The notes under the pieces were generated by a model. The model was not told the DNA's origin. It searched no databases and saw nothing but the letters and a program-made list of their open reading frames with translations. Position numbers and translations under genes: made by a program. This document shows positions 1 to 32,000 of a stretch of DNA of 32,000 nucleotides, piece after piece (the stretch's first letter is position 1; each line of letters begins with the position of its first letter). The stretch is taken from assembly GCF_000008465.1 (NCBI RefSeq), contig NC_006512.1, positions 1,710,001 through 1,742,000 on the forward strand, in the 5' to 3' direction. Source of the stretch: Idiomarina loihiensis L2TR (GTDB lineage: Bacteria > Pseudomonadota > Gammaproteobacteria > Enterobacterales > Alteromonadaceae).

Positions 1-963
1 GTCATAGTCCTGCTGAGCGTAAACATAAGTCTTAGCGTATTCACCCGGCCAAAAGTCCGTACGACCTTCGGTGTAATGTGCGTGGCTATCAGAAACCGCC
101 GTAATGCTCCAGCGACGTCCTTCACCTAAAAAGCTGTCCCACACGCCACCGACTATTGCCGTCATCTGGTCAGTACCTCCGTGTGTCGGGTACCCATAGT
201 ATTCCGCCCGCGTTCCCTCAGGGTCATTCGAGCCATCTGGATTAATTGTCGCTGCCTGATGCCCGGGAATACCGGTCATGCCTGTAATAACATCCGGAGC
301 GGTGTCCTGCCAGAGACGCATTTTTTCAGGCGTCACTTTTTTGAACTGACCCAATTCATCAGCCTGACGAGCCGGATGATTCACCGAAAGCACCGGACGC
401 GGACTCATCGCCTGCATAGCATTCAGCGCTTTTAACATGAAAGATTCGGTATCCCGCTCAAATTCATTAGGAAATGCTTCACGTCGGTTAAACTGGCTTT
501 CTATGGTGTAGAGCTGCTGCGCTTCTTCATCGGTATGTGGAATAATTAAGGTGCTGTGGCGTGCATTGGGGGTATCAAATTCCATTCCGTAAAACTGCAA
601 AATACCCGGAACTGCTTTGCGGGACGCAACCAATTCAGGATAAGCCTGCTCCAAATTAACCCGGCTATGCTTCGGACCACCGTGGTCAGTGGTTACCATC
701 CATTGCAGACCATGCTGTTTCGCCATTTGTGCATTCAGCGCGGTAAAATAATGGGCGTCACCAAATAAAATGGCCGTAGGCGGTTGCGTACTGGTGTCCC
801 ACTTTGCACTAAACTTGCCATGAATATGGTGGTCACCCGCCAACCATTGCTTATTACCCGGCGGCTTAAAATCGTGATTATCGGATGTTAAAACCGTCTT
901 TGCACAGGCTGATAACAGCGTCAGCGCTATGGCGGTACTTATAACGTTTTTTACTCGTGACAT
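1..963 (-). CDS. PHP/CehA-McbA-like metal-dependent phosphoesterase, predicted lipoprotein (partial; C-terminus lies left of the window)
   Basis: Absent from the supplied ORF track because its stop is off-window. Hand translation of the minus strand shows the frame open from base 1 to the ATG (cat at 961-963). The N-terminus MSRVKNVISTAIALTLLSAC carries a lipobox. GDHHIHG and MVTTDHGG resemble PHP-type metal-binding motifs. Family assignment is from motif recall only. Confidence 0.55.
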   Translation of the reverse strand, partial: MSRVKNVISTAIALTLLSACAKTVLTSDNHDFKPPGNKQWLAGDHHIHGKFSAKWDTSTQPPTAILFGDAHYFTALNAQMAKQHGLQWMVTTDHGGPKHSRVNLEQAYPELVASRKAVPGILQFYGMEFDTPNARHSTLIIPHTDEEAQQLYTIESQFNRREAFPNEFERDTESFMLKALNAMQAMSPRPVLSVNHPARQADELGQFKKVTPEKMRLWQDTAPDVITGMTGIPGHQAATINPDGSNDPEGTRAEYYGYPTHGGTDQMTAIVGGVWDSFLGEGRRWSITAVSDSHAHYTEGRTDFWPGEYAKTYVYAQQDYD

Positions 964-985
964 CTTATTTCTCTTTAAAGCAAAA

Positions 986-1007
986 ACCGGGCTCAGCTGA
1001 GCCCGGT
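986..1007 (-). terminator. Rho-independent terminator downstream of the TonB-dependent receptor gene
   Basis: Perfect palindrome ACCGGGCTCAG/CTGAGCCCGGT. On the minus strand it is followed by TTTTT (plus-strand aaaaa at 982-986). Confidence 0.6.
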
Positions 1008-1024
1008 AACATGTGTAAGGAAAA

Positions 1025-3706
1025 TCAGAACTGTGCGGTAATGCCCAGCATGACCGTTCTGCCACTGGTAATTGTGTTGTACGCGCGGTCATGAGAATCG
1101 CTGTAAGACTCTTCACGTACGTTAGTCAGGTTAATACCTTCCAAGCTCAATTTGACGTTATCCGTCAGCTGATAAAACGATGAAAAGTCGACATAGGTTG
1201 TGCCGTGATAACCGCTTTCATCCTGGTCTGCACTGGATGTCGCGCCACTGCCATAACGACTGCGATAAGCGGCTGAAACACGGGCTCCCCAGTTTTCTAC
1301 TTCGTAATACAAAGTGAAGTTGTAACTATTTTTCGACAATCCCGAGAACGGCTTAACCTGATCATTTCCTTCAATACCATAGATGTTCCGGTAAAGAGAT
1401 TCGCCATCCGCGTAGGTGTAGTTAGCGATAACACCTAAGTTGTTAAATGGCGCAGGAAGAAAATCTAAATCTCTTGAAAATGCCAATTCAGCACCTTTAA
1501 TGGTCGACGAATCGACATTTTCCGGACGTTCAAGATAGAAAATACTGTCCATGTTTTTATCTGCCGGCAGCAGCTCTTCTGGTAAGCCCAGCGTTGAATA
1601 AACCACTTCGGTGGTGGTGCCTACAATAAAGTTGTCGATGTCTTTATGAAATATTGCCGCCGATGCATAACCAACGTCTTCAAAGTACCACTCAATAGCA
1701 GTGTCTAAGTTCGTGGATTCAAACGGGTCCAAATTAGGGTTGCCCATGGATACACTGGTAATCGCCTCCCCCGACGTTTGTGAAACCGAGGCGTTATAAC
1801 TCAGCGAGCCCAGTGAAGGACGGGTAACATTCTTAGTGGCAGCAAAACGCCATAAAAGATCCGGATTCAGTTCATACACCATATTCAGGGTTGGAAGAAC
1901 ATCGGAGTAAGTGCGGGCTGTCTCAATATCTACCCCTCCAGACACACCAGCTGATGTAATTTCCGTTTCAAAATAACGTAAGCCAGTACTTATGCGTAAC
2001 GGACGGCCGGCAACGCTGCTTTCAAAACCATATTGAGCATAAACCGCGCTGGTTTCTTCCGTTACCGGCGACTTGTCGTTTTCTGACAGGTCAGAATCAT
2101 CCAGACGGGTTCCCTGCAGGCCATAGTAAGCCAGCAAATTATTTAAATCCGCCTGGATCCAGTTTTGGTCAGGGTGTTGGTTAAATATGTTAACCAAATC
2201 ATCGGTTAACGTCAGCTCGCCAGCATTTTGCGGTGCTTCGTTCTGCGCATTACTTCTGGTTAACTGATAACCGGTATTCTCAAACTTCTTATAGTTAGCG
2301 CCAAAGGTTAATTCACCGGTGTCACCAATAAAGTAGCTGAAATCAACTTTAGCGATATCAAAGTCATTCGTAATGTAGTTTTCCTGCATGTAGATGTCTT
2401 TAACTTCAAAACCTTCCATGCTGGTTACATCAAAGTTCGGCGAGGTGCTAATGCCATAAAAACGATCGCCGCGGAAGTCAGTCATAATGTCGACTTTATT
2501 CTTCGCGTGAATATTTGATTTAAGAACCTGCGGTTGCTCAAAATCGGACGAGCTGGTACCAACCATGGCTGACATGCTCAAGTCAGGCGTTAACGACCAG
2601 TCCATGGTTAAAGTGTACTGGTTAAACTCCGATTCGTTACGGCGACGAGTATTCTCGTTACGCCAGGTTGCATCTTCGTAGCTCGCGTAAAGAACTTCTT
2701 TGTGTCCGTCGTTTTCTATCCATTCAAGATCTTTAACGATATCGTTGTCTTTAACGGCGGAGTGGTGCTCGTCGTACTCGTTTTCAAGTTCAGAATGCAT
2801 TAAATCAAACGAGAAGCTCAGTTCTTTACTGGGTTTAAACTGAAGCGCTGTCGTAATACCTAAACGTTTTTGTTGGTTATTCCACAGCGAGTAACGGTGA
2901 CCACGAGGAAACCATAACTCACCCGAGTCCAGCTCTGCCTGTAATTCAGTATCAGTTGGATCAGCGGCTGTTTTTCCGCCTTCCCGGCGCCAACGTGTGG
3001 TATTGGTACCATACTCAGTGGTTGAACGCTCACTGTAAGCAACTGAAGCCAGTGCGCCAAAATTACCCCAGGTATTAGAAATTAAACCGGCAAAGCGCGG
3101 GTCTGTCTCTTCGCTATTGTCGTTGTAACCACCTTTTAACGAAATTGCACTTTTAGCACCGTCATAGTCAAAGGGCTTAGCTGTGTAAAGACCAACAGTA
3201 CCGCCGATACCGCCCTCTTCCTGATCGGCCGAATAGGTTTTGTTCACATCAATGCGGTTGAAGAGCTCAGAAGCAAAAACATTAAAGTCAAAACTACGCG
3301 TGCGGCTCGCTCCGCCTTTGGCATCCATAGCCGACGCTGATGTGCCCATGGCCTCCATACCATTGACCTGAACGCGGGTGAAATCAGGACCTAATCCACG
3401 CAGTGAAATTTGACGCCCTTCACCACCTTCACGCGTAATACTAATGCCCGGAACGCGTTGCAATGAATCGGCAAGGTTTAAGTCCGGAAAATCGGCAATG
3501 TCTTCCGCAAGAATTGAATCACGAGAAATAATCGCTTCGCGCTTAAAGTCTTTGGCTTTAATTAATGAGCTTCTGAACGAAGTCACTTCAATCACTTCCA
3601 TGGCTTCTTCATCTACTGCCTGCTCCTGAGCTAGTACCGTATTTGAATAACCAAAAGCACTGACGATGGCTGTCGCTAAAACTGTTTTTCTAAATGAGTG
3701 GTTCAT
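1025..3706 (-). CDS. TonB-dependent outer-membrane receptor
   Basis: The 922-aa track ORF is trimmed to the internal ATG at 3706, where MNHSFRKTVLATAIVSAFGYSNTVLAQEQ is a signal peptide. Plug-domain motifs are present (DSLQRVPGISITREGGEGRQISLRGLGPDFTRVQVNGME). The long beta-barrel region ends in a C-terminal aromatic residue (…GITAQF). Confidence 0.9.
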   Translation of the reverse strand: MNHSFRKTVLATAIVSAFGYSNTVLAQEQAVDEEAMEVIEVTSFRSSLIKAKDFKREAIISRDSILAEDIADFPDLNLADSLQRVPGISITREGGEGRQISLRGLGPDFTRVQVNGMEAMGTSASAMDAKGGASRTRSFDFNVFASELFNRIDVNKTYSADQEEGGIGGTVGLYTAKPFDYDGAKSAISLKGGYNDNSEETDPRFAGLISNTWGNFGALASVAYSERSTTEYGTNTTRWRREGGKTAADPTDTELQAELDSGELWFPRGHRYSLWNNQQKRLGITTALQFKPSKELSFSFDLMHSELENEYDEHHSAVKDNDIVKDLEWIENDGHKEVLYASYEDATWRNENTRRRNESEFNQYTLTMDWSLTPDLSMSAMVGTSSSDFEQPQVLKSNIHAKNKVDIMTDFRGDRFYGISTSPNFDVTSMEGFEVKDIYMQENYITNDFDIAKVDFSYFIGDTGELTFGANYKKFENTGYQLTRSNAQNEAPQNAGELTLTDDLVNIFNQHPDQNWIQADLNNLLAYYGLQGTRLDDSDLSENDKSPVTEETSAVYAQYGFESSVAGRPLRISTGLRYFETEITSAGVSGGVDIETARTYSDVLPTLNMVYELNPDLLWRFAATKNVTRPSLGSLSYNASVSQTSGEAITSVSMGNPNLDPFESTNLDTAIEWYFEDVGYASAAIFHKDIDNFIVGTTTEVVYSTLGLPEELLPADKNMDSIFYLERPENVDSSTIKGAELAFSRDLDFLPAPFNNLGVIANYTYADGESLYRNIYGIEGNDQVKPFSGLSKNSYNFTLYYEVENWGARVSAAYRSRYGSGATSSADQDESGYHGTTYVDFSSFYQLTDNVKLSLEGINLTNVREESYSDSHDRAYNTITSGRTVMLGITAQF

Positions 3707-3933
3707 GTTGGTTCCGTTATAGGTTGACGAAAAACGTTCAGTCCAAAAAACAGGGACACCTATAAAGAGCCGGAAAACCTCAAAAGCAGACAAGAATTTT
3801 TGTGAAGAATCGATGAAGGATTTGTGAATACAGGGAACTCAATGCCTTTAGCTATGCTGGCAGGAATGTCGGCACCTTTCTTCTTGGTACCGACAACGCT
3901 TTCGAGGGAAATTAGCAAGAGTTGAAAACGGCG

Positions 3934-4455
3934 TTACATCATCCGTTTGAGAGTTCCATCTTTTATAATAAACTGATGAACAAAAGCCATACCGATATGA
4001 CCTGCAACCAGAAACAATAAGCCCCAGGCTATGTAAGAGTGCAAGCTACCGATATTTATCAGCCAGCTAACTTCCTCACCTTTAGCAATAATTTCAAGGT
4101 TAAATGCACTTAACCCATAGCCGTTACCCACCATGTAGAAGATTCCGGTCACCGGCATCAATACCAACGCAACATATAACAAACCGTGCCCAATTTTTGC
4201 CAGAACACCAATAATAGAGCCATGTTCGGGCCGGTTCCCCTTTTCTTTGACAGTCCAGCCTAAGCGTAAAACAATAAGTACCAATATCAGTGATCCAATA
4301 GATATGTGCCAGGGGACCAGCGTTTCACCTACCCAGTGTTCACCATCGTTTATACGGTCAAAGAATTTTAGAAATTGCCAGCTAACCAGAATGGCCATCG
4401 ACCAGTGGAAGAAGCGCGTTATAGAACCATAACGCGCTTTAGAATCATTCATCAT
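3934..4455 (-). CDS. Cytochrome b561 family protein
   Basis: 173 aa with about four hydrophobic helices and conserved His positions (RFFHWSMAILV, PWHISIGS, LHSYIAWGLLF), typical of the CybB/b561 family. Confidence 0.75.
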   Translation of the reverse strand: MMNDSKARYGSITRFFHWSMAILVSWQFLKFFDRINDGEHWVGETLVPWHISIGSLILVLIVLRLGWTVKEKGNRPEHGSIIGVLAKIGHGLLYVALVLMPVTGIFYMVGNGYGLSAFNLEIIAKGEEVSWLINIGSLHSYIAWGLLFLVAGHIGMAFVHQFIIKDGTLKRMM

Positions 4456-4548
4456 TTTGAGTTACCCATATCAATCAAATATCGCCTTAGGCTACCTATC
4501 TGATATTAGTATGAGAATGCACATTTTCTTAAAATATTTTTCAGAAAG

Positions 4549-5568
4549 CTAAAACTCTACGCAAATCTTACCGAAGTGCTTACCTGATTCTTCATAACGG
4601 AATGCATCCGCTAATTCTTCCAGAGCAAAAATTTTATCAATTACCGGCTTCACACCGTTAGCTTCTAAAGCACGCACAAAGTCTTTCTGATTGTCGCAGC
4701 TGCCAACAATTAAACCCTGTAGTCGTGCCTGCTTAGCCATTAGTTTAGCGGTTGGAACCTCACCTTCACTTCCGGTCAGCACACCAATTAACGCAATGTG
4801 CCCCGCTATCGCCACCGCATTAATAGACTGTGGCAAGGTGCCTGGGCCGCCAACTTCAATCACATGGTCGACGCCTCGGCCGCCAGTTAATTTACGAACC
4901 GTTTTGCCCCATTCAGGGTCTTCTTTGTAGTTAATCAGATGATCCGCTCCAAGCTCTTTATACTGTTGAAGTTTGTCGTTAGACGATGATGTGGCAAATA
5001 CCGTCGCCCCCAGGCTCTTCGCTAACTGGCAGGCAAATACTGATACGCCACCACTGCCGAGCACCAGCACCGTATTGCCCGGTTTAATGCCACCATCAAC
5101 AACCAGAGCGCGCCAGGCCGTTAAACCCGCAGTCGTCAAAGTGGCTGATTCAGTATGACTATAGCCCTTCGGCTGATGGGTAAAGAACTGAGTGGGACGC
5201 ACCACAACTTCGCGAGCGTAGCCATCAATGCCATCGCCCGGCGTGTTGTGGAAGTCACCAACTGGTGCCGGCCCACTTTGCCAGTAAGGGAAAAAAGTAG
5301 AAACAACATTGTCGCCTACCGCGAATTCTTCCACGCCTTCACCTACAGCCTCAACAACACCAGCGCCGTCAGACATTGGAATGCGTCCATCCTCTGTTGG
5401 GATAAAACCAGATGCTACGCCGTAATCATGAAAATTGAGCGAGCTGGCTTTAACTTTAACTCGAATTTCTCCCGGCCCCGGCTGGCCGGGATCTTCCATT
5501 TCGGTTACCTGAATATTATCCAGCCCAAACGGTTTGTTGAGTCGTAGCGCTTTAATCTTCTCAGTCAT
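4549..5568 (-). CDS. Medium-chain (zinc-type) dehydrogenase/reductase, NAD(P)H:quinone oxidoreductase-like
   Basis: 339 aa. GroES-like N-terminal region followed by a Rossmann motif (VLVLGSGGVSVFACQLAK). AAAGGA ribosome-binding site 8 nt upstream of the ATG. Confidence 0.85.
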   Translation of the reverse strand: MTEKIKALRLNKPFGLDNIQVTEMEDPGQPGPGEIRVKVKASSLNFHDYGVASGFIPTEDGRIPMSDGAGVVEAVGEGVEEFAVGDNVVSTFFPYWQSGPAPVGDFHNTPGDGIDGYAREVVVRPTQFFTHQPKGYSHTESATLTTAGLTAWRALVVDGGIKPGNTVLVLGSGGVSVFACQLAKSLGATVFATSSSNDKLQQYKELGADHLINYKEDPEWGKTVRKLTGGRGVDHVIEVGGPGTLPQSINAVAIAGHIALIGVLTGSEGEVPTAKLMAKQARLQGLIVGSCDNQKDFVRALEANGVKPVIDKIFALEELADAFRYEESGKHFGKICVEF

Positions 5569-5797
5569 GTTGGTAGTCCTTTAACTAGAGTGTGTGTTCA
5601 ATTGTAGTTCTTATGAGGGGTTATTGGATCAAAGCTAAGCTGTAAAAGCTTAGAAAACTCATTAACGGGAATTAAATTGATCTAACTACATTAGGTAACT
5701 CTTGATGCCGACTATACTGAAAGTGCCGTTCGCAATACCACTAAGGGTATCAGCGAGAACAGCAAATATTTCTATTCAGTAAGGGAAGGAATCCGTA

Positions 5798-7786
5798 ATG
5801 GCTAAAAAGACAATTGCGAAATTTGATATCTCGACAACTGCACCAGAAGGTTTTGAGCATGAGCCTGACGCAACAGGCGGTTTTTGGTGCCATAAACCGC
5901 TTAACACTTTGCCACCGGGTGATTTTATATCGCCCTACTCGCGTCATAAAACCTTACCTACTCCGGGAGTCGAAAAGCGTAAAGCCTGGATAATTGGTGG
6001 CGGTGTCGGGGGGCTTGCTGCTGCATTTTATTTAATTCGCGATGGTCATATGCCCGCCGAAAATATCACTATTTTAGAAGAAATGAGTGTAGAAGGCGGC
6101 TCTATGGATGGTGCGGGTAACCCTGAAGACGGTTACATCATTCGCGGTGGTCGTGAAATGAACTGGAACTACGACACCCTCTGGGATCTATTCCAGGACA
6201 TTCCTGCCCTTGAGCTTCCTGAAGGGTATTCTGTTCTCGATGAATACCGAATGATAAACGACAACGACCCGAATTATTCTAAGGCCCGTTTAATTAACAA
6301 GTCCGGCGAAATTCTTGACTCAGAAGACCTGGGGCTGAGTAAATCTCAGCAATGGGAACTTATCCGCTTAATGCTGAAAAGAAAGGAAGAGCTAGACGAC
6401 ACCAGCATTGAGGAATATTTCAGTGAAGGCTTTTTACAAAGCAACTTCTGGTTTTTATTCCGTACTATGTTTGCTTTTAAAAACTGCCACAGCCTGTTGG
6501 AAACCAAGCTCTATTTGCATCGTTTTCTGGACTCAATTGACGGCTTTGGTGACATGTCTGTTCTGCTTTTCCCTAAATACAATCAGTACGACACCTTTAT
6601 AAAGCCACTGACCAATTTTCTGCGTGAAAAAGGAGTGAAATTTACCTTTGAAGCCAGAGTAGATGACCTTGATATGAGCTTTACCGGAGACAACAAGACG
6701 GTAACCGGAATTCAGGCCGTTGTTAAAGGTGAAGAGCAATATATTGAAGTTGGCAAGAATGATTTAGTGTTCGCCCTCACCGGATCAATGACTGAACAGA
6801 CGGCTTATGCCGGTATGGATGATGCGCCGGAGATTAACTGTGAAAGGCATGACCCGGGTAGCGAAAGTGGCTGGAACTTATGGAAGAACCTCGCCAAGAA
6901 ATCTCCTGTTTTCGGTAAGCCAGAAAAATTTTATGGTGACGTAGACAAGTCTATATGGGAGTCGGCCACCCTTACCTGCAAGCCCTCACCCCTTGTCGAT
7001 AAACTGAAAACCTTATCAGTAAACAACCCATACTCCGGTCGAACCGTAACCGGCGGCATAGTGACTTTTACTGACTCTAACTGGCTGTTAAGCGTTACCT
7101 GTAATCGCCAACCTCACTTCCCCGACCAGCCAGACGATACCTTAGTTTTGTGGGTTTATGGTCTATTGATGGATAAGCAAGGCAACCGTATTAACAAAAC
7201 CATGCCGGAATGTACCGGCAAAGAAATTCTGACCGAGCTTTGCCATCATCTGGGTATTGAAGAGCAGTTAGATGAGATTATAGCCAACACCAAAATACGC
7301 ATTGCGCTTATGCCTTATATTACTGCCCAGTTTATGCCCAGAGCAGCGGGCGACAGACCCAGAGTAGTGCCTGACGGCTGCACCAATTTAGGCCTAGTGG
7401 GACAATTTGTAGAAACTCGCAATGACATAATATTCACCATGGAAGCCTCCATTCGCACCGCCCGTATTGGTGTGTATAAGCTGCTGAATATTCCCAAACA
7501 GGTGCCGGATATAAGCCCCACCCAATACGATATTCGCAACATCATAAAAGGTGCCAGAGCGCTCAATAGCAATAAGCCTTTTATTGGCGAGCGTATGTTG
7601 CATCGCTTACTCGACAAAACCTACTTTGCCCACATACTGCCGCCGCTGCCCGAACCGGAGGAGAAAAAGCAAACGCACTTTGAAGAAGAGCTAAGGGAAC
7701 TGCTGGGTAAAGGCGGTGACTTAATACATAAATTTTCAAGCTGGGTTAACTCGCTGAGGGAGAATTTTTCGAGCAAAGATAAATAG
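5798..7786 (+). CDS. ohyA: Oleate hydratase (MCRA family, FAD-dependent fatty-acid double-bond hydratase)
   Basis: 662 aa. FAD dinucleotide-binding motif [17 protein letters not shown] followed by YIIRGGREM, which I recognise as characteristic of the family. GGAAGGAA ribosome-binding site before the ATG. Confidence 0.8.
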
Positions 7787-7814
7787 CGGGTTAGGTTTTG
7801 TTTTTTGCACAAAA

Positions 7815-7836
7815 AAGCCGCTCGAATGAGCGGCTT
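7815..7836 (-). terminator. Rho-independent terminator, strongest on the minus strand; native ssrA-type terminator that also closes ohyA
   Basis: Stem AAGCCGCTC / GAGCGGCTT with loop GAAT. On the minus strand it is followed by TTTTTTGTGC. It lies 25 nt downstream of a tmRNA-type ...CAGCTCCACCA end. Confidence 0.75.
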
Positions 7837-7859
7837 CTTATATGGAATTGGTGGAGCTG
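7824..7859 (-). repeat. ssrA-derived direct repeat, copy A (last 11 nt of a tmRNA acceptor end plus 25 nt of downstream sequence); att-scar candidate
   Basis: gaatgagcggcttcttatatggaattggtggagctg matches 28500-28535 at 34 of 36 positions. The flanks diverge immediately on both sides. The reverse complement of 7849-7859 is CAGCTCCACCA. Confidence 0.7.
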
Positions 7860-7908
7860 TTTATAAAAGCCTTTTGTAAACAACCGATCGATCAGGAATA
7901 CAAAAGGT

Positions 7909-8298
7909 TTAAGGAATGCGAGCGATAACTTTTATTTCAAAGTCAAAACCGGCTAACCAATTCACGCCTACTGCTGTCCAATTCGGGTAAGGAGGTGAGC
8001 TAAACATTTTTTGTTTTACTTTCATGATGGTATCGAACTGATTCTCCGGATCGGTATGAAAAGTTGTTACATCCACTAAATCATCTAGTGTGCAGCCCGC
8101 GGCGTTTAATGTCGCCTGCAGGTTTTCAAAAGCCAGTTCAACCTGACGTTCAAATTCAGGCTCAGGGCTACCGTTTTCACGACTTCCTACTTGTCCGGAT
8201 ACAAATAACAGATCGCCCGAGCGAATAGCTGCTGAGTAGCCGTGTTCTTCATAAAGTTTATGCCTGTTGGCAGGGAAAACTGCTTCGCGCTGGTTCAT
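7909..8298 (-). CDS. RidA/YjgF/TdcF (endoribonuclease L-PSP) family reactive-intermediate deaminase
   Basis: 129 aa. YSAAIRSGDLLFVSGQVG and the C-terminal ...FDFEIKVIA pattern are typical of the family. Confidence 0.85.
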   Translation of the reverse strand: MNQREAVFPANRHKLYEEHGYSAAIRSGDLLFVSGQVGSRENGSPEPEFERQVELAFENLQATLNAAGCTLDDLVDVTTFHTDPENQFDTIMKVKQKMFSSPPYPNWTAVGVNWLAGFDFEIKVIARIP

Positions 8299-8404
8299 AT
8301 TTCTTACCTCATTGAGTTAACAGTAGCTAATAGCCGCTAAAACTAGCTATCAGAACACCACAAATGGCAGCGATTTAGGTACAAAGCGTTACTAGATCAC
8401 GTTA

Positions 8405-8471
8405 ATATACGCCGTGTATGTAAACTACAATTATACGCATCGTATGTCAATTTAATATACAGAGCGTATAT
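8405..8471. promoter_or_regulatory. Three spaced ATAC-N5-GTAT palindromes in the ridA/tetR divergent intergenic region (candidate TetR operators)
   Basis: atATACgccgtGTATg (8405-8420), tATACgcatcGTATg (8432-8446) and atATACagagcGTATat (8455-8471). Centres are about 24-26 bp apart. The array lies immediately upstream of the TetR start. Confidence 0.5.
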
Positions 8472-8489
8472 GAAAGTAAGGATAAACAA

Positions 8490-9089
8490 TTGAACCAGCG
8501 CACAAAGACAATGGCAGAAAACCGTGCAAAGATTATTTCAGCAGCAAGAAAAGCCTTTGCTGAGAAAGGCTACACGTCGGCCTCGATGGATGAATTAACT
8601 GCTGAAGTCGGTTTAACAAGAGGAGCCTTGTATCACAACTTTGGTGACAAACGCGGACTTCTCGCTGCAGTTGTAGAGCAAATTGACACAGAAATGGCAC
8701 TACGTGCGAAAGAAATTGGCTCACAGGCCGAGAATGTATGGGAAGGACTGCTTGCAGAAGGTGAAGCTTATATACGCATGGCACTTGATCCTGAAGTGCA
8801 ACGTATTGTATTGCTTGATGGGCCGGCGGTGCTGGGAGACCCTTCACAATGGCCTAGCCAGAGCAATTGCCTCGAAGCGACCAGACAAACCGTAAGGGAA
8901 CTGGTAGCTCAAGGCGTTATGAAGCAAGTTGACACGGAGGCAGCTGCCAGACTACTTAATGGCTCTGCACTCAATGCAGCCCTATGGATTGCTGCCAGCT
9001 CTACCCCTCAGGAGGTCACCCCAAAAGCAATCGAAGCATTTCGACTATTAGCGTCAGGACTAAAGAGATTGAGTCCTGACTTCTTTTAG
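8490..9089 (+). CDS. TetR/AcrR family transcriptional regulator
   Basis: The N-terminal HTH region (ARKAFAEKGYTSASMDELTAEVGLTRGALYHNFGDKRGL) is classic TetR_N. TTG start at 8490 with AGGA 7 nt upstream. An in-frame ATG at 8511 is an alternative start. Confidence 0.85.
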   Translation: MNQRTKTMAENRAKIISAARKAFAEKGYTSASMDELTAEVGLTRGALYHNFGDKRGLLAAVVEQIDTEMALRAKEIGSQAENVWEGLLAEGEAYIRMALDPEVQRIVLLDGPAVLGDPSQWPSQSNCLEATRQTVRELVAQGVMKQVDTEAAARLLNGSALNAALWIAASSTPQEVTPKAIEAFRLLASGLKRLSPDFF

Positions 9090-9800
9090 CTATAAACGTC
9101 GCGCAACCCAGGCTCGTACAAGGCAGGCTTGATAAGTCTGGACTGCCAGTTCAAAGCCTCCTCTATGTATGAGATGTTTTATCTCTTCAGGAGGAAGAAT
9201 TGCAACATCCTTTAACCAGGCAGAATGTATCTTATCTACCGTGTCAGATGACACATTTGAGCCATGTAGCATTTTGGCCCATAAATTAATTAGAGTACTG
9301 TATTCATTTGAGCCAACCATTTCTGATAAATCTGAACTGACTAAAATGCCACCGGGCTTTAAGCTTTTGGCAATTGACTGAAAAAAGGACACGCGATCCT
9401 CTTTATCCAAAAAGAACTGAGAGACCATGAGGCAAGTAGCTCCATCGCATGGTTCTAACCCTGAAAGCGAGTCCAGATAGCCTTCATGGAACACGCACCG
9501 TGAACTGAACCCTTCCTGCTCTGCTCGTTTTCGACAAATATCGAGCATTCCACCGGAAGGCTCCACCGCAATAAATCGCCAGTTAGGAAACCTTTTAGCC
9601 AGATAAGATATTTCAGTCCCGACCCCAGACCCCACACAGAGTATCCTCGCATTGTCAGGTAACCCAGAAAAAACCCATTGAAGTTGAAAGTAGATCCCTT
9701 CGTATACGGGAGCGAGTTTCATTTGTCGCTCTTCGTAACCAGTCGCTTGCTGATCAAAAGCTTCTTTAAGTTCGTCTTGATTCACACACCCTCCAGCCAA
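9090..9800 (-). CDS. Class I SAM-dependent methyltransferase
   Basis: Motif I (ILCVGSGVGTE) and post-I/II spacing typical of the Methyltransf_25/11 type. The start codon is uncertain (TTG at 9800). The stop abuts the tetR stop with no spacer. Confidence 0.75.
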   Translation of the reverse strand: MAGGCVNQDELKEAFDQQATGYEERQMKLAPVYEGIYFQLQWVFSGLPDNARILCVGSGVGTEISYLAKRFPNWRFIAVEPSGGMLDICRKRAEQEGFSSRCVFHEGYLDSLSGLEPCDGATCLMVSQFFLDKEDRVSFFQSIAKSLKPGGILVSSDLSEMVGSNEYSTLINLWAKMLHGSNVSSDTVDKIHSAWLKDVAILPPEEIKHLIHRGGFELAVQTYQACLVRAWVARRL

Positions 9801-9902
9801 CTCTTAATATCATGTAATATTTAAAGTATCATGAAGAATAGCATCAAGTATGTAACAATAAAAGTTACAAAATAGAACATAAAATAGATTCGAGAAAATA
9901 TT

Positions 9903-10319
9903 GTGAGAAAAGACAGTCAGTTATCCCGAGCCCTGCATATATTAATACACCTTGGGCAGAAGCCTCATCCAGTAACATCCGAAACTATTTCAAAAATGCT
10001 GAAGACGAACCCGGTTGTAGTTCGGCGAATGATGGGAAGACTTCGTGAAAATGGGTATGTAACCTCAGTAAAAGGACATAACGGCGGATGGTCACTATCC
10101 CGATCATTGAGGGAGATAACGCTACTCGACATACACAAGGCTTTGGGTGACAAGAACCTATTTACTATTGGCTTTACTGAACCTGATTCCAAATGTTTGA
10201 TAGAAAAAGCGGTTAACACACAGCTTGAGCAAACAATGAAAGATGCAGAAGCAGTGTTACTTGATAAGTTTGCAAAGGTTACTCTTAACGATTTAAATAT
10301 CTCGGATTCAGAAAGCTAG
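9903..10319 (+). CDS. Rrf2 (BadM/Rrf2) family transcriptional regulator
   Basis: 138 aa. ALHILIHLGQKPHPVTSETISKMLKTNPVVVRRMMGRLRENGYVTSVKGHNGGWSL is the Rrf2 winged-helix signature. GTG start. Confidence 0.8.
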   Translation: MRKDSQLSRALHILIHLGQKPHPVTSETISKMLKTNPVVVRRMMGRLRENGYVTSVKGHNGGWSLSRSLREITLLDIHKALGDKNLFTIGFTEPDSKCLIEKAVNTQLEQTMKDAEAVLLDKFAKVTLNDLNISDSES

Positions 10320-10320
10320 A

Positions 10321-10348
10321 GGCTACTTTCAGCCAAGTGAAAGTAGCC
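10321..10348. terminator. Bidirectional hairpin between convergent rrf2 and hydrolase genes
   Basis: GGCTACTTTCA-gccaag-TGAAAGTAGCC forms an 11-bp perfect stem. There is no strong T tract on either side. Confidence 0.45.
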
Positions 10349-10375
10349 AACCAAGCTTGATCTACTTTTAAAAAA

Positions 10376-11323
10376 TTATAATTTCAGATTCTTGTCCAGA
10401 AACTGTTTTATAACGGGAATAATGACAGAGTGATGTGTTTCAAGCGCGAAGTGCCCAGTATCATACAGGTGGATTTCGGCATCAGGAATATCCCGTTTCC
10501 AGGCTTTAGCACCCTCTTGTAAGAAAAACGGGTCATTTTTCCCCCAGACAGCAAGAAGTGGTGGCTGATGCTTTCTAAAGTACGCCTGATATTCTGGGTA
10601 TTGCTCTACATTAGAAGCATAGTCGAGCAGCAAATCGAGTTGAATATCCGCCATGCCAGGTTTAGATATGTGAAAACCTTCAAGTGTGTATCCATCCGGA
10701 GAAACCTTACTTAAGTCAGATACCCCTTCTTCATATTGCCACTTAATGGACTCGGGTGTAGGGAAATCGCTCAAAGCCTCCCGGTTCTCCTGCGTTGGGT
10801 TATTCCAATATTTTTTTATTGGTTTCCACCCATCAGCGAGGCCCTCTTCGTATGCATTACCGTTTTGAGAAACAATAGCAGTGATTTTTTCTGGATTATC
10901 AACAGCCAGCCTCCAGCCAACAGGTGCTCCATAATCATGCACTGCTAAAGCAAATTTCGTTAACTCCTTTTGCTCAATGAACTTTTCTACGGTTTCAGTT
11001 AAATTTGCAAATGTGTAACTGTATTCATCATCACCCGATACCTCTGTAAAGCCAAAGGCTGGTAAATCTAGTGCTACTACATGGTAATCATCGGCAAGCG
11101 CGTCTATAACGTCACGCCACATAAATGACGAAGCTGCAAACCCATGAAGCATCAATACTGTGGGATCATTTTCGTTACCCGCTTCGCGATAAAAGACTCT
11201 CACGTTATCTACCTGCTCATACTTAAAGGCTACCTCACTGGGTACTTTTACAACCTCACCGCCGGAAGCTCCGGCGGTTAAACTTGCAGCTAAAACTGTT
11301 GCAGGAATGGACTTCTTATTCAT
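10376..11323 (-). CDS. Secreted alpha/beta-fold hydrolase (epoxide hydrolase / haloalkane dehalogenase-like)
   Basis: Signal-peptide-like N-terminus (MNKKSIPATVLAASLTAGASG). Oxyanion-hole region LMLHGFAASSFMW. Asp-nucleophile elbow VHDYGAP. C-terminal HLYDTGHFALETH. Confidence 0.8.
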   Translation of the reverse strand: MNKKSIPATVLAASLTAGASGGEVVKVPSEVAFKYEQVDNVRVFYREAGNENDPTVLMLHGFAASSFMWRDVIDALADDYHVVALDLPAFGFTEVSGDDEYSYTFANLTETVEKFIEQKELTKFALAVHDYGAPVGWRLAVDNPEKITAIVSQNGNAYEEGLADGWKPIKKYWNNPTQENREALSDFPTPESIKWQYEEGVSDLSKVSPDGYTLEGFHISKPGMADIQLDLLLDYASNVEQYPEYQAYFRKHQPPLLAVWGKNDPFFLQEGAKAWKRDIPDAEIHLYDTGHFALETHHSVIIPVIKQFLDKNLKL

Positions 11324-11424
11324 AAAACCTCCGTAACCATTAAAATACCACTTTGAAGGTTACGCAATGAAGTGATAACCTGTCAAATATAATTTTAAAG
11401 GTTACTATTCCGAGGTAGTTATTT

Positions 11425-12012
11425 ATGGAGTCAGAGCAGTTTATATTTGTGGCTAACAATTTAGCTCTGGATTTTGTAAACACTGAGGTTGGGGTCGGCG
11501 AGCAATATTCAGACAAACTTGAAAGCGCAGAAAACGTACTTGAATGGCTTCATGCCGCTAGCCTCATCAGCGCAAAGCAGCCTGAAGCTTTACCTAATTT
11601 GTTACCTCTGGCGAAAGAGCTTCGCGCTGAAATGAACCAGACAATAGCTCACGCTAAAAAAGGAATAGGTTATGAAACGAAGTGCGCCAACTCTATTCTG
11701 AAAAAGGGGTCACCCTACCCACAGATAGCCTGGCAGGAAAATGAGAAAAAGTTTGTCATTAACTACCACCACGCAACACTCACGGTCGAAGCACTTTTGC
11801 AGCCAGTAGCTCATGCGTTTCTTCATTTGCTAACTGAGTTGGATTTCAGTTTAGTTAAACAGTGCGAGGCAGATGATTGCGTACTGATGTTTCATGACCA
11901 AACCAAGTCTCACAGACGGCGGTGGTGCAGCATGGCATTGTGTGGAAATCGCATGAAAGCGGCTGCTCATAGAAAAAGAAACCGAAGCGAAAATAAAAAA
12001 CGCGAGTACTAG
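11425..12012 (+). CDS. CGNR zinc-finger (ABATE domain) putative regulator
   Basis: The C-terminal CEADDCVLMFHDQTKSHRRRWCSMALCGNRMKAAAHRKR contains the diagnostic RRWCSM..CGNR motif. Confidence 0.8.
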   Translation: MESEQFIFVANNLALDFVNTEVGVGEQYSDKLESAENVLEWLHAASLISAKQPEALPNLLPLAKELRAEMNQTIAHAKKGIGYETKCANSILKKGSPYPQIAWQENEKKFVINYHHATLTVEALLQPVAHAFLHLLTELDFSLVKQCEADDCVLMFHDQTKSHRRRWCSMALCGNRMKAAAHRKRNRSENKKREY

Positions 12013-12137
12013 TGACATTAGTATGGCACGAAATAAAATTCGCGCTTCAGTTTAGTTTGCTTAAAAATTAAGGTATCTAGGGGTACGGATTTCAATCCTT
12101 AGCCCTGGATACACAACAACCCTAAGTTGTTCGTTAA

Positions 12138-13313
12138 TTAAAGTACATTTTTACGCACGCTGATGAATTGTAATAATGCCCCTATTGCCGCGATGAGCGC
12201 AGCACCAGCAGGTAACGACCATATCGGCGGATTGAATGTTAAAGCCAGACCACCTACCGCAGCTCCGATAGCACTTCCTAGATACAAAGCTGATTCATTG
12301 AGGGCAACAGCGAGATTACCATCACCTTGTGATCCCCTAACGTGGAGCAACTGATTATTCTGTGGCACCTGCAAAGCCCAGCCGACAGCTCCCCAGATCA
12401 AGATTGGAACCATTGCCAACCATACACTCCAGAATGCAATTAACGGTAACACCGCTAGAGACAGAGCAAGGGTTAACATAATAAATAGAGTCATCCGAGG
12501 CCCTTTAATACGATCAGCCATGGGCCCTACCAGAAAACTTCCAGCAACACCACCGATACCCCACACCCAAAGAAAAGGAGTAATTGATTCCACCCCGCCG
12601 TACTCCGGAGCCGACATTAGAGGAACTAAAAAGGTGTACATTCCGAGACTGGCTATAGCTGCAAGTAATGATACGGACAGAATAACGGTTACCTGACCAT
12701 CGACCAACACAGAAAGTTTCCGACGCAAAGGGATAAATTCAGCTCCGGATAAAACTGGCAGGCGCCAAAAAAGTCCAGTAAGCGAAATTCCCCCCAACAG
12801 TGTTACCAACCAAAATGCGGATGACCAACCTAATTGCTCTGCGAGAATAAGCCCGATAGGAACACCCAGAACGGTTCCCGCAGCCATCCCTCCCATAATC
12901 ACCGCTATAGCTTTACCCCGTCCGGCAGGCGACAATGTTGCTGCGGCTGAAATCCCTACAGCAAGGTAAACACCCGAGCCAACTCCTGCTAACGCCCTAA
13001 ATATAAGCAGCCACAAAAAGTCAGTCGACAATGCACTGGCGGCGTTCGAGATTACAAACAAGCCAAGGGCCGCCAATAGCCCATTTCGCTGTCGGTTCCC
13101 GGGCAATAAAGCAACAACAACTGGCGAGCCTATCCCGTAAGCGAGAGTGAAAGCTGTTACAAGCTGTGCAGCGACACCAGTAGATACACTAAACGCCTGC
13201 TCAATCATTGGAATAAGTCCCGCTGTAACGTAGGAAGCCATACCAAGCGCAAAAGCGCCTAATGCAATTAAGTAAACAGTGGGCGACACTGAGGATGTAC
13301 TTTTGAAACTCAT
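12138..13313 (-). CDS. MFS transporter (DHA1-like efflux type)
   Basis: 391 aa and uniformly hydrophobic, with about 12 predicted helices. Glycine-rich MFS loop motifs are present (e.g. LPGNRQRNGLL). Confidence 0.85.
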   Translation of the reverse strand: MSFKSTSSVSPTVYLIALGAFALGMASYVTAGLIPMIEQAFSVSTGVAAQLVTAFTLAYGIGSPVVVALLPGNRQRNGLLAALGLFVISNAASALSTDFLWLLIFRALAGVGSGVYLAVGISAAATLSPAGRGKAIAVIMGGMAAGTVLGVPIGLILAEQLGWSSAFWLVTLLGGISLTGLFWRLPVLSGAEFIPLRRKLSVLVDGQVTVILSVSLLAAIASLGMYTFLVPLMSAPEYGGVESITPFLWVWGIGGVAGSFLVGPMADRIKGPRMTLFIMLTLALSLAVLPLIAFWSVWLAMVPILIWGAVGWALQVPQNNQLLHVRGSQGDGNLAVALNESALYLGSAIGAAVGGLALTFNPPIWSLPAGAALIAAIGALLQFISVRKNVL

Positions 13314-13411
13314 GGTAGATTCTCCGGTGAAGAAAAATGAGCATTCTACGAGCCGGTTTAAAGTGTTACAATTTAACTATTTATACTATTACTAAAAGCA
13401 ACAGGAATGTG

Positions 13412-14239
13412 ATGAGTAAACTAGAACGCAAGCGTCACGAACTTGCTACTTTCCTAAAATCACGGAGGGAGCGCCTATCTCCAACGCAAGTCGGTCTTCC
13501 CTGTGGAGGCCGTCGACGTACACCAGGGTTGCGGCGCGAAGAAGTTGCAGCGCTCTCGGGCGTAGGGCTGACTTGGTATACATGGCTTGAACAAGGGCGC
13601 GATATTAGTGCCTCCTCCTCTTTTCTCGATAATCTGGCACGAGCACTAAAACTGGATGCCGCTGAACGCAGGCACCTATTTTTGCTAGCCCATGGCCGAC
13701 TACCGCCAGAACCGGGCAAGACCTTTTGTGAAGTTCCGCCTTTGATATTGAGGCTGATGAGAGATCTCTCACCTCACGCAGCCTATGTGCTCAACCTAAG
13801 ATGGGACGTACTGGCCTTCAACAAGCAGGCGGATCTGCTTTTTGGCTTCAATCGTCACCCTCCGGGGCAACGCAACCTACTCTGGATGCTGTTCACGGAT
13901 ACCGTTCTCCGCGAGCGACTAGTAGATTGGGACAGTCAAGCCGTTCAAATGTTATCCAGCTTCAGACGCGATTACGCTCACGCAACGCAAGAAGCAGATA
14001 TTCAGGCTCTGGTTACCAATTTACAAAAGGCTTCTCCTGACTTCAGCCAATGGTGGAATCGCCACGATGTCGACGCCCCATGTCAGGGCGTCAGGGATAT
14101 GAAAATAGAAAATGAAACCGTGTCATTCGAGCACACTTCGATGACTGTCGATGCTGATCGCCATTTGCGATTGGTTGTTTATGCGCGGGGCTCGGCACAA
14201 GGAATAGCAATCAACGACCAGTTCTCCGCAACCTCTTGA
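13412..14239 (+). CDS. MmyB-like helix-turn-helix (XRE-type) transcriptional regulator
   Basis: The track ORF is trimmed to the ATG at 13412 (AGGA 5 nt upstream), which removes the overlap with the MFS gene. LATFLKSRRERLSPTQVGLP..GRRRTPGLRREEVAALSGVGLTWYTWLEQGR is the MmyB-family N-terminal signature. Confidence 0.75.
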   Translation: MSKLERKRHELATFLKSRRERLSPTQVGLPCGGRRRTPGLRREEVAALSGVGLTWYTWLEQGRDISASSSFLDNLARALKLDAAERRHLFLLAHGRLPPEPGKTFCEVPPLILRLMRDLSPHAAYVLNLRWDVLAFNKQADLLFGFNRHPPGQRNLLWMLFTDTVLRERLVDWDSQAVQMLSSFRRDYAHATQEADIQALVTNLQKASPDFSQWWNRHDVDAPCQGVRDMKIENETVSFEHTSMTVDADRHLRLVVYARGSAQGIAINDQFSATS

Positions 14240-15045
14240 GCTGTTGAGGCCTTAGTCGCTCGAAGATTTCTAGGATAGTCGATATCTTTGGCCTCCATGG
14301 CTTTAGTCGCATGAAACTGGCCATTCGCGGCGCGAAGTATCCATCCACCTTCATAGCATTCCTTGGATGCTAGATACGCGACCCCTGGCGCCACATCGGC
14401 TGGGCGTAGTTCGTCAGGTTCTCCCTCTATACCCCACATACGTGTTTTGGCGACTGGAGAAACCGCATTAACGATAATGCCGTCCTTTTCACCTTCAGAA
14501 GCAAGGACATTCATCAGCCCCACTACAGCCATTTTGGCCGCTGCGTATGACGCAAGGCCATTCTGAACGTATTGCGGATAGAGAGCCCGGCAAGAGGTCG
14601 TCACAACGATCCGACCATATCCTGCGCCTTTCATTGAGGGCCACGCCGTCTGTGCGAGCCATAGAGGAGCCTTGGCCGAAATAGCCATCATATGATCAAA
14701 AGAACTTTCCTCTATCAACTCAATATTTTCATAAGCAACCCAACCCGCGTTATGGATCAAAGCATCTAGTCGTCCGCCAATTTTCAAAGCGTCCTTACAA
14801 AGTTTATGGCAGCCTTCACGCGATCCTATTTCTCCGAGGAGTGCTTGTGCATTCAACCCTTCCAATCTCAGCTTTTCTGCCGCAGCCTCTGCGACATTTG
14901 GATCAGCTCCATTGCCGTCGGAGTCGGCCCCGATATCCTGGATCAGAACCATCGCACCAAGCTGAGCGATGGTTCTGGCATAAGAGAAACCAAGCCCTTG
15001 GCCAGCTCCGGTTATTAATACTACTTGATCATTGAAATCTACCAT
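14179..15045 (-). CDS. SDR family oxidoreductase
   Basis: VVLITGAGQGLG (TGxxxGxG) and the catalytic SYAAAK (YxxxK). The start is set at the ATG at 15045, preceded by GGGAACGAG. The track's GTG at 15063 is less likely. Confidence 0.85.
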   Translation of the reverse strand: MVDFNDQVVLITGAGQGLGFSYARTIAQLGAMVLIQDIGADSDGNGADPNVAEAAAEKLRLEGLNAQALLGEIGSREGCHKLCKDALKIGGRLDALIHNAGWVAYENIELIEESSFDHMMAISAKAPLWLAQTAWPSMKGAGYGRIVVTTSCRALYPQYVQNGLASYAAAKMAVVGLMNVLASEGEKDGIIVNAVSPVAKTRMWGIEGEPDELRPADVAPGVAYLASKECYEGGWILRAANGQFHATKAMEAKDIDYPRNLRATKASTAQEVAENWSLIAIPCAEPRA

Positions 15046-15187
15046 CTCGTTCCCTTCGTTCACGAATGTGATTGAGGAAATAGAATAAAATTGATCTAAC
15101 GATATAAAAAATACTATTTTTAATTACAGATAATATATTTAGAGTATTAAAAATATGATGTTCAAATGAATCTTCGTGAGGACAAGA

Positions 15188-16105
15188 ATGGCGATAAGTA
15201 CCAGAACACGGATTACTTTACGTGCAATGGAGCAATTTATTGCAGTAGCAGAAGAATTACACTTTCACCGTGCTGCAGAACGACTGAATATGTCACAGCC
15301 TCCTCTTACCAGTGCTATACGTAAGCTGGAGGATGATATTGGTGTTACATTGATTGAGCGAGGGAAACGCGTACTTGGATTAACTCCTGCGGGAAAGAAC
15401 TTTATTGATGAAGCACGTGAAACTCTTAGGCAAGCAGAACAAGTCGTCACGGCCACACAAGATGCAGCTGCCGGACGAACAGGTTTAGTGCGTCTGGGTT
15501 ATGTGGGAAGCTCACTTTATGGGAGATTACCTGATGTCATTCGTGATTTTCGGCAGAGTCATCCGGACGTACGTCTTGAGCTGAAAGAGGCAACTACCGC
15601 AGCGCAGGTCGCAGCACTACGCAATAACGCATTAGATGTTGGCATTTTGATTCCACCTCTTGTGAATGCTGAAGATATTGAACAGATACCATTTGACTCC
15701 GATCGCTTGTGCTTAGCTATTCCGAAAGAGCATCCCCTCAATAAACGGTCAAATTTGACACTGACTGACCTTTCAGAAGAGCCTTTCATATTATGGCCAA
15801 TGGTTGAGGGGCGCGGCTTTCATTTACAGGTTATTCGACTATGTGCAAACGTTGGTTTTGTGCCGACGGTTACTCAGGAGGCTCACGGGATGCACGCGGT
15901 ACTGTCGTTAGTGTCTGTTGGAGCAGGAGTATCCGTGGTCCCTCAAAGTATGAGTGGCTTTCGAGGAGACCAGATAAGCTATCATCCATTAACGGGTTCT
16001 GAACCCGAATTCGATTTGACCCTAAGTCACCGCCACTTATCGCCATCAGCAAAGGCATTCGTCCGCTCTATTGGAGTAAGAAGCGTACGTTCAGGGCAAC
16101 CTTAA
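15188..16105 (+). CDS. LysR family transcriptional regulator
   Basis: LysR HTH region (FIAVAEELHFHRAAERLNMSQPPLTSAIRKLEDDIG) plus a substrate-binding domain. ATG at 15188 with GAGG 6 nt upstream. Confidence 0.85.
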   Translation: MAISTRTRITLRAMEQFIAVAEELHFHRAAERLNMSQPPLTSAIRKLEDDIGVTLIERGKRVLGLTPAGKNFIDEARETLRQAEQVVTATQDAAAGRTGLVRLGYVGSSLYGRLPDVIRDFRQSHPDVRLELKEATTAAQVAALRNNALDVGILIPPLVNAEDIEQIPFDSDRLCLAIPKEHPLNKRSNLTLTDLSEEPFILWPMVEGRGFHLQVIRLCANVGFVPTVTQEAHGMHAVLSLVSVGAGVSVVPQSMSGFRGDQISYHPLTGSEPEFDLTLSHRHLSPSAKAFVRSIGVRSVRSGQP

Positions 16106-16150
16106 TGCGGCTAAGGAAGCCCGGAAGATAGTGGAAGGTACTTTGGAAGA

Positions 16151-16873
16151 TTAAGGGGTTATGCCTAAATCAGAACCAACGCTATCACTCTTCAACAATG
16201 AGTCCGTAGTTGAAAGACTAAGTTCTGATGCAAGACATTCTGCCCGGTCTTTTGCGTTGGCTACCGACACACGGTGTCTATCATCACCAAACTCTTGGTA
16301 TTCAGAGACTATTTCATACATTGTATCCACGCCTAAATATTTGCTCAGTGTTCGTAGGTGTGGTGCCAGGTGACCAGAACCTTCTCTTACTCCTCCCTTT
16401 TCAAAACCAAACTCGCCGCTGGAAGTCACTGTTATCAATGTCTTACCTGAAAGTATAGGCTGCAAAGGAAAATCCCCTCGTGAAAGATCAAAATCAAAGG
16501 TTTTGTTTATCCGCACAATTTGATCAAACCAAGCTTTTAGCTGCGCCGGCATTCCGTAGTTATACATGGGTGATGAAATTACGATAACGTCGGCTGCTGA
16601 CACTTCATCTATCAGTTTATCTGATAACGCCAGTCTCTCTTTCTGCTCTGGAGTCCTTTTATCATCGGGGGTAAACACCGCACCAACCCAATCCTGATTA
16701 ATAAAATCCGGCGGGTTCACTCCAACATCACGATAAATATACTCATCTTGAGGCCGATGCTGTTTCCATGTCTCAATAAATCGTAGAGCGATACTCTTCG
16801 ATATAGAATTGTGGTCTGGATTCGTGTTGCTTACGGCTCTCACGCTTGAATCTATATGTAATAACGTGCTCAT
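16151..16873 (-). CDS. azoR: FMN-dependent NADH-azoreductase / flavodoxin-like quinone reductase
   Basis: MSTLLHIDSSVR... and IVISSPMYNYGMPAQLKAWFDQIVR are AzoR/AcpD signatures. The track ORF (to 17113) is trimmed to the ATG at 16873, with AAGG 8 nt upstream; the ATG at 16879 is an alternative. There is a C-terminal extension relative to the AzoR length I recall. Confidence 0.8.
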   Translation of the reverse strand: MSTLLHIDSSVRAVSNTNPDHNSISKSIALRFIETWKQHRPQDEYIYRDVGVNPPDFINQDWVGAVFTPDDKRTPEQKERLALSDKLIDEVSAADVIVISSPMYNYGMPAQLKAWFDQIVRINKTFDFDLSRGDFPLQPILSGKTLITVTSSGEFGFEKGGVREGSGHLAPHLRTLSKYLGVDTMYEIVSEYQEFGDDRHRVSVANAKDRAECLASELSLSTTDSLLKSDSVGSDLGITP

Positions 16874-16951
16874 GTTCATTACCTTAGTTGCTGAATAACA
16901 GGAGCTATTTTGTGAGTCTGAGCAGAGTAAGACAAACGAGAAAAATACATT

Positions 16952-16976
16952 TATAGATGAATTTAACTCATCTATA
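16952..16976. promoter_or_regulatory. Perfect 9-bp inverted repeat in the azoR/lysR divergent region (candidate LysR-type binding site)
   Basis: TATAGATGA-atttaac-TCATCTATA. It lies 12 bp upstream of the LysR start and about 80 bp upstream of azoR. It contains a T-N11-A-compatible core. Confidence 0.5.
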
Positions 16977-16988
16977 CTATTTACTAAG

Positions 16989-17864
16989 TTGATTACTGGC
17001 CAGGGGATAACATTGCAGGTTTCGCTACAAGCACTTAAAGCCTTTGAAGCGGCAGCCCGTCGGGGAAGTTTCAAGTTGGCTGCAGAAGAGCTTTCGCTGA
17101 CACCAACAGCCATCTCTCACCACATTAGCAATCTGGAAGGTCGGTTAAATGTAAACTTGTTTCACCGACAAGGAAGGCGAATAGCGTTAACCGGGGCTGG
17201 TAGAAGATTAGCTGAAGCGACCTCTGACGGATTCCGGAAAATTGAAAATTCTCTGGAAGAGCTGCTAACCGCCGGCAATACAGTTAGAGTAACAACAACA
17301 TCATCATTAGCTGCTATGGTGCTTATTCCTTCGCAGAATGAATTTGAGCAAATCAACCCTGGTATTTCTGTCGAAATATCTACCGGTGAGTCGGTCGACA
17401 ATCAGTCCTACATTATTCCAATTCGTTTTGGTGATTCTACAGCCATTGAGCCGTCAGATGTCATTAAATCCGAATCCTTCAATGTTTTCGGTGCTTCTGG
17501 AATGAAGCCCCCTTCCTGGTCAAATGAGCCCATTACCCTTTTTACCACTGAATGGAAAAATAAAGCGTTACCAGACTCGCCTTTAGAGGCCTGGTTAGCA
17601 ATGAATGGACTGGAAGGGTCGAATATTAAACTCAAAAAATTTGACCAGGAGCTGTTCGGGATCCAGCAGGCTATGGCAGAAAATGGACTGGTATTCTGCT
17701 CTACGACGCTTACAAAACGGTTGCTAAACGCTAACCTTCTCCAGCAATTTAAAACCCAGCCGGTAGAATCTGATTTGTGCTATTACGTACCAAATAAAAG
17801 AAGCTTCGAAACCAGAAGTGCCGTTCCGTTTTTAGATTGGATTGAGGGGCTTTTAAGCCCTTAA
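16989..17864 (+). CDS. LysR family transcriptional regulator
   Basis: HTH region (LKAFEAAARRGSFKLAAEELSLTPTAISHHISNLE). No ATG precedes the HTH, so a TTG start at 16989 (or the in-frame TTG about 24 nt downstream) must be used. Confidence 0.8.
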   Translation: MITGQGITLQVSLQALKAFEAAARRGSFKLAAEELSLTPTAISHHISNLEGRLNVNLFHRQGRRIALTGAGRRLAEATSDGFRKIENSLEELLTAGNTVRVTTTSSLAAMVLIPSQNEFEQINPGISVEISTGESVDNQSYIIPIRFGDSTAIEPSDVIKSESFNVFGASGMKPPSWSNEPITLFTTEWKNKALPDSPLEAWLAMNGLEGSNIKLKKFDQELFGIQQAMAENGLVFCSTTLTKRLLNANLLQQFKTQPVESDLCYYVPNKRSFETRSAVPFLDWIEGLLSP

Positions 17865-18043
17865 CCCATAATGCAAAGGAGCACGTAGCAATAAAAAACG
17901 ACAGAAACGACACGAAAATTATTCAGAAACTTAACTGTGTGGAATTTTATATGACTCTCGGCAACTCCAATTCGCTCGCTGAGAACTCAGTTGATATACT
18001 GAAAAACTAATCCGATAAATCTAAAACGTGGACGCTACTCAAA

Positions 18044-18604
18044 ATGAATAGCTTTGTGGTCATCGCAACATTTTTTACCGCATTAACAGCAGCCATTTCA
18101 TGCGCGGTAGCCTGGCGCCAGCATGCATGGAATAAAAGAAACTACTTAGCAAGTGTGAAACCCTATTTATCAGACTTCCTTGATGAAAAAACAAACCCGC
18201 TAATATTTTCCTACACGCTTACCAATAAAGGGTTGGGCCCTGCTTTAATTCAAAGCTTCGAGATGACTTGGGATGGAAAAGCCATAACGATGAAAGAGCT
18301 TCAATCCAAACTAGAGGAAAAGCTCGGTAAAAGATTCGGCGTACAAGTTGGTGAGTTTTCTGAACACTTTGCTATAGCAGCAAATGAGAGCTTTTTAGTA
18401 ATCAGTTTCTGGCAGTTAGAAGATGACAAAAATCTACAATTTTTGGTCTCGCCGGATAGCATAAAAGAAGTAAGACAAGATTTGCTCAAGTTCTGCCGCT
18501 TAAAAGTTAGCTATAAGTCTTTCCTATCAAATGAAGTACAAGTCTTTGAAACAACTTTGCTTGAAAGCCTGGCTGACGAAGTGAAGAAAAACAGTGCCGC
18601 ATAA
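18044..18604 (+). CDS. Hypothetical single-pass membrane protein (no recognisable domain)
   Basis: 186 aa. N-terminal hydrophobic helix (FVVIATFFTALTAAISCAVAW) followed by a soluble region. It lies 43 bp upstream of the helicase gene with no intervening hairpin. Translation signals are weak. Confidence 0.55.
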   Translation: MNSFVVIATFFTALTAAISCAVAWRQHAWNKRNYLASVKPYLSDFLDEKTNPLIFSYTLTNKGLGPALIQSFEMTWDGKAITMKELQSKLEEKLGKRFGVQVGEFSEHFAIAANESFLVISFWQLEDDKNLQFLVSPDSIKEVRQDLLKFCRLKVSYKSFLSNEVQVFETTLLESLADEVKKNSAA

Positions 18605-18647
18605 ATAATGTCAGTGCCGATCCATACATTTTTCATCACAACACGGA

Positions 18648-21386
18648 ATGTTTATGTTCTCACTAATAGTAAATGGCCAGGATAAAACCCGACAAATAGC
18701 TGATTGGAAAATATTTAAAGGTTCAGAGGGACAGTTCGTTCTTAAGTGCATCTTTCGCTCTGATAAAGCCTTCTTTCGTTCTCTAGAAGAATGTGAGATC
18801 ACTCCTACTGAAGAAGTCAAAGACAAGCTTCTTATAACAAAGAATGGCTCCAAAGTAAGTACTATCGAGAGTGCGTTAATCTACGCTAATAAATATGCCA
18901 TTGTTCACTACCCTGGCTCATCAGAGCCATATCTAATGAAGATGGACGCTATCGAATTTACTGATACGGCCAACATCAAAAACGGCACCGTCTTTAATTA
19001 TTTTACCTCAGTAACCAATGCTCGAATGAACCTAGCTCCCTCGGGAGAAGAGCGGGATATTGCCGAGAACATAGCTAAGCAACTAGAAAAAATAGAACCT
19101 TATCCAGAAACTGCTCTATTCTCTTATTGCACAGGAAAAAGTCAACAAAGGGCCAAGCCGAACGGTCTAGTATACCCGTTCGGAATTAACTTAAGTCAGC
19201 AACAAGCTGTCCAGCAGGCTTTTTGCTCTCAAGTCAGTATTATTGAGGGGCCGCCTGGTACAGGGAAAACACAAACAATACTAAATATTCTCGCTAATAT
19301 CGCTTTACGAGGGGAAAAGGCAGCCATTCTTTCCAATAACAATCCTGCAGTAGAGAACGTTTACGAAAAGTTAGAAAAAAGTAGTTTAGGTTACTTAGCT
19401 GCCAAATTAGGTAGTGTTCAGAATCGAAAAGACTTCTTCGCAAGTTTACCTATGAAGCCAAAGGAAAAACCTAACCAGGCTAAGCCACTTGAAGATATAA
19501 CAAGCCAAATACAACGACTAGAGCAGCTTCTCAGCGCTCAAAATGAAGCATCTAAGCTACGAAGCCAAATCAGTGAATTAAAAATCGAGCGCAAACGTTT
19601 GTTAGGTTGGCAGGACAAAAGTATTCATAAGCCGATAATGCAACCGAACAAATATAAGCTGTCTCCACAAAAAATAACGGACTTTATCGCTTACCTTACC
19701 GATATTTCTGAAAAGCGCATTACGCTATGGAATCGGCTCGAACTATGGCTACATTTCCGTATTCTCAGAACCAAACTCTTTAATACATGGGAGAAGCGAA
19801 AAAGCGTCATTCATGCGCTTCAGCTTCTTTATTACGACTACGCCTTACAAGAGAAAACAGCAGCATTAAAAACGCAAGAAGAAATACTTGAGCAGAGTAA
19901 CTTTAAGGTTTTGCTCGAAACAGTTACTAATTCCTCAATGGCGTACCTGAAAAGCTCACTATTTGATCAAGTATCATCCCATGAAGACTTTGATTCAGAA
20001 AATTACCGTCAAAATTTTCATCAATTTTTGCAGCGTTTTCCTATAATGGGTAGCAGTACTCATTCGATTATAAACTCTCTCGATCAAGGAACGATCCTAG
20101 ATTTTGCCATCATCGATGAAGCTTCTCAGCAAGATATTATTCCTGGGATACTAGCTTTAGGATGCGCGAGAAACGTGATCATTGTAGGTGACCGAAAACA
20201 GCTTCCACATATTCCTAATCAGACGGGAATACTACCGCCAAGTGACATGTATGACTGTGAAAAACACAGCTTGCTTGAATCTTTTACTCGAGTGTTCAGC
20301 GGATCCATTCCAATAACTTTGCTTAAAGAGCATTATCGGTGTCACCCTAAGATCATTCAGTTCTGTAACCAACAGTTCTATAATAATGAACTCATTCCAA
20401 TGAGGGACGACACCGCTAAAAATCCTCTGGAGCTTATCGTCACAGCTAAAGGCAATCACGCACGAGGTTACTCTAACAAAAGAGAGTTAGAATCACTCAT
20501 TAAAGTTCAGACTGAAAATGAAGGAGCGGGATGGGACGAAAGGAATAGTAAAGGGTTCATAGCACCATACAATGCACAAGTTAACCTATCTCGCTCTCAC
20601 TTACCGACAGACTTTGTTAGAAAGACAACGCATAAATTTCAAGGACGCGAGTGTGATGAGATTGTGTTTTCGACCGTCTTAGATAAAAAGCTAAGCAATC
20701 AAAGTGAACGTAAGATTACGTTCGTCGACAACCCTAACCTTGTCAACGTTGCCGTTTCTCGTGCTAAAGAGAAGTTTACTCTAGTCACTGGCGACAATGT
20801 TTTTACTGCTGGTAACAGCAGTATCGCCGCATTAGTTCGTTATATGGAGTATTACGGTGATCAATCAAGTATATATCACGCGCCTGTTATTTCTTCCTTC
20901 GATTTACTGTATGACGAGTACGATCGGTCACTAGAAAAGCTAAGAACAAAATTAAGACCTGAAGACTCACAGTACAAGTCAGAACAAATCGTTGCTCAAG
21001 AACTGCGTCAGTTGTTATCCGACGAAAAGTATAGAGAGTTTACGTTTCATGCTGAGGTTGCGCTCATCCAGTTAGTCTCTCCCAACTTAGAGGACCTGAC
21101 TCAAGCCGAGCTCACATTCATGAGGAATCTATCGAGATGTGACTTCGTTTTCTATTACAGAGTTGGCAAGCAACCATTAGCTGTTATTGAGGTTGATGGT
21201 GGACACCATAACACTCCGGAGCAAAAGCGCCGAGACGCGCTTAAAAATAGTATTTTAGAGAAAGCTGGACTCCCCCTACTTCGTTTGAATACAGATGAAG
21301 CCCATGTCTCTAGAAATATAAGCTCTTTTCTTGATACTTTAAGGCAAGCCTGTGATAAGCCGAACGATCTCGAACTCACCGGCTAA
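18648..21386 (+). CDS. Upf1/DNA2-like superfamily-1 helicase (AAA_11/AAA_12 type) with a C-terminal DUF2726/Vsr-like PD-(D/E)xK nuclease domain
   Basis: Walker A (IIEGPPGTGKTQT), Walker B (IIDEASQ), motif III (VGDRKQLP), HYRCHP, QGRECDEIVFS and motif VI (VNVAVSRAKEKF). The C-terminus CDFVFYY...LAVIEVDGGHHNTPEQKRRDALKNSILEKAGLPLLRL matches the DUF2726/DUF559 pattern as I recall it. The first ~190 aa have no recognisable domain. Confidence 0.85.
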   Translation: MFMFSLIVNGQDKTRQIADWKIFKGSEGQFVLKCIFRSDKAFFRSLEECEITPTEEVKDKLLITKNGSKVSTIESALIYANKYAIVHYPGSSEPYLMKMDAIEFTDTANIKNGTVFNYFTSVTNARMNLAPSGEERDIAENIAKQLEKIEPYPETALFSYCTGKSQQRAKPNGLVYPFGINLSQQQAVQQAFCSQVSIIEGPPGTGKTQTILNILANIALRGEKAAILSNNNPAVENVYEKLEKSSLGYLAAKLGSVQNRKDFFASLPMKPKEKPNQAKPLEDITSQIQRLEQLLSAQNEASKLRSQISELKIERKRLLGWQDKSIHKPIMQPNKYKLSPQKITDFIAYLTDISEKRITLWNRLELWLHFRILRTKLFNTWEKRKSVIHALQLLYYDYALQEKTAALKTQEEILEQSNFKVLLETVTNSSMAYLKSSLFDQVSSHEDFDSENYRQNFHQFLQRFPIMGSSTHSIINSLDQGTILDFAIIDEASQQDIIPGILALGCARNVIIVGDRKQLPHIPNQTGILPPSDMYDCEKHSLLESFTRVFSGSIPITLLKEHYRCHPKIIQFCNQQFYNNELIPMRDDTAKNPLELIVTAKGNHARGYSNKRELESLIKVQTENEGAGWDERNSKGFIAPYNAQVNLSRSHLPTDFVRKTTHKFQGRECDEIVFSTVLDKKLSNQSERKITFVDNPNLVNVAVSRAKEKFTLVTGDNVFTAGNSSIAALVRYMEYYGDQSSIYHAPVISSFDLLYDEYDRSLEKLRTKLRPEDSQYKSEQIVAQELRQLLSDEKYREFTFHAEVALIQLVSPNLEDLTQAELTFMRNLSRCDFVFYYRVGKQPLAVIEVDGGHHNTPEQKRRDALKNSILEKAGLPLLRLNTDEAHVSRNISSFLDTLRQACDKPNDLELTG

Positions 21387-21430
21387 GTCAGTTAATATCC
21401 ATACTCTATTCTGAATAGCGGACGAAAAGC

Positions 21431-21859
21431 ATGTCTAAAAGTTTAAATCCCGAAAAAGCGCTCATATGGCGGATTATCCACCGAGATAATCTCGAGTGGA
21501 TTCTTCAGCACGGGGTTTACGCTTCAAGCAGTGAATATAAGTCTGATGACTGGGTAAGTATAGGCAGTGAAGAGCTCATTGATAAGCGGTCGAAGAAAGA
21601 GGTCCCAATTGCGCCAGGAGGAATGCTAAGTGATTATGTTCCCTTCTATTTCACTCCTTTTTCGCCGATGCTTTACAACATAAAAACAGGGCGAGGTGGT
21701 GTAGTCCAACGCAACAATGATGAAATCATCATACTCGTTTCAAGTCTGTACGACGTTAATGAGGCTGGTTTAAACTACGTTTATACAGACAGCCATGCAT
21801 ACTCAGCACTAGCTAATTACTACTCCGATCTGAACAGCATTAGAACGATCGACTGGGAC
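21431..21859 (+). pseudogene. darT: darT 5' fragment (DUF4433 ssDNA thymidine ADP-ribosyltransferase toxin, codons 1-143), interrupted by an IS3-family element
   Basis: IWRIIHRDNLEWILQHG, PGGMLSDYVPFYFTPFSPMLY, LVSS and YTDSHAY line up with DarT motifs recalled from Thermus DarT. Genuine sequence ends at ...IDWD. The remaining track-ORF residues are read-through into the IS. Confidence 0.85.
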
Positions 21860-21917
21860 GGGTTCTACCCAGATTTTACGGACACATCCAAAACGAGGCA
21901 TAATATGCCCATAAGGA

Positions 21918-22211
21918 GTGTTCATGACCAAACGAAAAAAGTACAGCCCAGAGTTTAAACGTGAAGCCGTAGCGTTGACAAAACAGCCCGGTGTAAGTTG
22001 TCGCCAGGTGGCTATAGAAATCGGTATTAACCCCAATTTGCTCAGCCGTTGGCGGCGTGAAGCCGAGCCATCCTCTAAAGAAGCTTTCAAAGGCTCAGGT
22101 AACCCCCGCGACGAAGAAATGGCGCGGCTTAAACGCGAGAATGCCCGACTTAAAAAGGAACGGGATTTTTTGCGAGAAGCGGCAACGTTCTTCGCAAAAG
22201 AGTCGTCCTGA
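21918..22211 (+). CDS. IS3-family transposase OrfA (HTH)
   Basis: [18 protein letters not shown]...[27 protein letters not shown] is typical IS3 OrfA with a leucine zipper. The slippery heptamer T_TTT_TTG (22166-22172) is in the correct phase. AAAAAG at 22152-22157 is an alternative slip site. Confidence 0.9.
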
Positions 22212-22258
22212 GATATCAGGCGATAGAGCGTTGCCGCGATAAATTTCCGATACGCTTA

Positions 22259-23065
22259 ATGTGTCGATGCCTGCAAGTGTCACCCAGCGGATATTACGCC
22301 TGGGCAGTACGACCGGCCAGTGCCCGTGATGTGGAAAATCAGCGCATTCTGACCCGCATTAAGGAGATCCACGAGGACAGTGGTGGTGTCATTGGCGCAC
22401 CACGTATGCATGAAGATCTGTCTATTGAAGGTGAACGACTGAGTCTGAATCGGGTTGCCCGCTTAATGGCCGTCAATGGCGTTCAGGGCTGGCCTCGTAA
22501 GAAAGGACGAGGCCGAAAGCGACAGGCCGCTAGGCCCGAAGGTCTTAAAAATCATCTGGCACGTGACTTCACAGCGGCAGAGCCTGAAACTAAATGGGTC
22601 ACCGATATTACCGAGGTGACAACCACCGAAGGCAAGTTGTTTCTGTGCGTTGTGCTAGACTTGTACAGCAAGCTGATAGTGGGCTGGTCCATGCATCACC
22701 GTCAGGATCGGTACATGGTCATTCGCGCAGTGGAAATGGCCGTCTGGCAACGAACAAGTAGTCAGCCTGTGATTTTACATTCGGATCGCGGCGCTCAATT
22801 TACCAGCGGTGATTATCAGCGTGCTCTCAAATTTAATAACCTGATCAGCAGCATGAGCGCAGTCGGTCATTGCAGCGACAACGCTGCCTGTGAAGGATTT
22901 TTTGGGATACTGAAGCGTGAAAGAGTGAATTACCGCCGCTATCGAACAAGAGATGAAGCACGTTCAGACATCTTTGATTATATTGAACGGTTTCATAATC
23001 CAAGAATGCGTCGTAGACTGGCAAAACAAGATCAGCAGTTTAGTGCGATTTTAAACCGTCCGTAA
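22259..23065 (+). CDS. IS3-family transposase OrfB (DDE integrase core), expressed as an OrfAB fusion by -1 frameshift
   Basis: The frame is -1 relative to orfA and open from 22154 (…[31 protein letters not shown]). DDE region WVTDITEV..., [10 protein letters not shown] and [17 protein letters not shown]. Confidence 0.9.
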
Positions 23066-23081
23066 TAACGGGGTAGAACCC

Positions 23082-23297
23082 GACCTCATCCAACGGCGTG
23101 ACTTTAAACGTGACTTCAATGACTTAGGCAAGCTCGATAGATACCAGGCAGAGGCTTTAATCCACCGTCACTTCCCTATTACACTTTTAAAAGGTATTGT
23201 GTGTTATGACGAAAAAGTAAAACAATTTATCGAACAAAAAGTCGGTAACTACGGTCAAAATATAAAAGTCATAAACCGCCCAGATTGGTACTTTTGA
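23082..23297 (+). pseudogene. darT: darT 3' fragment (final 70 codons plus stop)
   Basis: After the duplicated GAC, the frame reads LIQRRDFKRDFNDLGKLDRYQAEALIHRHFPITLLKGIVCYDEK...INRPDWYF*. It contains the QAE(F/A)L catalytic-Glu motif and the terminal P.WY(Y/F). It is in frame with the 5' fragment once the IS and one GAC copy are removed. Confidence 0.85.
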
Positions 23298-24364
23298 TGC
23301 TCAATTATAAGACAGGCAATTTATTAGAATCTGAAGCTGAAGCCCTTGTTAATACCGTAAATACCGTCGGTGTTATGGGTAAAGGGATCGCTTTGATGTT
23401 TAAAGAAAGGTTTCCTGCAAATATGGAAGCCTATTCTCAGGCCTGTAAAGAGAATAAAGTGAAGACAGGCAAAATGTTCGTTACTCACACCAACGAACTG
23501 GTCAACCCTCAATGGATCGTGAACTTTCCGACAAAGCAACATTGGCGTGCCAAATCAAAAATAGAATGGATTGAAGAAGGGTTAAAAGATTTAAGAGCTT
23601 TCATTATTGATAATAACATTCGCTCAATTGCTATCCCTCCTCTAGGAGCAGGCAATGGTGGCTTAGACTGGGATAACGTTCTTCCCCTGATACAAAAGCA
23701 TCTGGGCGATATGACTGACATCGATATTCAAATTTATCAGCCTACGCAGCAGTACCAAAACGTCAGCAAACAATCTGGAGTTGAGCAACTAACAGCTGCT
23801 CGAGCAATGATTGCAGAGCTGATAAGACGTTACTGGGTATTAGGTAATGAATGTACCCTACTTGAGGTGCAAAAGCTTGCATGGTTCCTGCAACGAGCCA
23901 TACAGCAAGAAGGGAAAGAGAGCCCACTTAGACTGACCTTTCAGCCCAGAAATTACGGACCCTATGCCAGTGACTTAACGCACTTATTAAATCGATTAGA
24001 TGGCAGCTATTTACAGTCGGACAAGCGTATTCCCGACGCAAAAGCGACAGATGTGATTGCCTTTAATGATAATAAGCGGGAAACCGTTGCAGCTTTCCTA
24101 CAAGCCGAAGCAACTGAGTTTCAATATGCATTGGACAAAGCGACAGAAATTATTGAAGGGTTCGAATCTCCCTTTGGACTCGAGCTGCTCGCGACAGTTG
24201 ACTGGCTGATGACTGAGGGGAACGTAAATCCAGACGCGGATAGTGTAATAGAAGCATTAACCTATTGGCCTGCTGGTGCTAAATGGGCGCAGCGCAAACT
24301 AAATATGTTTGATAAAAAGGCCATCTCAATTGCTATCACCGCATTAATGAGAAAGCTGCACTAA
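23297..24364 (+). CDS. darG: DarG antitoxin (N-terminal macrodomain ADP-ribosylglycohydrolase plus C-terminal DarT-binding domain)
   Basis: The start is reset to the ATG at 23297, which overlaps the darT stop (TGATG). The macrodomain motifs are [34 protein letters not shown] and [15 protein letters not shown]. Confidence 0.85.
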
Positions 24365-24555
24365 CAAGCCCAAGTAGCTTGCCCAATCGAACTGGTATTA
24401 CCCTGACTACCCATACTCGATGAGAGTGCGACCCAAACTGTCGCACCATTCCTCCAAACTTGAACCCGTGACATCAATGCTATCCGTGGCATAATGACTG
24501 CAAATGAGCGATAACAATAACGCTTAGTATCAGTTGTACGGGGACGTTAATAACA

Positions 24556-24846
24556 ATGACAACGATTAGCCAGGACAGCATCAACAAAGCACTCTGGAAC
24601 GCTTGTGACACCTTTCGTGGTACAGTCAGTGCCGACACCTATAAAGACTTCATTCTGACCACTCTCTTCCTAAAATACATCTCGGATGTATGGCAGGACC
24701 ATTACGACCAATATGCAGAAGAGTATGGTGATGAGCCACAGTTCATCATTGAAATGATGAAAAACGAGCGCTTCGTGTTACCGCGTGATGCCGAACTAGG
24801 AGAGTGTAAAGGACAGGTTGGATCAGATGGCTGGACGGATTTTTAA
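24556..24846 (+). pseudogene. hsdM: Type I restriction-modification methyltransferase HsdM, N-terminal stub only
   Basis: LWNACDTFRGTVSADTYKDFILTTLFLKYISDVW...NERFVLPRDA is the HsdM_N domain. Recognisable sequence ends near 24790. No N6-methyltransferase catalytic domain, hsdS or hsdR follows. Confidence 0.75.
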
Positions 24847-24883
24847 TGGATAGGCTGAATAAATTTAAATAAGGTGTCGATTA

Positions 24884-25888
24884 ATGGCAAAGATCGGTCG
24901 CAATGAACCCTGCCCCTGCGGCAGCGGTAAAAAATATAAGCGATGTTGCATGAGTGGTGTTGGTAAACAACAAGCTGACTTTGTTGATAGCATCGAGCAG
25001 ATGTTGGCGATGAATCCTGATCTTTCGATGGACGAGCTGAATATTATCGCCGAGCACCAATCCAATAAAATTAATACCACACCTCACAAAGACTTCTGCG
25101 GCCTGGCTCCTGGGCAAGTTAATAACTGGCTTTATGCCCCTTTTCCCGAGTTAGAAGGCATCACGATAAATACGCCATCTGATTTAAGCACCAGTCCGGT
25201 AATGCGTTATTTAAAACTGATGCTGGAGACAGCATTAGCTAACGGTGGGCAGATTAAGGCGACCGCCAAGGGGAATCTCCCGGCGGCGCTAGTGAAAGAA
25301 GCCAGCGCATTTTTACCCGAATTTGCTGTTGCTCCATTCGAGCGGGCCATCAGCATTAGTGAATTTGCAGGCGCCAATGAAGACAAGTTTAACGCACTGC
25401 ATTACTGCCGTGTTCTTGCTAAAATCGCGGGGATTTTTAAGCTAAAAAGTAATAAGTTCCACGTCTCTGCCTGGGCTAAACACCAATACCAGCGAGCTGG
25501 CCTGGAATCGTTTTTCCCCATCATGCTAGAAACAGCCGTTTACAAATACAATTGGGGTTATTTTGACCTTTGGGAAAATGAAATTCCTTTACAGCACTTC
25601 TGGCTATTCATGCTGTGGCGACTTCAGCATCATAAGTCACACGAACGGTTGGTGGATGAGATGATTCAGGCATTTCCTGATTTGCTCAATGAACTCTACG
25701 AGGAAGAATACATGTCGGACAGAGACAAACTTGCCGTTTTGATTGAATCACGCTTTATTCATCGCTTTCTGCAATTCTTTGGATTTGTCATGGTTGACCC
25801 TAGGCGCGTTATTGATGGTAAACGAGTGGCGGCCCAGGTGACCTGTTTACGGTCAATGCACGAGACGTTTAACTTCAGGATTGAATAA
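24884..25888 (+). CDS. SEC-C motif (SecA C-terminal-type zinc-binding) protein of unknown function
   Basis: The N-terminal [18 protein letters not shown] is the SEC-C metal-binding motif. The remaining ~300 aa have no domain I recognise. AAGGTG ribosome-binding site 8 nt upstream. Confidence 0.7.
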
Positions 25889-25991
25889 AATTAGATTGTC
25901 GTTAACCGCCTACTGGTAAAGTAGGTTTGTGATTTGTTGAGATAGTCGATAATCTGAGAACCTTGGTGAGCGTAAGGATCAGAAGCCACAC

Positions 25992-26577
25992 ATGATTGAG
26001 ATAAAAGAAATTATCAGGCCCTTAGAGCAAGGCAGCACTCAGCCCTTTTTATGTGTCGCCGATGATGGCAAAAAATACGTTGTTAAAGGACAACGAGGAG
26101 GCACAAGACTCTCTCGGCGAAGATGATGCGTTTGCTTCCGAATTTATCGATGGTCTTCAAGAAGTCAACTATCAACTAATGATGAACTTTGGACAGGAAG
26201 TAGCTGCAAACTTATTTATATTCGATCTTTGGGTCCGTAACGGCGATCGTACTTTGTCAATGAAGGGCGGCAACCCAAATGTATTCTATCAACCTGCCGA
26301 GCAGCGCTTTTGGGCTTTAGATCATAACTTGGCATTTGATGATAGCTTCGAATTTTACGACTTTACTAAAGATCACCTCGGCAGAGACGCCTGGATACAA
26401 CAGCGGGATTTATTATCGCGACAACTTTATCAAGATCGCGCGAGTAACTGTCTTCGACAGCTTGATGAAATATTCTCGCTGGTACCAGATGAGTGGGATC
26501 TAACAGATGACTTTATGGAACAGATTCGGTTAACATTAGGTCTAATAAACCATGACAACTTCTGGGAGCGGATATAA
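25992..26577 (+). pseudogene. HipA-like kinase (the type that partners DUF3037), frameshifted and probably internally deleted
   Basis: Frame 0 gives MIEIKEIIRPLEQGSTQPFLCVADDGKKYVVKGQRGGTRL and then stops at 26124-26126. The rest (…AFASEFIDG…FDLWVRNGDRT…GNPNVFY…ALDHNLAF…) continues in the +1 frame to 26577. The combined length of about 195 aa is shorter than I expect for the family. Confidence 0.6.
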
Positions 26578-27380
26578 TGAATACGTTATGCATGTATGCC
26601 ACTGTGCGTTTTATGCCGTTCGCTGAAACCCAAGAGTTTGCTAATGTTGGTGTGGTCGTTTGTGCCCCCGATACCGGTAAAATTAAGTTTAAACTTGCAC
26701 GTAAGCGTTTTGGTCGTGTTAATCAATTCTTTGAAGACCTCGATGGCAAGTTGTTCGGCAGCACATTACAACTTTTAGAGGCCGAACTTAATCGCCTAAA
26801 AGAATTCGCCATAGACAAGCCAGGAAAAGCTACCGCTGCGTTATTTCAGGAGCTGACCCGGCACCGAGAAGGCGTGATCTCTTTTGGGGGAGTTAGCACT
26901 GCAGTAGTTAATAACATTGACGATAAGCTCATCGAATTGTACGAGCATTATGTCGAAAGAAGCTTCCTTAGCGAAAAGTATCGCGAGAGCATAATAGAAC
27001 AAAACATTCGTCAACTGTTGAAACGTGAAAATGTAAAAGACTTTAAGGCTCAAGTGCTCGAAACAAAGCTCAGTGAATTCAAGCTGCCATTCGTTAAAAA
27101 AAGTGCTAACAGTACAAAAGTCATTCGGCCTCTTGCGTTTGAACAAAAAACGCCATTAGCAGCCTACGAACATGCAGCTCAGTGGATAGATAGACTCACA
27201 CGCCTACAACATGAACAGATAGTGTTGCCTCACAACATGATGCTGGCAGTAGAAAAGCCAACAGACAAAGGGTTTGAAGAAGCGTACTTTGAAGCCGTTA
27301 ACATCGCTTCTCAAAGAGAGATAATTGTCGCTAACGCCAATGATTCTCCAGAAATTTTGAGTTTTGCTAATAACACGTGA
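26577..27380 (+). CDS. DUF3037 domain protein
   Basis: The N-terminal YATVRFMPFAETQEFANVGVVVCAP matches the DUF3037 signature (Y.v.r..P....EF.NvGvv). The ATG overlaps the upstream stop (TAATG). Confidence 0.7.
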   Translation: MNTLCMYATVRFMPFAETQEFANVGVVVCAPDTGKIKFKLARKRFGRVNQFFEDLDGKLFGSTLQLLEAELNRLKEFAIDKPGKATAALFQELTRHREGVISFGGVSTAVVNNIDDKLIELYEHYVERSFLSEKYRESIIEQNIRQLLKRENVKDFKAQVLETKLSEFKLPFVKKSANSTKVIRPLAFEQKTPLAAYEHAAQWIDRLTRLQHEQIVLPHNMMLAVEKPTDKGFEEAYFEAVNIASQREIIVANANDSPEILSFANNT

Positions 27381-27435
27381 TTCACCCGGTTTACTCTGAC
27401 AAGACAAACTCATTCATGAGCGTTCAAATCAAAAA

Positions 27436-27456
27436 ATAGGGGCTATAAGCCCCTAT
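27436..27456 (-). terminator. Hairpin terminator, canonical on the minus strand, that may also stop the plus-strand DUF3037 transcript
   Basis: ATAGGGGCT-ata-AGCCCCTAT forms a 9-bp stem. The minus strand continues TTTTTTGATTTG. There is no T tract on the plus side. Confidence 0.55.
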
Positions 27457-27624
27457 AGCTCGAGTTCAGCAAAGGCCCTATCAGCATCCTCTTGAGTAAT
27501 GCCAATATAGCGCAGCGCCAGCAACCTCAGATGGCCGAACCATAATCAGCAGTTGCCATTTAATTAATGGTCTTGTAACCATACTAAGGCGAGCATTACC
27601 TTCGAAAAGATATCTAACTACAGA

Positions 27625-28422
27625 CTAATTTAGCTGCCAGTAAAACATCCGAGCTTCTTTATTAAGCGCTGTTACGGTAATAGCTTCGTCACAAGCTTTG
27701 CCAGCGGCGCCGTAGCAAACGTGCAACGGTAACAAGTGTTCTTCGCGCGGATGACAAAACTCGGCAAATGGTGCTTGTTGCCAATGGCTGAGCTTATCGG
27801 CGCGCTCTTCTTCATTTAGCGTTTCACTGCTGCATACTTGCTCTAACCAGTTTTGAAATTCTGCGTTTTTACTATCTGCTTTTGCGTCTTCCGGGGAGAA
27901 AAATGCCTTCATATTGTGAAATGAAAAACCGGATCCCAAAATTAACAGGTTGTCATAATCTAGGTTAGCCAGGGCTTTTCCCAATTTCATGTGAGCATTA
28001 GCATCAAGCGTATTCATCAAAGACAGCTGCACGCAGGGAATATCGGCTTGCGGAAACATAATTTTAAGAGGCACAAAAAGTCCGTGGTCAAAACCACGCT
28101 CCGACTCCCCCACCGACTCGATACCCGCCGCCGTTATTGCGCCCAGTAGTTCCTTAGCCAGATCCGGCTCGCCAGGTGCCGGATAAGTGATTTGGTAAGA
28201 TTCCGGTGGAAAGCCGTAATAATCATAAATGAGTTCCGGTTTCTCACCCGTGGTTACATGCGGTATATCAGTTTCCCAATGAGCGCTAACGACAAGAATG
28301 GCATCGGGTTTAGGCATCCGTGCGGCCACACCTTGAAGCACTTTATTCAGGCTCTCATGAGTTTTGTCGCCTAATAGTGGCATAGGGCCGCCACCGTGGG
28401 CGATATATAATGCCTGTCTCAT
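27625..28422 (-). CDS. ygiD: Class III extradiol dioxygenase, 4,5-DOPA dioxygenase (YgiD) family
   Basis: 265 aa. ALYIAHGGGPMPLL, ILVVSAHWE, GFDHGLFVPL and LILGSGFSFHN are typical of LigB/YgiD-type enzymes. Confidence 0.8.
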   Translation of the reverse strand: MRQALYIAHGGGPMPLLGDKTHESLNKVLQGVAARMPKPDAILVVSAHWETDIPHVTTGEKPELIYDYYGFPPESYQITYPAPGEPDLAKELLGAITAAGIESVGESERGFDHGLFVPLKIMFPQADIPCVQLSLMNTLDANAHMKLGKALANLDYDNLLILGSGFSFHNMKAFFSPEDAKADSKNAEFQNWLEQVCSSETLNEEERADKLSHWQQAPFAEFCHPREEHLLPLHVCYGAAGKACDEAITVTALNKEARMFYWQLN

Positions 28423-28499
28423 CTATCACTCCTCATTTATCCGGTTTACTTCTTAGGATAGAGTCTACACCTGACGTGCAACTTTATGGGGTCACTTCA

Positions 28500-28535
28500 G
28501 AATGAGCGGCTTTTTATATGGAATTGGTGGATCTG
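28500..28535 (-). repeat. ssrA-derived direct repeat, copy B
   Basis: gaatgagcggctttttatatggaattggtggatctg is 34/36 identical to 7824-7859. It contains only the right half of the terminator stem seen at copy A. Confidence 0.7.
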
Positions 28536-28557
28536 GCGGGCGTTGAACCCACAAACC
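28525..28557 (-). ncRNA. ssrA: tmRNA (ssrA) 3'-end fragment: T-arm, acceptor strand and CCA only; non-functional
   Basis: The minus strand reads GGTTT GTGGG TTCAACG CCCGC CAGATCC A CCA, i.e. a 5-bp T stem, 7-nt T loop, 7-nt acceptor strand, discriminator A and CCA. It is very close to the E. coli ssrA end as I recall it (GCGGGTTCAACTCCCGCCAGCTCCACCA). Upstream sequence is AT-rich and not tmRNA-like. Confidence 0.65.
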
Positions 28558-28649
28558 TTCTATATTTATCAAATATATGTGCCATTAATTGACAACCACT
28601 TTAAATTTCAGCATTGTTAACGCAACAACTATTAACTTTAAAAGTTTAT

Positions 28650-29867
28650 ATGTCAAGCTTTGAGCGTTTGGAAGAAATAAAAACTGAAAAATACTATCGA
28701 AAACTACAAAAAAAAGACGTAGACGGTCGTATAGCAAATAATAATCGATATCTAATAAACCAAGAGGATCAGTTAGGTTTTGATAGTATAGATGGTGAAA
28801 TCAACTTAAAATTTAGAGAACGTCGATTTGTAGCAGAGATAATTATCACAGCAAAAGAATTGACCAGTGACTCTCTATCAGTTGTCTCAAAGCTTGCAGG
28901 TGAACCTCAATACAAAAAATACGAAGTTAATGAATCAAAAGCAGGAATATTTTGCGATATTTTTTCTTCTTGCGATGAAATACAAATTCGCCTAAAAGAC
29001 GAAACTCTCATTGAGTCCATAACAATTTATTACTACGAAGAATCTGATTTCTCAGGTATTTTATCTGATATTAGTGATATCCGAGAGGTTATAAGCGAAA
29101 TTAATAATAAAAAAGAAAAACACAATGAGTTAATAAAAGACAATGACATATTACTACGTCAAATTGAAGAATTAGAAACTCACGTGGCCGAAGTCCGTGG
29201 AGAGGTTAAAACTTTTGAAATAGAGCGTGAAAGAGCCGAAGAGCGGTTCAATAAGCTCTTAGATCAAACCCAAACTAAAAATGAAATTATTCAAAAACAG
29301 AATGCAGAGTTATCCAGGTTAGACAAGTCAGTCAAAGGCAAGAATCTTGAGCTTAAAAGTTTAAATCGCGAAATCGGTAACTATAACGACACAGTTAAAG
29401 GCTATAGAAGTCATAGCAGAAATATAAACTATTTTTATTACTTTGCTATTATTGTATGTTTGATTTTGCTTTGGTGTTCAGTAGATGTGATTATTGAACA
29501 AGCCCTGTCATTTTCTGGTAAAGAATTTGATGATCTCGATGACGCGTTGAACTTCTTAGTAGCAAAATTCCCGGTCACTGCCGCCATGGTAACTGTCTCG
29601 TTTGTTTTGCTAAGTCTTGCGAAGTATTGCATCAACATTATAAATAATATTAATAACCAATCCTTAGAGCTAACTAAGTTTTCGGTGCTTGCAAAGCATG
29701 TAGTAGATCAAACGAATGATGAAGCTAGTAAAGATTTTTCAGTAGAAGAAATTAACAAACAAAAAGCGATGGTCATCGGTGAGTTAATGGCTGAAAAATG
29801 GAAGTCAGAATTTTCATTGCAAACAAGCAAAAAAGCTCAAAAAGACGATAGCAGTCCTGAAACTTAG
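28650..29867 (+). CDS. Hypothetical coiled-coil membrane protein
   Basis: The start is set at the ATG at 28650 (the track uses TTG at 28614). There is an N-terminal soluble region, then a long heptad-like charged segment (KKEKHNELIKDNDILLRQIEELETHVAEVRGEVKTFEIERERAEERFNKLLDQ...). Two hydrophobic helices follow (YFYYFAIIVCLILLWCSVDVII and FPVTAAMVTVSFVLLSLAKYCI). The gene is very AT-rich. Confidence 0.6.
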   Translation: MSSFERLEEIKTEKYYRKLQKKDVDGRIANNNRYLINQEDQLGFDSIDGEINLKFRERRFVAEIIITAKELTSDSLSVVSKLAGEPQYKKYEVNESKAGIFCDIFSSCDEIQIRLKDETLIESITIYYYEESDFSGILSDISDIREVISEINNKKEKHNELIKDNDILLRQIEELETHVAEVRGEVKTFEIERERAEERFNKLLDQTQTKNEIIQKQNAELSRLDKSVKGKNLELKSLNREIGNYNDTVKGYRSHSRNINYFYYFAIIVCLILLWCSVDVIIEQALSFSGKEFDDLDDALNFLVAKFPVTAAMVTVSFVLLSLAKYCINIINNINNQSLELTKFSVLAKHVVDQTNDEASKDFSVEEINKQKAMVIGELMAEKWKSEFSLQTSKKAQKDDSSPET

Positions 29868-29902
29868 TTAATCCATCGTCCATACCTTAGTACGAGCATA
29901 TT

Positions 29903-29924
29903 CCAGTTAGAATGCCCTAACTGG
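29903..29924 (+). terminator. Hairpin downstream of the coiled-coil membrane protein gene
   Basis: CCAGTTAG-aatgcc-CTAACTGG forms an 8-bp perfect stem, but the T tract is weak (ttcgct). Confidence 0.35.
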
Positions 29925-29988
29925 TTCGCTACCCACATATAATTGTAGCCGTTCGAAAGCATAAACGAAGCATAAGAATGCCGACAAT

Positions 29989-30829
29989 GAGACTGTAAAA
30001 GATTTTGTGTAAATGACTGATTGCACTGTTAAATCCAATCCTAGTTCATGATCTCGAATTGCGCCATGGCCGGTTTCCAGTTGCGTATGGGCATCGTCCA
30101 CTTTTTCGAGGCCTGATGCAAGGCCAAGTACAACACATTCATGACGGCTTCGTCATTCGGGAATGACCGCCGCGTCTTGGTGATTTTGCGCAGTGACGCG
30201 TTTAGCGACTCAATGGCATTGGTGGTGTAAATAGCTTTTCGGATTTCTACCGGGTACTCAAAGAACACGCTCAGCCGCTTCCAGTTTGCACGCCATGAAC
30301 GGCTGATGGTCGGATGCTCTTCATCCCACTTTTCTGCAAACAGCTCGAGAGCCTGCTCGGCTTCAGCCCGTGTTGCTGCGCCATAAATCAATTTGAGGTC
30401 AGCTGCGATGGTCTTGCGTTGTTTCCAGTTTACGTAGCGTAGCGAGTGGCAAATTTGATGCACAATGCACAGTTGCACCTGAGTTTTTGGGTAAACCGCT
30501 TCAATGGCTTCCGGGAAGCCCTTCAGGCCATCGCAACAGGCGATAAAGATGTCATCGACACCGTGGTTTTTAAGCTCGTTCATCACGGATAACCAGAACT
30601 TAGCGCCTTCAGATTGTGCCACCCACAGGCCGAGGAGCCCTTTTCACCGTCGGTGTTAATGCCAAGCGCCAGGTAGACCGACTTATTTTGAACAACGCCG
30701 GAGTCACGGCTACGAACCACCAGACAATAGAGGTAAACGACCGGGTAAAGCTTTGTCAGTGGTCGATGTTGCCAGACCTTTACTTCGTCCATGACGGCGT
30801 TGGTCACCTGGGAAATAATGAATCGCCAC
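29989..30829 (-). mobile_element. IS256-family element remnant (3' part only), truncated by the adjacent IS3-family element
   Basis: It carries the 3' two-thirds of a mutator-type transposase gene. Both boundaries are approximate: the right limit is the inferred IS3 left end, and the left limit is a plausible terminal repeat (gagactgtaaaagattttgtg). Confidence 0.6.
30041..30829 (-). pseudogene. IS256-family (mutator-type) transposase, 5'-truncated and frameshifted
   Basis: Two overlapping track ORFs (30583-30891 and 30041-30622) join as ...[11 protein letters not shown] / [27 protein letters not shown] only if one base is restored near 30643. About 130 N-terminal codons are missing. The expected first catalytic Asp reads Tyr ([11 protein letters not shown]). 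Confidence 0.75.
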
Positions 30830-30874
30830 TGATTTGCTAGACACCTCATAGCTATAGATAATGGCATAAAAGAG

Positions 30875-31159
30875 GTGCTTATGAGTAACAACCGATACCC
30901 TGAAGAATTTAAAATCGAAGCTGTCCGGCAAATTACCGATAAAGGTTATTCTGTTGCTGACGTTTCAAGACGGCTCGATGTTTCCGTTCATAGTTTATAT
31001 GCCTGGGTTAAGAAGTACGGTCCAGAAGCAGAAAAACACGCAGCTCAAACCGAAGAGCAGGCTGAACTAAAACGTTTAAGAAAAGAGTTACAGCGTGTCA
31101 CTGAAGAGCGTGACATATTAAAAAAAGCCGCGGCGTACTTCGCGAAGCAGTCCGACTAA
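30875..31159 (+). CDS. IS3-family transposase OrfA
   Basis: [47 protein letters not shown]... contains the HTH and a leucine-zipper-like region. The slippery run A_AAA_AAA lies at 31120-31126, in phase. Confidence 0.9.
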
Positions 31160-32000
31160 GGTACGCCTTTATTAAACATCACAAGGACTGTTGGCCGATA
31201 CGTAAGTTATGCCGCTTACTGGACGTCCACCCGAGTGGTTATTATGCGTGGCTCAAAGAGCCTTGCTCGCGTCGACAAAAGCGCGATGCTCGTCAGACGG
31301 GTCTTATTAAGCAATTCTGGCTGGAATCTGGTGGCGTCTACGGTTATCGAAAAATCCACAGCGACCTGCGCGAATATGGTGAGCGGATTGGTATCAATCG
31401 AGTTCACCGGTTGATGAAACTAAGCCAGCTTAAGGCTCAGGTTGGTTATCGTAAGCCTCGCCACCGTGGTGGTGTCTCTCATATCGTTACGCCTAATAGA
31501 TTAAACCGGGTGTTTAATACTGAGCAGCCTAACCAGGCCTGGGTAACCGATGTCACCTACATTAAAACCCATGAAGGCTGGCTCTACTTAGCGGTGGTTG
31601 TTGATCTGTTCTCGCGACGAGTGATCGGCTGGTCAATGCAGCAACGAATGACAAAAGAGTTAGTTCTTGATGCGCTACTCATGGCGATATGGCGACGAAA
31701 GCCTAAACAGAAAGTCGTGGTGCACTCCGACCAAGGAAGCCAATATACAAGCCATGACTGGAGCTCATTCCTAAAGAGCAATAATCTGGAAGGCAGCATG
31801 AGTCGCCGTGGAAATTGTCATGATAACGCTGTTGCTGAGAGCTTTTTCCAGCTACTTAAACGAGAGCGTATTAAGCGGAAAATATATTCAAACCGAGCTG
31901 AAGCTCGTCGAGATGTGTTTGACTATATTGAGATGTTTTACAACTCGAAACGCCGGCACAGTTCCAATGATCAGTTATCGCCGGTAGAGTATGAAAAACG
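31120..32000 (+). CDS. IS3-family transposase OrfB (-1 frame, partial; continues beyond the window)
   Basis: Hand translation of the -1 frame gives [44 protein letters not shown]...WVTDVTYIKT...VHSDQGSQYTS...CHDNAVAESFFQLLKRE...LSPVEYEK. This is a DDE integrase core with no stop before base 32000. Confidence 0.85.

Follow-up and report, generated by a model that had tools for sequence, protein, structure and literature searches.

Displaced ssrA 3' ends flank a mosaic interval in the variable region downstream of the Idiomarina loihiensis tmRNA gene

Islander islands, which occupy tDNAs and tmRNA genes, were defined by Hudson, Lau & Williams 2015 (PMC4383910), for whom a displaced tDNA fragment is the standard mark of where an island ends, and who catalogue tandem arrays; for such islands, the entries in that paper's reference list include Williams 2002 and 2003. 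Tandem islands at ssrA have been described in Dehalococcoides, where some lack integration modules and some are fixed (McMurdie et al. 2011, PMC3146451), and CIMEs and accretion at att sites are attributed there to Pavlovic et al. 2004, whom we quote as cited in that paper. The displacement of ssrA ends by stacked islands is a well-known process, and the finding described here is correct but ordinary.

The window, meaning the whole 32,000-nucleotide stretch of DNA analysed, corresponds to about 1710116-1742115 of CP005964.1 (Idiomarina loihiensis GSL 199) and takes in the outer two-thirds of a variable region downstream of ssrA. It holds two copies of a 36-bp repeat, A and B, and very probably repeated insertion at the ssrA 3' end left both as scars, with the interval between them accreted. 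The features at and around the two scars are as follows.

5798-7786, plus strand: ohyA (oleate hydratase, MCRA family; Pfam MCRA, E = 1e-199; exact protein in CP005964.1)
7811-7834, minus strand: native ssrA-type intrinsic terminator, GCCGCTC-ATTC-GAGCGGC plus U-run (folding; same hairpin in relatives)
7824-7859, minus strand: scar A (repeat copy A; matches intact ssrA end and flank)
28500-28535, minus strand: scar B (repeat copy B; 34/36 against A; half of the terminator stem only)
28525-28552, minus strand: ssrA-derived part of scar B, T-arm, acceptor 3' strand and CCA (25/28 against the intact gene)

Copy A (GAATGAGCGGCTTCTTATATGGAATTGGTGGAGCTG, 7824-7859) and Copy B (GAATGAGCGGCTTTTTATATGGAATTGGTGGATCTG, 28500-28535) are same-strand direct repeats oriented as ssrA, and with as many as 3 mismatches allowed the window has no other match to the 36-mer; 100 dinucleotide-preserving shuffles gave no match, and the repeat pair of the original prediction stands. 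They remain the sole matches when a composite covering 63.3 kb of the locus, 3.5 kb of it taken from a sister strain (99.9% identical) and not from GSL 199, is searched with as many as 8 mismatches allowed. As had been proposed, each copy is a displaced ssrA 3' end with the native terminator behind it, because intact ssrA genes of other Idiomarina end likewise, in ...CCAGCTCCACCA, and continue into ATTCCATATAAAAAGCCGCTC-loop-GAGCGGCTTTTTT. In I. piscisalsi, Idiomarina sp. ES10-08, I. rhizosphaerae and several metagenomic Idiomarina, this flank reads ...CCAGCTCCACCA, then ATTCCATA(TA)AAAAGCCGCTC-loop-GAGCGGCTTTTTT.

On the minus strand, Copy A reads CAGCTCCACCA, then ATTCCATATAAGAAGCCGCTCATTCGAGCGGCTTTTTT. 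Its positions 7849-7859 are the last 11 nt of ssrA (CAGCTCCACCA, 11/11 against the intact gene) and 7824-7848 the first 25 nt of the native downstream sequence, and the complete terminator claimed for it is confirmed by a hairpin folding at -21 kcal/mol (z = -5.4) with the U-run next to it. A simple terminator scan missed this hairpin, probably because the stem runs into the T-run. The same hairpin stands 3' of intact ssrA in ES10-08, I. rhizosphaerae, L094 and L099; scar A matches positions 349-396 of the ES10-08 ssrA and flank at 95.8% identity, and it is conserved in I. rhizosphaerae. ohyA is convergent with scar A and limits the variable region on its outer, ssrA-distal side, and the ssrA-type terminator now probably doubles as the ohyA terminator, a role for which scar A was probably kept. 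Scar A would be the outermost, older fragment, one already present before I. loihiensis and I. rhizosphaerae diverged.

Copy B runs on into GTGGGTTCAACGCCCGC, a T-arm. The T-arm/acceptor fragment predicted here is present, but with 28 nt rather than 33 (25/28 against the ssrA of the same genome, to which BLAST aligns 26 nt), and the predicted mismatch, CAGATCC for CAGCTCC, is real. Its Rfam tmRNA match, at 11.7 bits, lies far below the gathering score of 47. In agreement with the half stem and missing tmRNA body that had been claimed, the terminator stem is reduced to its 5' half (GCCGCTC, 28504-28510), folding finds no terminator hairpin in Copy B, and a search there for a tmRNA body found none. 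In scar B, 36 nt of native sequence are replaced by the next roughly 24 nt (28477-28499), beyond which homology restarts at CGTCAGG (28470-28476).

An intact minus-strand ssrA with an adjoining integrase had been expected just right of the window; both exist, but the gene (CP005964.1, 1770970-1771328) lies 28.9 kb right of the window end. The integrase, of 405 aa, starts 193 bp downstream of ssrA, scores 451.6 bits against NF007246 (cut-off 434), has Arm-DNA-bind_3, Phage_int_M and Phage_integrase domains, and shows at most 49% identity to any phage integrase in the INPHARED collection. Judged by its sequence, it is a predicted P4-like tyrosine integrase, of a family (NF007246 / PRK09692) that also covers the integrase of CP4-57, an E. 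coli prophage integrated at ssrA. No other ssrA fragment was found in the 32,297 bp from scar B to ssrA, and the predicted order of ssrA, island, scar B, 20.6-kb interval, scar A with full terminator and ohyA holds, with no additional ssrA fragments among these elements. Scar B and the intact ssrA are the direct repeats of a 32.3-kb integrase-bearing island, and scar B would be the most recently displaced ssrA end. The island carries metal and polymyxin resistance genes (eptA with a two-component system, mer, two czc systems and CDF), and its ssrA-distal end falls within the window.

28558-32000, unstranded: ssrA-distal end of the 32.3-kb island (GC content 33.7% over 28558-30000)
28614-29867: AT-rich 417-aa orphan, within the island end
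30041-30891: IS256-family transposase fragments, within the island end
30875 onward: IS3-family element, within the island end

ES10-08 and I. rhizosphaerae do not have this island, and their ssrA is followed by the native terminator, with no integrase. The ssrA site is currently in use, since the same integrase sits there with its terminator type in L096, an I. piscisalsi-like contig, and a different element occupies it in L124.

The interval between the scars had been read as a single island without integrase or excisionase. Its contents are the following.

7860-17864, unstranded: block conserved in the I. loihiensis clade (Pfam; colinearity with relatives)
18044-27380, unstranded: strain-variable defence-type cassette (Pfam, PADLOC)
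27456-27597, minus strand: integrase gene relic, 50 codons (tblastn E = 6e-7 and 3e-6)
27625-28422, minus strand: LigB-family extradiol dioxygenase (Pfam LigB; NCBIfam NF007914 match below cut-off)

By Pfam, the conserved block encodes RidA, TetR, a methyltransferase, Rrf2, an alpha/beta hydrolase, a CGNR zinc-finger regulator, an MFS transporter, an MmyB-like regulator, SDR, LysR, an NAD(P)H quinone-reductase-like flavodoxin and a further LysR. I. rhizosphaerae is colinear with it at 93-94% up to window position 15536, past which LysR, a flavodoxin-fold reductase and LysR follow in the same order by gene family; over 7.9-15.5 kb the identity to this species is 93.4-94.2%, against 93.4-93.9% for flanking core DNA. 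ES10-08 has 12134-17854 at 93-95% identity directly downstream of intact ssrA, and the block is absent from the ssrA-adh interval of I. piscisalsi, I. aquatica and L098/L099-type strains. The cassette holds a 186-aa ORF, an SF1 helicase with DUF2726 (MkoA/MkoC-like), a DarT gene that an IS3-family element at 21918-23065 interrupts, leaving the C-terminal piece at 23088-23297, DarG, an N-terminal HsdM fragment, a SEC-C protein and a HipA_2 plus DUF3037 pair (PDC-M66A/B). Its GC content is 43.3% overall and 39-41% at 18-21 kb. Other genes stand in place of 18044-27380 in I. rhizosphaerae and ES10-08, and the 18-28.5 kb part is missing from the two relatives examined.

We found no working integrase or excisionase in the interval, so that this part of the original prediction survives with one amendment, the relic. 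Of its codons, 28 match residues 229-256 of the 405-aa integrase at 75% identity, and the 22 that abut them match the C-terminus of a 186-aa recombinase just right of the window at 82%. Downstream of scar B, the LigB gene, weakly similar to DOPA 4,5-dioxygenase, comes first; L094, a metagenomic Idiomarina contig, offers a further ssrA site without the 32.3-kb island, its intact ssrA being colinear into this gene (3386-4333 against window 28550-27613, 86.8%). Because half of the interval is syntenic at core-like divergence (7.9-17.9 kb) and half is strain-variable (18-27.4 kb), it is a mosaic and not one demonstrable island: the accessory nature claimed for the whole holds for the second half, and conservation as syntenic core in relatives, which would speak against an island at 7.9-28.5 kb, is found for the first.

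With respect to the outer junction, ohyA was expected to be directly followed by ssrA in strains lacking the insert; this arrangement was seen in no relative, and an original site for the scar A event, with ssrA abutting ohyA, was not found among them. I. aquatica has a 19-nt scar at the same locus, and ES10-08 has one of about 24 nt adjoining ohyA and a second whose 11-nt left boundary is identical to that of scar A.

Taken together, integrative elements would have entered the 3' end of the tmRNA gene repeatedly, each insertion giving ssrA a new 3' end and terminator and displacing the earlier 3' end with its trailing DNA downstream as a dead fragment; scar A, too, would then be the product of a recombinase. 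The 20.6-kb interval would be DNA accumulated between the two events, an old and now vertically inherited gene block plus later defence cassettes, remodelled through IS insertion, deletion and inter-strain recombination, with its integrase lost save for the relic. It would now be fixed, because A has just the last 11 nt of ssrA in common with the resident integrase's site and, lacking the T-arm block, is unlikely to be rescued by that enzyme. Since both scars bear the native terminator type, a simple model needs a terminator copy on the first element, or imported Idiomarina DNA.

Under a stricter reading, which we consider unlikely, A and B are the attachment-site repeats of one 20.6-kb island that arrived in a single integration, the 36 bp of identity consisting of 11 nt of ssrA and 25 nt downstream of it. 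The direct, ssrA-oriented copies and the position of the relic close to the ssrA-proximal end fit such an event, and the independent ES10-08 scar with the same left boundary suggests a recombinase crossing over at the extreme ssrA 3' end. However, the sharing of 7.9-17.9 kb with I. rhizosphaerae and of 12.1-17.9 kb with ES10-08 at core-like divergence argues against it, as do the unrelated genes replacing 18-27.4 kb in both; in ES10-08, moreover, another scar separates the shared block from the intact ssrA upstream of it. Furthermore, in L094 the DNA that follows scar B here, LigB included, is a native flank of ssrA and no island-specific arm, the right limit of the 36 bp in B stems from the local 24-for-36-nt replacement and is no natural end of identity, and about 48 nt are repeated in I. 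rhizosphaerae.

Somewhat less probable still is that the ohyA-terminator-scar A segment was recombined in, homologously or illegitimately, from a strain already having ohyA beside a displaced ssrA end. Pseudidiomarina fusca GXY010 and a MAG both match window 5711-7967, which spans ohyA, scar A and the final 19 RidA codons, at 98% identity, between flanks that are unrelated; the segment has moved horizontally, and scar A could thus stem from recombination and not from integration in this lineage. This is in line with an ohyA that shares only 72% identity with the I. piscisalsi gene, beside adh and cytochrome b561 at 92%, and with the different scar and terminator type of ES10-08 at an identical ohyA-flank junction. 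The RidA piece, however, is a truncated remnant in P. fusca and the MAG, which points most likely to an I. loihiensis-like donor and outward transfer, and scar A and its surroundings diverge from I. rhizosphaerae as flanking core does.

That the 36-mer is a generic dispersed terminator or REP family resembling ssrA by chance is highly improbable, for although its GCCGCTC-N4-GAGCGGC hairpin looks like an ordinary terminator and P. fusca has another terminator-like partial match 10 kb off, the available DNA (the 63.3 kb and about 30 related loci) shows no dispersed family, the motif occurring only at intact ssrA 3' ends or fragments downstream of ssrA, every time preceded at constant spacing by the ssrA 3' terminal nucleotides, and Copy B reaching into the T-arm.

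Read as the outcome of repeated insertion at ssrA, the locus has the features of Islander islands: an intact ssrA restored by island sequence, an adjacent tyrosine integrase and a displaced, directly oriented 3' fragment at the far end, here in the order ssrA, 405-aa integrase, 32.3 kb of cargo and scar B, with further fragments downstream making a tandem array. A tandem member in the Islander sense needs its own integrase and its own fragment, whereas the A-B interval has the fragment but only the relic of an integrase, and half of it is no longer strain-specific. In having att-flanked DNA that lacks an integrase gene of its own and stands in tandem, at one site, with an element that carries one, the locus recalls CIMEs as these are presented in PMC3146451. 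A CIME in that sense requires att sites usable by the neighbour's integrase; ssrA and scar B have a 28-nt block in common that includes the T-arm, against the 11 nt of scar A, which makes trans-mobilisation of the A-B interval unlikely.

The likenesses to Dehalococcoides include islands without an integration module, proposed there to be cis-mobilizable or fixed, and an outermost region syntenic across strains and read as old (PMC3146451). In Dehalococcoides the recombinase is a serine enzyme (DsiB) and the repeat a uniform 20 bp; in Idiomarina the extant integrase is of the P4-like tyrosine type by prediction, the scars measure 11, 19, about 24 or 28 nt, and the A-B repeat reaches 25 nt beyond the gene end into the terminator. 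The 405-aa integrase passes the NF007246 cut-off and shares the domain architecture of P4-like integrases, but its cargo consists of resistance genes and no prophage.

To judge from the alignments described here, both 36-bp repeats derive from the 3' end of the tmRNA gene ssrA. The 36-mer occurs twice on the same strand with 34/36 identity, confirming that the predicted repeats are real, and no further match with up to three mismatches is found in the window or in 100 shuffles. Window base 1 corresponds to approximately position 1710116 of the I. loihiensis GSL 199 chromosome (CP005964.1, 100% identical), and the fetched parts of the sister assembly QRBK01000001.1 are also 100% identical to the window. 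The two copies, here called scars, are as follows.

7824-7859, minus strand: scar A (copy A), next to ohyA; ssrA part 11 nt, 11/11 identical to the intact ssrA 3' end
28500-28535, minus strand: scar B (copy B)
28525-28552, minus strand: ssrA part of scar B, 25/28 identical to the intact ssrA 3' end

The ssrA-derived part of scar B thus spans 28 nt, not the 33 nt originally proposed. When aligned with ssrA and its flank in strain ES10-08, scar A covers the last 11 nt of the gene plus 37 nt of flank (95.8%); for scar B the match takes in the final 26-28 nt together with 22 flanking nt (95.8%). On the minus strand, scar A reads CAGCTCCACCA, followed by ATTCCATATAAGAAGCCGCTCATTCGAGCGGC and a U-run; folding revealed this hairpin (-21 kcal/mol, z = -5.4), which a consensus terminator scan had overlooked. 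Rfam matches at scar A (Leu_leader, RNAI, csRNA) were sub-threshold and driven by the terminator, and were rejected. Scar B continues upstream into a T-arm, GTGGGTTCAACGCCCGC, and holds the first half of the hairpin only, with no tmRNA body found there by ARAGORN or Rfam. Its T-arm GGGTTCAACGCCCGCCAGNTCCACCA gave no match as a query against the genome collection because the copy has decayed, the real T-loop being ACT and not ACG.

Intact tmRNA genes with the tag ANDDNYALAA were found by ARAGORN in the same chromosomal neighborhood of other Idiomarina, namely I. piscisalsi TPS4-2 (contig L050, where ssrA lies 5.3 kb from ohyA), ES10-08, I. rhizosphaerae, the L098-L101 group of retrieved contigs, and several metagenome contigs. 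The ssrA 3' ends of other Idiomarina read ...GCGGGTTCAACTCCCGCCAGCTCCACCA, followed in most of them by ATTCCATA(TA)AAAAGCCGCTC-loop-GAGCGGCTTTTTT, so that the scars match both the gene end and its terminator in relatives. On the DNA that could be analyzed, a dispersed REP or terminator family with many copies at unrelated loci is rejected, since the 36-mer has just two copies in a 63.3-kb composite of its own genome and, across about 30 related loci, the motif is confined to true ssrA ends or to fragments downstream of ssrA.

Intact ssrA with an integrase had been expected just right of the window, on the minus strand; both are present, but 29 kb away rather than adjacent. This distance explains why no tmRNA was detected in the window plus 10 kb on either side (ARAGORN; Rfam at gathering threshold) and no intact ssrA in the 6.4 kb that follow the right end of the window. 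We reached the GSL 199 locus by a homologue search and cluster table for the ElbB protein, elbB being the gene upstream of ssrA in other Idiomarina. The intact gene (tag ANDDNYALAA by ARAGORN) lies at CP005964.1 1770970-1771328 (L118 10756-11114), on the strand that also bears the scars, 28.9 kb past the window end; the terminator behind it, CATTATTAAATCAGGGCGCTCCAGTAGCGCCCTTTTTT, is a different one. A 405-amino-acid integrase gene starts 193 bp from its CCA end; the protein has Arm-DNA-bind_3, Phage_int_M, and Phage_integrase domains and passes the NCBIfam model NF007246 (451.6 bits, cutoff 434).

The terminator CATTATTAAATCAGGGCGCTCC... is found 3' of ssrA wherever this integrase is seen next to the gene, and also in the I. 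piscisalsi-like contig L096 (contigs compared with L124: L096, L108, L116, L121-L123, L125, L127, and L130). At ssrA, L124 instead carries a DUF6161-encoding element with its own flank, indicating that several elements compete for the site in natural populations. A metagenome scan with the I. piscisalsi ssrA 5' end as query found contig L094 and missed I. loihiensis, which carries GATCTGG and not GATCAGG.

The assembled composite of the locus measures 63,288 bp, exactly the expected length, with 3.5 kb (CP005964.1 1748537-1751994) taken from a sister strain (99.9% identical). In it, intact ssrA and scar B are 32,297 bp apart, with no other ssrA fragment in between. Running from ssrA, the cargo comprises the integrase, a ParE-like gene, a sulfatase, DAGK, PAP2, EptA with a two-component system, merRTPA, a CDF transporter, two czcCBA systems, and a 186-amino-acid tyrosine recombinase that has only the catalytic domain, and ends on the scar B side with IS3 and IS256 remnants and an AT-rich orphan. 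Islands in tDNA are laid out as target gene, integrase, cargo, and displaced 3' fragment (PMC4383910). Assessed by the Islander criteria, the 32.3-kb stretch has an intact target tDNA at one end, a displaced 3' fragment in direct orientation at the other, an internal integrase gene, and an unoccupied site in relatives (ES10-08, I. rhizosphaerae, and L094). In sequence organization, the stretch from ssrA to scar B is therefore a textbook tDNA island.

With respect to the unoccupied sites, ES10-08 encodes an ElbB protein identical to that of GSL 199 and is about 95% identical in DNA, while I. rhizosphaerae shows about 94% DNA identity; in both, ssrA runs into its native terminator and the integrase is absent. 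In L094, intact ssrA is colinear through the terminator region into the LigB gene, and this stretch is 86.8% identical to window 28550-27613, indicating that scar B and LigB once formed a continuous stretch with a complete ssrA. In the window, about 24 unrelated nt have taken the place of 36 nt of this flank, namely the terminator's second half and the first half of a second hairpin, which is why the repeat shared by the two scars ends at 36 bp.

Several further features were observed in and around the island. An AlpA-type excisionase gave no significant match in the 63-kb composite. In several strains the 186-amino-acid recombinase (L010 5124-5684; window-extended 32742-33299, minus strand) is again accompanied by a 125-amino-acid ORF and a LytTR gene. 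Its neighborhood in other Idiomarina includes AlpA and RadC genes or a restriction-modification system (L127 and L134), and in L108 a 77-residue remnant of it adjoins DarG. The orphan (28614-29867; 417 amino acids, 405 in public annotation) has a long coiled coil and C-terminal hydrophobic segments, lies in a region of 33.7% GC (28558-30000), and returned weak matches only (DUF5453, JetC-like) and none by exact look-up. A frameshifted relic of an IS256-family (Mutator) transposase follows at 30041-30891.

Left of scar B, the 20.6-kb interval between the scars (7860-28499) is, in gene content and synteny, a mosaic. Its features are the following.

7860-17864: RidA, TetR, methyltransferase, Rrf2, hydrolase, CGNR regulator, MFS transporter, MmyB-like regulator, SDR, LysR, quinone-reductase-like protein, LysR
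11986-12160: intergenic region between CGNR regulator and MFS transporter, a second breakpoint
18044-27380: defense-type cassette
18648-21386: 912-amino-acid SF1 helicase (AAA_11/AAA_12) fused to DUF2726, MkoA/MkoC-like (partial Mokosh matches), 39-41% GC only; a 186-amino-acid ORF without family match lies upstream
21431-24364: DarTG locus, DarT toxin gene split by an IS3-family element (orfA 21918-22211, orfB 22259-23065)
23088-23297: C-terminal piece of DarT
23285-24364: DarG antitoxin gene, intact
24556-24846: relic, 96-amino-acid N-terminal fragment of a type I methyltransferase (HsdM)
26053-27380: HipA_2-like kinase fragment (174 amino acids, profile positions 64-240, gene apparently N-terminally shortened) and DUF3037 protein, matching the PADLOC candidate system PDC-M66 A/B
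27456-27597: integrase gene relic, about 50 codons, same orientation as ssrA

The cassette also includes a SEC-C protein. In the related strain L108 the DarTG pair is uninterrupted, at 74-77% identity.

The original prediction took this interval for one island. It is bounded by ssrA-derived direct repeats, and in more distant Idiomarina the whole of it is absent; however, it lacks an integrase gene of its own apart from the relic and is not missing as a unit from close relatives, since I. rhizosphaerae has 7.9-17.9 kb in synteny and ES10-08 has 12.1-17.9 kb, with only 18-28.5 kb absent there. The 7860-17864 part aligns colinearly with I. rhizosphaerae as far as 15536, at 93.4-94.2% identity; the flanking core DNA has diverged to the same extent (93.4% to the left, 93.9% toward elbB), and past 15536 the gene families keep their order. 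In ES10-08, 12134-17854 is found 1.5 kb downstream of intact ssrA. Both strains carry unrelated genes in place of 18044-27380. About half of the supposed single island is thus clade conserved. Its description as lacking an integrase holds insofar as no intact integrase or excisionase is present, but overlooks the relic; besides this relic and the IS transposases, we found no recombinase or AlpA-type excisionase in the interval. At the second breakpoint, 2.4 kb is inserted in I. rhizosphaerae, and a replacement of window 7817-12134 in ES10-08 ends there. The contents between ssrA and adh are different again in more distant Idiomarina (TetR, an Mla-type ABC system, and LysE in I. piscisalsi; a 64-amino-acid ORF only in the L099 type), marking the whole ssrA-adh interval as a genus-wide variable spot.

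Of the 28 nt that ssrA and scar B have in common, scar A has only 11, so the resident integrase would be unable to use it, and we infer that the mosaic interval is fixed. Were the 32.3-kb island to excise, tmRNA would acquire the mutated 3' end of scar B (CAGAUCC). Whereas a cis-mobilizable element (CIME) has flanking att sites usable by a resident integrase, the sequence of this interval suggests otherwise. The proposed tandem arrangement is supported in corrected form: ssrA, the 32.3-kb island with its integrase, scar B, the mosaic interval, and scar A.

Scar A is the outermost fragment and is common to I. rhizosphaerae; it has probably been kept intact because it terminates ohyA. Contrary to what had been envisaged for strains lacking the insert, ssrA directly abuts ohyA in no genome examined, nor is there an empty ohyA-terminator-ssrA site in any. 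The two scars have the same terminator type, which implies that the element carried that terminator or that it was imported from another Idiomarina. Scar A may be of recombinational origin, a possibility raised by a 2.26-kb segment with ohyA, scar A, and the last 19 RidA codons (window 5711-7967) that matches Pseudidiomarina fusca GXY010 and a MAG labelled "uncultured Francisella sp." (L022 9914-12173 and L019 9914-12167) at 98%. Both copies have only the RidA remnant and unrelated flanks, which together with the identity indicates recent horizontal transfer of the fragment, with P. fusca as a recipient; the MAG contig is probably mis-binned. Against I. piscisalsi, by contrast, identity is only 72% for ohyA but 92% for the adjacent adh.

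Scars also differ in length between strains: I. aquatica has 19 nt at the same locus, and ES10-08 has about 24 nt next to ohyA, with an integrase-type terminator. This variety and the integrase relics fit a history in which repeated site-specific insertion at ssrA would have been followed by decay and by recombination between strains. ES10-08 has a second, diverged scar 0.95 kb from ssrA, reading CAGCTCCACTAATTTC...GCCGCTCTCCCGAGCGGC; the stretch between it and intact ssrA (L119 11115-12120) contains one 158-amino-acid ORF and no integrase. Two or more independent scars, those at window scar A and at ES10-08 L119 12070, show an identical left boundary of the unit formed by the last 11 nt of ssrA and the entire terminator, a unit of about 48 nt in I. 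rhizosphaerae. That it marks a second insertion route in Idiomarina, targeting the junction of ssrA 3' end and terminator and delivering integrase-less cassettes, one of them only 0.95 kb long, seems very improbable; if true, ssrA would be a cassette-accretion platform and not only a classical integrase target.

Taken together, these results chart the I. loihiensis ssrA hotspot precisely, locating a 32.3-kb integrase-bearing island with mercury, cobalt-zinc-cadmium, and eptA-type resistance genes, and placing the DarTG/PDC-M66/helicase defense cassette in an older, fixed layer. The scars give the relative order of acquisitions and mark island boundaries for annotation pipelines. Our literature searches found no paper describing this Idiomarina locus. 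No new mechanism emerges; there are many earlier descriptions of displaced tmRNA gene fragments and of tandem ssrA islands. In Dehalococcoides, tandem ssrA islands include members without integration modules, and the outermost layer is fixed and syntenic (PMC3146451). The Idiomarina locus fits the same picture of insertion, decay, members devoid of integration modules, and a fixed outer layer.

What the first reader, a model, noticed from the sequence alone, without database searches (positions are those of the whole stretch)
18044..21386. Intact two-gene module: small single-pass membrane protein plus SF1 helicase fused to a DUF2726/Vsr-like nuclease (candidate uncharacterised defence system)
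The 912-aa protein has three parts: an unassignable ~190-aa N-terminal region, a complete Upf1/DNA2-type SF1 helicase core with every motif from Walker A to motif VI, and a C-terminal PD-(D/E)xK domain of the DUF2726/DUF559 kind.

Helicase-nuclease fusions of this class are the logic of several described single-protein immunity systems: Hhe (helicase plus Vsr-like nuclease), Nhi, Hna and Mokosh type II (COG1112-type helicase plus PLD nuclease).

This protein differs in two ways. It carries a novel N-terminal domain, and it is preceded by a 186-aa membrane-anchored protein only 43 bp upstream with no terminator between them. No such partner belongs to those systems as far as I know.

The module sits at the head of a defence-type gene string (DarTG, hsdM stub) inside an ssrA-associated island, and it is the only module there with no inactivating lesion. 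Its sequence is noticeably AT-richer than the flanking metabolic genes.
Basis: partly seen in the sequence, partly recalled or inferred. Interest (0 to 1): 0.8.

Follow-up and report, generated by a model that had tools for sequence, protein, structure and literature searches.

The report
Solitary helicase-nuclease gene with local hitchhiker
The large gene is an intact member of a widespread, still unnamed family of stand-alone helicase-nuclease enzymes that probably attack invading DNA or RNA, while the small membrane-protein gene in front of it travels with it only in this bacterium's close relatives, so it is not a conserved partner.

Summary
Both ORFs exist as described. The 912-aa protein (more likely 910 aa, starting at 18654) has an unassigned N-terminal domain, an SF1 Upf1/Mokosh-type helicase core and a C-terminal DUF2726/Vsr-like nuclease.

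It is not unusual. It belongs to a large family conserved over its full length: more than 2,700 hits, 50-60% identity across Proteobacteria, about 35% in Firmicutes, and present in 12% of complete E. coli genomes. No named defence model matches beyond the helicase core.

The two-gene claim fails at depth. In 86 other loci of this helicase family, a profile of the small protein finds no member, and no other neighbour recurs. The small protein belongs to a separate, divergent, phage-associated family of membrane-anchored beta-sandwich proteins. Its distant members lie next to unrelated genes, never this helicase.

At shallow depth the pair is a discrete 3.4-kb cassette (17967-21401). It is shared at 85-98% nucleotide identity with three other contigs. 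Two have different flanks, one of them a tmRNA-integrase island.

DarTG adjacency is also specific to this lineage. No ssrA lies in the window.

Verdict: a plausible single-gene defence candidate and a new variant of a known kind. Interest is moderate.

The parts
17967..21401 (.). 3.4-kb two-gene cassette, the unit of DNA shared with related contigs
   Evidence: blastn: window 17967-21401 matches L081 at 92.8% identity. Window 17967 onward matches L094 at 97.9% and L095 at 85.0%. The left end is identical in all three. L081 and L094/L095 have different flanking sequence.
18044..18604 (+). Gene for a 186-aa membrane-anchored protein of a divergent, phage-associated family (N-terminal TM helix plus cytoplasmic alpha/beta-sandwich)
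   Evidence: ORF. dN/dS is 0.11-0.16 against the L081 and L095 copies. The family has 261 representative clusters at E<=1e-3. It hits phrog_35671 at E 3.6e-8. AF2 pLDDT is 93.1. Foldseek against BFVD hits uncharacterised siphovirus TM proteins at E 2.3e-5. There is no significant PDB match.
18050..18115 (+). N-terminal transmembrane helix of the small protein (about residues 3-24). Basic residues R25, K31, R32 and K39 follow it, so the globular domain is inferred to be cytoplasmic.
   Evidence: Hydropathy scan gives TM residues 1-24. AF2 gives a helix at 3-37. The topology is an inference from the positive-inside rule.
18648..21386 (+). Gene for the SF1 helicase / Vsr-like nuclease fusion protein (912 aa from 18648; the likely true start is 18654, giving 910 aa)
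   Evidence: dN/dS is 0.13 against L081.
18648..19169 (+). Family-specific N-terminal domain (residues 1-174): 12 beta-strands followed by 3 helices, with no known family
   Evidence: AF2 pLDDT is 90.6. Foldseek against PDB gives no hit at E<=0.001; the weak hits are tandem Tudor, KOW and eS4 small beta-barrels. There is no Pfam hit for any of 42 members at E<0.002 and no PDB sequence hit. The domain is conserved across the family.
19185..20789 (+). Upf1/Mokosh-type SF1 helicase core (residues 180-714). Walker A lies at 19248-19271 and motif II DEASQ at 20115-20129.
   Evidence: Pfam AAA_11 and AAA_12. The PADLOC MkoA and MkoC helicase parts match. PDB profile hits are IGHMBP2, Sen1, Upf1 and DNA2. 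The motifs are invariant.
20976..21320 (+). C-terminal DUF2726 / Vsr-like PD-(D/E)xK nuclease domain (residues 777-891), with invariant D832, E848, D850 and H854
   Evidence: Pfam DUF2726 at E 1.3e-15 and DUF559 at E 1.3e-4.

Best explanation
The large gene encodes an intact member of a widespread but unnamed family of stand-alone enzymes of about 900 aa. Each member has three parts: a family-specific N-terminal beta-rich domain, a Upf1/Mokosh-type SF1 helicase, and a C-terminal Vsr-like (DUF2726) nuclease.

The family behaves as an accessory gene. It is patchy within species, it sits in variable regions, islands and prophage ends, and it has no conserved partner.

Inferred mechanism: the protein acts alone as a nucleic-acid-targeting immunity or anti-mobile-element enzyme. 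The N-terminal domain, which weakly resembles tandem small beta-barrels, would recognise or gate on a foreign nucleic-acid or protein cue. The ATP-driven helicase would load on and translocate along single-stranded DNA or RNA, such as a replication intermediate. The Vsr-like nuclease would cut it.

The 186-aa gene upstream comes from a different, divergent, phage-associated family of inner-membrane-anchored beta-sandwich proteins. It joined the helicase gene recently, in the Idiomarina lineage. There the two are inherited and exchanged as one 3.4-kb cassette and are probably co-transcribed. It is not a general component of the helicase's function. It is most likely an independent accessory (moron-like) gene or a lineage-specific modulator.

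Shown: the domain architecture, motif integrity, family size, lack of conserved partners on either side, the cassette boundaries, and purifying selection.
Inferred: the defence role, the substrate, and the roles of the N-terminal domain and the small protein.
For: Architecture and intact motifs.

Family breadth: more than 2,700 hits, with the top 120 all 850-940 aa at 92-100% coverage. In GTDB genomes, 584 stretches encode a relative. The E. coli homologue is in 648 of 5,426 complete genomes.

No conserved neighbour: the best neighbour cluster is present in 7 of 72 loci. Among the 130 nearest neighbours, 152 Pfam families were matched and none of those listed is present more than 3 times.

Small protein absent from the other helicase loci.

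Helicase absent next to distant small-protein relatives, which instead neighbour type I HsdR, GcvP, a His-kinase/LytTR pair, peptidase M1 and a serine recombinase.

Defence flavour: strong PADLOC hits among the nearest neighbours include PDC-S34 (3 neighbours), type I REase (2), mad3 (2), mad8 (2), PbeA (2), and single hits to OloB, AbiEii, PDC-M01B, PDC-S02 and ZorF. In all, 71 models were matched at E<=1e-10 among 130 proteins. The window copy sits beside DarTG, an hsdM stub and a PDC-M66-like pair. Copies occur at the ends of prophage contigs. The helicase core is closest to Mokosh MkoA/MkoC.

Cassette. L081 carries it beside an integrase and tmRNA.

Purifying selection on both genes.
Against: No experiment links any member of this family to phage or plasmid restriction.

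The defence enrichment is rough. No matched background was computed, and PADLOC models include generic domains. Most neighbours are ordinary metabolic or regulatory genes.

The tight 43-49-bp spacing, the shared cassette boundary and the predicted cytoplasmic location of the small protein's globular domain are all compatible with real functional coupling in this lineage.

No promoter was detected by consensus scan, so the operon structure is unproven.

I could not check the newest DefenseFinder models, so the family may already have a name that I cannot see.
Confidence: 0.6

Rival explanations
1. It is a genuine, recently assembled two-component system. The membrane-anchored 186-aa protein would tether, sense for or gate the helicase-nuclease (for example by detecting phage entry at the inner membrane), so in Idiomarina the pair works as a unit.
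For: The genes share a strand with a 43-49-bp gap and no terminator between them. The two genes share one cassette with the same left end in three other contigs, two with different flanks. Both are under purifying selection. The globular domain is predicted to be cytoplasmic, on the same side as the helicase (inference). Other defence systems are known to acquire add-on components (DarHTG and ietHAS, PMC13069673).
Against: Co-occurrence is limited to copies at 83% protein identity or more. None of 86 other helicase loci has a family member, and none of 33 distant small-protein loci has the helicase. Synonymous divergence between the window and L081 is 0.50 for the small gene and 0.20 for the helicase, which suggests a mosaic history inside the cassette. 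The helicase family clearly functions without the small protein elsewhere.
Confidence: 0.15
2. The helicase is an accessory component of the adjacent DarTG toxin-antitoxin defence system, a 'DarHTG'-like three-gene arrangement.
For: DarT starts 44 bp downstream on the same strand. DarTG variants that recruited a helicase have been validated experimentally (PMC13069673). In one population variant (L088) the string small gene, helicase, DarT, DarG is contiguous.
Against: tblastn finds no DarT or DarG in any of the 78 other helicase-family loci or in L081. Shared cassette DNA ends at 21401, 30 bp before the DarT start, and in L081 a different gene follows. The published DarH is a UvrD-like helicase without a nuclease and pairs with a different DarG type. 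In the window DarT is destroyed by an IS while the helicase stays intact, and in L088 the reverse holds, so the two decay independently.
Confidence: 0.03
3. The helicase-nuclease is not an immunity protein. It would serve DNA repair or recombination, or the maintenance or transfer of the mobile element that carries it.
For: The closest solved relatives are RNA/DNA-processing helicases (IGHMBP2, Sen1, Upf1, DNA2). Vsr-type nucleases include repair enzymes and homing endonucleases (PMC3424549). Many neighbours are ordinary genes. There are no functional data.
Against: The distribution is patchy (12% of E. coli genomes). Copies are frequently pseudogenised: frameshifted in O157:H7 EDL933 and in L088. 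Contexts are highly variable, include defence genes and prophage ends, and show no linkage to conjugation or replication genes. The helicase core is closest to Mokosh defence helicases.
Confidence: 0.15

Closest known systems
Mokosh type II (MkoC) and type I (MkoA) defence helicases
   Same: These are the best PADLOC matches. The helicase core aligns to MkoA profile positions 616-1100 of 1112 (137 bits) and to MkoC 772-964 of 1136 (139 bits). The same pattern appears in 8 diverse family members. The logic is the same: a COG1112/Upf1-type helicase coupled to a nuclease, in a single polypeptide in type II.
   Different: The nuclease here is a Vsr-like PD-(D/E)xK (DUF2726), not a PLD domain. The N-terminal roughly 600 residues of MkoA and the MkoC N-terminus are not matched. 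There is no MkoB partner. The N-terminal beta-rich domain is different.
Hhe (Gao et al. 2020), a DUF4011 / SF1 helicase / Vsr-like nuclease single-protein system
   Same: Both are single proteins that combine an AAA_11/AAA_12 SF1 helicase with a Vsr/DUF559-type nuclease.
   Different: This protein is half the size (912 aa, against models of about 1,800-1,900 positions). Only the Walker A lobe aligns: NCBIfam NF042953 scores 80 bits against a cutoff of 2000, and the PADLOC Hhe model scores 64 bits. There is no DUF4011 and no DUF3320 hit.
CoCoNuT type III-B CnuH (Bell et al., eLife 2024, PMC11090510)
   Same: It is a Upf1-like SF1 helicase fused directly to a Vsr-like PD-(D/E)xK nuclease.
   Different: CnuH is encoded in a nearly invariant association with McrB/McrC homologues (CnuB/CnuC). 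No such genes flank this protein or its relatives.
Nhi (nuclease-helicase immunity, Staphylococcus) and Hna
   Same: Both are compact single-protein helicase-plus-nuclease immunity enzymes. The literature links them to phage replication intermediates and SSB.
   Different: No PADLOC model named Nhi or Hna was hit by this protein or by 8 relatives. From memory, Nhi has its nuclease N-terminal to the helicase and Hna is an SF2 helicase. Neither sequence was available for direct comparison.
Uncharacterised siphovirus transmembrane proteins / phrog_35671 (relevant to the 186-aa protein)
   Same: The small protein matches phrog_35671 by sequence at E 3.6e-8. Its model matches phage TM proteins such as Rhizobium phage RHEph01 L7TMN9 at E 2.3e-5, TM-score about 0.4. 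Four prophage contigs encode relatives near one end.
   Different: None of these has a known function. Identity is 30% or less outside the close subfamily.

Membership tests
SF1 Upf1-like (AAA_11/AAA_12) helicases | Two RecA-like lobes carrying Walker A, motif II (DExx) and motifs III-VI, and matching AAA_11 plus AAA_12 | tested here: met
   AAA_11 scores 61 bits and AAA_12 82 bits, both above the cutoff of 27. GPPGTGKT, DEASQ and QGRE are invariant. PDB profile hits are IGHMBP2, Sen1, Upf1 and DNA2.
DUF2726 / Vsr-like PD-(D/E)xK nucleases | Match to PF10881 or PF04480 with conserved acidic and His catalytic residues | tested here: met
   DUF2726 scores 57.7 bits (cutoff 24.7) and DUF559 22.2 bits (cutoff 20.6). 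D832, E848, D850 and H854 are invariant in 20 sequences.
Hhe | Full-length match to the Hhe model (about 1,800-1,900 positions), including the N-terminal DUF4011 | tested here: not met
   NF042953 scores 80.4 bits against a cutoff of 2000, aligned only at residues 183-337. PADLOC PDLC02194 scores 63.6 bits, at profile positions 429-549 of 1911. There is no DUF4011 hit.
Mokosh type II (MkoC) | COG1112-type helicase fused to a C-terminal PLD-family nuclease | tested here: not met
   The helicase part matches, with the best stretch ending at profile position 964 of 1136. There is no PLD domain in Pfam, and the C-terminus is DUF2726 instead.
Mokosh type I (MkoA + MkoB) | A large MkoA helicase with an adjacent MkoB PLD nuclease gene | tested here: not met
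   Only MkoA profile positions 616-1100 of 1112 are matched. The neighbours are the 186-aa TM protein and DarT. No conserved neighbour appears in 72 loci.
CoCoNuT type III-B | CnuH helicase-Vsr fusion encoded together with McrB-like GTPase (CnuB) and McrC-like (CnuC) genes | tested here: not met
   The definition is taken from PMC11090510. No such genes are adjacent in the window, and none recurs among the 130 nearest neighbours of relatives.
DarHTG (helicase-associated DarTG) | Conserved operonic association of the helicase with DarT and DarG; DarH is UvrD-like | tested here: not met
   No DarT or DarG lies in the 78 other loci or in L081. The cassette ends before DarT. The helicase is Upf1-like, not UvrD-like.
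Nhi / Hna | Match to the Nhi or Hna protein models. From memory, Nhi is a nuclease N-terminal to an SF1 helicase and Hna is an SF2 helicase plus a nuclease. | tested here: inconclusive
   No PADLOC hit carries these names for this protein or for 8 relatives. I could not verify that the library holds such models, and I had no reference sequences.
Conserved two-gene system (small TM protein + helicase-nuclease) | The two gene families co-occur across divergent genomes | tested here: not met
   The small-protein HMM finds 0 members in 86 other helicase loci. The helicase is adjacent in 0 of 33 loci of small-protein relatives at 40% identity or less. Co-occurrence is seen only at 83% identity or more.

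The most novel reading that the evidence does not exclude
In the Idiomarina lineage, a solitary helicase-nuclease immunity enzyme has recently captured a phage-derived, inner-membrane-anchored beta-sandwich protein as a new sensor or tether. This would be a two-component system caught at birth, in which membrane events such as phage DNA entry gate a cytoplasmic helicase-nuclease. It would be an example of how single-gene defences gain accessory modules.
Probability: 0.12. Interest if true: 0.6.

Novelty: new variant of a known kind. Interest (0 to 1): 0.35.

Why it matters
The helicase-nuclease family is large. It occurs across Proteobacteria and Firmicutes and in 12% of complete E. coli genomes, including EHEC and O104:H4 lineages. 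Its domain order is distinct: a new beta-rich N-domain, then a Mokosh-type helicase, then a Vsr-like nuclease. NCBI's June 2026 annotation models still call it only 'AAA domain-containing protein'.

If it is an immunity enzyme, it would add a common single-gene system to the catalogue. It would also supply a third nuclease type (Vsr-like, beside PLD and HEPN) coupled to Upf1/Mokosh-type helicases.

For the finding as written, the main value is corrective. The eye-catching 'membrane partner' is a local association, not a system-defining component.

Tried and rejected
Rejected interpretations:
1. The small protein as a conserved partner. Rejected by tblastn, by an HMM search of 4,452 ORFs in 86 loci, and by the reverse test on 34 metagenome loci plus L080.
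2. A DarHTG-like three-gene system. Rejected.
3. ssrA in the window. None found.

Searches that led nowhere:
4. A single-protein scan of genome contigs found nothing; it worked only with an alignment.
5. A single-subfamily viral scan for the small protein found nothing; with the wider alignment A5 it found 4 loci.
8. A Pfam scan of 42 N-terminal domains at E<=1 gave only scattered chance hits, and no AbiJ-NTD family.
9. Profile searches against PDB sequences for the N-domain and the small protein found nothing.
10. Literature searches on DUF2726, AAA_11/AAA_12, Hhe/Vsr and Upf1-like/anti-phage found no paper that names this family.

Not used: the third word-index protein search.
Full report
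**1. Observation**

The window has two co-oriented ORFs exactly where stated: 18044-18604 (186 aa) and 18648-21386 (912 aa), 43 bp apart.

Pfam places three domains on the large protein:
- AAA_11 at residues 180-520
- AAA_12 at residues 541-714
- DUF2726 at residues 777-891, with a weaker DUF559 hit

Residues 1-179 match nothing in Pfam, NCBIfam, PADLOC or PHROGs.

In an alignment with 19 homologues, all helicase motifs are invariant (GPPGTGKT, DEASQ, GDxxQL, QGRE, VAVSRA). So are the Vsr-type nuclease residues (D832, E848-x-D850-G, H854). The protein therefore looks catalytically intact.

That alignment, the gene calls in most population copies (910 aa) and the position of a GGA Shine-Dalgarno-like triplet all point to the second ATG, at 18654, as the true start.

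The small protein has an N-terminal hydrophobic helix. It is followed by a cluster of basic residues, so by the positive-inside rule the globular part should be cytoplasmic. This is an inference.

GC is 0.39-0.41 over the pair, somewhat below the flanks. No terminator-like site separates the genes, and no consensus promoter was detected either.

No tRNA or tmRNA is present anywhere in the window.

**2. Source and population**

The small protein is 100% identical to a protein annotated in Idiomarina abyssalis.

In about ten population copies the order is the same: LysR regulator, small gene, helicase, DarT, then (IS), DarG, an hsdM stub and further genes.

An IS3-family element at about 21860-23081 splits DarT in the window. 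The empty site is seen in L088, with a 3-bp overlap consistent with a target duplication. In L088, DarTG is intact but the helicase is frameshifted into 171 and 752 aa. The modules therefore decay independently.

**3. The helicase-nuclease family**

The word-index search returned more than 2,700 hits. The top 120 are all 850-940 aa and cover 92-100% of the query. One is at 94% identity and the rest at 54-59%. They come from Marinobacter, Halomonas, Burkholderia, Pseudomonas, Photobacterium, Brenneria and others.

These include Firmicutes at 32-37% identity.

The N-terminal region is conserved throughout, so it is a family feature rather than a peculiarity of this protein.

In E. coli the homologue (51.6% identity) is present in 648 of 5,426 complete genomes, essentially always chromosomal. 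RefSeq/PGAP annotates it only as 'AAA domain-containing protein'. The EDL933 copy is frameshifted.

NCBIfam (June 2026) has no model that the protein passes. The scores are:
- Hhe: 80 bits against a cutoff of 2000
- ProA: 96 bits against 1500
- PLuB: 75 bits against 999
- IGHMBP2 family: 141 bits against 349

PADLOC matches only the helicase core of Mokosh MkoA/MkoC, PDC-S37 and Hhe. The same pattern holds for eight diverse family members.

Among solved structures, only eukaryotic-type Upf1-like helicases match by sequence (IGHMBP2, Sen1, Upf1, DNA2).

**4. Is there a conserved partner?**

I called ORFs in 72 genome loci carrying an intact family member. The gene upstream varies in size, strand and distance.

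Clustering 581 neighbour ORFs within 4 kb gave no family present in more than 7 of the 72 loci.

tblastn with the 186-aa protein found nothing better than E 0.2.

An HMM built from 50 members of the small-protein family, searched against all 4,452 ORFs of 60 aa or more in 86 helicase loci, hit only the window and L081. Those loci include E. coli and prophage copies.

The helicase-nuclease is therefore a solitary gene.

**5. The small protein family**

The word-index search found only three relatives, at 100, 88 and 38% identity.

A full HMMER pass over 1.84 billion representatives found more: 261 clusters at E<=1e-3 and 31 at E<=1e-10. Nearly all are 160-200 aa and match end to end.

The shared features are an N-terminal TM helix, a (Q/R)xHNxLSVxP segment, an NKGLGPA motif and a C-terminal YxS motif.

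The protein hits phrog_35671, of unknown function, at E 3.6e-8.

AF2 gives a confident model (pLDDT 93.1): a long N-terminal helix plus an alpha/beta-sandwich. The model has no significant PDB match, only weak Ig-like/GAE resemblance. It does match uncharacterised siphovirus transmembrane proteins in BFVD at E 2.3e-5.

Relatives occur near the ends of four prophage contigs.

dN/dS of 0.11-0.16 shows that it is a real, constrained gene.

**6. Reverse test**

Of 34 metagenome loci encoding small-protein relatives, only the two near-identical ones carry the helicase: L094 at 99% and L095 at 88%.

P0123 (38% identity) is followed by a serine-recombinase-like gene.

Other relatives sit in varied contexts:
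- beside a type I HsdR plus two unknown proteins (L099)
- near glycine dehydrogenase (L096)
- after a histidine kinase, phosphoesterase and LytTR regulator (L108 group)
- beside an M1 peptidase (L125)

The three closest relatives share a different downstream gene of 268-301 aa with unknown function.

The pairing is therefore not conserved from either side.

**7. A real cassette at shallow depth**

Window 17967-21401 aligns to L081 at 92.8% identity, and alignment stops 77 bp before the small gene and 15 bp after the helicase stop. L094 and L095 begin their alignment at exactly the same left position.

L081 has unrelated flanks. L094 and L095 share an upstream flank with each other that differs from both the window and L081; both contigs end inside the helicase gene, so their right flank is unknown.

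In L081 the cassette lies next to an unannotated 1,107-aa gene, a P4-type integrase and a tmRNA gene.

An 84-bp remnant of that integrase gene survives at window 27514-27597.

The two genes are thus exchanged as a unit among close relatives. Synonymous divergence between the window and L081 is 0.50 for the small gene and 0.20 for the helicase, which hints at a mosaic history even inside the cassette.

**8. The N-terminal domain**

AF2 on a 42-sequence alignment gives pLDDT 90.6, with twelve beta-strands followed by three helices.

Foldseek against the PDB finds nothing at E<=0.001. The weak top hits (TM-score about 0.2) are dominated by tandem small beta-barrels: eS4/KOW, 53BP1 and FXR tandem Tudor, Agenet and YopX. 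That resemblance is only a lead.

Neither a relaxed Pfam scan of all 42 members nor a profile search of PDB sequences assigned it.

**9. Context and defence association**

Of the 130 nearest neighbours of at least 110 aa in about 70 loci, PADLOC models were hit at E<=1e-10 by a noticeable minority. Hits include PDC-S34 (3 neighbours), type I REase (2), mad3 (2), mad8 (2), PbeA (2), and single hits to OloB, AbiEii, PDC-M01B, PDC-S02, PDC-M05B and ZorF. In all, 71 models were matched.

Pfam shows the remainder to be a very mixed bag, with 152 families matched and none of those listed present more than three times. It includes guaA-adjacent sites, phage tail genes and regulators.

Full-length copies also occur in six viral contigs, two of them at a contig end.

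The window copy sits in a decayed defence-type string:
- IS-split DarT
- DarG
- hsdM stub
- a SEC-C protein
- an N-truncated HipA_2 protein plus DUF3037, equal to PADLOC candidate PDC-M66A/B

Together with the patchy distribution and frequent pseudogenisation, this favours an accessory immunity-type role. It is not a controlled enrichment test.

**10. Rival: DarHTG**

A 2026 paper validated DarTG variants that recruited a UvrD-like helicase (PMC13069673).

Here the helicase precedes DarT by 44 bp. However, DarT and DarG are absent from all 78 other loci and from L081. The cassette also ends before DarT, and the helicase type differs. This rival is rejected.

**11. Comparison with known systems**

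The logic of a Upf1-type SF1 helicase plus a nuclease in one polypeptide is that of several known systems:
- Mokosh type II, which uses a PLD nuclease
- Hhe, which has DUF4011, a helicase and a Vsr-like nuclease in about 1,800-1,900 aa
- CoCoNuT type III-B CnuH, a helicase-Vsr fusion that always comes with McrBC homologues (PMC11090510)
- Nhi

Membership in each was tested and not met, or was inconclusive for Nhi and Hna. See the membership table.

The family is best described as a new, unnamed variant of the helicase-nuclease single-protein kind. Literature searches found no paper that names it. DUF2726 is described only as a Vsr-clade REase-fold domain found on mobile elements and in predicted defence fusions.

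**12. Verdict**

The helicase-nuclease is a credible, intact, uncharacterised defence candidate. The feature that made the finding look special, a dedicated membrane partner forming a two-gene system, does not hold beyond the immediate lineage.

Interest is moderate. The family is common and easy to test, but it is not different in kind from known systems.

Noticed in passing
window 21860-23081 (orfA 21918-22211, orfB 22259-23065): An IS3-family insertion sequence splits DarT. The empty site in L088 shows a 3-bp overlap consistent with a target-site duplication. In L088, DarTG is intact but the helicase is frameshifted, so different members of the population have lost different modules.
   Followed up: partly
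window 26053-27380: An N-terminally truncated HipA_2-like kinase (174 aa) is followed by a DUF3037 protein (267 aa). The pair matches PADLOC candidate system PDC-M66A/B (E 1.5e-9 and 4.4e-21).
   Followed up: partly
window 27514-27597: An 84-bp stretch is 82% identical to an internal part of the P4-type integrase gene of L081, which there lies next to a tmRNA gene. It is probably an integrase remnant marking the right edge of the island (about 17967-27600).
   Followed up: partly
window 28500-30700: A very low-GC segment (0.33-0.35) holds a 417-aa ORF (28614-29867) with no convincing family. Next to it is a fragment of a Mutator-family transposase (30041-30622). This is probably a separate foreign insertion.
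   Followed up: no
window 24556-24846 and 24884-25888: A 96-aa hsdM N-terminal stub is followed by an intact 334-aa protein with an N-terminal SEC-C motif. That protein has weak PADLOC hits (PDC-S12, E2-like) covering the motif only.
   Followed up: partly
L096 6623-7429, L098 1349-2254, L099 6594-7499: The three closest distant relatives of the small protein (36-40% identity) are each followed, about 70 bp downstream, by a shared 268-301-aa protein with no family. In L099 this pair sits directly after a type I HsdR gene. It may be a different two-gene unit built around the same TM protein family.
   Followed up: partly
L081 12806-16129 (- strand): A 1,107-aa protein with no Pfam domain lies between the cassette and the integrase/tmRNA in the related island. 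It has only a marginal PADLOC NsnC hit (E 3.8e-4).
   Followed up: no
L092 11183-13038 (E. coli): In E. coli the helicase homologue lies 0.5 kb upstream of a PAPS-reductase-like and ParB-N-domain gene pair (IbrA/IbrB-like, with weak BrxP and DndC similarity). It sits within an IS-rich island that also carries a ShlB-family gene.
   Followed up: no
window 18044-21386 vs L081: Synonymous divergence is 0.50 for the small gene but 0.20 for the helicase between the same two contigs. This suggests recombination inside the cassette or different residence times.
   Followed up: no

Follow-up and report, generated by a model that had tools for sequence, protein, structure and literature searches.

An IS3-family insertion sequence within darT and the very probable orphaning of DarG in a truncated DarTG island of Idiomarina loihiensis

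The stretch of DNA analysed here, termed the window, comprises 32,000 nucleotides of contig NC_006512.1 of Idiomarina loihiensis L2TR (positions 1,710,001 to 1,742,000). It contains a DarTG toxin–antitoxin locus in which the toxin gene, darT, lies in two parts on either side of an insertion sequence (IS) and is followed by the antitoxin gene, darG, and by a remnant of hsdM (Table 1).

Table 1. Features of the interrupted darTG locus, with coordinates given in the window.
Feature	Coordinates	Strand	Details
darT leader, also conserved in the canonical darTG cassette of Idiomarina	21368..21430	+	Homology with L101–L104 and L115 starts at 21368
darT, 5' part, codons 1–143	21431..21859	+	
Left GAC of the 3-bp target-site duplication	21857..21859	.	
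IS3-family insertion sequence, ISXc8-like clade, apparently intact	21860..23081	+	1222 bp
Left terminal inverted repeat GGGTTCTACCC, perfect core	21860..21870	+	Imperfect match continues to ~21892
IS orfA, 95 aa, HTH_Tnp_1	21924..22211	+	Pfam PF01527, E 8.4e-18
Heptamer T TTT TTG, a candidate −1 frameshift site that would join orfA and orfB	22166..22172	+	Read from sequence
IS orfB, HTH_21 + rve	22259..23065	+	268 aa from first ATG; frame open from ~22154
Right terminal inverted repeat	23071..23081	−	
Right GAC of the target-site duplication	23082..23084	.	
darT, 3' part, codons 144–213 and stop	23085..23297	+	RYQAEAL with catalytic Glu166; own 5' start codon absent
darG, 355 aa, intact	23297..24364	+	N-terminal macrodomain and C-terminal DarT-binding domain
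hsdM remnant, 96-aa ORF	24556..24846	+	Pfam HsdM_N, PADLOC MTase_I, comparison with L101, L102 and L115

The boundaries of the element are defined by its inverted repeats, by its other copies and by naturally empty sites. The left 11 bp, GGGTTCTACCC, are the exact reverse complement of the right 11 bp, and the repeat extends imperfectly over some 33 bp. At one mismatch or fewer, this sequence has exactly two matches in the window against 0.13 expected, and none of 100 shuffles contained two or more. More than 15 other copies of the element (67–98% identical) begin and end at the same bases, the same terminus being present in all the other copies examined, and perfect 3-bp duplications flank nine copies at eight different sites. 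The first-pass annotation had placed a 1222-bp IS3-family element after codon 143 of darT, with matching terminal inverted repeats and a GAC duplication. Its coordinates, ends and length all hold, and the comparison with other copies confirms that these are the true boundaries; the duplicated GAC is single in an empty-site contig described below. Ends of the TG...CA type, at 21854 and 23088, were also considered and rejected: their arms are out of register and lack a flanking duplication, and both the empty sites and the other copies place the ends at 21860 and 23081.

Members of the IS3 family measure 1.2–1.5 kb, carry terminal inverted repeats and duplicate 3–5 bp of target; the size, perfect repeat core and 3-bp duplication of the present element agree with this description. 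In the orfB product, the triad D116/D176/E212 has DD(35)E spacing with a K at +7, and the IS3 family transposase model NF033516 (cut-off 160) gives the 380-aa OrfAB fusion a score of 365.7 bits. orfA (frame 0) and orfB (frame −1) would be joined by frameshifting, for which the heptamer T TTT TTG is the preferred candidate site; an A AAA AAG-like run at 22152–22157 might also serve, but its heptamer is imperfect (TAAAAAG). The usual termini of the family, as ISfinder describes them, are 5'-TG...CA-3', whereas those of the darT copy, of all its relatives examined and of the ISXc8-family element are 5'-GG...CC-3'. These ends are a trait of the clade and not a defect of the darT copy, and the assignment to the IS3 family is carried by the transposase.

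Elements of this IS family have moved within Idiomarina and inserted at many sites. Copies in this genus, 94–98% identical, are all 1222 bp long with the same ends and lie at other sites, flanked by the duplications tag, ttg, tta and tcc (gaa, gat and acg at more distant copies), and 138 blocks of the public collection contain a protein identical to the orfA product, encoded at many separate sites. The darT copy and the variant sampled most often differ at 22–24 positions, and the donor of the former was therefore not found. Literature searches for the name 'ISIlo' returned nothing relevant.

Removal in silico of 21860–23084 yields a 213-codon open reading frame with the junction IDWD/LIQRRDF. 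The restored protein matches the PADLOC DarT profile (residues 2–213 on 2–196 of 196, E 6.6e-70), Pfam PF14487 (profile 1–201 of 201, 191.8 bits, cut-off 22.5) and the NCBIfam equivalog toxin_DarT, NF048013 (profile 1–204 of 204, 248.5 bits, cut-off 150), while its residues 4–213 align to residues 4–210 of Thermus aquaticus DarT (7OMV, E 1.6e-30). An alignment with 11 homologues is gap-free from the first few N-terminal residues to the C-terminus, and there is therefore no gap at the IS junction. All 12 natural homologues aligned have QAE at the catalytic position, within an invariant RYQAEAL. Glu166 falls on position 160 of 7OMV, the A of QAAFL, which is the E160A substitution of the crystallised T. 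aquaticus DarT, E160 being the catalytic glutamate of the ARTT motif. Among PDB entries, matches to DarT at E <0.001 were to the T. aquaticus and M. tuberculosis toxins only; the module is probably a thymidine-type (macrodomain-antitoxin) DarTG, with its base specificity and its role in defence predicted by homology.

In darG, the start codon ATG (23297–23299) shares one A with the darT stop codon TGA (23295–23297). DarG residues 1–352 cover 1–327 of the 329 positions of the PADLOC DarG profile (E 6.1e-128), and the protein scores 445.5 bits against a cut-off of 250 on the NCBIfam model antitoxin_DarG (NF048014, profile 2–338 of 338). Pfam Macro covers residues 18–130; residues 1–151 match the T. 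aquaticus macrodomain structure 5M31 (E 2.7e-49) and 5M3I, and residues 185–350 match the M. tuberculosis C-terminal DarT-binding domain, 7YK3_B. The earlier reading of this locus (an end-to-end DarT alignment with a gapless junction, a catalytic QAE retained 3' of the break, two undamaged halves of darT, and an intact darG with its macrodomain overlapping the darT stop) is thus borne out in each part, the undamaged state of the halves by the natural allele considered below.

The leader upstream of darT contains a palindrome, CTATTC-T-GAATAG (21406–21418), that is invariant in five aligned loci and is possibly an operator, and scans of the window and of the canonical cassette for a darT promoter gave no convincing candidate. 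The coupling of darG to darT would now be gone, and no obvious Shine-Dalgarno sequence appears to precede darG itself.

A natural empty site was found in a metagenome contig, L005, which aligns to the window at 16070–21859 and 23082–24562; the two segments overlap by exactly three bases, GAC. Compared with the sequence excised in silico, it is identical over 644 of 644 nt of darT and 1481 of 1481 nt downstream. Four more diverged relatives, L101–L104 (95–98% identity), also have the empty site. In L005, the core-like flank 16077–17586 is about 6% divergent and the helicase gene has an apparent 1-nt deletion, at 19132–19136 of the window, so that the contig represents another lineage and not a revertant. 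In a further locus, L122, a second and independent break of darT may have occurred after codon 156, where 81 nt replace the rest of the gene; neither the fetched loci nor the metagenome contigs contained a match to them.

At least 10 metagenome or read-set assemblies carry the filled allele, as do CP005964.1 (I. loihiensis GSL 199) and a second assembly, GCA_003353435.1. Among contigs with this exact DarG, at least 13 places are filled and one is empty; filled alleles are nearly clonal, with two SNPs in 13 kb. The insertion is thus not private to one strain: a widely sampled clonal lineage is fixed for it. It had been described as recent, which is right as regards substitutions, there being none in the flanks, but has to be qualified by this fixation. 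A search of JGI metagenomes for filled and empty junctions with a 15-base degenerate pattern gave chance matches only, none of the 120 loci carrying a real junction of either kind.

The surroundings show that the locus had been damaged before. In the canonical cassette, hsdM is full-length (506 aa), and the homology of the remnant to it stops at 24792, at about codon 79. Idiomarina relatives have the order darT-darG-hsdM-hsdS-DUF4357-hsdR, and intact, closely related darTG-hsdMSR islands are common in the genus (protein P0121 is present in 49 blocks). The darTG of the window is a 2.2-kb remnant of such a darTG/type I restriction–modification island, already cut before the IS arrived.

The explanation that we hold with high confidence is that an IS3-family element hit darT and left a null module with an orphan antitoxin. 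An ISXc8-like element transposed into the darT of a probably thymidine-type DarTG, duplicating the target triplet GAC. The first 143 residues are thereby cut off from the last 70, among which is the catalytic Glu166, and no active DNA ADP-ribosyltransferase should therefore be made. With the element in place, the 5' frame runs into the IS and stops at 21958, so that this half of darT would be translated as a 175-aa chimera ending inside the left IS end (exactly this chimera is encoded by 11 public contigs). The sequence of darG is untouched, but its translational coupling to darT would be lost, its start lying 232 bp past the stop codon of the transposase gene. Transcription of darG probably continues by read-through, as a scan of the + strand between the two genes darT and darG revealed no terminator-like site. 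The outcome would be a module null for toxin–antitoxin function and abortive infection, and the first-pass proposal of an orphan DarG after a toxin knock-out is supported by the split darT and the full-length DarG. The insertion would then mark one stage in the breakdown of a defence island that had been truncated beforehand.

Whether selection took part is another question. One possibility, which we consider unlikely, is that the knock-out was favoured and that selection now maintains darG as an orphan ADP-ribosyl-DNA glycohydrolase, acting as an anti-addiction factor against DarT from incoming darTG/type I restriction–modification islands or in other repair of ADP-ribosylated DNA. Anti-addiction is established for other chromosomal toxin–antitoxin systems (PMC12548467), related intact islands are common in Idiomarina, the filled allele dominates, and DarG is intact in all filled-allele contigs. 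However, since the filled alleles are nearly clonal, this dominance may only mirror the fact that a single clone was sampled; the intactness of darG says nothing about selection, since decay has had no time to set in; and the look-up was by the exact DarG sequence, to which decayed copies of darG are invisible. The probable lack of both coupling and an obvious Shine-Dalgarno sequence also speaks against such a role. A related proposal, which seems to us rather improbable, is that DarT became a liability once darTG was torn from its type I restriction–modification operon and left behind a helicase–nuclease defence gene. The conflict would have been resolved lineage by lineage: by the IS in darT in the GSL 199 type, by the helicase frameshift in the lineage with an intact darT (L005) and, possibly, by the break in L122 as a further independent solution. 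The surviving DarG would then confer immunity to the DarT of incoming darTG islands. A precedent for selection against DarT comes from darTG2 clones in E. coli that, unregulated for want of the repressor, all gained inactivating mutations or truncations (PMC12255303). In the present case, a neutral recent insertion is indistinguishable from a selected inactivation because the flanks have accumulated no substitutions.

The other alternatives concern the insertion itself. As for the earlier idea of an IS-mediated off-switch, a reversible switch, in which precise excision restores darT and the population toggles its defence on and off, is very improbable. Alleles with and without the IS, identical in their flanks, do both exist in public data, yet the empty site of L005 comes from another lineage, no sample contains both alleles on one background, and a 3-bp duplication offers almost no substrate for host-mediated precise excision. 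Moreover, IS3-family elements, in the cases studied (IS911, IS2 and IS3), move by a copy-out-paste-in mechanism in which the donor copy stays in place; transposition has no excision step, which makes reversibility unlikely. It is more improbable still that darT is split but functional, with a C-terminal fragment, translated on its own, joining the N-terminal chimera to reassemble an active toxin. Both fragments are undamaged, and the 3' fragment has an in-frame GVG codon after AAAGG, though downstream of Glu166; upstream of Glu166, a reading of 23085–23180 found no in-frame ATG, GTG or TTG, the only callable ORF of the fragment is 69 aa long with a non-canonical start, and no precedent is known. 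Finally, an assembly artefact, with the IS wrongly placed in darT through repeat collapse, is scarcely credible. Switching between IS copies does occur in metagenome contigs, two of which (L093 and L108) join the left darT junction to a foreign right flank while L007 and L123 are mosaic, but both junctions are present in the complete CP005964.1, in a 1.06-Mb contig from an independent assembly and in many independent metagenomes, with flanks and target duplication identical across all of them.

The insertion of an IS3-family element, with the very probable loss of DarT, thus remains the preferred explanation, and its reach extends little beyond annotation. The darT fragments in I. loihiensis genomes of the GSL 199 type should be annotated as one IS-disrupted pseudogene, and the DarTG that defence-system predictors will report there should be scored as inactive. 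Because their flanks are identical, the filled and empty alleles form a natural matched pair for tests of DarT toxicity, of uncoupled DarG expression and of the cost and benefit of DarTG in a marine bacterium. The case further adds to the record an IS3-family clade that has GG...CC ends, makes 3-bp duplications and has inserted at many sites in Idiomarina. In the searchable literature, nothing relevant was found on an IS-disrupted darT or an orphan DarG.

As regards known systems, the closest are the DarTG2 modules of T. aquaticus, M. tuberculosis and EPEC. The restored DarT is full-length against the T. aquaticus and M. tuberculosis toxins and shares the RYQAEAL motif, the toxin gene lies 5' of the antitoxin gene, the stop codon of the one overlapping the start codon of the other, and DarG combines a T. 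aquaticus-like macrodomain with an M. tuberculosis-like C-terminal domain; the difference is that the toxin gene here is interrupted and the module presumably inert. In EPEC, darTG lies between hsdS and hsdR, whereas it heads the operon in Idiomarina, and the window retains only darTG and the first ~79 codons of hsdM. The element itself resembles ISXc8, an IS3-family member annotated on Xanthomonas plasmids, to which it aligns end-to-end (1–1222 against a 1224-bp element, 67% identity), with GGGTTC...GAACCC termini and the orfA/orfB layout in common. With a DNA identity of only ~67–70%, it is nevertheless a different IS, its nearest copies being the 94–98% identical elements of Idiomarina genomes and metagenomes. 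More generally, insertion sequences are known to inactivate toxin and defence genes, disabling a toxic or costly gene and sparing its partner, as here, and the case is an ordinary, fresh example of a well-known event, the killing of a toxic gene by a mobile element.

A natural empty site, found by looking up contigs that encode an identical DarG, shows what darT looks like without its insertion. L005 (the Logan assembly of SRR25400305) carries an unbroken 213-aa darT immediately upstream of the identical darG. It aligns to the window in two segments, 16070-21859 and 23082-24562, which overlap by exactly 3 bases, GAC; its darT shows 644/644 nt identity to the gene excised in silico, and no difference is found over the next 1481 nt. 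The empty site also exists in four more diverged relatives (L101-L104, 95-98% identity), so that uninterrupted darT is present in relatives and the insertion measures 1222 bp plus a 3-bp duplication. The GAC copies, the terminal inverted repeats, and the darT/darG overlap described in the first-pass annotation were all read again in the sequence, and deletion of 21860-23084 restores its 213-codon ORF, in which IDWD is joined to LIQRRDF. With at most one mismatch, the 11-mer GGGTTCTACCC occurs twice in the whole 32-kb window, at the two IS ends (expected 0.13), and two or more occurrences were obtained in 0 of 100 shuffles; imperfect pairing of the arms extends for about 33 bp.

Coordinates of features in and around the interrupted darTG locus
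Feature	Window position	Remarks
A5 run, helicase/DUF2726 gene	19132-19136	1-nt deletion in L005 (~3066)
Palindrome CTATTC-T-GAATAG	21406-21418	perfect; 13 nt 5' of darT start
darT, interrupted	21431-23297	
GAC duplication	21857-21859, 23082-23084	
IS3-family element	21860-23081	1222 bp
Inverted repeats	21860-21870, 23071-23081	GGGTTCTACCC and reverse complement
Hairpin AGGCATAATATGCCC	21896-21910	left IS end
orfA	21924-22211	HTH_Tnp_1; frame 0
Candidate frameshift heptamer T TTT TTG	22166-22172	perfect; in orfA/orfB overlap
orfB	22259-23065	HTH_21, rve, rve_2; frame -1
darT stop TGA, darG start ATG	23295-23297, 23297-23299	common A
darG	23297-24364	355 aa
hsdM remnant	24556-24846	homology ends at 24792 (~codon 79)
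SEC-C-motif gene	24884-25888	unrelated; follows the hsdM remnant
HipA_2-type kinase gene and DUF3037 partner, region	25992-26577, 26577-27380	kinase gene appears frameshifted
IS256-family (Transposase_mut) gene	30041-30622, 30583-30891	- strand, two pieces
Different IS3-type orfA	30875-31159	+ strand

The boundaries of the element were compared with those of other copies. In a scan of a single genome for each species, 559 relatives were detected, and an Idiomarina MAG copy came nearest (OrfB 96% and DNA 94% identical). Alignments with relatives in Alteromonas, Marinobacter, Marinobacterium, and I. baltica begin and end exactly at 21860 and 23081, and several relatives form contigs of their own, 1221-1223 bp long. 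An OrfA protein of identical sequence is indexed in 138 blocks of a public collection. The copies that were read (94-98% identical, all 1222 bp) lie at other sites with the duplications tag, ttg, tta, and tcc; gaa, gat, and acg flank copies that are more distantly related. Since these copies end at the same bases, the boundaries proposed earlier are upheld. For the fused OrfAB (380 aa), the IS3-family transposase equivalog gives 365.7 bits (cut-off 160), and OrfB has the catalytic triad D116, D176, and E212, with a K seven residues past the E. The termini are GG...CC throughout the whole clade; the usual IS3-family termini are TG...CA.

Of the copies 94-98% identical to that of the window (among them L110 from GCA_025933435.1, L105/L111, and L113), some split a beta-lactamase-family gene into 243 + 137 aa (duplication tta), and others have vsr on one side and a DNA cytosine methylase gene on the other (duplication tag) or adjoin a KAP NTPase gene. 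The IS has been mobile in Idiomarina, where it is often in accessory or defence regions. The short hairpin inside its left end shares bases with CATAAT, the -10-like element of the predicted transposase promoter. This hairpin stands immediately before the ribosome-binding site of orfA and might lower the amount of transposase made from darT transcripts that read through.

The restored ORF matches the DarT family end to end: residues 2-213 cover profile 2-196 of 196 of PADLOC DarT (E 6.6e-70), the match to Pfam PF14487 covers profile 1-201 of 201 (191.8 bits), and the NCBIfam toxin_DarT equivalog gives 248.5 bits (cut-off 150). It also matches Thermus aquaticus DarT (7OMV, residues 4-213 on 4-210, E 1.6e-30) and M. 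tuberculosis DarT (7YK3_A, E 1.4e-16). Alignment with 11 homologues (56-97% identity) is ungapped from the first few N-terminal residues to the C-terminus, with the junction residues D141, W142, and Q146 invariant. Glu166 lies in the invariant motif RYQAEAL, at a position where the 7OMV chain, the E160A catalytic mutant, has QAA. By this comparison, the catalytic residue lies in the 3' fragment, apart from the first 143 residues, and the QAE motif does survive downstream of the break, as had been claimed. The IS would thus abolish DarT by parting its NAD-binding N-terminal part from its catalytic C-terminal part; on reading the 3' fragment, no in-frame start codon was found upstream of Glu166.

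The exact 175-aa chimeric ORF (DarT residues 1-143 plus 32 IS-encoded residues) occurs in 11 contigs, including CP005964.1 (I. loihiensis GSL 199, as named in a published table), a 1.06-Mb contig of GCA_003353435.1, and seven metagenome or read-set assemblies. Five further read sets or metagenome assemblies have the right junction or a contig that stops 30 or 48 nt into the right end of the IS. Such breaks would be expected of a k=31 assembly graph with other IS copies in the sample, the 48-nt offset fitting a SNP 18 nt from the IS end that tells IS variants apart. Over 13 kb the filled alleles differ by 2 SNPs, which makes them nearly clonal. In two metagenome contigs (L093/L108), the left junction in darT runs into an IS variant followed by a foreign right flank, and in two others (L007, L123) the SNPs of darT and the IS form a mosaic; these four resemble assembler jumps from one IS copy or strain to another, the alternative being real IS-mediated recombination.

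Is the empty site, then, a reversion? L005 differs from the window at about 100 positions in 16077-17586, at 7 in 17587-21859, and at none downstream, a pattern that points to an ancestral-type allele in a different lineage and not to a revertant. Divergence falls from about 6% (16077-17586) to about 0.1% (17587-24562), so that the part beginning near 17.6 kb (186-aa ORF, helicase, darTG) seems to have been shared between lineages by recent transfer or recombination. The insertion had been called recent; the flanks, which hold no substitutions, bear this out, but a widely sampled clone is fixed for it. As for the suggested off-switch, IS3-family transposition is copy-out-paste-in, of which excision is no part, and a duplication of 3 bp poorly supports precise excision by the host, so a reversible switch is unlikely. 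The event was either selected, as relief from DarT toxicity after the native operon context was lost, or neutral, and flanks with zero substitutions are compatible with both alike.

Most Idiomarina contigs with a 97%-identical DarT have the order darT-darG-hsdM (506 aa)-hsdS-DUF4357-hsdR, within an integrative element that also carries AlpA, RadC, and integrase genes. The window overlaps this cassette at 21368-24792 only (a 63-nt leader, darTG, and the first ~79 hsdM codons), downstream of a 912-aa SF1 helicase/DUF2726 gene. The type I R-M part has thus been lost here, and the locus was a composite defence-island fragment before the IS arrived. The palindrome ahead of darT does not vary among the window, L005, and three canonical cassettes; it is a possible operator of the darTG(-hsd) operon. 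In this context, darT is intact in L005 alone, and the helicase gene of that contig is split (171 + 752 aa) whereas that of the window is intact; with two lineages compared, this may be a coincidence. In L122, a 1.3-kb metagenome contig of canonical, LytTR-flanked background, darT diverges after codon 156 (179-aa product), and the 81 nt replacing it (1208-1288) had no other match; this could be a second, independent inactivation or a chimera. Farther downstream in the window, a HipA_2-type kinase gene appears frameshifted (a 44-aa ORF on profile 1-34 and, in another frame, a 174-aa ORF on 64-240) beside an intact DUF3037 partner, the pair matching the PADLOC candidate system PDC-M66A/B. The IS256-family pieces abut an IS3-type orfA; this debris, from which the GGGTTCTACCC ends are absent, looks like nested IS remnants at the island edge.

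The first-pass account of an IS3-family knock-out of darT with an intact darG is therefore confirmed as an observation and supported as an interpretation. It is a textbook, unsurprising case of an IS knock-out of a toxin gene in a decaying defence island, and its main value lies in correct annotation and in providing two naturally matched alleles for experiments; no publication describing IS disruption of darT turned up in the literature that could be searched. DarG is complete, with residues 1-352 on profile 1-327 of 329 of PADLOC DarG and 445.5 bits on NCBIfam antitoxin_DarG (cut-off 250). Through the IS, darG would lose its translational coupling to darT, and no clear Shine-Dalgarno sequence precedes it; since no terminator-like structure is predicted ahead of it on the + strand, it is probably transcribed via read-through.

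Among known systems, the closest annotated relatives of the IS are transposases of the 'IS3-like element ISXc8 family' on Xanthomonas plasmids, and one such element can be aligned over the full length (1-1222 against 1224 bp), with GGG...CCC termini common to both. The DarG macrodomain resembles that of Taq DarG (5M31, E 2.7e-49), and its C-terminal domain resembles Mtb DarG of the DarT-DarG complex (7YK3_B). In EPEC, DarTG2 is associated with type I R-M, and unregulated darTG2 clones all pick up inactivating mutations (PMC12255303).

Follow-up and report, generated by a model that had tools for sequence, protein, structure and literature searches.

Gene content of the locus

The stretch of DNA analysed here (the window; 32,000 nt of the Idiomarina loihiensis L2TR genome, NC_006512.1, positions 1,710,001 to 1,742,000) carries a SEC-C-motif gene followed, on the same strand, by a broken HipA-like kinase gene and a DUF3037 gene. 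The initial annotation had placed this string beside an hsdM stub and DarTG, and both neighbours were confirmed: DarG lies at 23285–24364 and the N-terminal hsdM stub at 24556–24846. An IS element interrupts DarT, and DarG is intact.

The SEC-C gene (24884–25888, + strand) encodes a protein of 334 aa that consists of an N-terminal zinc motif and an uncharacterised domain of roughly 300 aa. Its only Pfam match is SEC-C (39 bits, residues 6–23). A gap of 103 bp separates its stop codon from the kinase start, and within this gap is a terminator-like hairpin (25908–25936, + strand) with a 7-bp stem followed by a T-rich tail, TTGTGATTTG, for which a consensus scan gives weak evidence only.

The kinase gene, here called hipA, is present as two remnants on the + strand. 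The 5′ remnant (25992–26126; 44 codons, stop at 26124–26126) matches positions 1–34 of the HipA_2 profile (Pfam, E = 1e-10), and alignment with an intact orthologue shows that its first 35 codons are authentic, the invariant K32 (VVKG motif) among them, and that the nine between these and the stop are out of frame. The 3′ remnant (26092–26577) is in the +1 frame, within an ORF of 174 codons (26053–26577), and matches HipA_2 (PF20613) from profile position 64 to 240 (E = 6e-41). It retains the catalytic-loop motifs FDLWVRNGDR and DHNLAF and has lost the N-lobe. Reading the sequence by eye, no ribosome-binding site was evident for this remnant. The kinase fragment also matches the PADLOC model PDC-M66A (E = 1.5e-9, compared to 4.6e-14 for the intact orthologue).

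The DUF3037 gene, hipD (26577–27380, + strand), is intact and encodes 267 aa. Its ATG overlaps the TAA of the kinase gene (TAATG, 26575–26579), and a GGGAG motif resembling a Shine-Dalgarno sequence of its own was seen by eye upstream of the ATG. The protein matches Pfam DUF3037 (E = 1.2e-25), PADLOC PDC-M66B over its full length (E = 4e-21) and phrog_5137 (E = 8e-56), and is related to an annotated phage antitoxin (see below).

An orthologous locus (L011) in Idiomarina sp. PL1-037 has an intact kinase gene; its hipA and hipD occupy CP139873.1 1804258–1805765. There, a tyrosine-recombinase gene of 186 aa (L011 11546–12106, minus strand) directly follows hipD, and homology to it reveals what is left of that gene's 3′ end in the window (27454–27531, minus strand). 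Homology between the two loci stops at window position 27531 (L011 11623), and the recombinase remnant marks the right edge of their common block. The genes of this block are exactly those for the SEC-C, kinase and DUF3037 proteins, and the flanks are otherwise different.

The kinase lesion

The intact kinase of PL1-037 (P0001) is 234 aa long, and the 3′ remnant in the window is 99% identical to its gene at the nucleotide level. DNA alignment of the two loci places a single, clean deletion of 119 bp between window positions 26089 and 26090 (+ strand; AAAGG|ACAACGAGG), and in the PL1-037 copy an imperfect 7-bp repeat (ACAGCGA...ACAACGA) flanks the corresponding stretch. The split of the kinase into 44 codons in one frame and a catalytic loop in the +1 frame had been recognised in the initial annotation and agrees with the ORFs and the HipA_2 matches. 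The alignment corrects the details: the frameshift, thought to lie at about 26105–26125, coincides with the 26089/26090 junction, and the loss, put at about 50 residues, amounts to about 38–40 codons (approximately residues 36–73 of the 234).

An AlphaFold2 model of P0001 (pLDDT 86) matches the kinase folds of PI4KII-alpha, CtkA, RIO and S. oneidensis HipA. A PDB sequence search with the kinase gave no sequence-level match to any PDB chain, HipA included. In the model, the deleted part corresponds to a helix (residues 38–54), a strand (61–66) and a second helix (68–71), and it includes the invariant residues E44, L56 and P57. With its alpha-C-like helix and E44 removed, the window gene does not specify an intact, catalytically competent kinase, and kinase function has presumably been lost from this copy. 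As the 174-codon remnant keeps the catalytic-loop motifs, it might conceivably have a residual, non-kinase role.

The initial annotation allowed that the split could be an assembly error, the gene being intact in the organism. The general frequency of frameshift errors is all that speaks for such a reading; the lesion is a deletion of 119 bp rather than a homopolymer slip, and over the region 24884–27380 two NCBI genome assemblies and eight independently obtained contigs (metagenome or SRA) agree at 99.96–100% identity. An Idiomarina strain sequenced as CP005964.1 carries this locus. These ten assemblies represent a near-clonal lineage, and since they were obtained independently and all carry the identical deletion, the lesion is real; the chance that it is an artefact is negligible.

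The kinase-DUF3037 pair as a probable degenerate HipAD system

The proposed association between DUF3037 and HipA-like kinases was well founded. DUF3037 was linked to a kinase in 32 of the 32 loci inspected beyond near-identical copies of the window locus, and was encoded directly downstream of a HipA_2 kinase in all 24 viral contigs as well as in every other HipA_2 locus inspected. The overlapping, same-strand gene junction recurs in all of these loci, and the reading made at the outset, of a toxin-antitoxin-style pair in a defence context, is supported. The pair matches two PHROG families (phrog_3162 and phrog_5137).

Closest to a named system is the comparison with Escherichia phage PhiR5_1 (PV340545.1). 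P0001 is 37% identical to the annotated HipA toxin of this phage (XSB41283.1) over its full length (E = 2e-54), and the DUF3037 protein of the window shares 30% identity with the HipD antitoxin (XSB41282.1) over 232 aa (E = 3e-38). The gene order is the same, and the junctions overlap in both.

The initial annotation regarded the pair as having no assigned function, but this is out of date. PADLOC lists it as the candidate system PDC-M66, and defence by such pairs has been validated experimentally elsewhere. For a stand-alone pair found beside Retron-Sda1, deletion of the HipA-like gene abolished defence and deletion of the DUF3037 gene was toxic (PMC12548924). The DS-6 system, attributed to DefensePredictor (Brenes and Laub 2025, as cited in PMC13092281), loses defence when DS-6A carries a catalytic mutation, and has been renamed HipAD (PMC13092281). 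Given these matches, window positions 25992–27380 very probably represent a decayed HipAD (DS-6/PDC-M66) locus, HipAD being a toxin-antitoxin anti-phage system of two genes: to judge from sequence, a member by descent and a pseudogenised one in function.

PhiR5_1 HipAD and DS-6 are one and the same system. The pair shares with them a HipA_2 kinase of ~235–250 aa, with a DUF3037 gene of ~267–275 aa overlapping it downstream, and with PhiR5_1 HipAD a mobile-element or defence setting. It differs in that the window kinase is destroyed by the 119-bp deletion, and in location, as PhiR5_1 HipAD occupies a cI-adjacent moron position in a lambdoid prophage whereas the window is part of a marine Idiomarina island. 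DS-6B is reported to contain DUF1829 in addition to DUF3037 (PMC13092281), but a domain search detected no DUF1829 match in the window proteins, the DUF3037 protein included, or in PhiR5_1 HipD. Like PDC-M66 and the pair adjacent to Retron-Sda1, the window pair consists of two genes, and both proteins match the corresponding models (PDC-M66A and PDC-M66B). Unlike them, its kinase is predicted to be non-functional, and unlike the latter there is no retron reverse transcriptase among the called genes nearby. Canonical HipBA (E. coli, S. oneidensis) and HipBST have in common with the pair a kinase toxin of the HipA or PI3/4-kinase-like fold and a toxin-antitoxin logic. The window kinase, however, has no Couple_hipA N-terminal domain, with only HipA_2 matching; no HipB HTH antitoxin is encoded upstream, where the SEC-C gene stands instead; there is no HipS; and the antitoxin is downstream and belongs to the unrelated DUF3037 family. 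No operator-like inverted repeats were found upstream of the kinase.

In intact copies, the small HipA_2-family Ser/Thr-type kinase (~235 aa) would act as the toxin, and the DUF3037 protein, encoded immediately downstream with an overlap of 1–4 bp, would neutralise it. On phage infection the kinase would be set free and would then arrest either the cell or the phage through phosphorylation of a target, possibly a component of translation by analogy with HipA. The mode of action is presumably abortive infection. In this Idiomarina lineage, the kinase lost its N-lobe core and its reading frame through the microhomology-flanked deletion of 119 bp; the toxin would therefore be dead and the system unable to defend, leaving the antitoxin gene alone intact.

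A second case occurs in I. tyrosinivorans, where a kinase truncated by an IS element (150 aa) lies beside an intact DUF3037 gene (267 aa). The kinase has thus been inactivated on two independent occasions in Idiomarina, and the island that holds the window kinase also has an inactivated DarT. The window locus is a natural example of toxin-first decay, each antitoxin having been kept. It could be argued that orphan hipD is retained because it is useful: it might regulate by binding DNA, or it might serve in anti-addiction or immunity when phages or mobile elements import HipA kinases. The gene is full length despite the two kinase inactivations and has its own Shine-Dalgarno-like motif, and AlphaFold3 predictions suggest that DS-6B binds DNA (PMC13092281). 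Its dN/dS relative to PL1-037 is also low (0.10–0.15), but the divergence measured is mostly older than the lesions, so the ratio is silent on present selection on the orphan antitoxin. In any toxin-antitoxin pair the toxin is expected by default to decay first, with no need for selection on the antitoxin, and the translational coupling of hipD to the upstream ORF has been lost. A useful orphan hipD is, on balance, unlikely.

The locus is for the most part ordinary, being a degenerate representative of a system already known, and a dead copy of a validated defence toxin-antitoxin system carries little weight as a finding in itself. The PL1-037 locus supplies an intact orthologue that can be used for work in a marine host.

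The SEC-C gene and its relation to Hip kinases

The SEC-C protein carries the CxC...C(C/H) zinc motif of YecA and other SEC-C metal-binding-domain proteins, and in the PDB the family profile matches metal-binding-domain peptides of SecA and YchJ. Its motif is N-terminal. NCBIfam matches do not extend outside the motif, so the remainder is unrelated to UPF0149, the family of E. coli YecA. A PDB sequence search with the family found nothing past the zinc motif, and an AlphaFold2 model (pLDDT 71.5) gave no significant PDB fold match, the best being uninformative winged-helix hits at E about 0.1. Homologues number more than 879, with about 57% identity across marine Gammaproteobacteria. When genome contigs were searched with the full alignment, the generic CGSGKKYK zinc motif swamped the results and one true homologue was recovered; for metagenome contigs, an alignment with the motif trimmed off was used.

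The initial annotation described the layout of the SEC-C gene correctly (334 aa, motif at the N-terminus only, 103 bp upstream of the kinase) and treated it as part of the kinase module. If the three proteins formed a single sensor/effector or addiction module, this would fit with their genes sharing one strand, with the restriction of the window/PL1-037 common block to exactly these three, and with the occurrence of SEC-C family genes beside Hip-type kinases of several clades elsewhere. The neighbourhood survey argues against it: outside the window/PL1-037 arrangement, none of the 30 HipA_2/DUF3037 loci inspected contained the SEC-C gene. No SEC-C family gene lay within 5 kb in any of the 24 viral HipA_2/DUF3037 loci, the family is absent from the viral contigs, and the gene maps of L101, L102, L104–106, L187 and PhiR5_1 do not include it. 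The evolutionary histories also differ. Between the window and PL1-037, dS is 0.38 for the SEC-C gene (dN/dS 0.14) and 0.03–0.05 for the pair, a gap of about tenfold with a breakpoint near 25880, and five other Idiomarina loci match only window positions 24785–25870 (a ygjP remnant plus the SEC-C gene) and diverge downstream. The terminator-like hairpin separates the SEC-C gene from the kinase gene, and two genes are sufficient in published HipAD/DS-6 defence (PMC12548924, PMC13092281). A three-component module is therefore very improbable. On the evidence of these comparisons, the SEC-C gene is best regarded as a neighbour of the HipAD pair and not a component of it; it is a separate gene, which would at first have stood behind a type I restriction-modification operon, since deleted. 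Separating the two is a further, modest use of the locus.

The SEC-C family usually adjoins canonical hipBA elsewhere. At least five arrangements were seen: HipB-HipA(I)-SEC-C(-371 aa), HTH-HipA(II)-SEC-C, SEC-C-HipB-HipA(III), SEC-C-HTH-HipA(II) and, in Idiomarina, SEC-C-HipA_2-HipD.

The window SEC-C protein is 52–59% identical to the third gene product of the marine gammaproteobacterial hipB-hipA-SEC-C(-371-aa) operons, one of which lies in Shewanella livingstonensis (CP034015.1 546021–549761). In those operons the SEC-C gene is downstream of a canonical HipA, whereas in the window it is upstream of a HipA_2 kinase, set off by 103 bp and the hairpin, and has its own evolutionary history. 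SEC-C co-diverges with HipA in the main arrangement (r = 0.79). The idea that toxin-antitoxin systems with Hip-type kinases generally use SEC-C family proteins as functional accessories is tentative, and rather doubtful. The main alternative is that hip cassettes land in the yicC integration hotspot and that SEC-C is simply a semi-conserved chromosomal gene next to it. If SEC-C were functional in this way, an unnoticed third, perhaps fourth, component would modulate Hip kinases, extending a kinase system that has been studied intensively for its part in persistence and defence. SecA-type zinc motifs make the tethering of Hip kinases to ribosomes by SEC-C one possibility. We found no paper linking SEC-C or YecA to HipA, or describing SEC-C in hipBA operons.

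Among 150 representatives, the C-terminal domain of the SEC-C protein was never fused to a kinase, and in ten longer representatives that were scanned the partners were PRiA4_ORF3, TPR and DUF7309/DUF6930. One metagenome contig (L115) carries an in-frame HipA::SEC-C fusion, which looks like the product of a deletion and is given little weight.

Identity of the kinase–DUF3037 pair

The gene layout described in the initial annotation was borne out by ORF listing and direct reading. An ORF of 334 aa (24884–25888), with a SEC-C zinc motif at residues 6–23 as its sole Pfam match, lies 103 bp upstream of a kinase gene carried in two frames. An HMM search for the expected domains matched the 5′ ORF (25992–26126, 44 codons) to positions 1–34 of the HipA_2 profile (PF20613), the 3′ ORF, which is in the next frame and ends at 26577, to positions 64–240 (E = 6e-41), and the following 267 aa ORF, hipD (26577–27380), to DUF3037 (PF11236). 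The hipD ATG overlaps the kinase stop codon (TAATG, 26575–26579) and has a GGGAG motif 8 nt to its 5′ side. Pfam and NCBIfam matches also agreed with the neighbours named previously, i.e., DarG (23285–24364; antitoxin_DarG, E = 1e-133) and a 96 aa hsdM stub carrying only HsdM_N (24556–24846).

The pair corresponds to PDC-M66, a candidate system in PADLOC-DB. The A model matches the window kinase fragment at E = 1.5e-9 and an intact orthologue at E = 4.6e-14, while the B model matches the DUF3037 protein over its full length (E = 4.4e-21); PHROG matches were phrog_3162 (1e-49) and phrog_5137 (8e-56). A tblastn search of a phage collection found Escherichia phage PhiR5_1, in which a 'HipA toxin' and a 'HipD antitoxin' are annotated directly 3′ of cI. 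PhiR5_1 HipA shows 37% identity over its full length (E = 2e-54) to P0001, the intact kinase of Idiomarina sp. PL1-037, and HipD shows 30% identity over 232 residues (E = 3e-38) to the window DUF3037 protein; the two pairs are alike in Pfam architecture and in their overlapping gene junction.

The view that no function has been assigned to such pairs is out of date. DUF3037 is strongly tied to HipA-like proteins, and in the Retron-Sda1 operon deletion of the HipA-like gene abolished defence, deletion of the DUF3037 gene was toxic, and the pair, named PDC-M66 by PADLOC, acts without the retron (PMC12548924). DS-6 has been validated and renamed HipAD, with Brenes & Laub 2025 cited for the name; a catalytic mutant lost defence, and the authors proposed that the pair works like the HipAB toxin-antitoxin system, perhaps through abortive infection (PMC13092281). 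The suggestion that the pair is toxin-antitoxin-like and defence-related was right. The suspected linkage also held, as DUF3037 was directly 3′ of HipA_2 in every locus inspected, comprising 24/24 viral contigs and 8/8 others (L011, L101, L102, L104–106, L187 and L216).

The deletion in the kinase gene

Exact copies of the DUF3037 and SEC-C proteins, with Idiomarina as the source name, are present in GCA_000401175.1 (CP005964.1), GCA_003353435.1 and many metagenome and SRA contigs, and all ten loci fetched were 99.96–100% identical over 24884–27380, which argues against an assembly error. A protein search found the intact 234 aa orthologue P0001; at its locus in PL1-037 (L011), all three genes are present in unchanged order. 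DNA alignment to this locus revealed a single clean deletion of 119 bp between 26089 and 26090, which removes approximately residues 36–73 and shifts the frame. The kinase is therefore broken, as first noted, although the lesion is neither at 26105–26125 nor a loss of about 50 residues. The segment lost here is flanked in PL1-037 by ACAGCGA...ACAACGA, making a microhomology-mediated origin likely.

The AF2 model of P0001 (pLDDT 86.3) has a protein-kinase-like fold, with PI4KII-alpha, CtkA, RIO kinase and S. oneidensis HipA as the nearest PDB matches. The deleted stretch corresponds to the N-lobe core of the model (helix 38–54, strand 61–66 and helix 68–71), and E44, L56 and P57, invariant in the family alignment, fall among the lost columns. 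The lesion is real, given the ten near-identical loci and the clean deletion, and the loss of the N-lobe core and invariant residues predicts that it is inactivating. The break in the frame would also remove translational coupling to hipD.

The SEC-C gene and its association with hipBA

The proposal that the SEC-C, kinase and DUF3037 genes form one module did not hold. The neighbourhood survey found the SEC-C gene beside the pair only in the arrangement shared by the window and PL1-037: no family member lies within 5 kb of any of the 24 viral HipA_2/DUF3037 loci or in six further loci outside that arrangement, and none was found in the viral contig collection. Between the window and PL1-037, dS is 0.38 for the SEC-C gene versus 0.03–0.05 for the kinase 3′ part and hipD, and mismatch density falls sharply near 25880, where the SEC-C gene ends, so that the pair and the SEC-C gene differ in recombination history. 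Five other Idiomarina loci share homology with the window only across 24785–25870; in these, hsdR and a YgjP-like gene precede SEC-C, and what lies 3′ of it is unrelated to the kinase. A weak terminator-like hairpin also separates the SEC-C and kinase genes. The absence from the other pairs, the dS values, the pair-free Idiomarina loci and the hairpin argue strongly that the SEC-C gene is an unrelated neighbour of the pair and not a component of it.

The SEC-C family is widespread (>879 matches, about 57% identity across Vibrio, Shewanella, Moritella and Marinomonas). In gene maps of Marinomonas mediterranea and Shewanella livingstonensis, the order is HTH_31 (HipB), HipA (Couple_hipA and HipA_C) and then SEC-C, with gaps of 11–15 bp. 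Scanning metagenomes with a query from which the zinc motif had been removed gave 80 family loci. In 67 of them, 600 bp or more of sequence was available upstream of SEC-C; 34 of these had HipA as the adjacent 5′ gene, and one more had what looks like an in-frame fusion. HipB was at −2 in 27. A 371 aa protein lies directly 3′ of SEC-C in 23/66 loci; it has no Pfam or PADLOC match, and the L096 copy also lacks a PHROG match. The conserved HipB–canonical HipA–SEC-C operon, often followed by the 371 aa gene, occurs in about half of the 67 metagenome loci (e.g., contigs L094, 4354–7005, and L096, 4392–8132; also L110, L112–L114, L121–L123 and others), with gaps of about 10–15 bp in annotated genome loci. 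In other arrangements, different Hip clades adjoin the SEC-C gene. The fusion, on the single metagenome contig L115 (3717–5903), is one open frame joining HipA to a family protein without the zinc motif, and probably arose by deletion. A literature search found no paper on this association or operon.

Pairwise identities of HipA and SEC-C are correlated (r = 0.79, 30 loci), yet a real functional link between them seems unlikely. SEC-C may instead be semi-conserved and simply border a yicC hotspot at which hip cassettes insert, since members of the main adjoining HipA clade form one lineage (≥73% identity), YicC and RNase PH genes repeatedly adjoin these loci, and a 40%-identical homologue stands alone between gmk and yicC. 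The C-terminal domain of about 300 aa also belongs to a broad uncharacterised superfamily (964 representatives at E ≤ 1e-3, including P0166, P0190, P0193, P0253 and P0278), and its fusion partners (PRiA4_ORF3, TPR and DUF7309/DUF6930, in ten longer representatives scanned) are never kinases.

Decay of the surrounding defence island

The hsdM stub is joined to the final 69 nt of a ygjP-like gene (24785–24853), giving 24556–24853 in all. As hsdR and ygjP precede SEC-C in related Idiomarina, a deletion linked the start of hsdM to the end of ygjP, and the type I restriction-modification operon was largely removed. DarT is split into an N-terminal part (21431–21958) and a C-terminal part (~23088–23297) by an IS3-family element (~21918–23065; ORFs 21918–22211 and 22259–23065) while DarG is intact, making this the second toxin-dead, antitoxin-intact pair of the island. 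Toxin-antitoxin pairs are expected to decay in this way, losing the toxin first and retaining the antitoxin. In Idiomarina tyrosinivorans (L187, PIQH01000001.1, 4881–7256), an IS3-family transposase gene abuts a 150 aa kinase remnant followed by an intact 267 aa DUF3037 gene, a second, independent inactivation; type I restriction-modification genes adjoin that pair, and the locus lacks a SEC-C gene. The dN/dS of hipD is 0.10–0.15, although the underlying divergence is largely older than the lesions.

The observation of a broken kinase is thus confirmed with corrected coordinates and its earlier interpretation holds in part. The locus represents a pseudogenised HipAD/PDC-M66 defence toxin-antitoxin member in a decayed Idiomarina defence island. 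It is of note chiefly as a case of toxin-first decay and for the association of the SEC-C family with hipBA.

In PL1-037 (L011) the intact HipAD has beside it, at 12381–19108, a Hachiman-like pair (HamA and a DEAD helicase), two integrases and a SIR2_2 protein, a typical defence island, with a small integrase directly after hipD. The same small integrase flanks the HipA_2/DUF3037 pairs of L101 and L102, together with RadC, LytTR and AlpA genes. In the window, hipD is followed by a GC-rich hairpin with a 9 bp stem (27436–27456) and a 78 nt 3′ remnant of the gene for this integrase, a 186 aa tyrosine recombinase (27454–27531, minus strand). Directly 5′ of DarT (18044–21386), a 186 aa protein without a Pfam match precedes a 912 aa SF1 helicase (AAA_11/AAA_12) with a C-terminal DUF2726/DUF559 nuclease-like domain, and the two may form a further defence gene pair. 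A gene at 28614–29867, flanked by a LigB-family dioxygenase gene (27625–28422, minus strand) and transposase fragments, encodes a 417 aa protein with a coiled-coil middle, a hydrophobic C-terminal half, and weak SMC/Rad50-like coiled-coil and DUF5453 matches.
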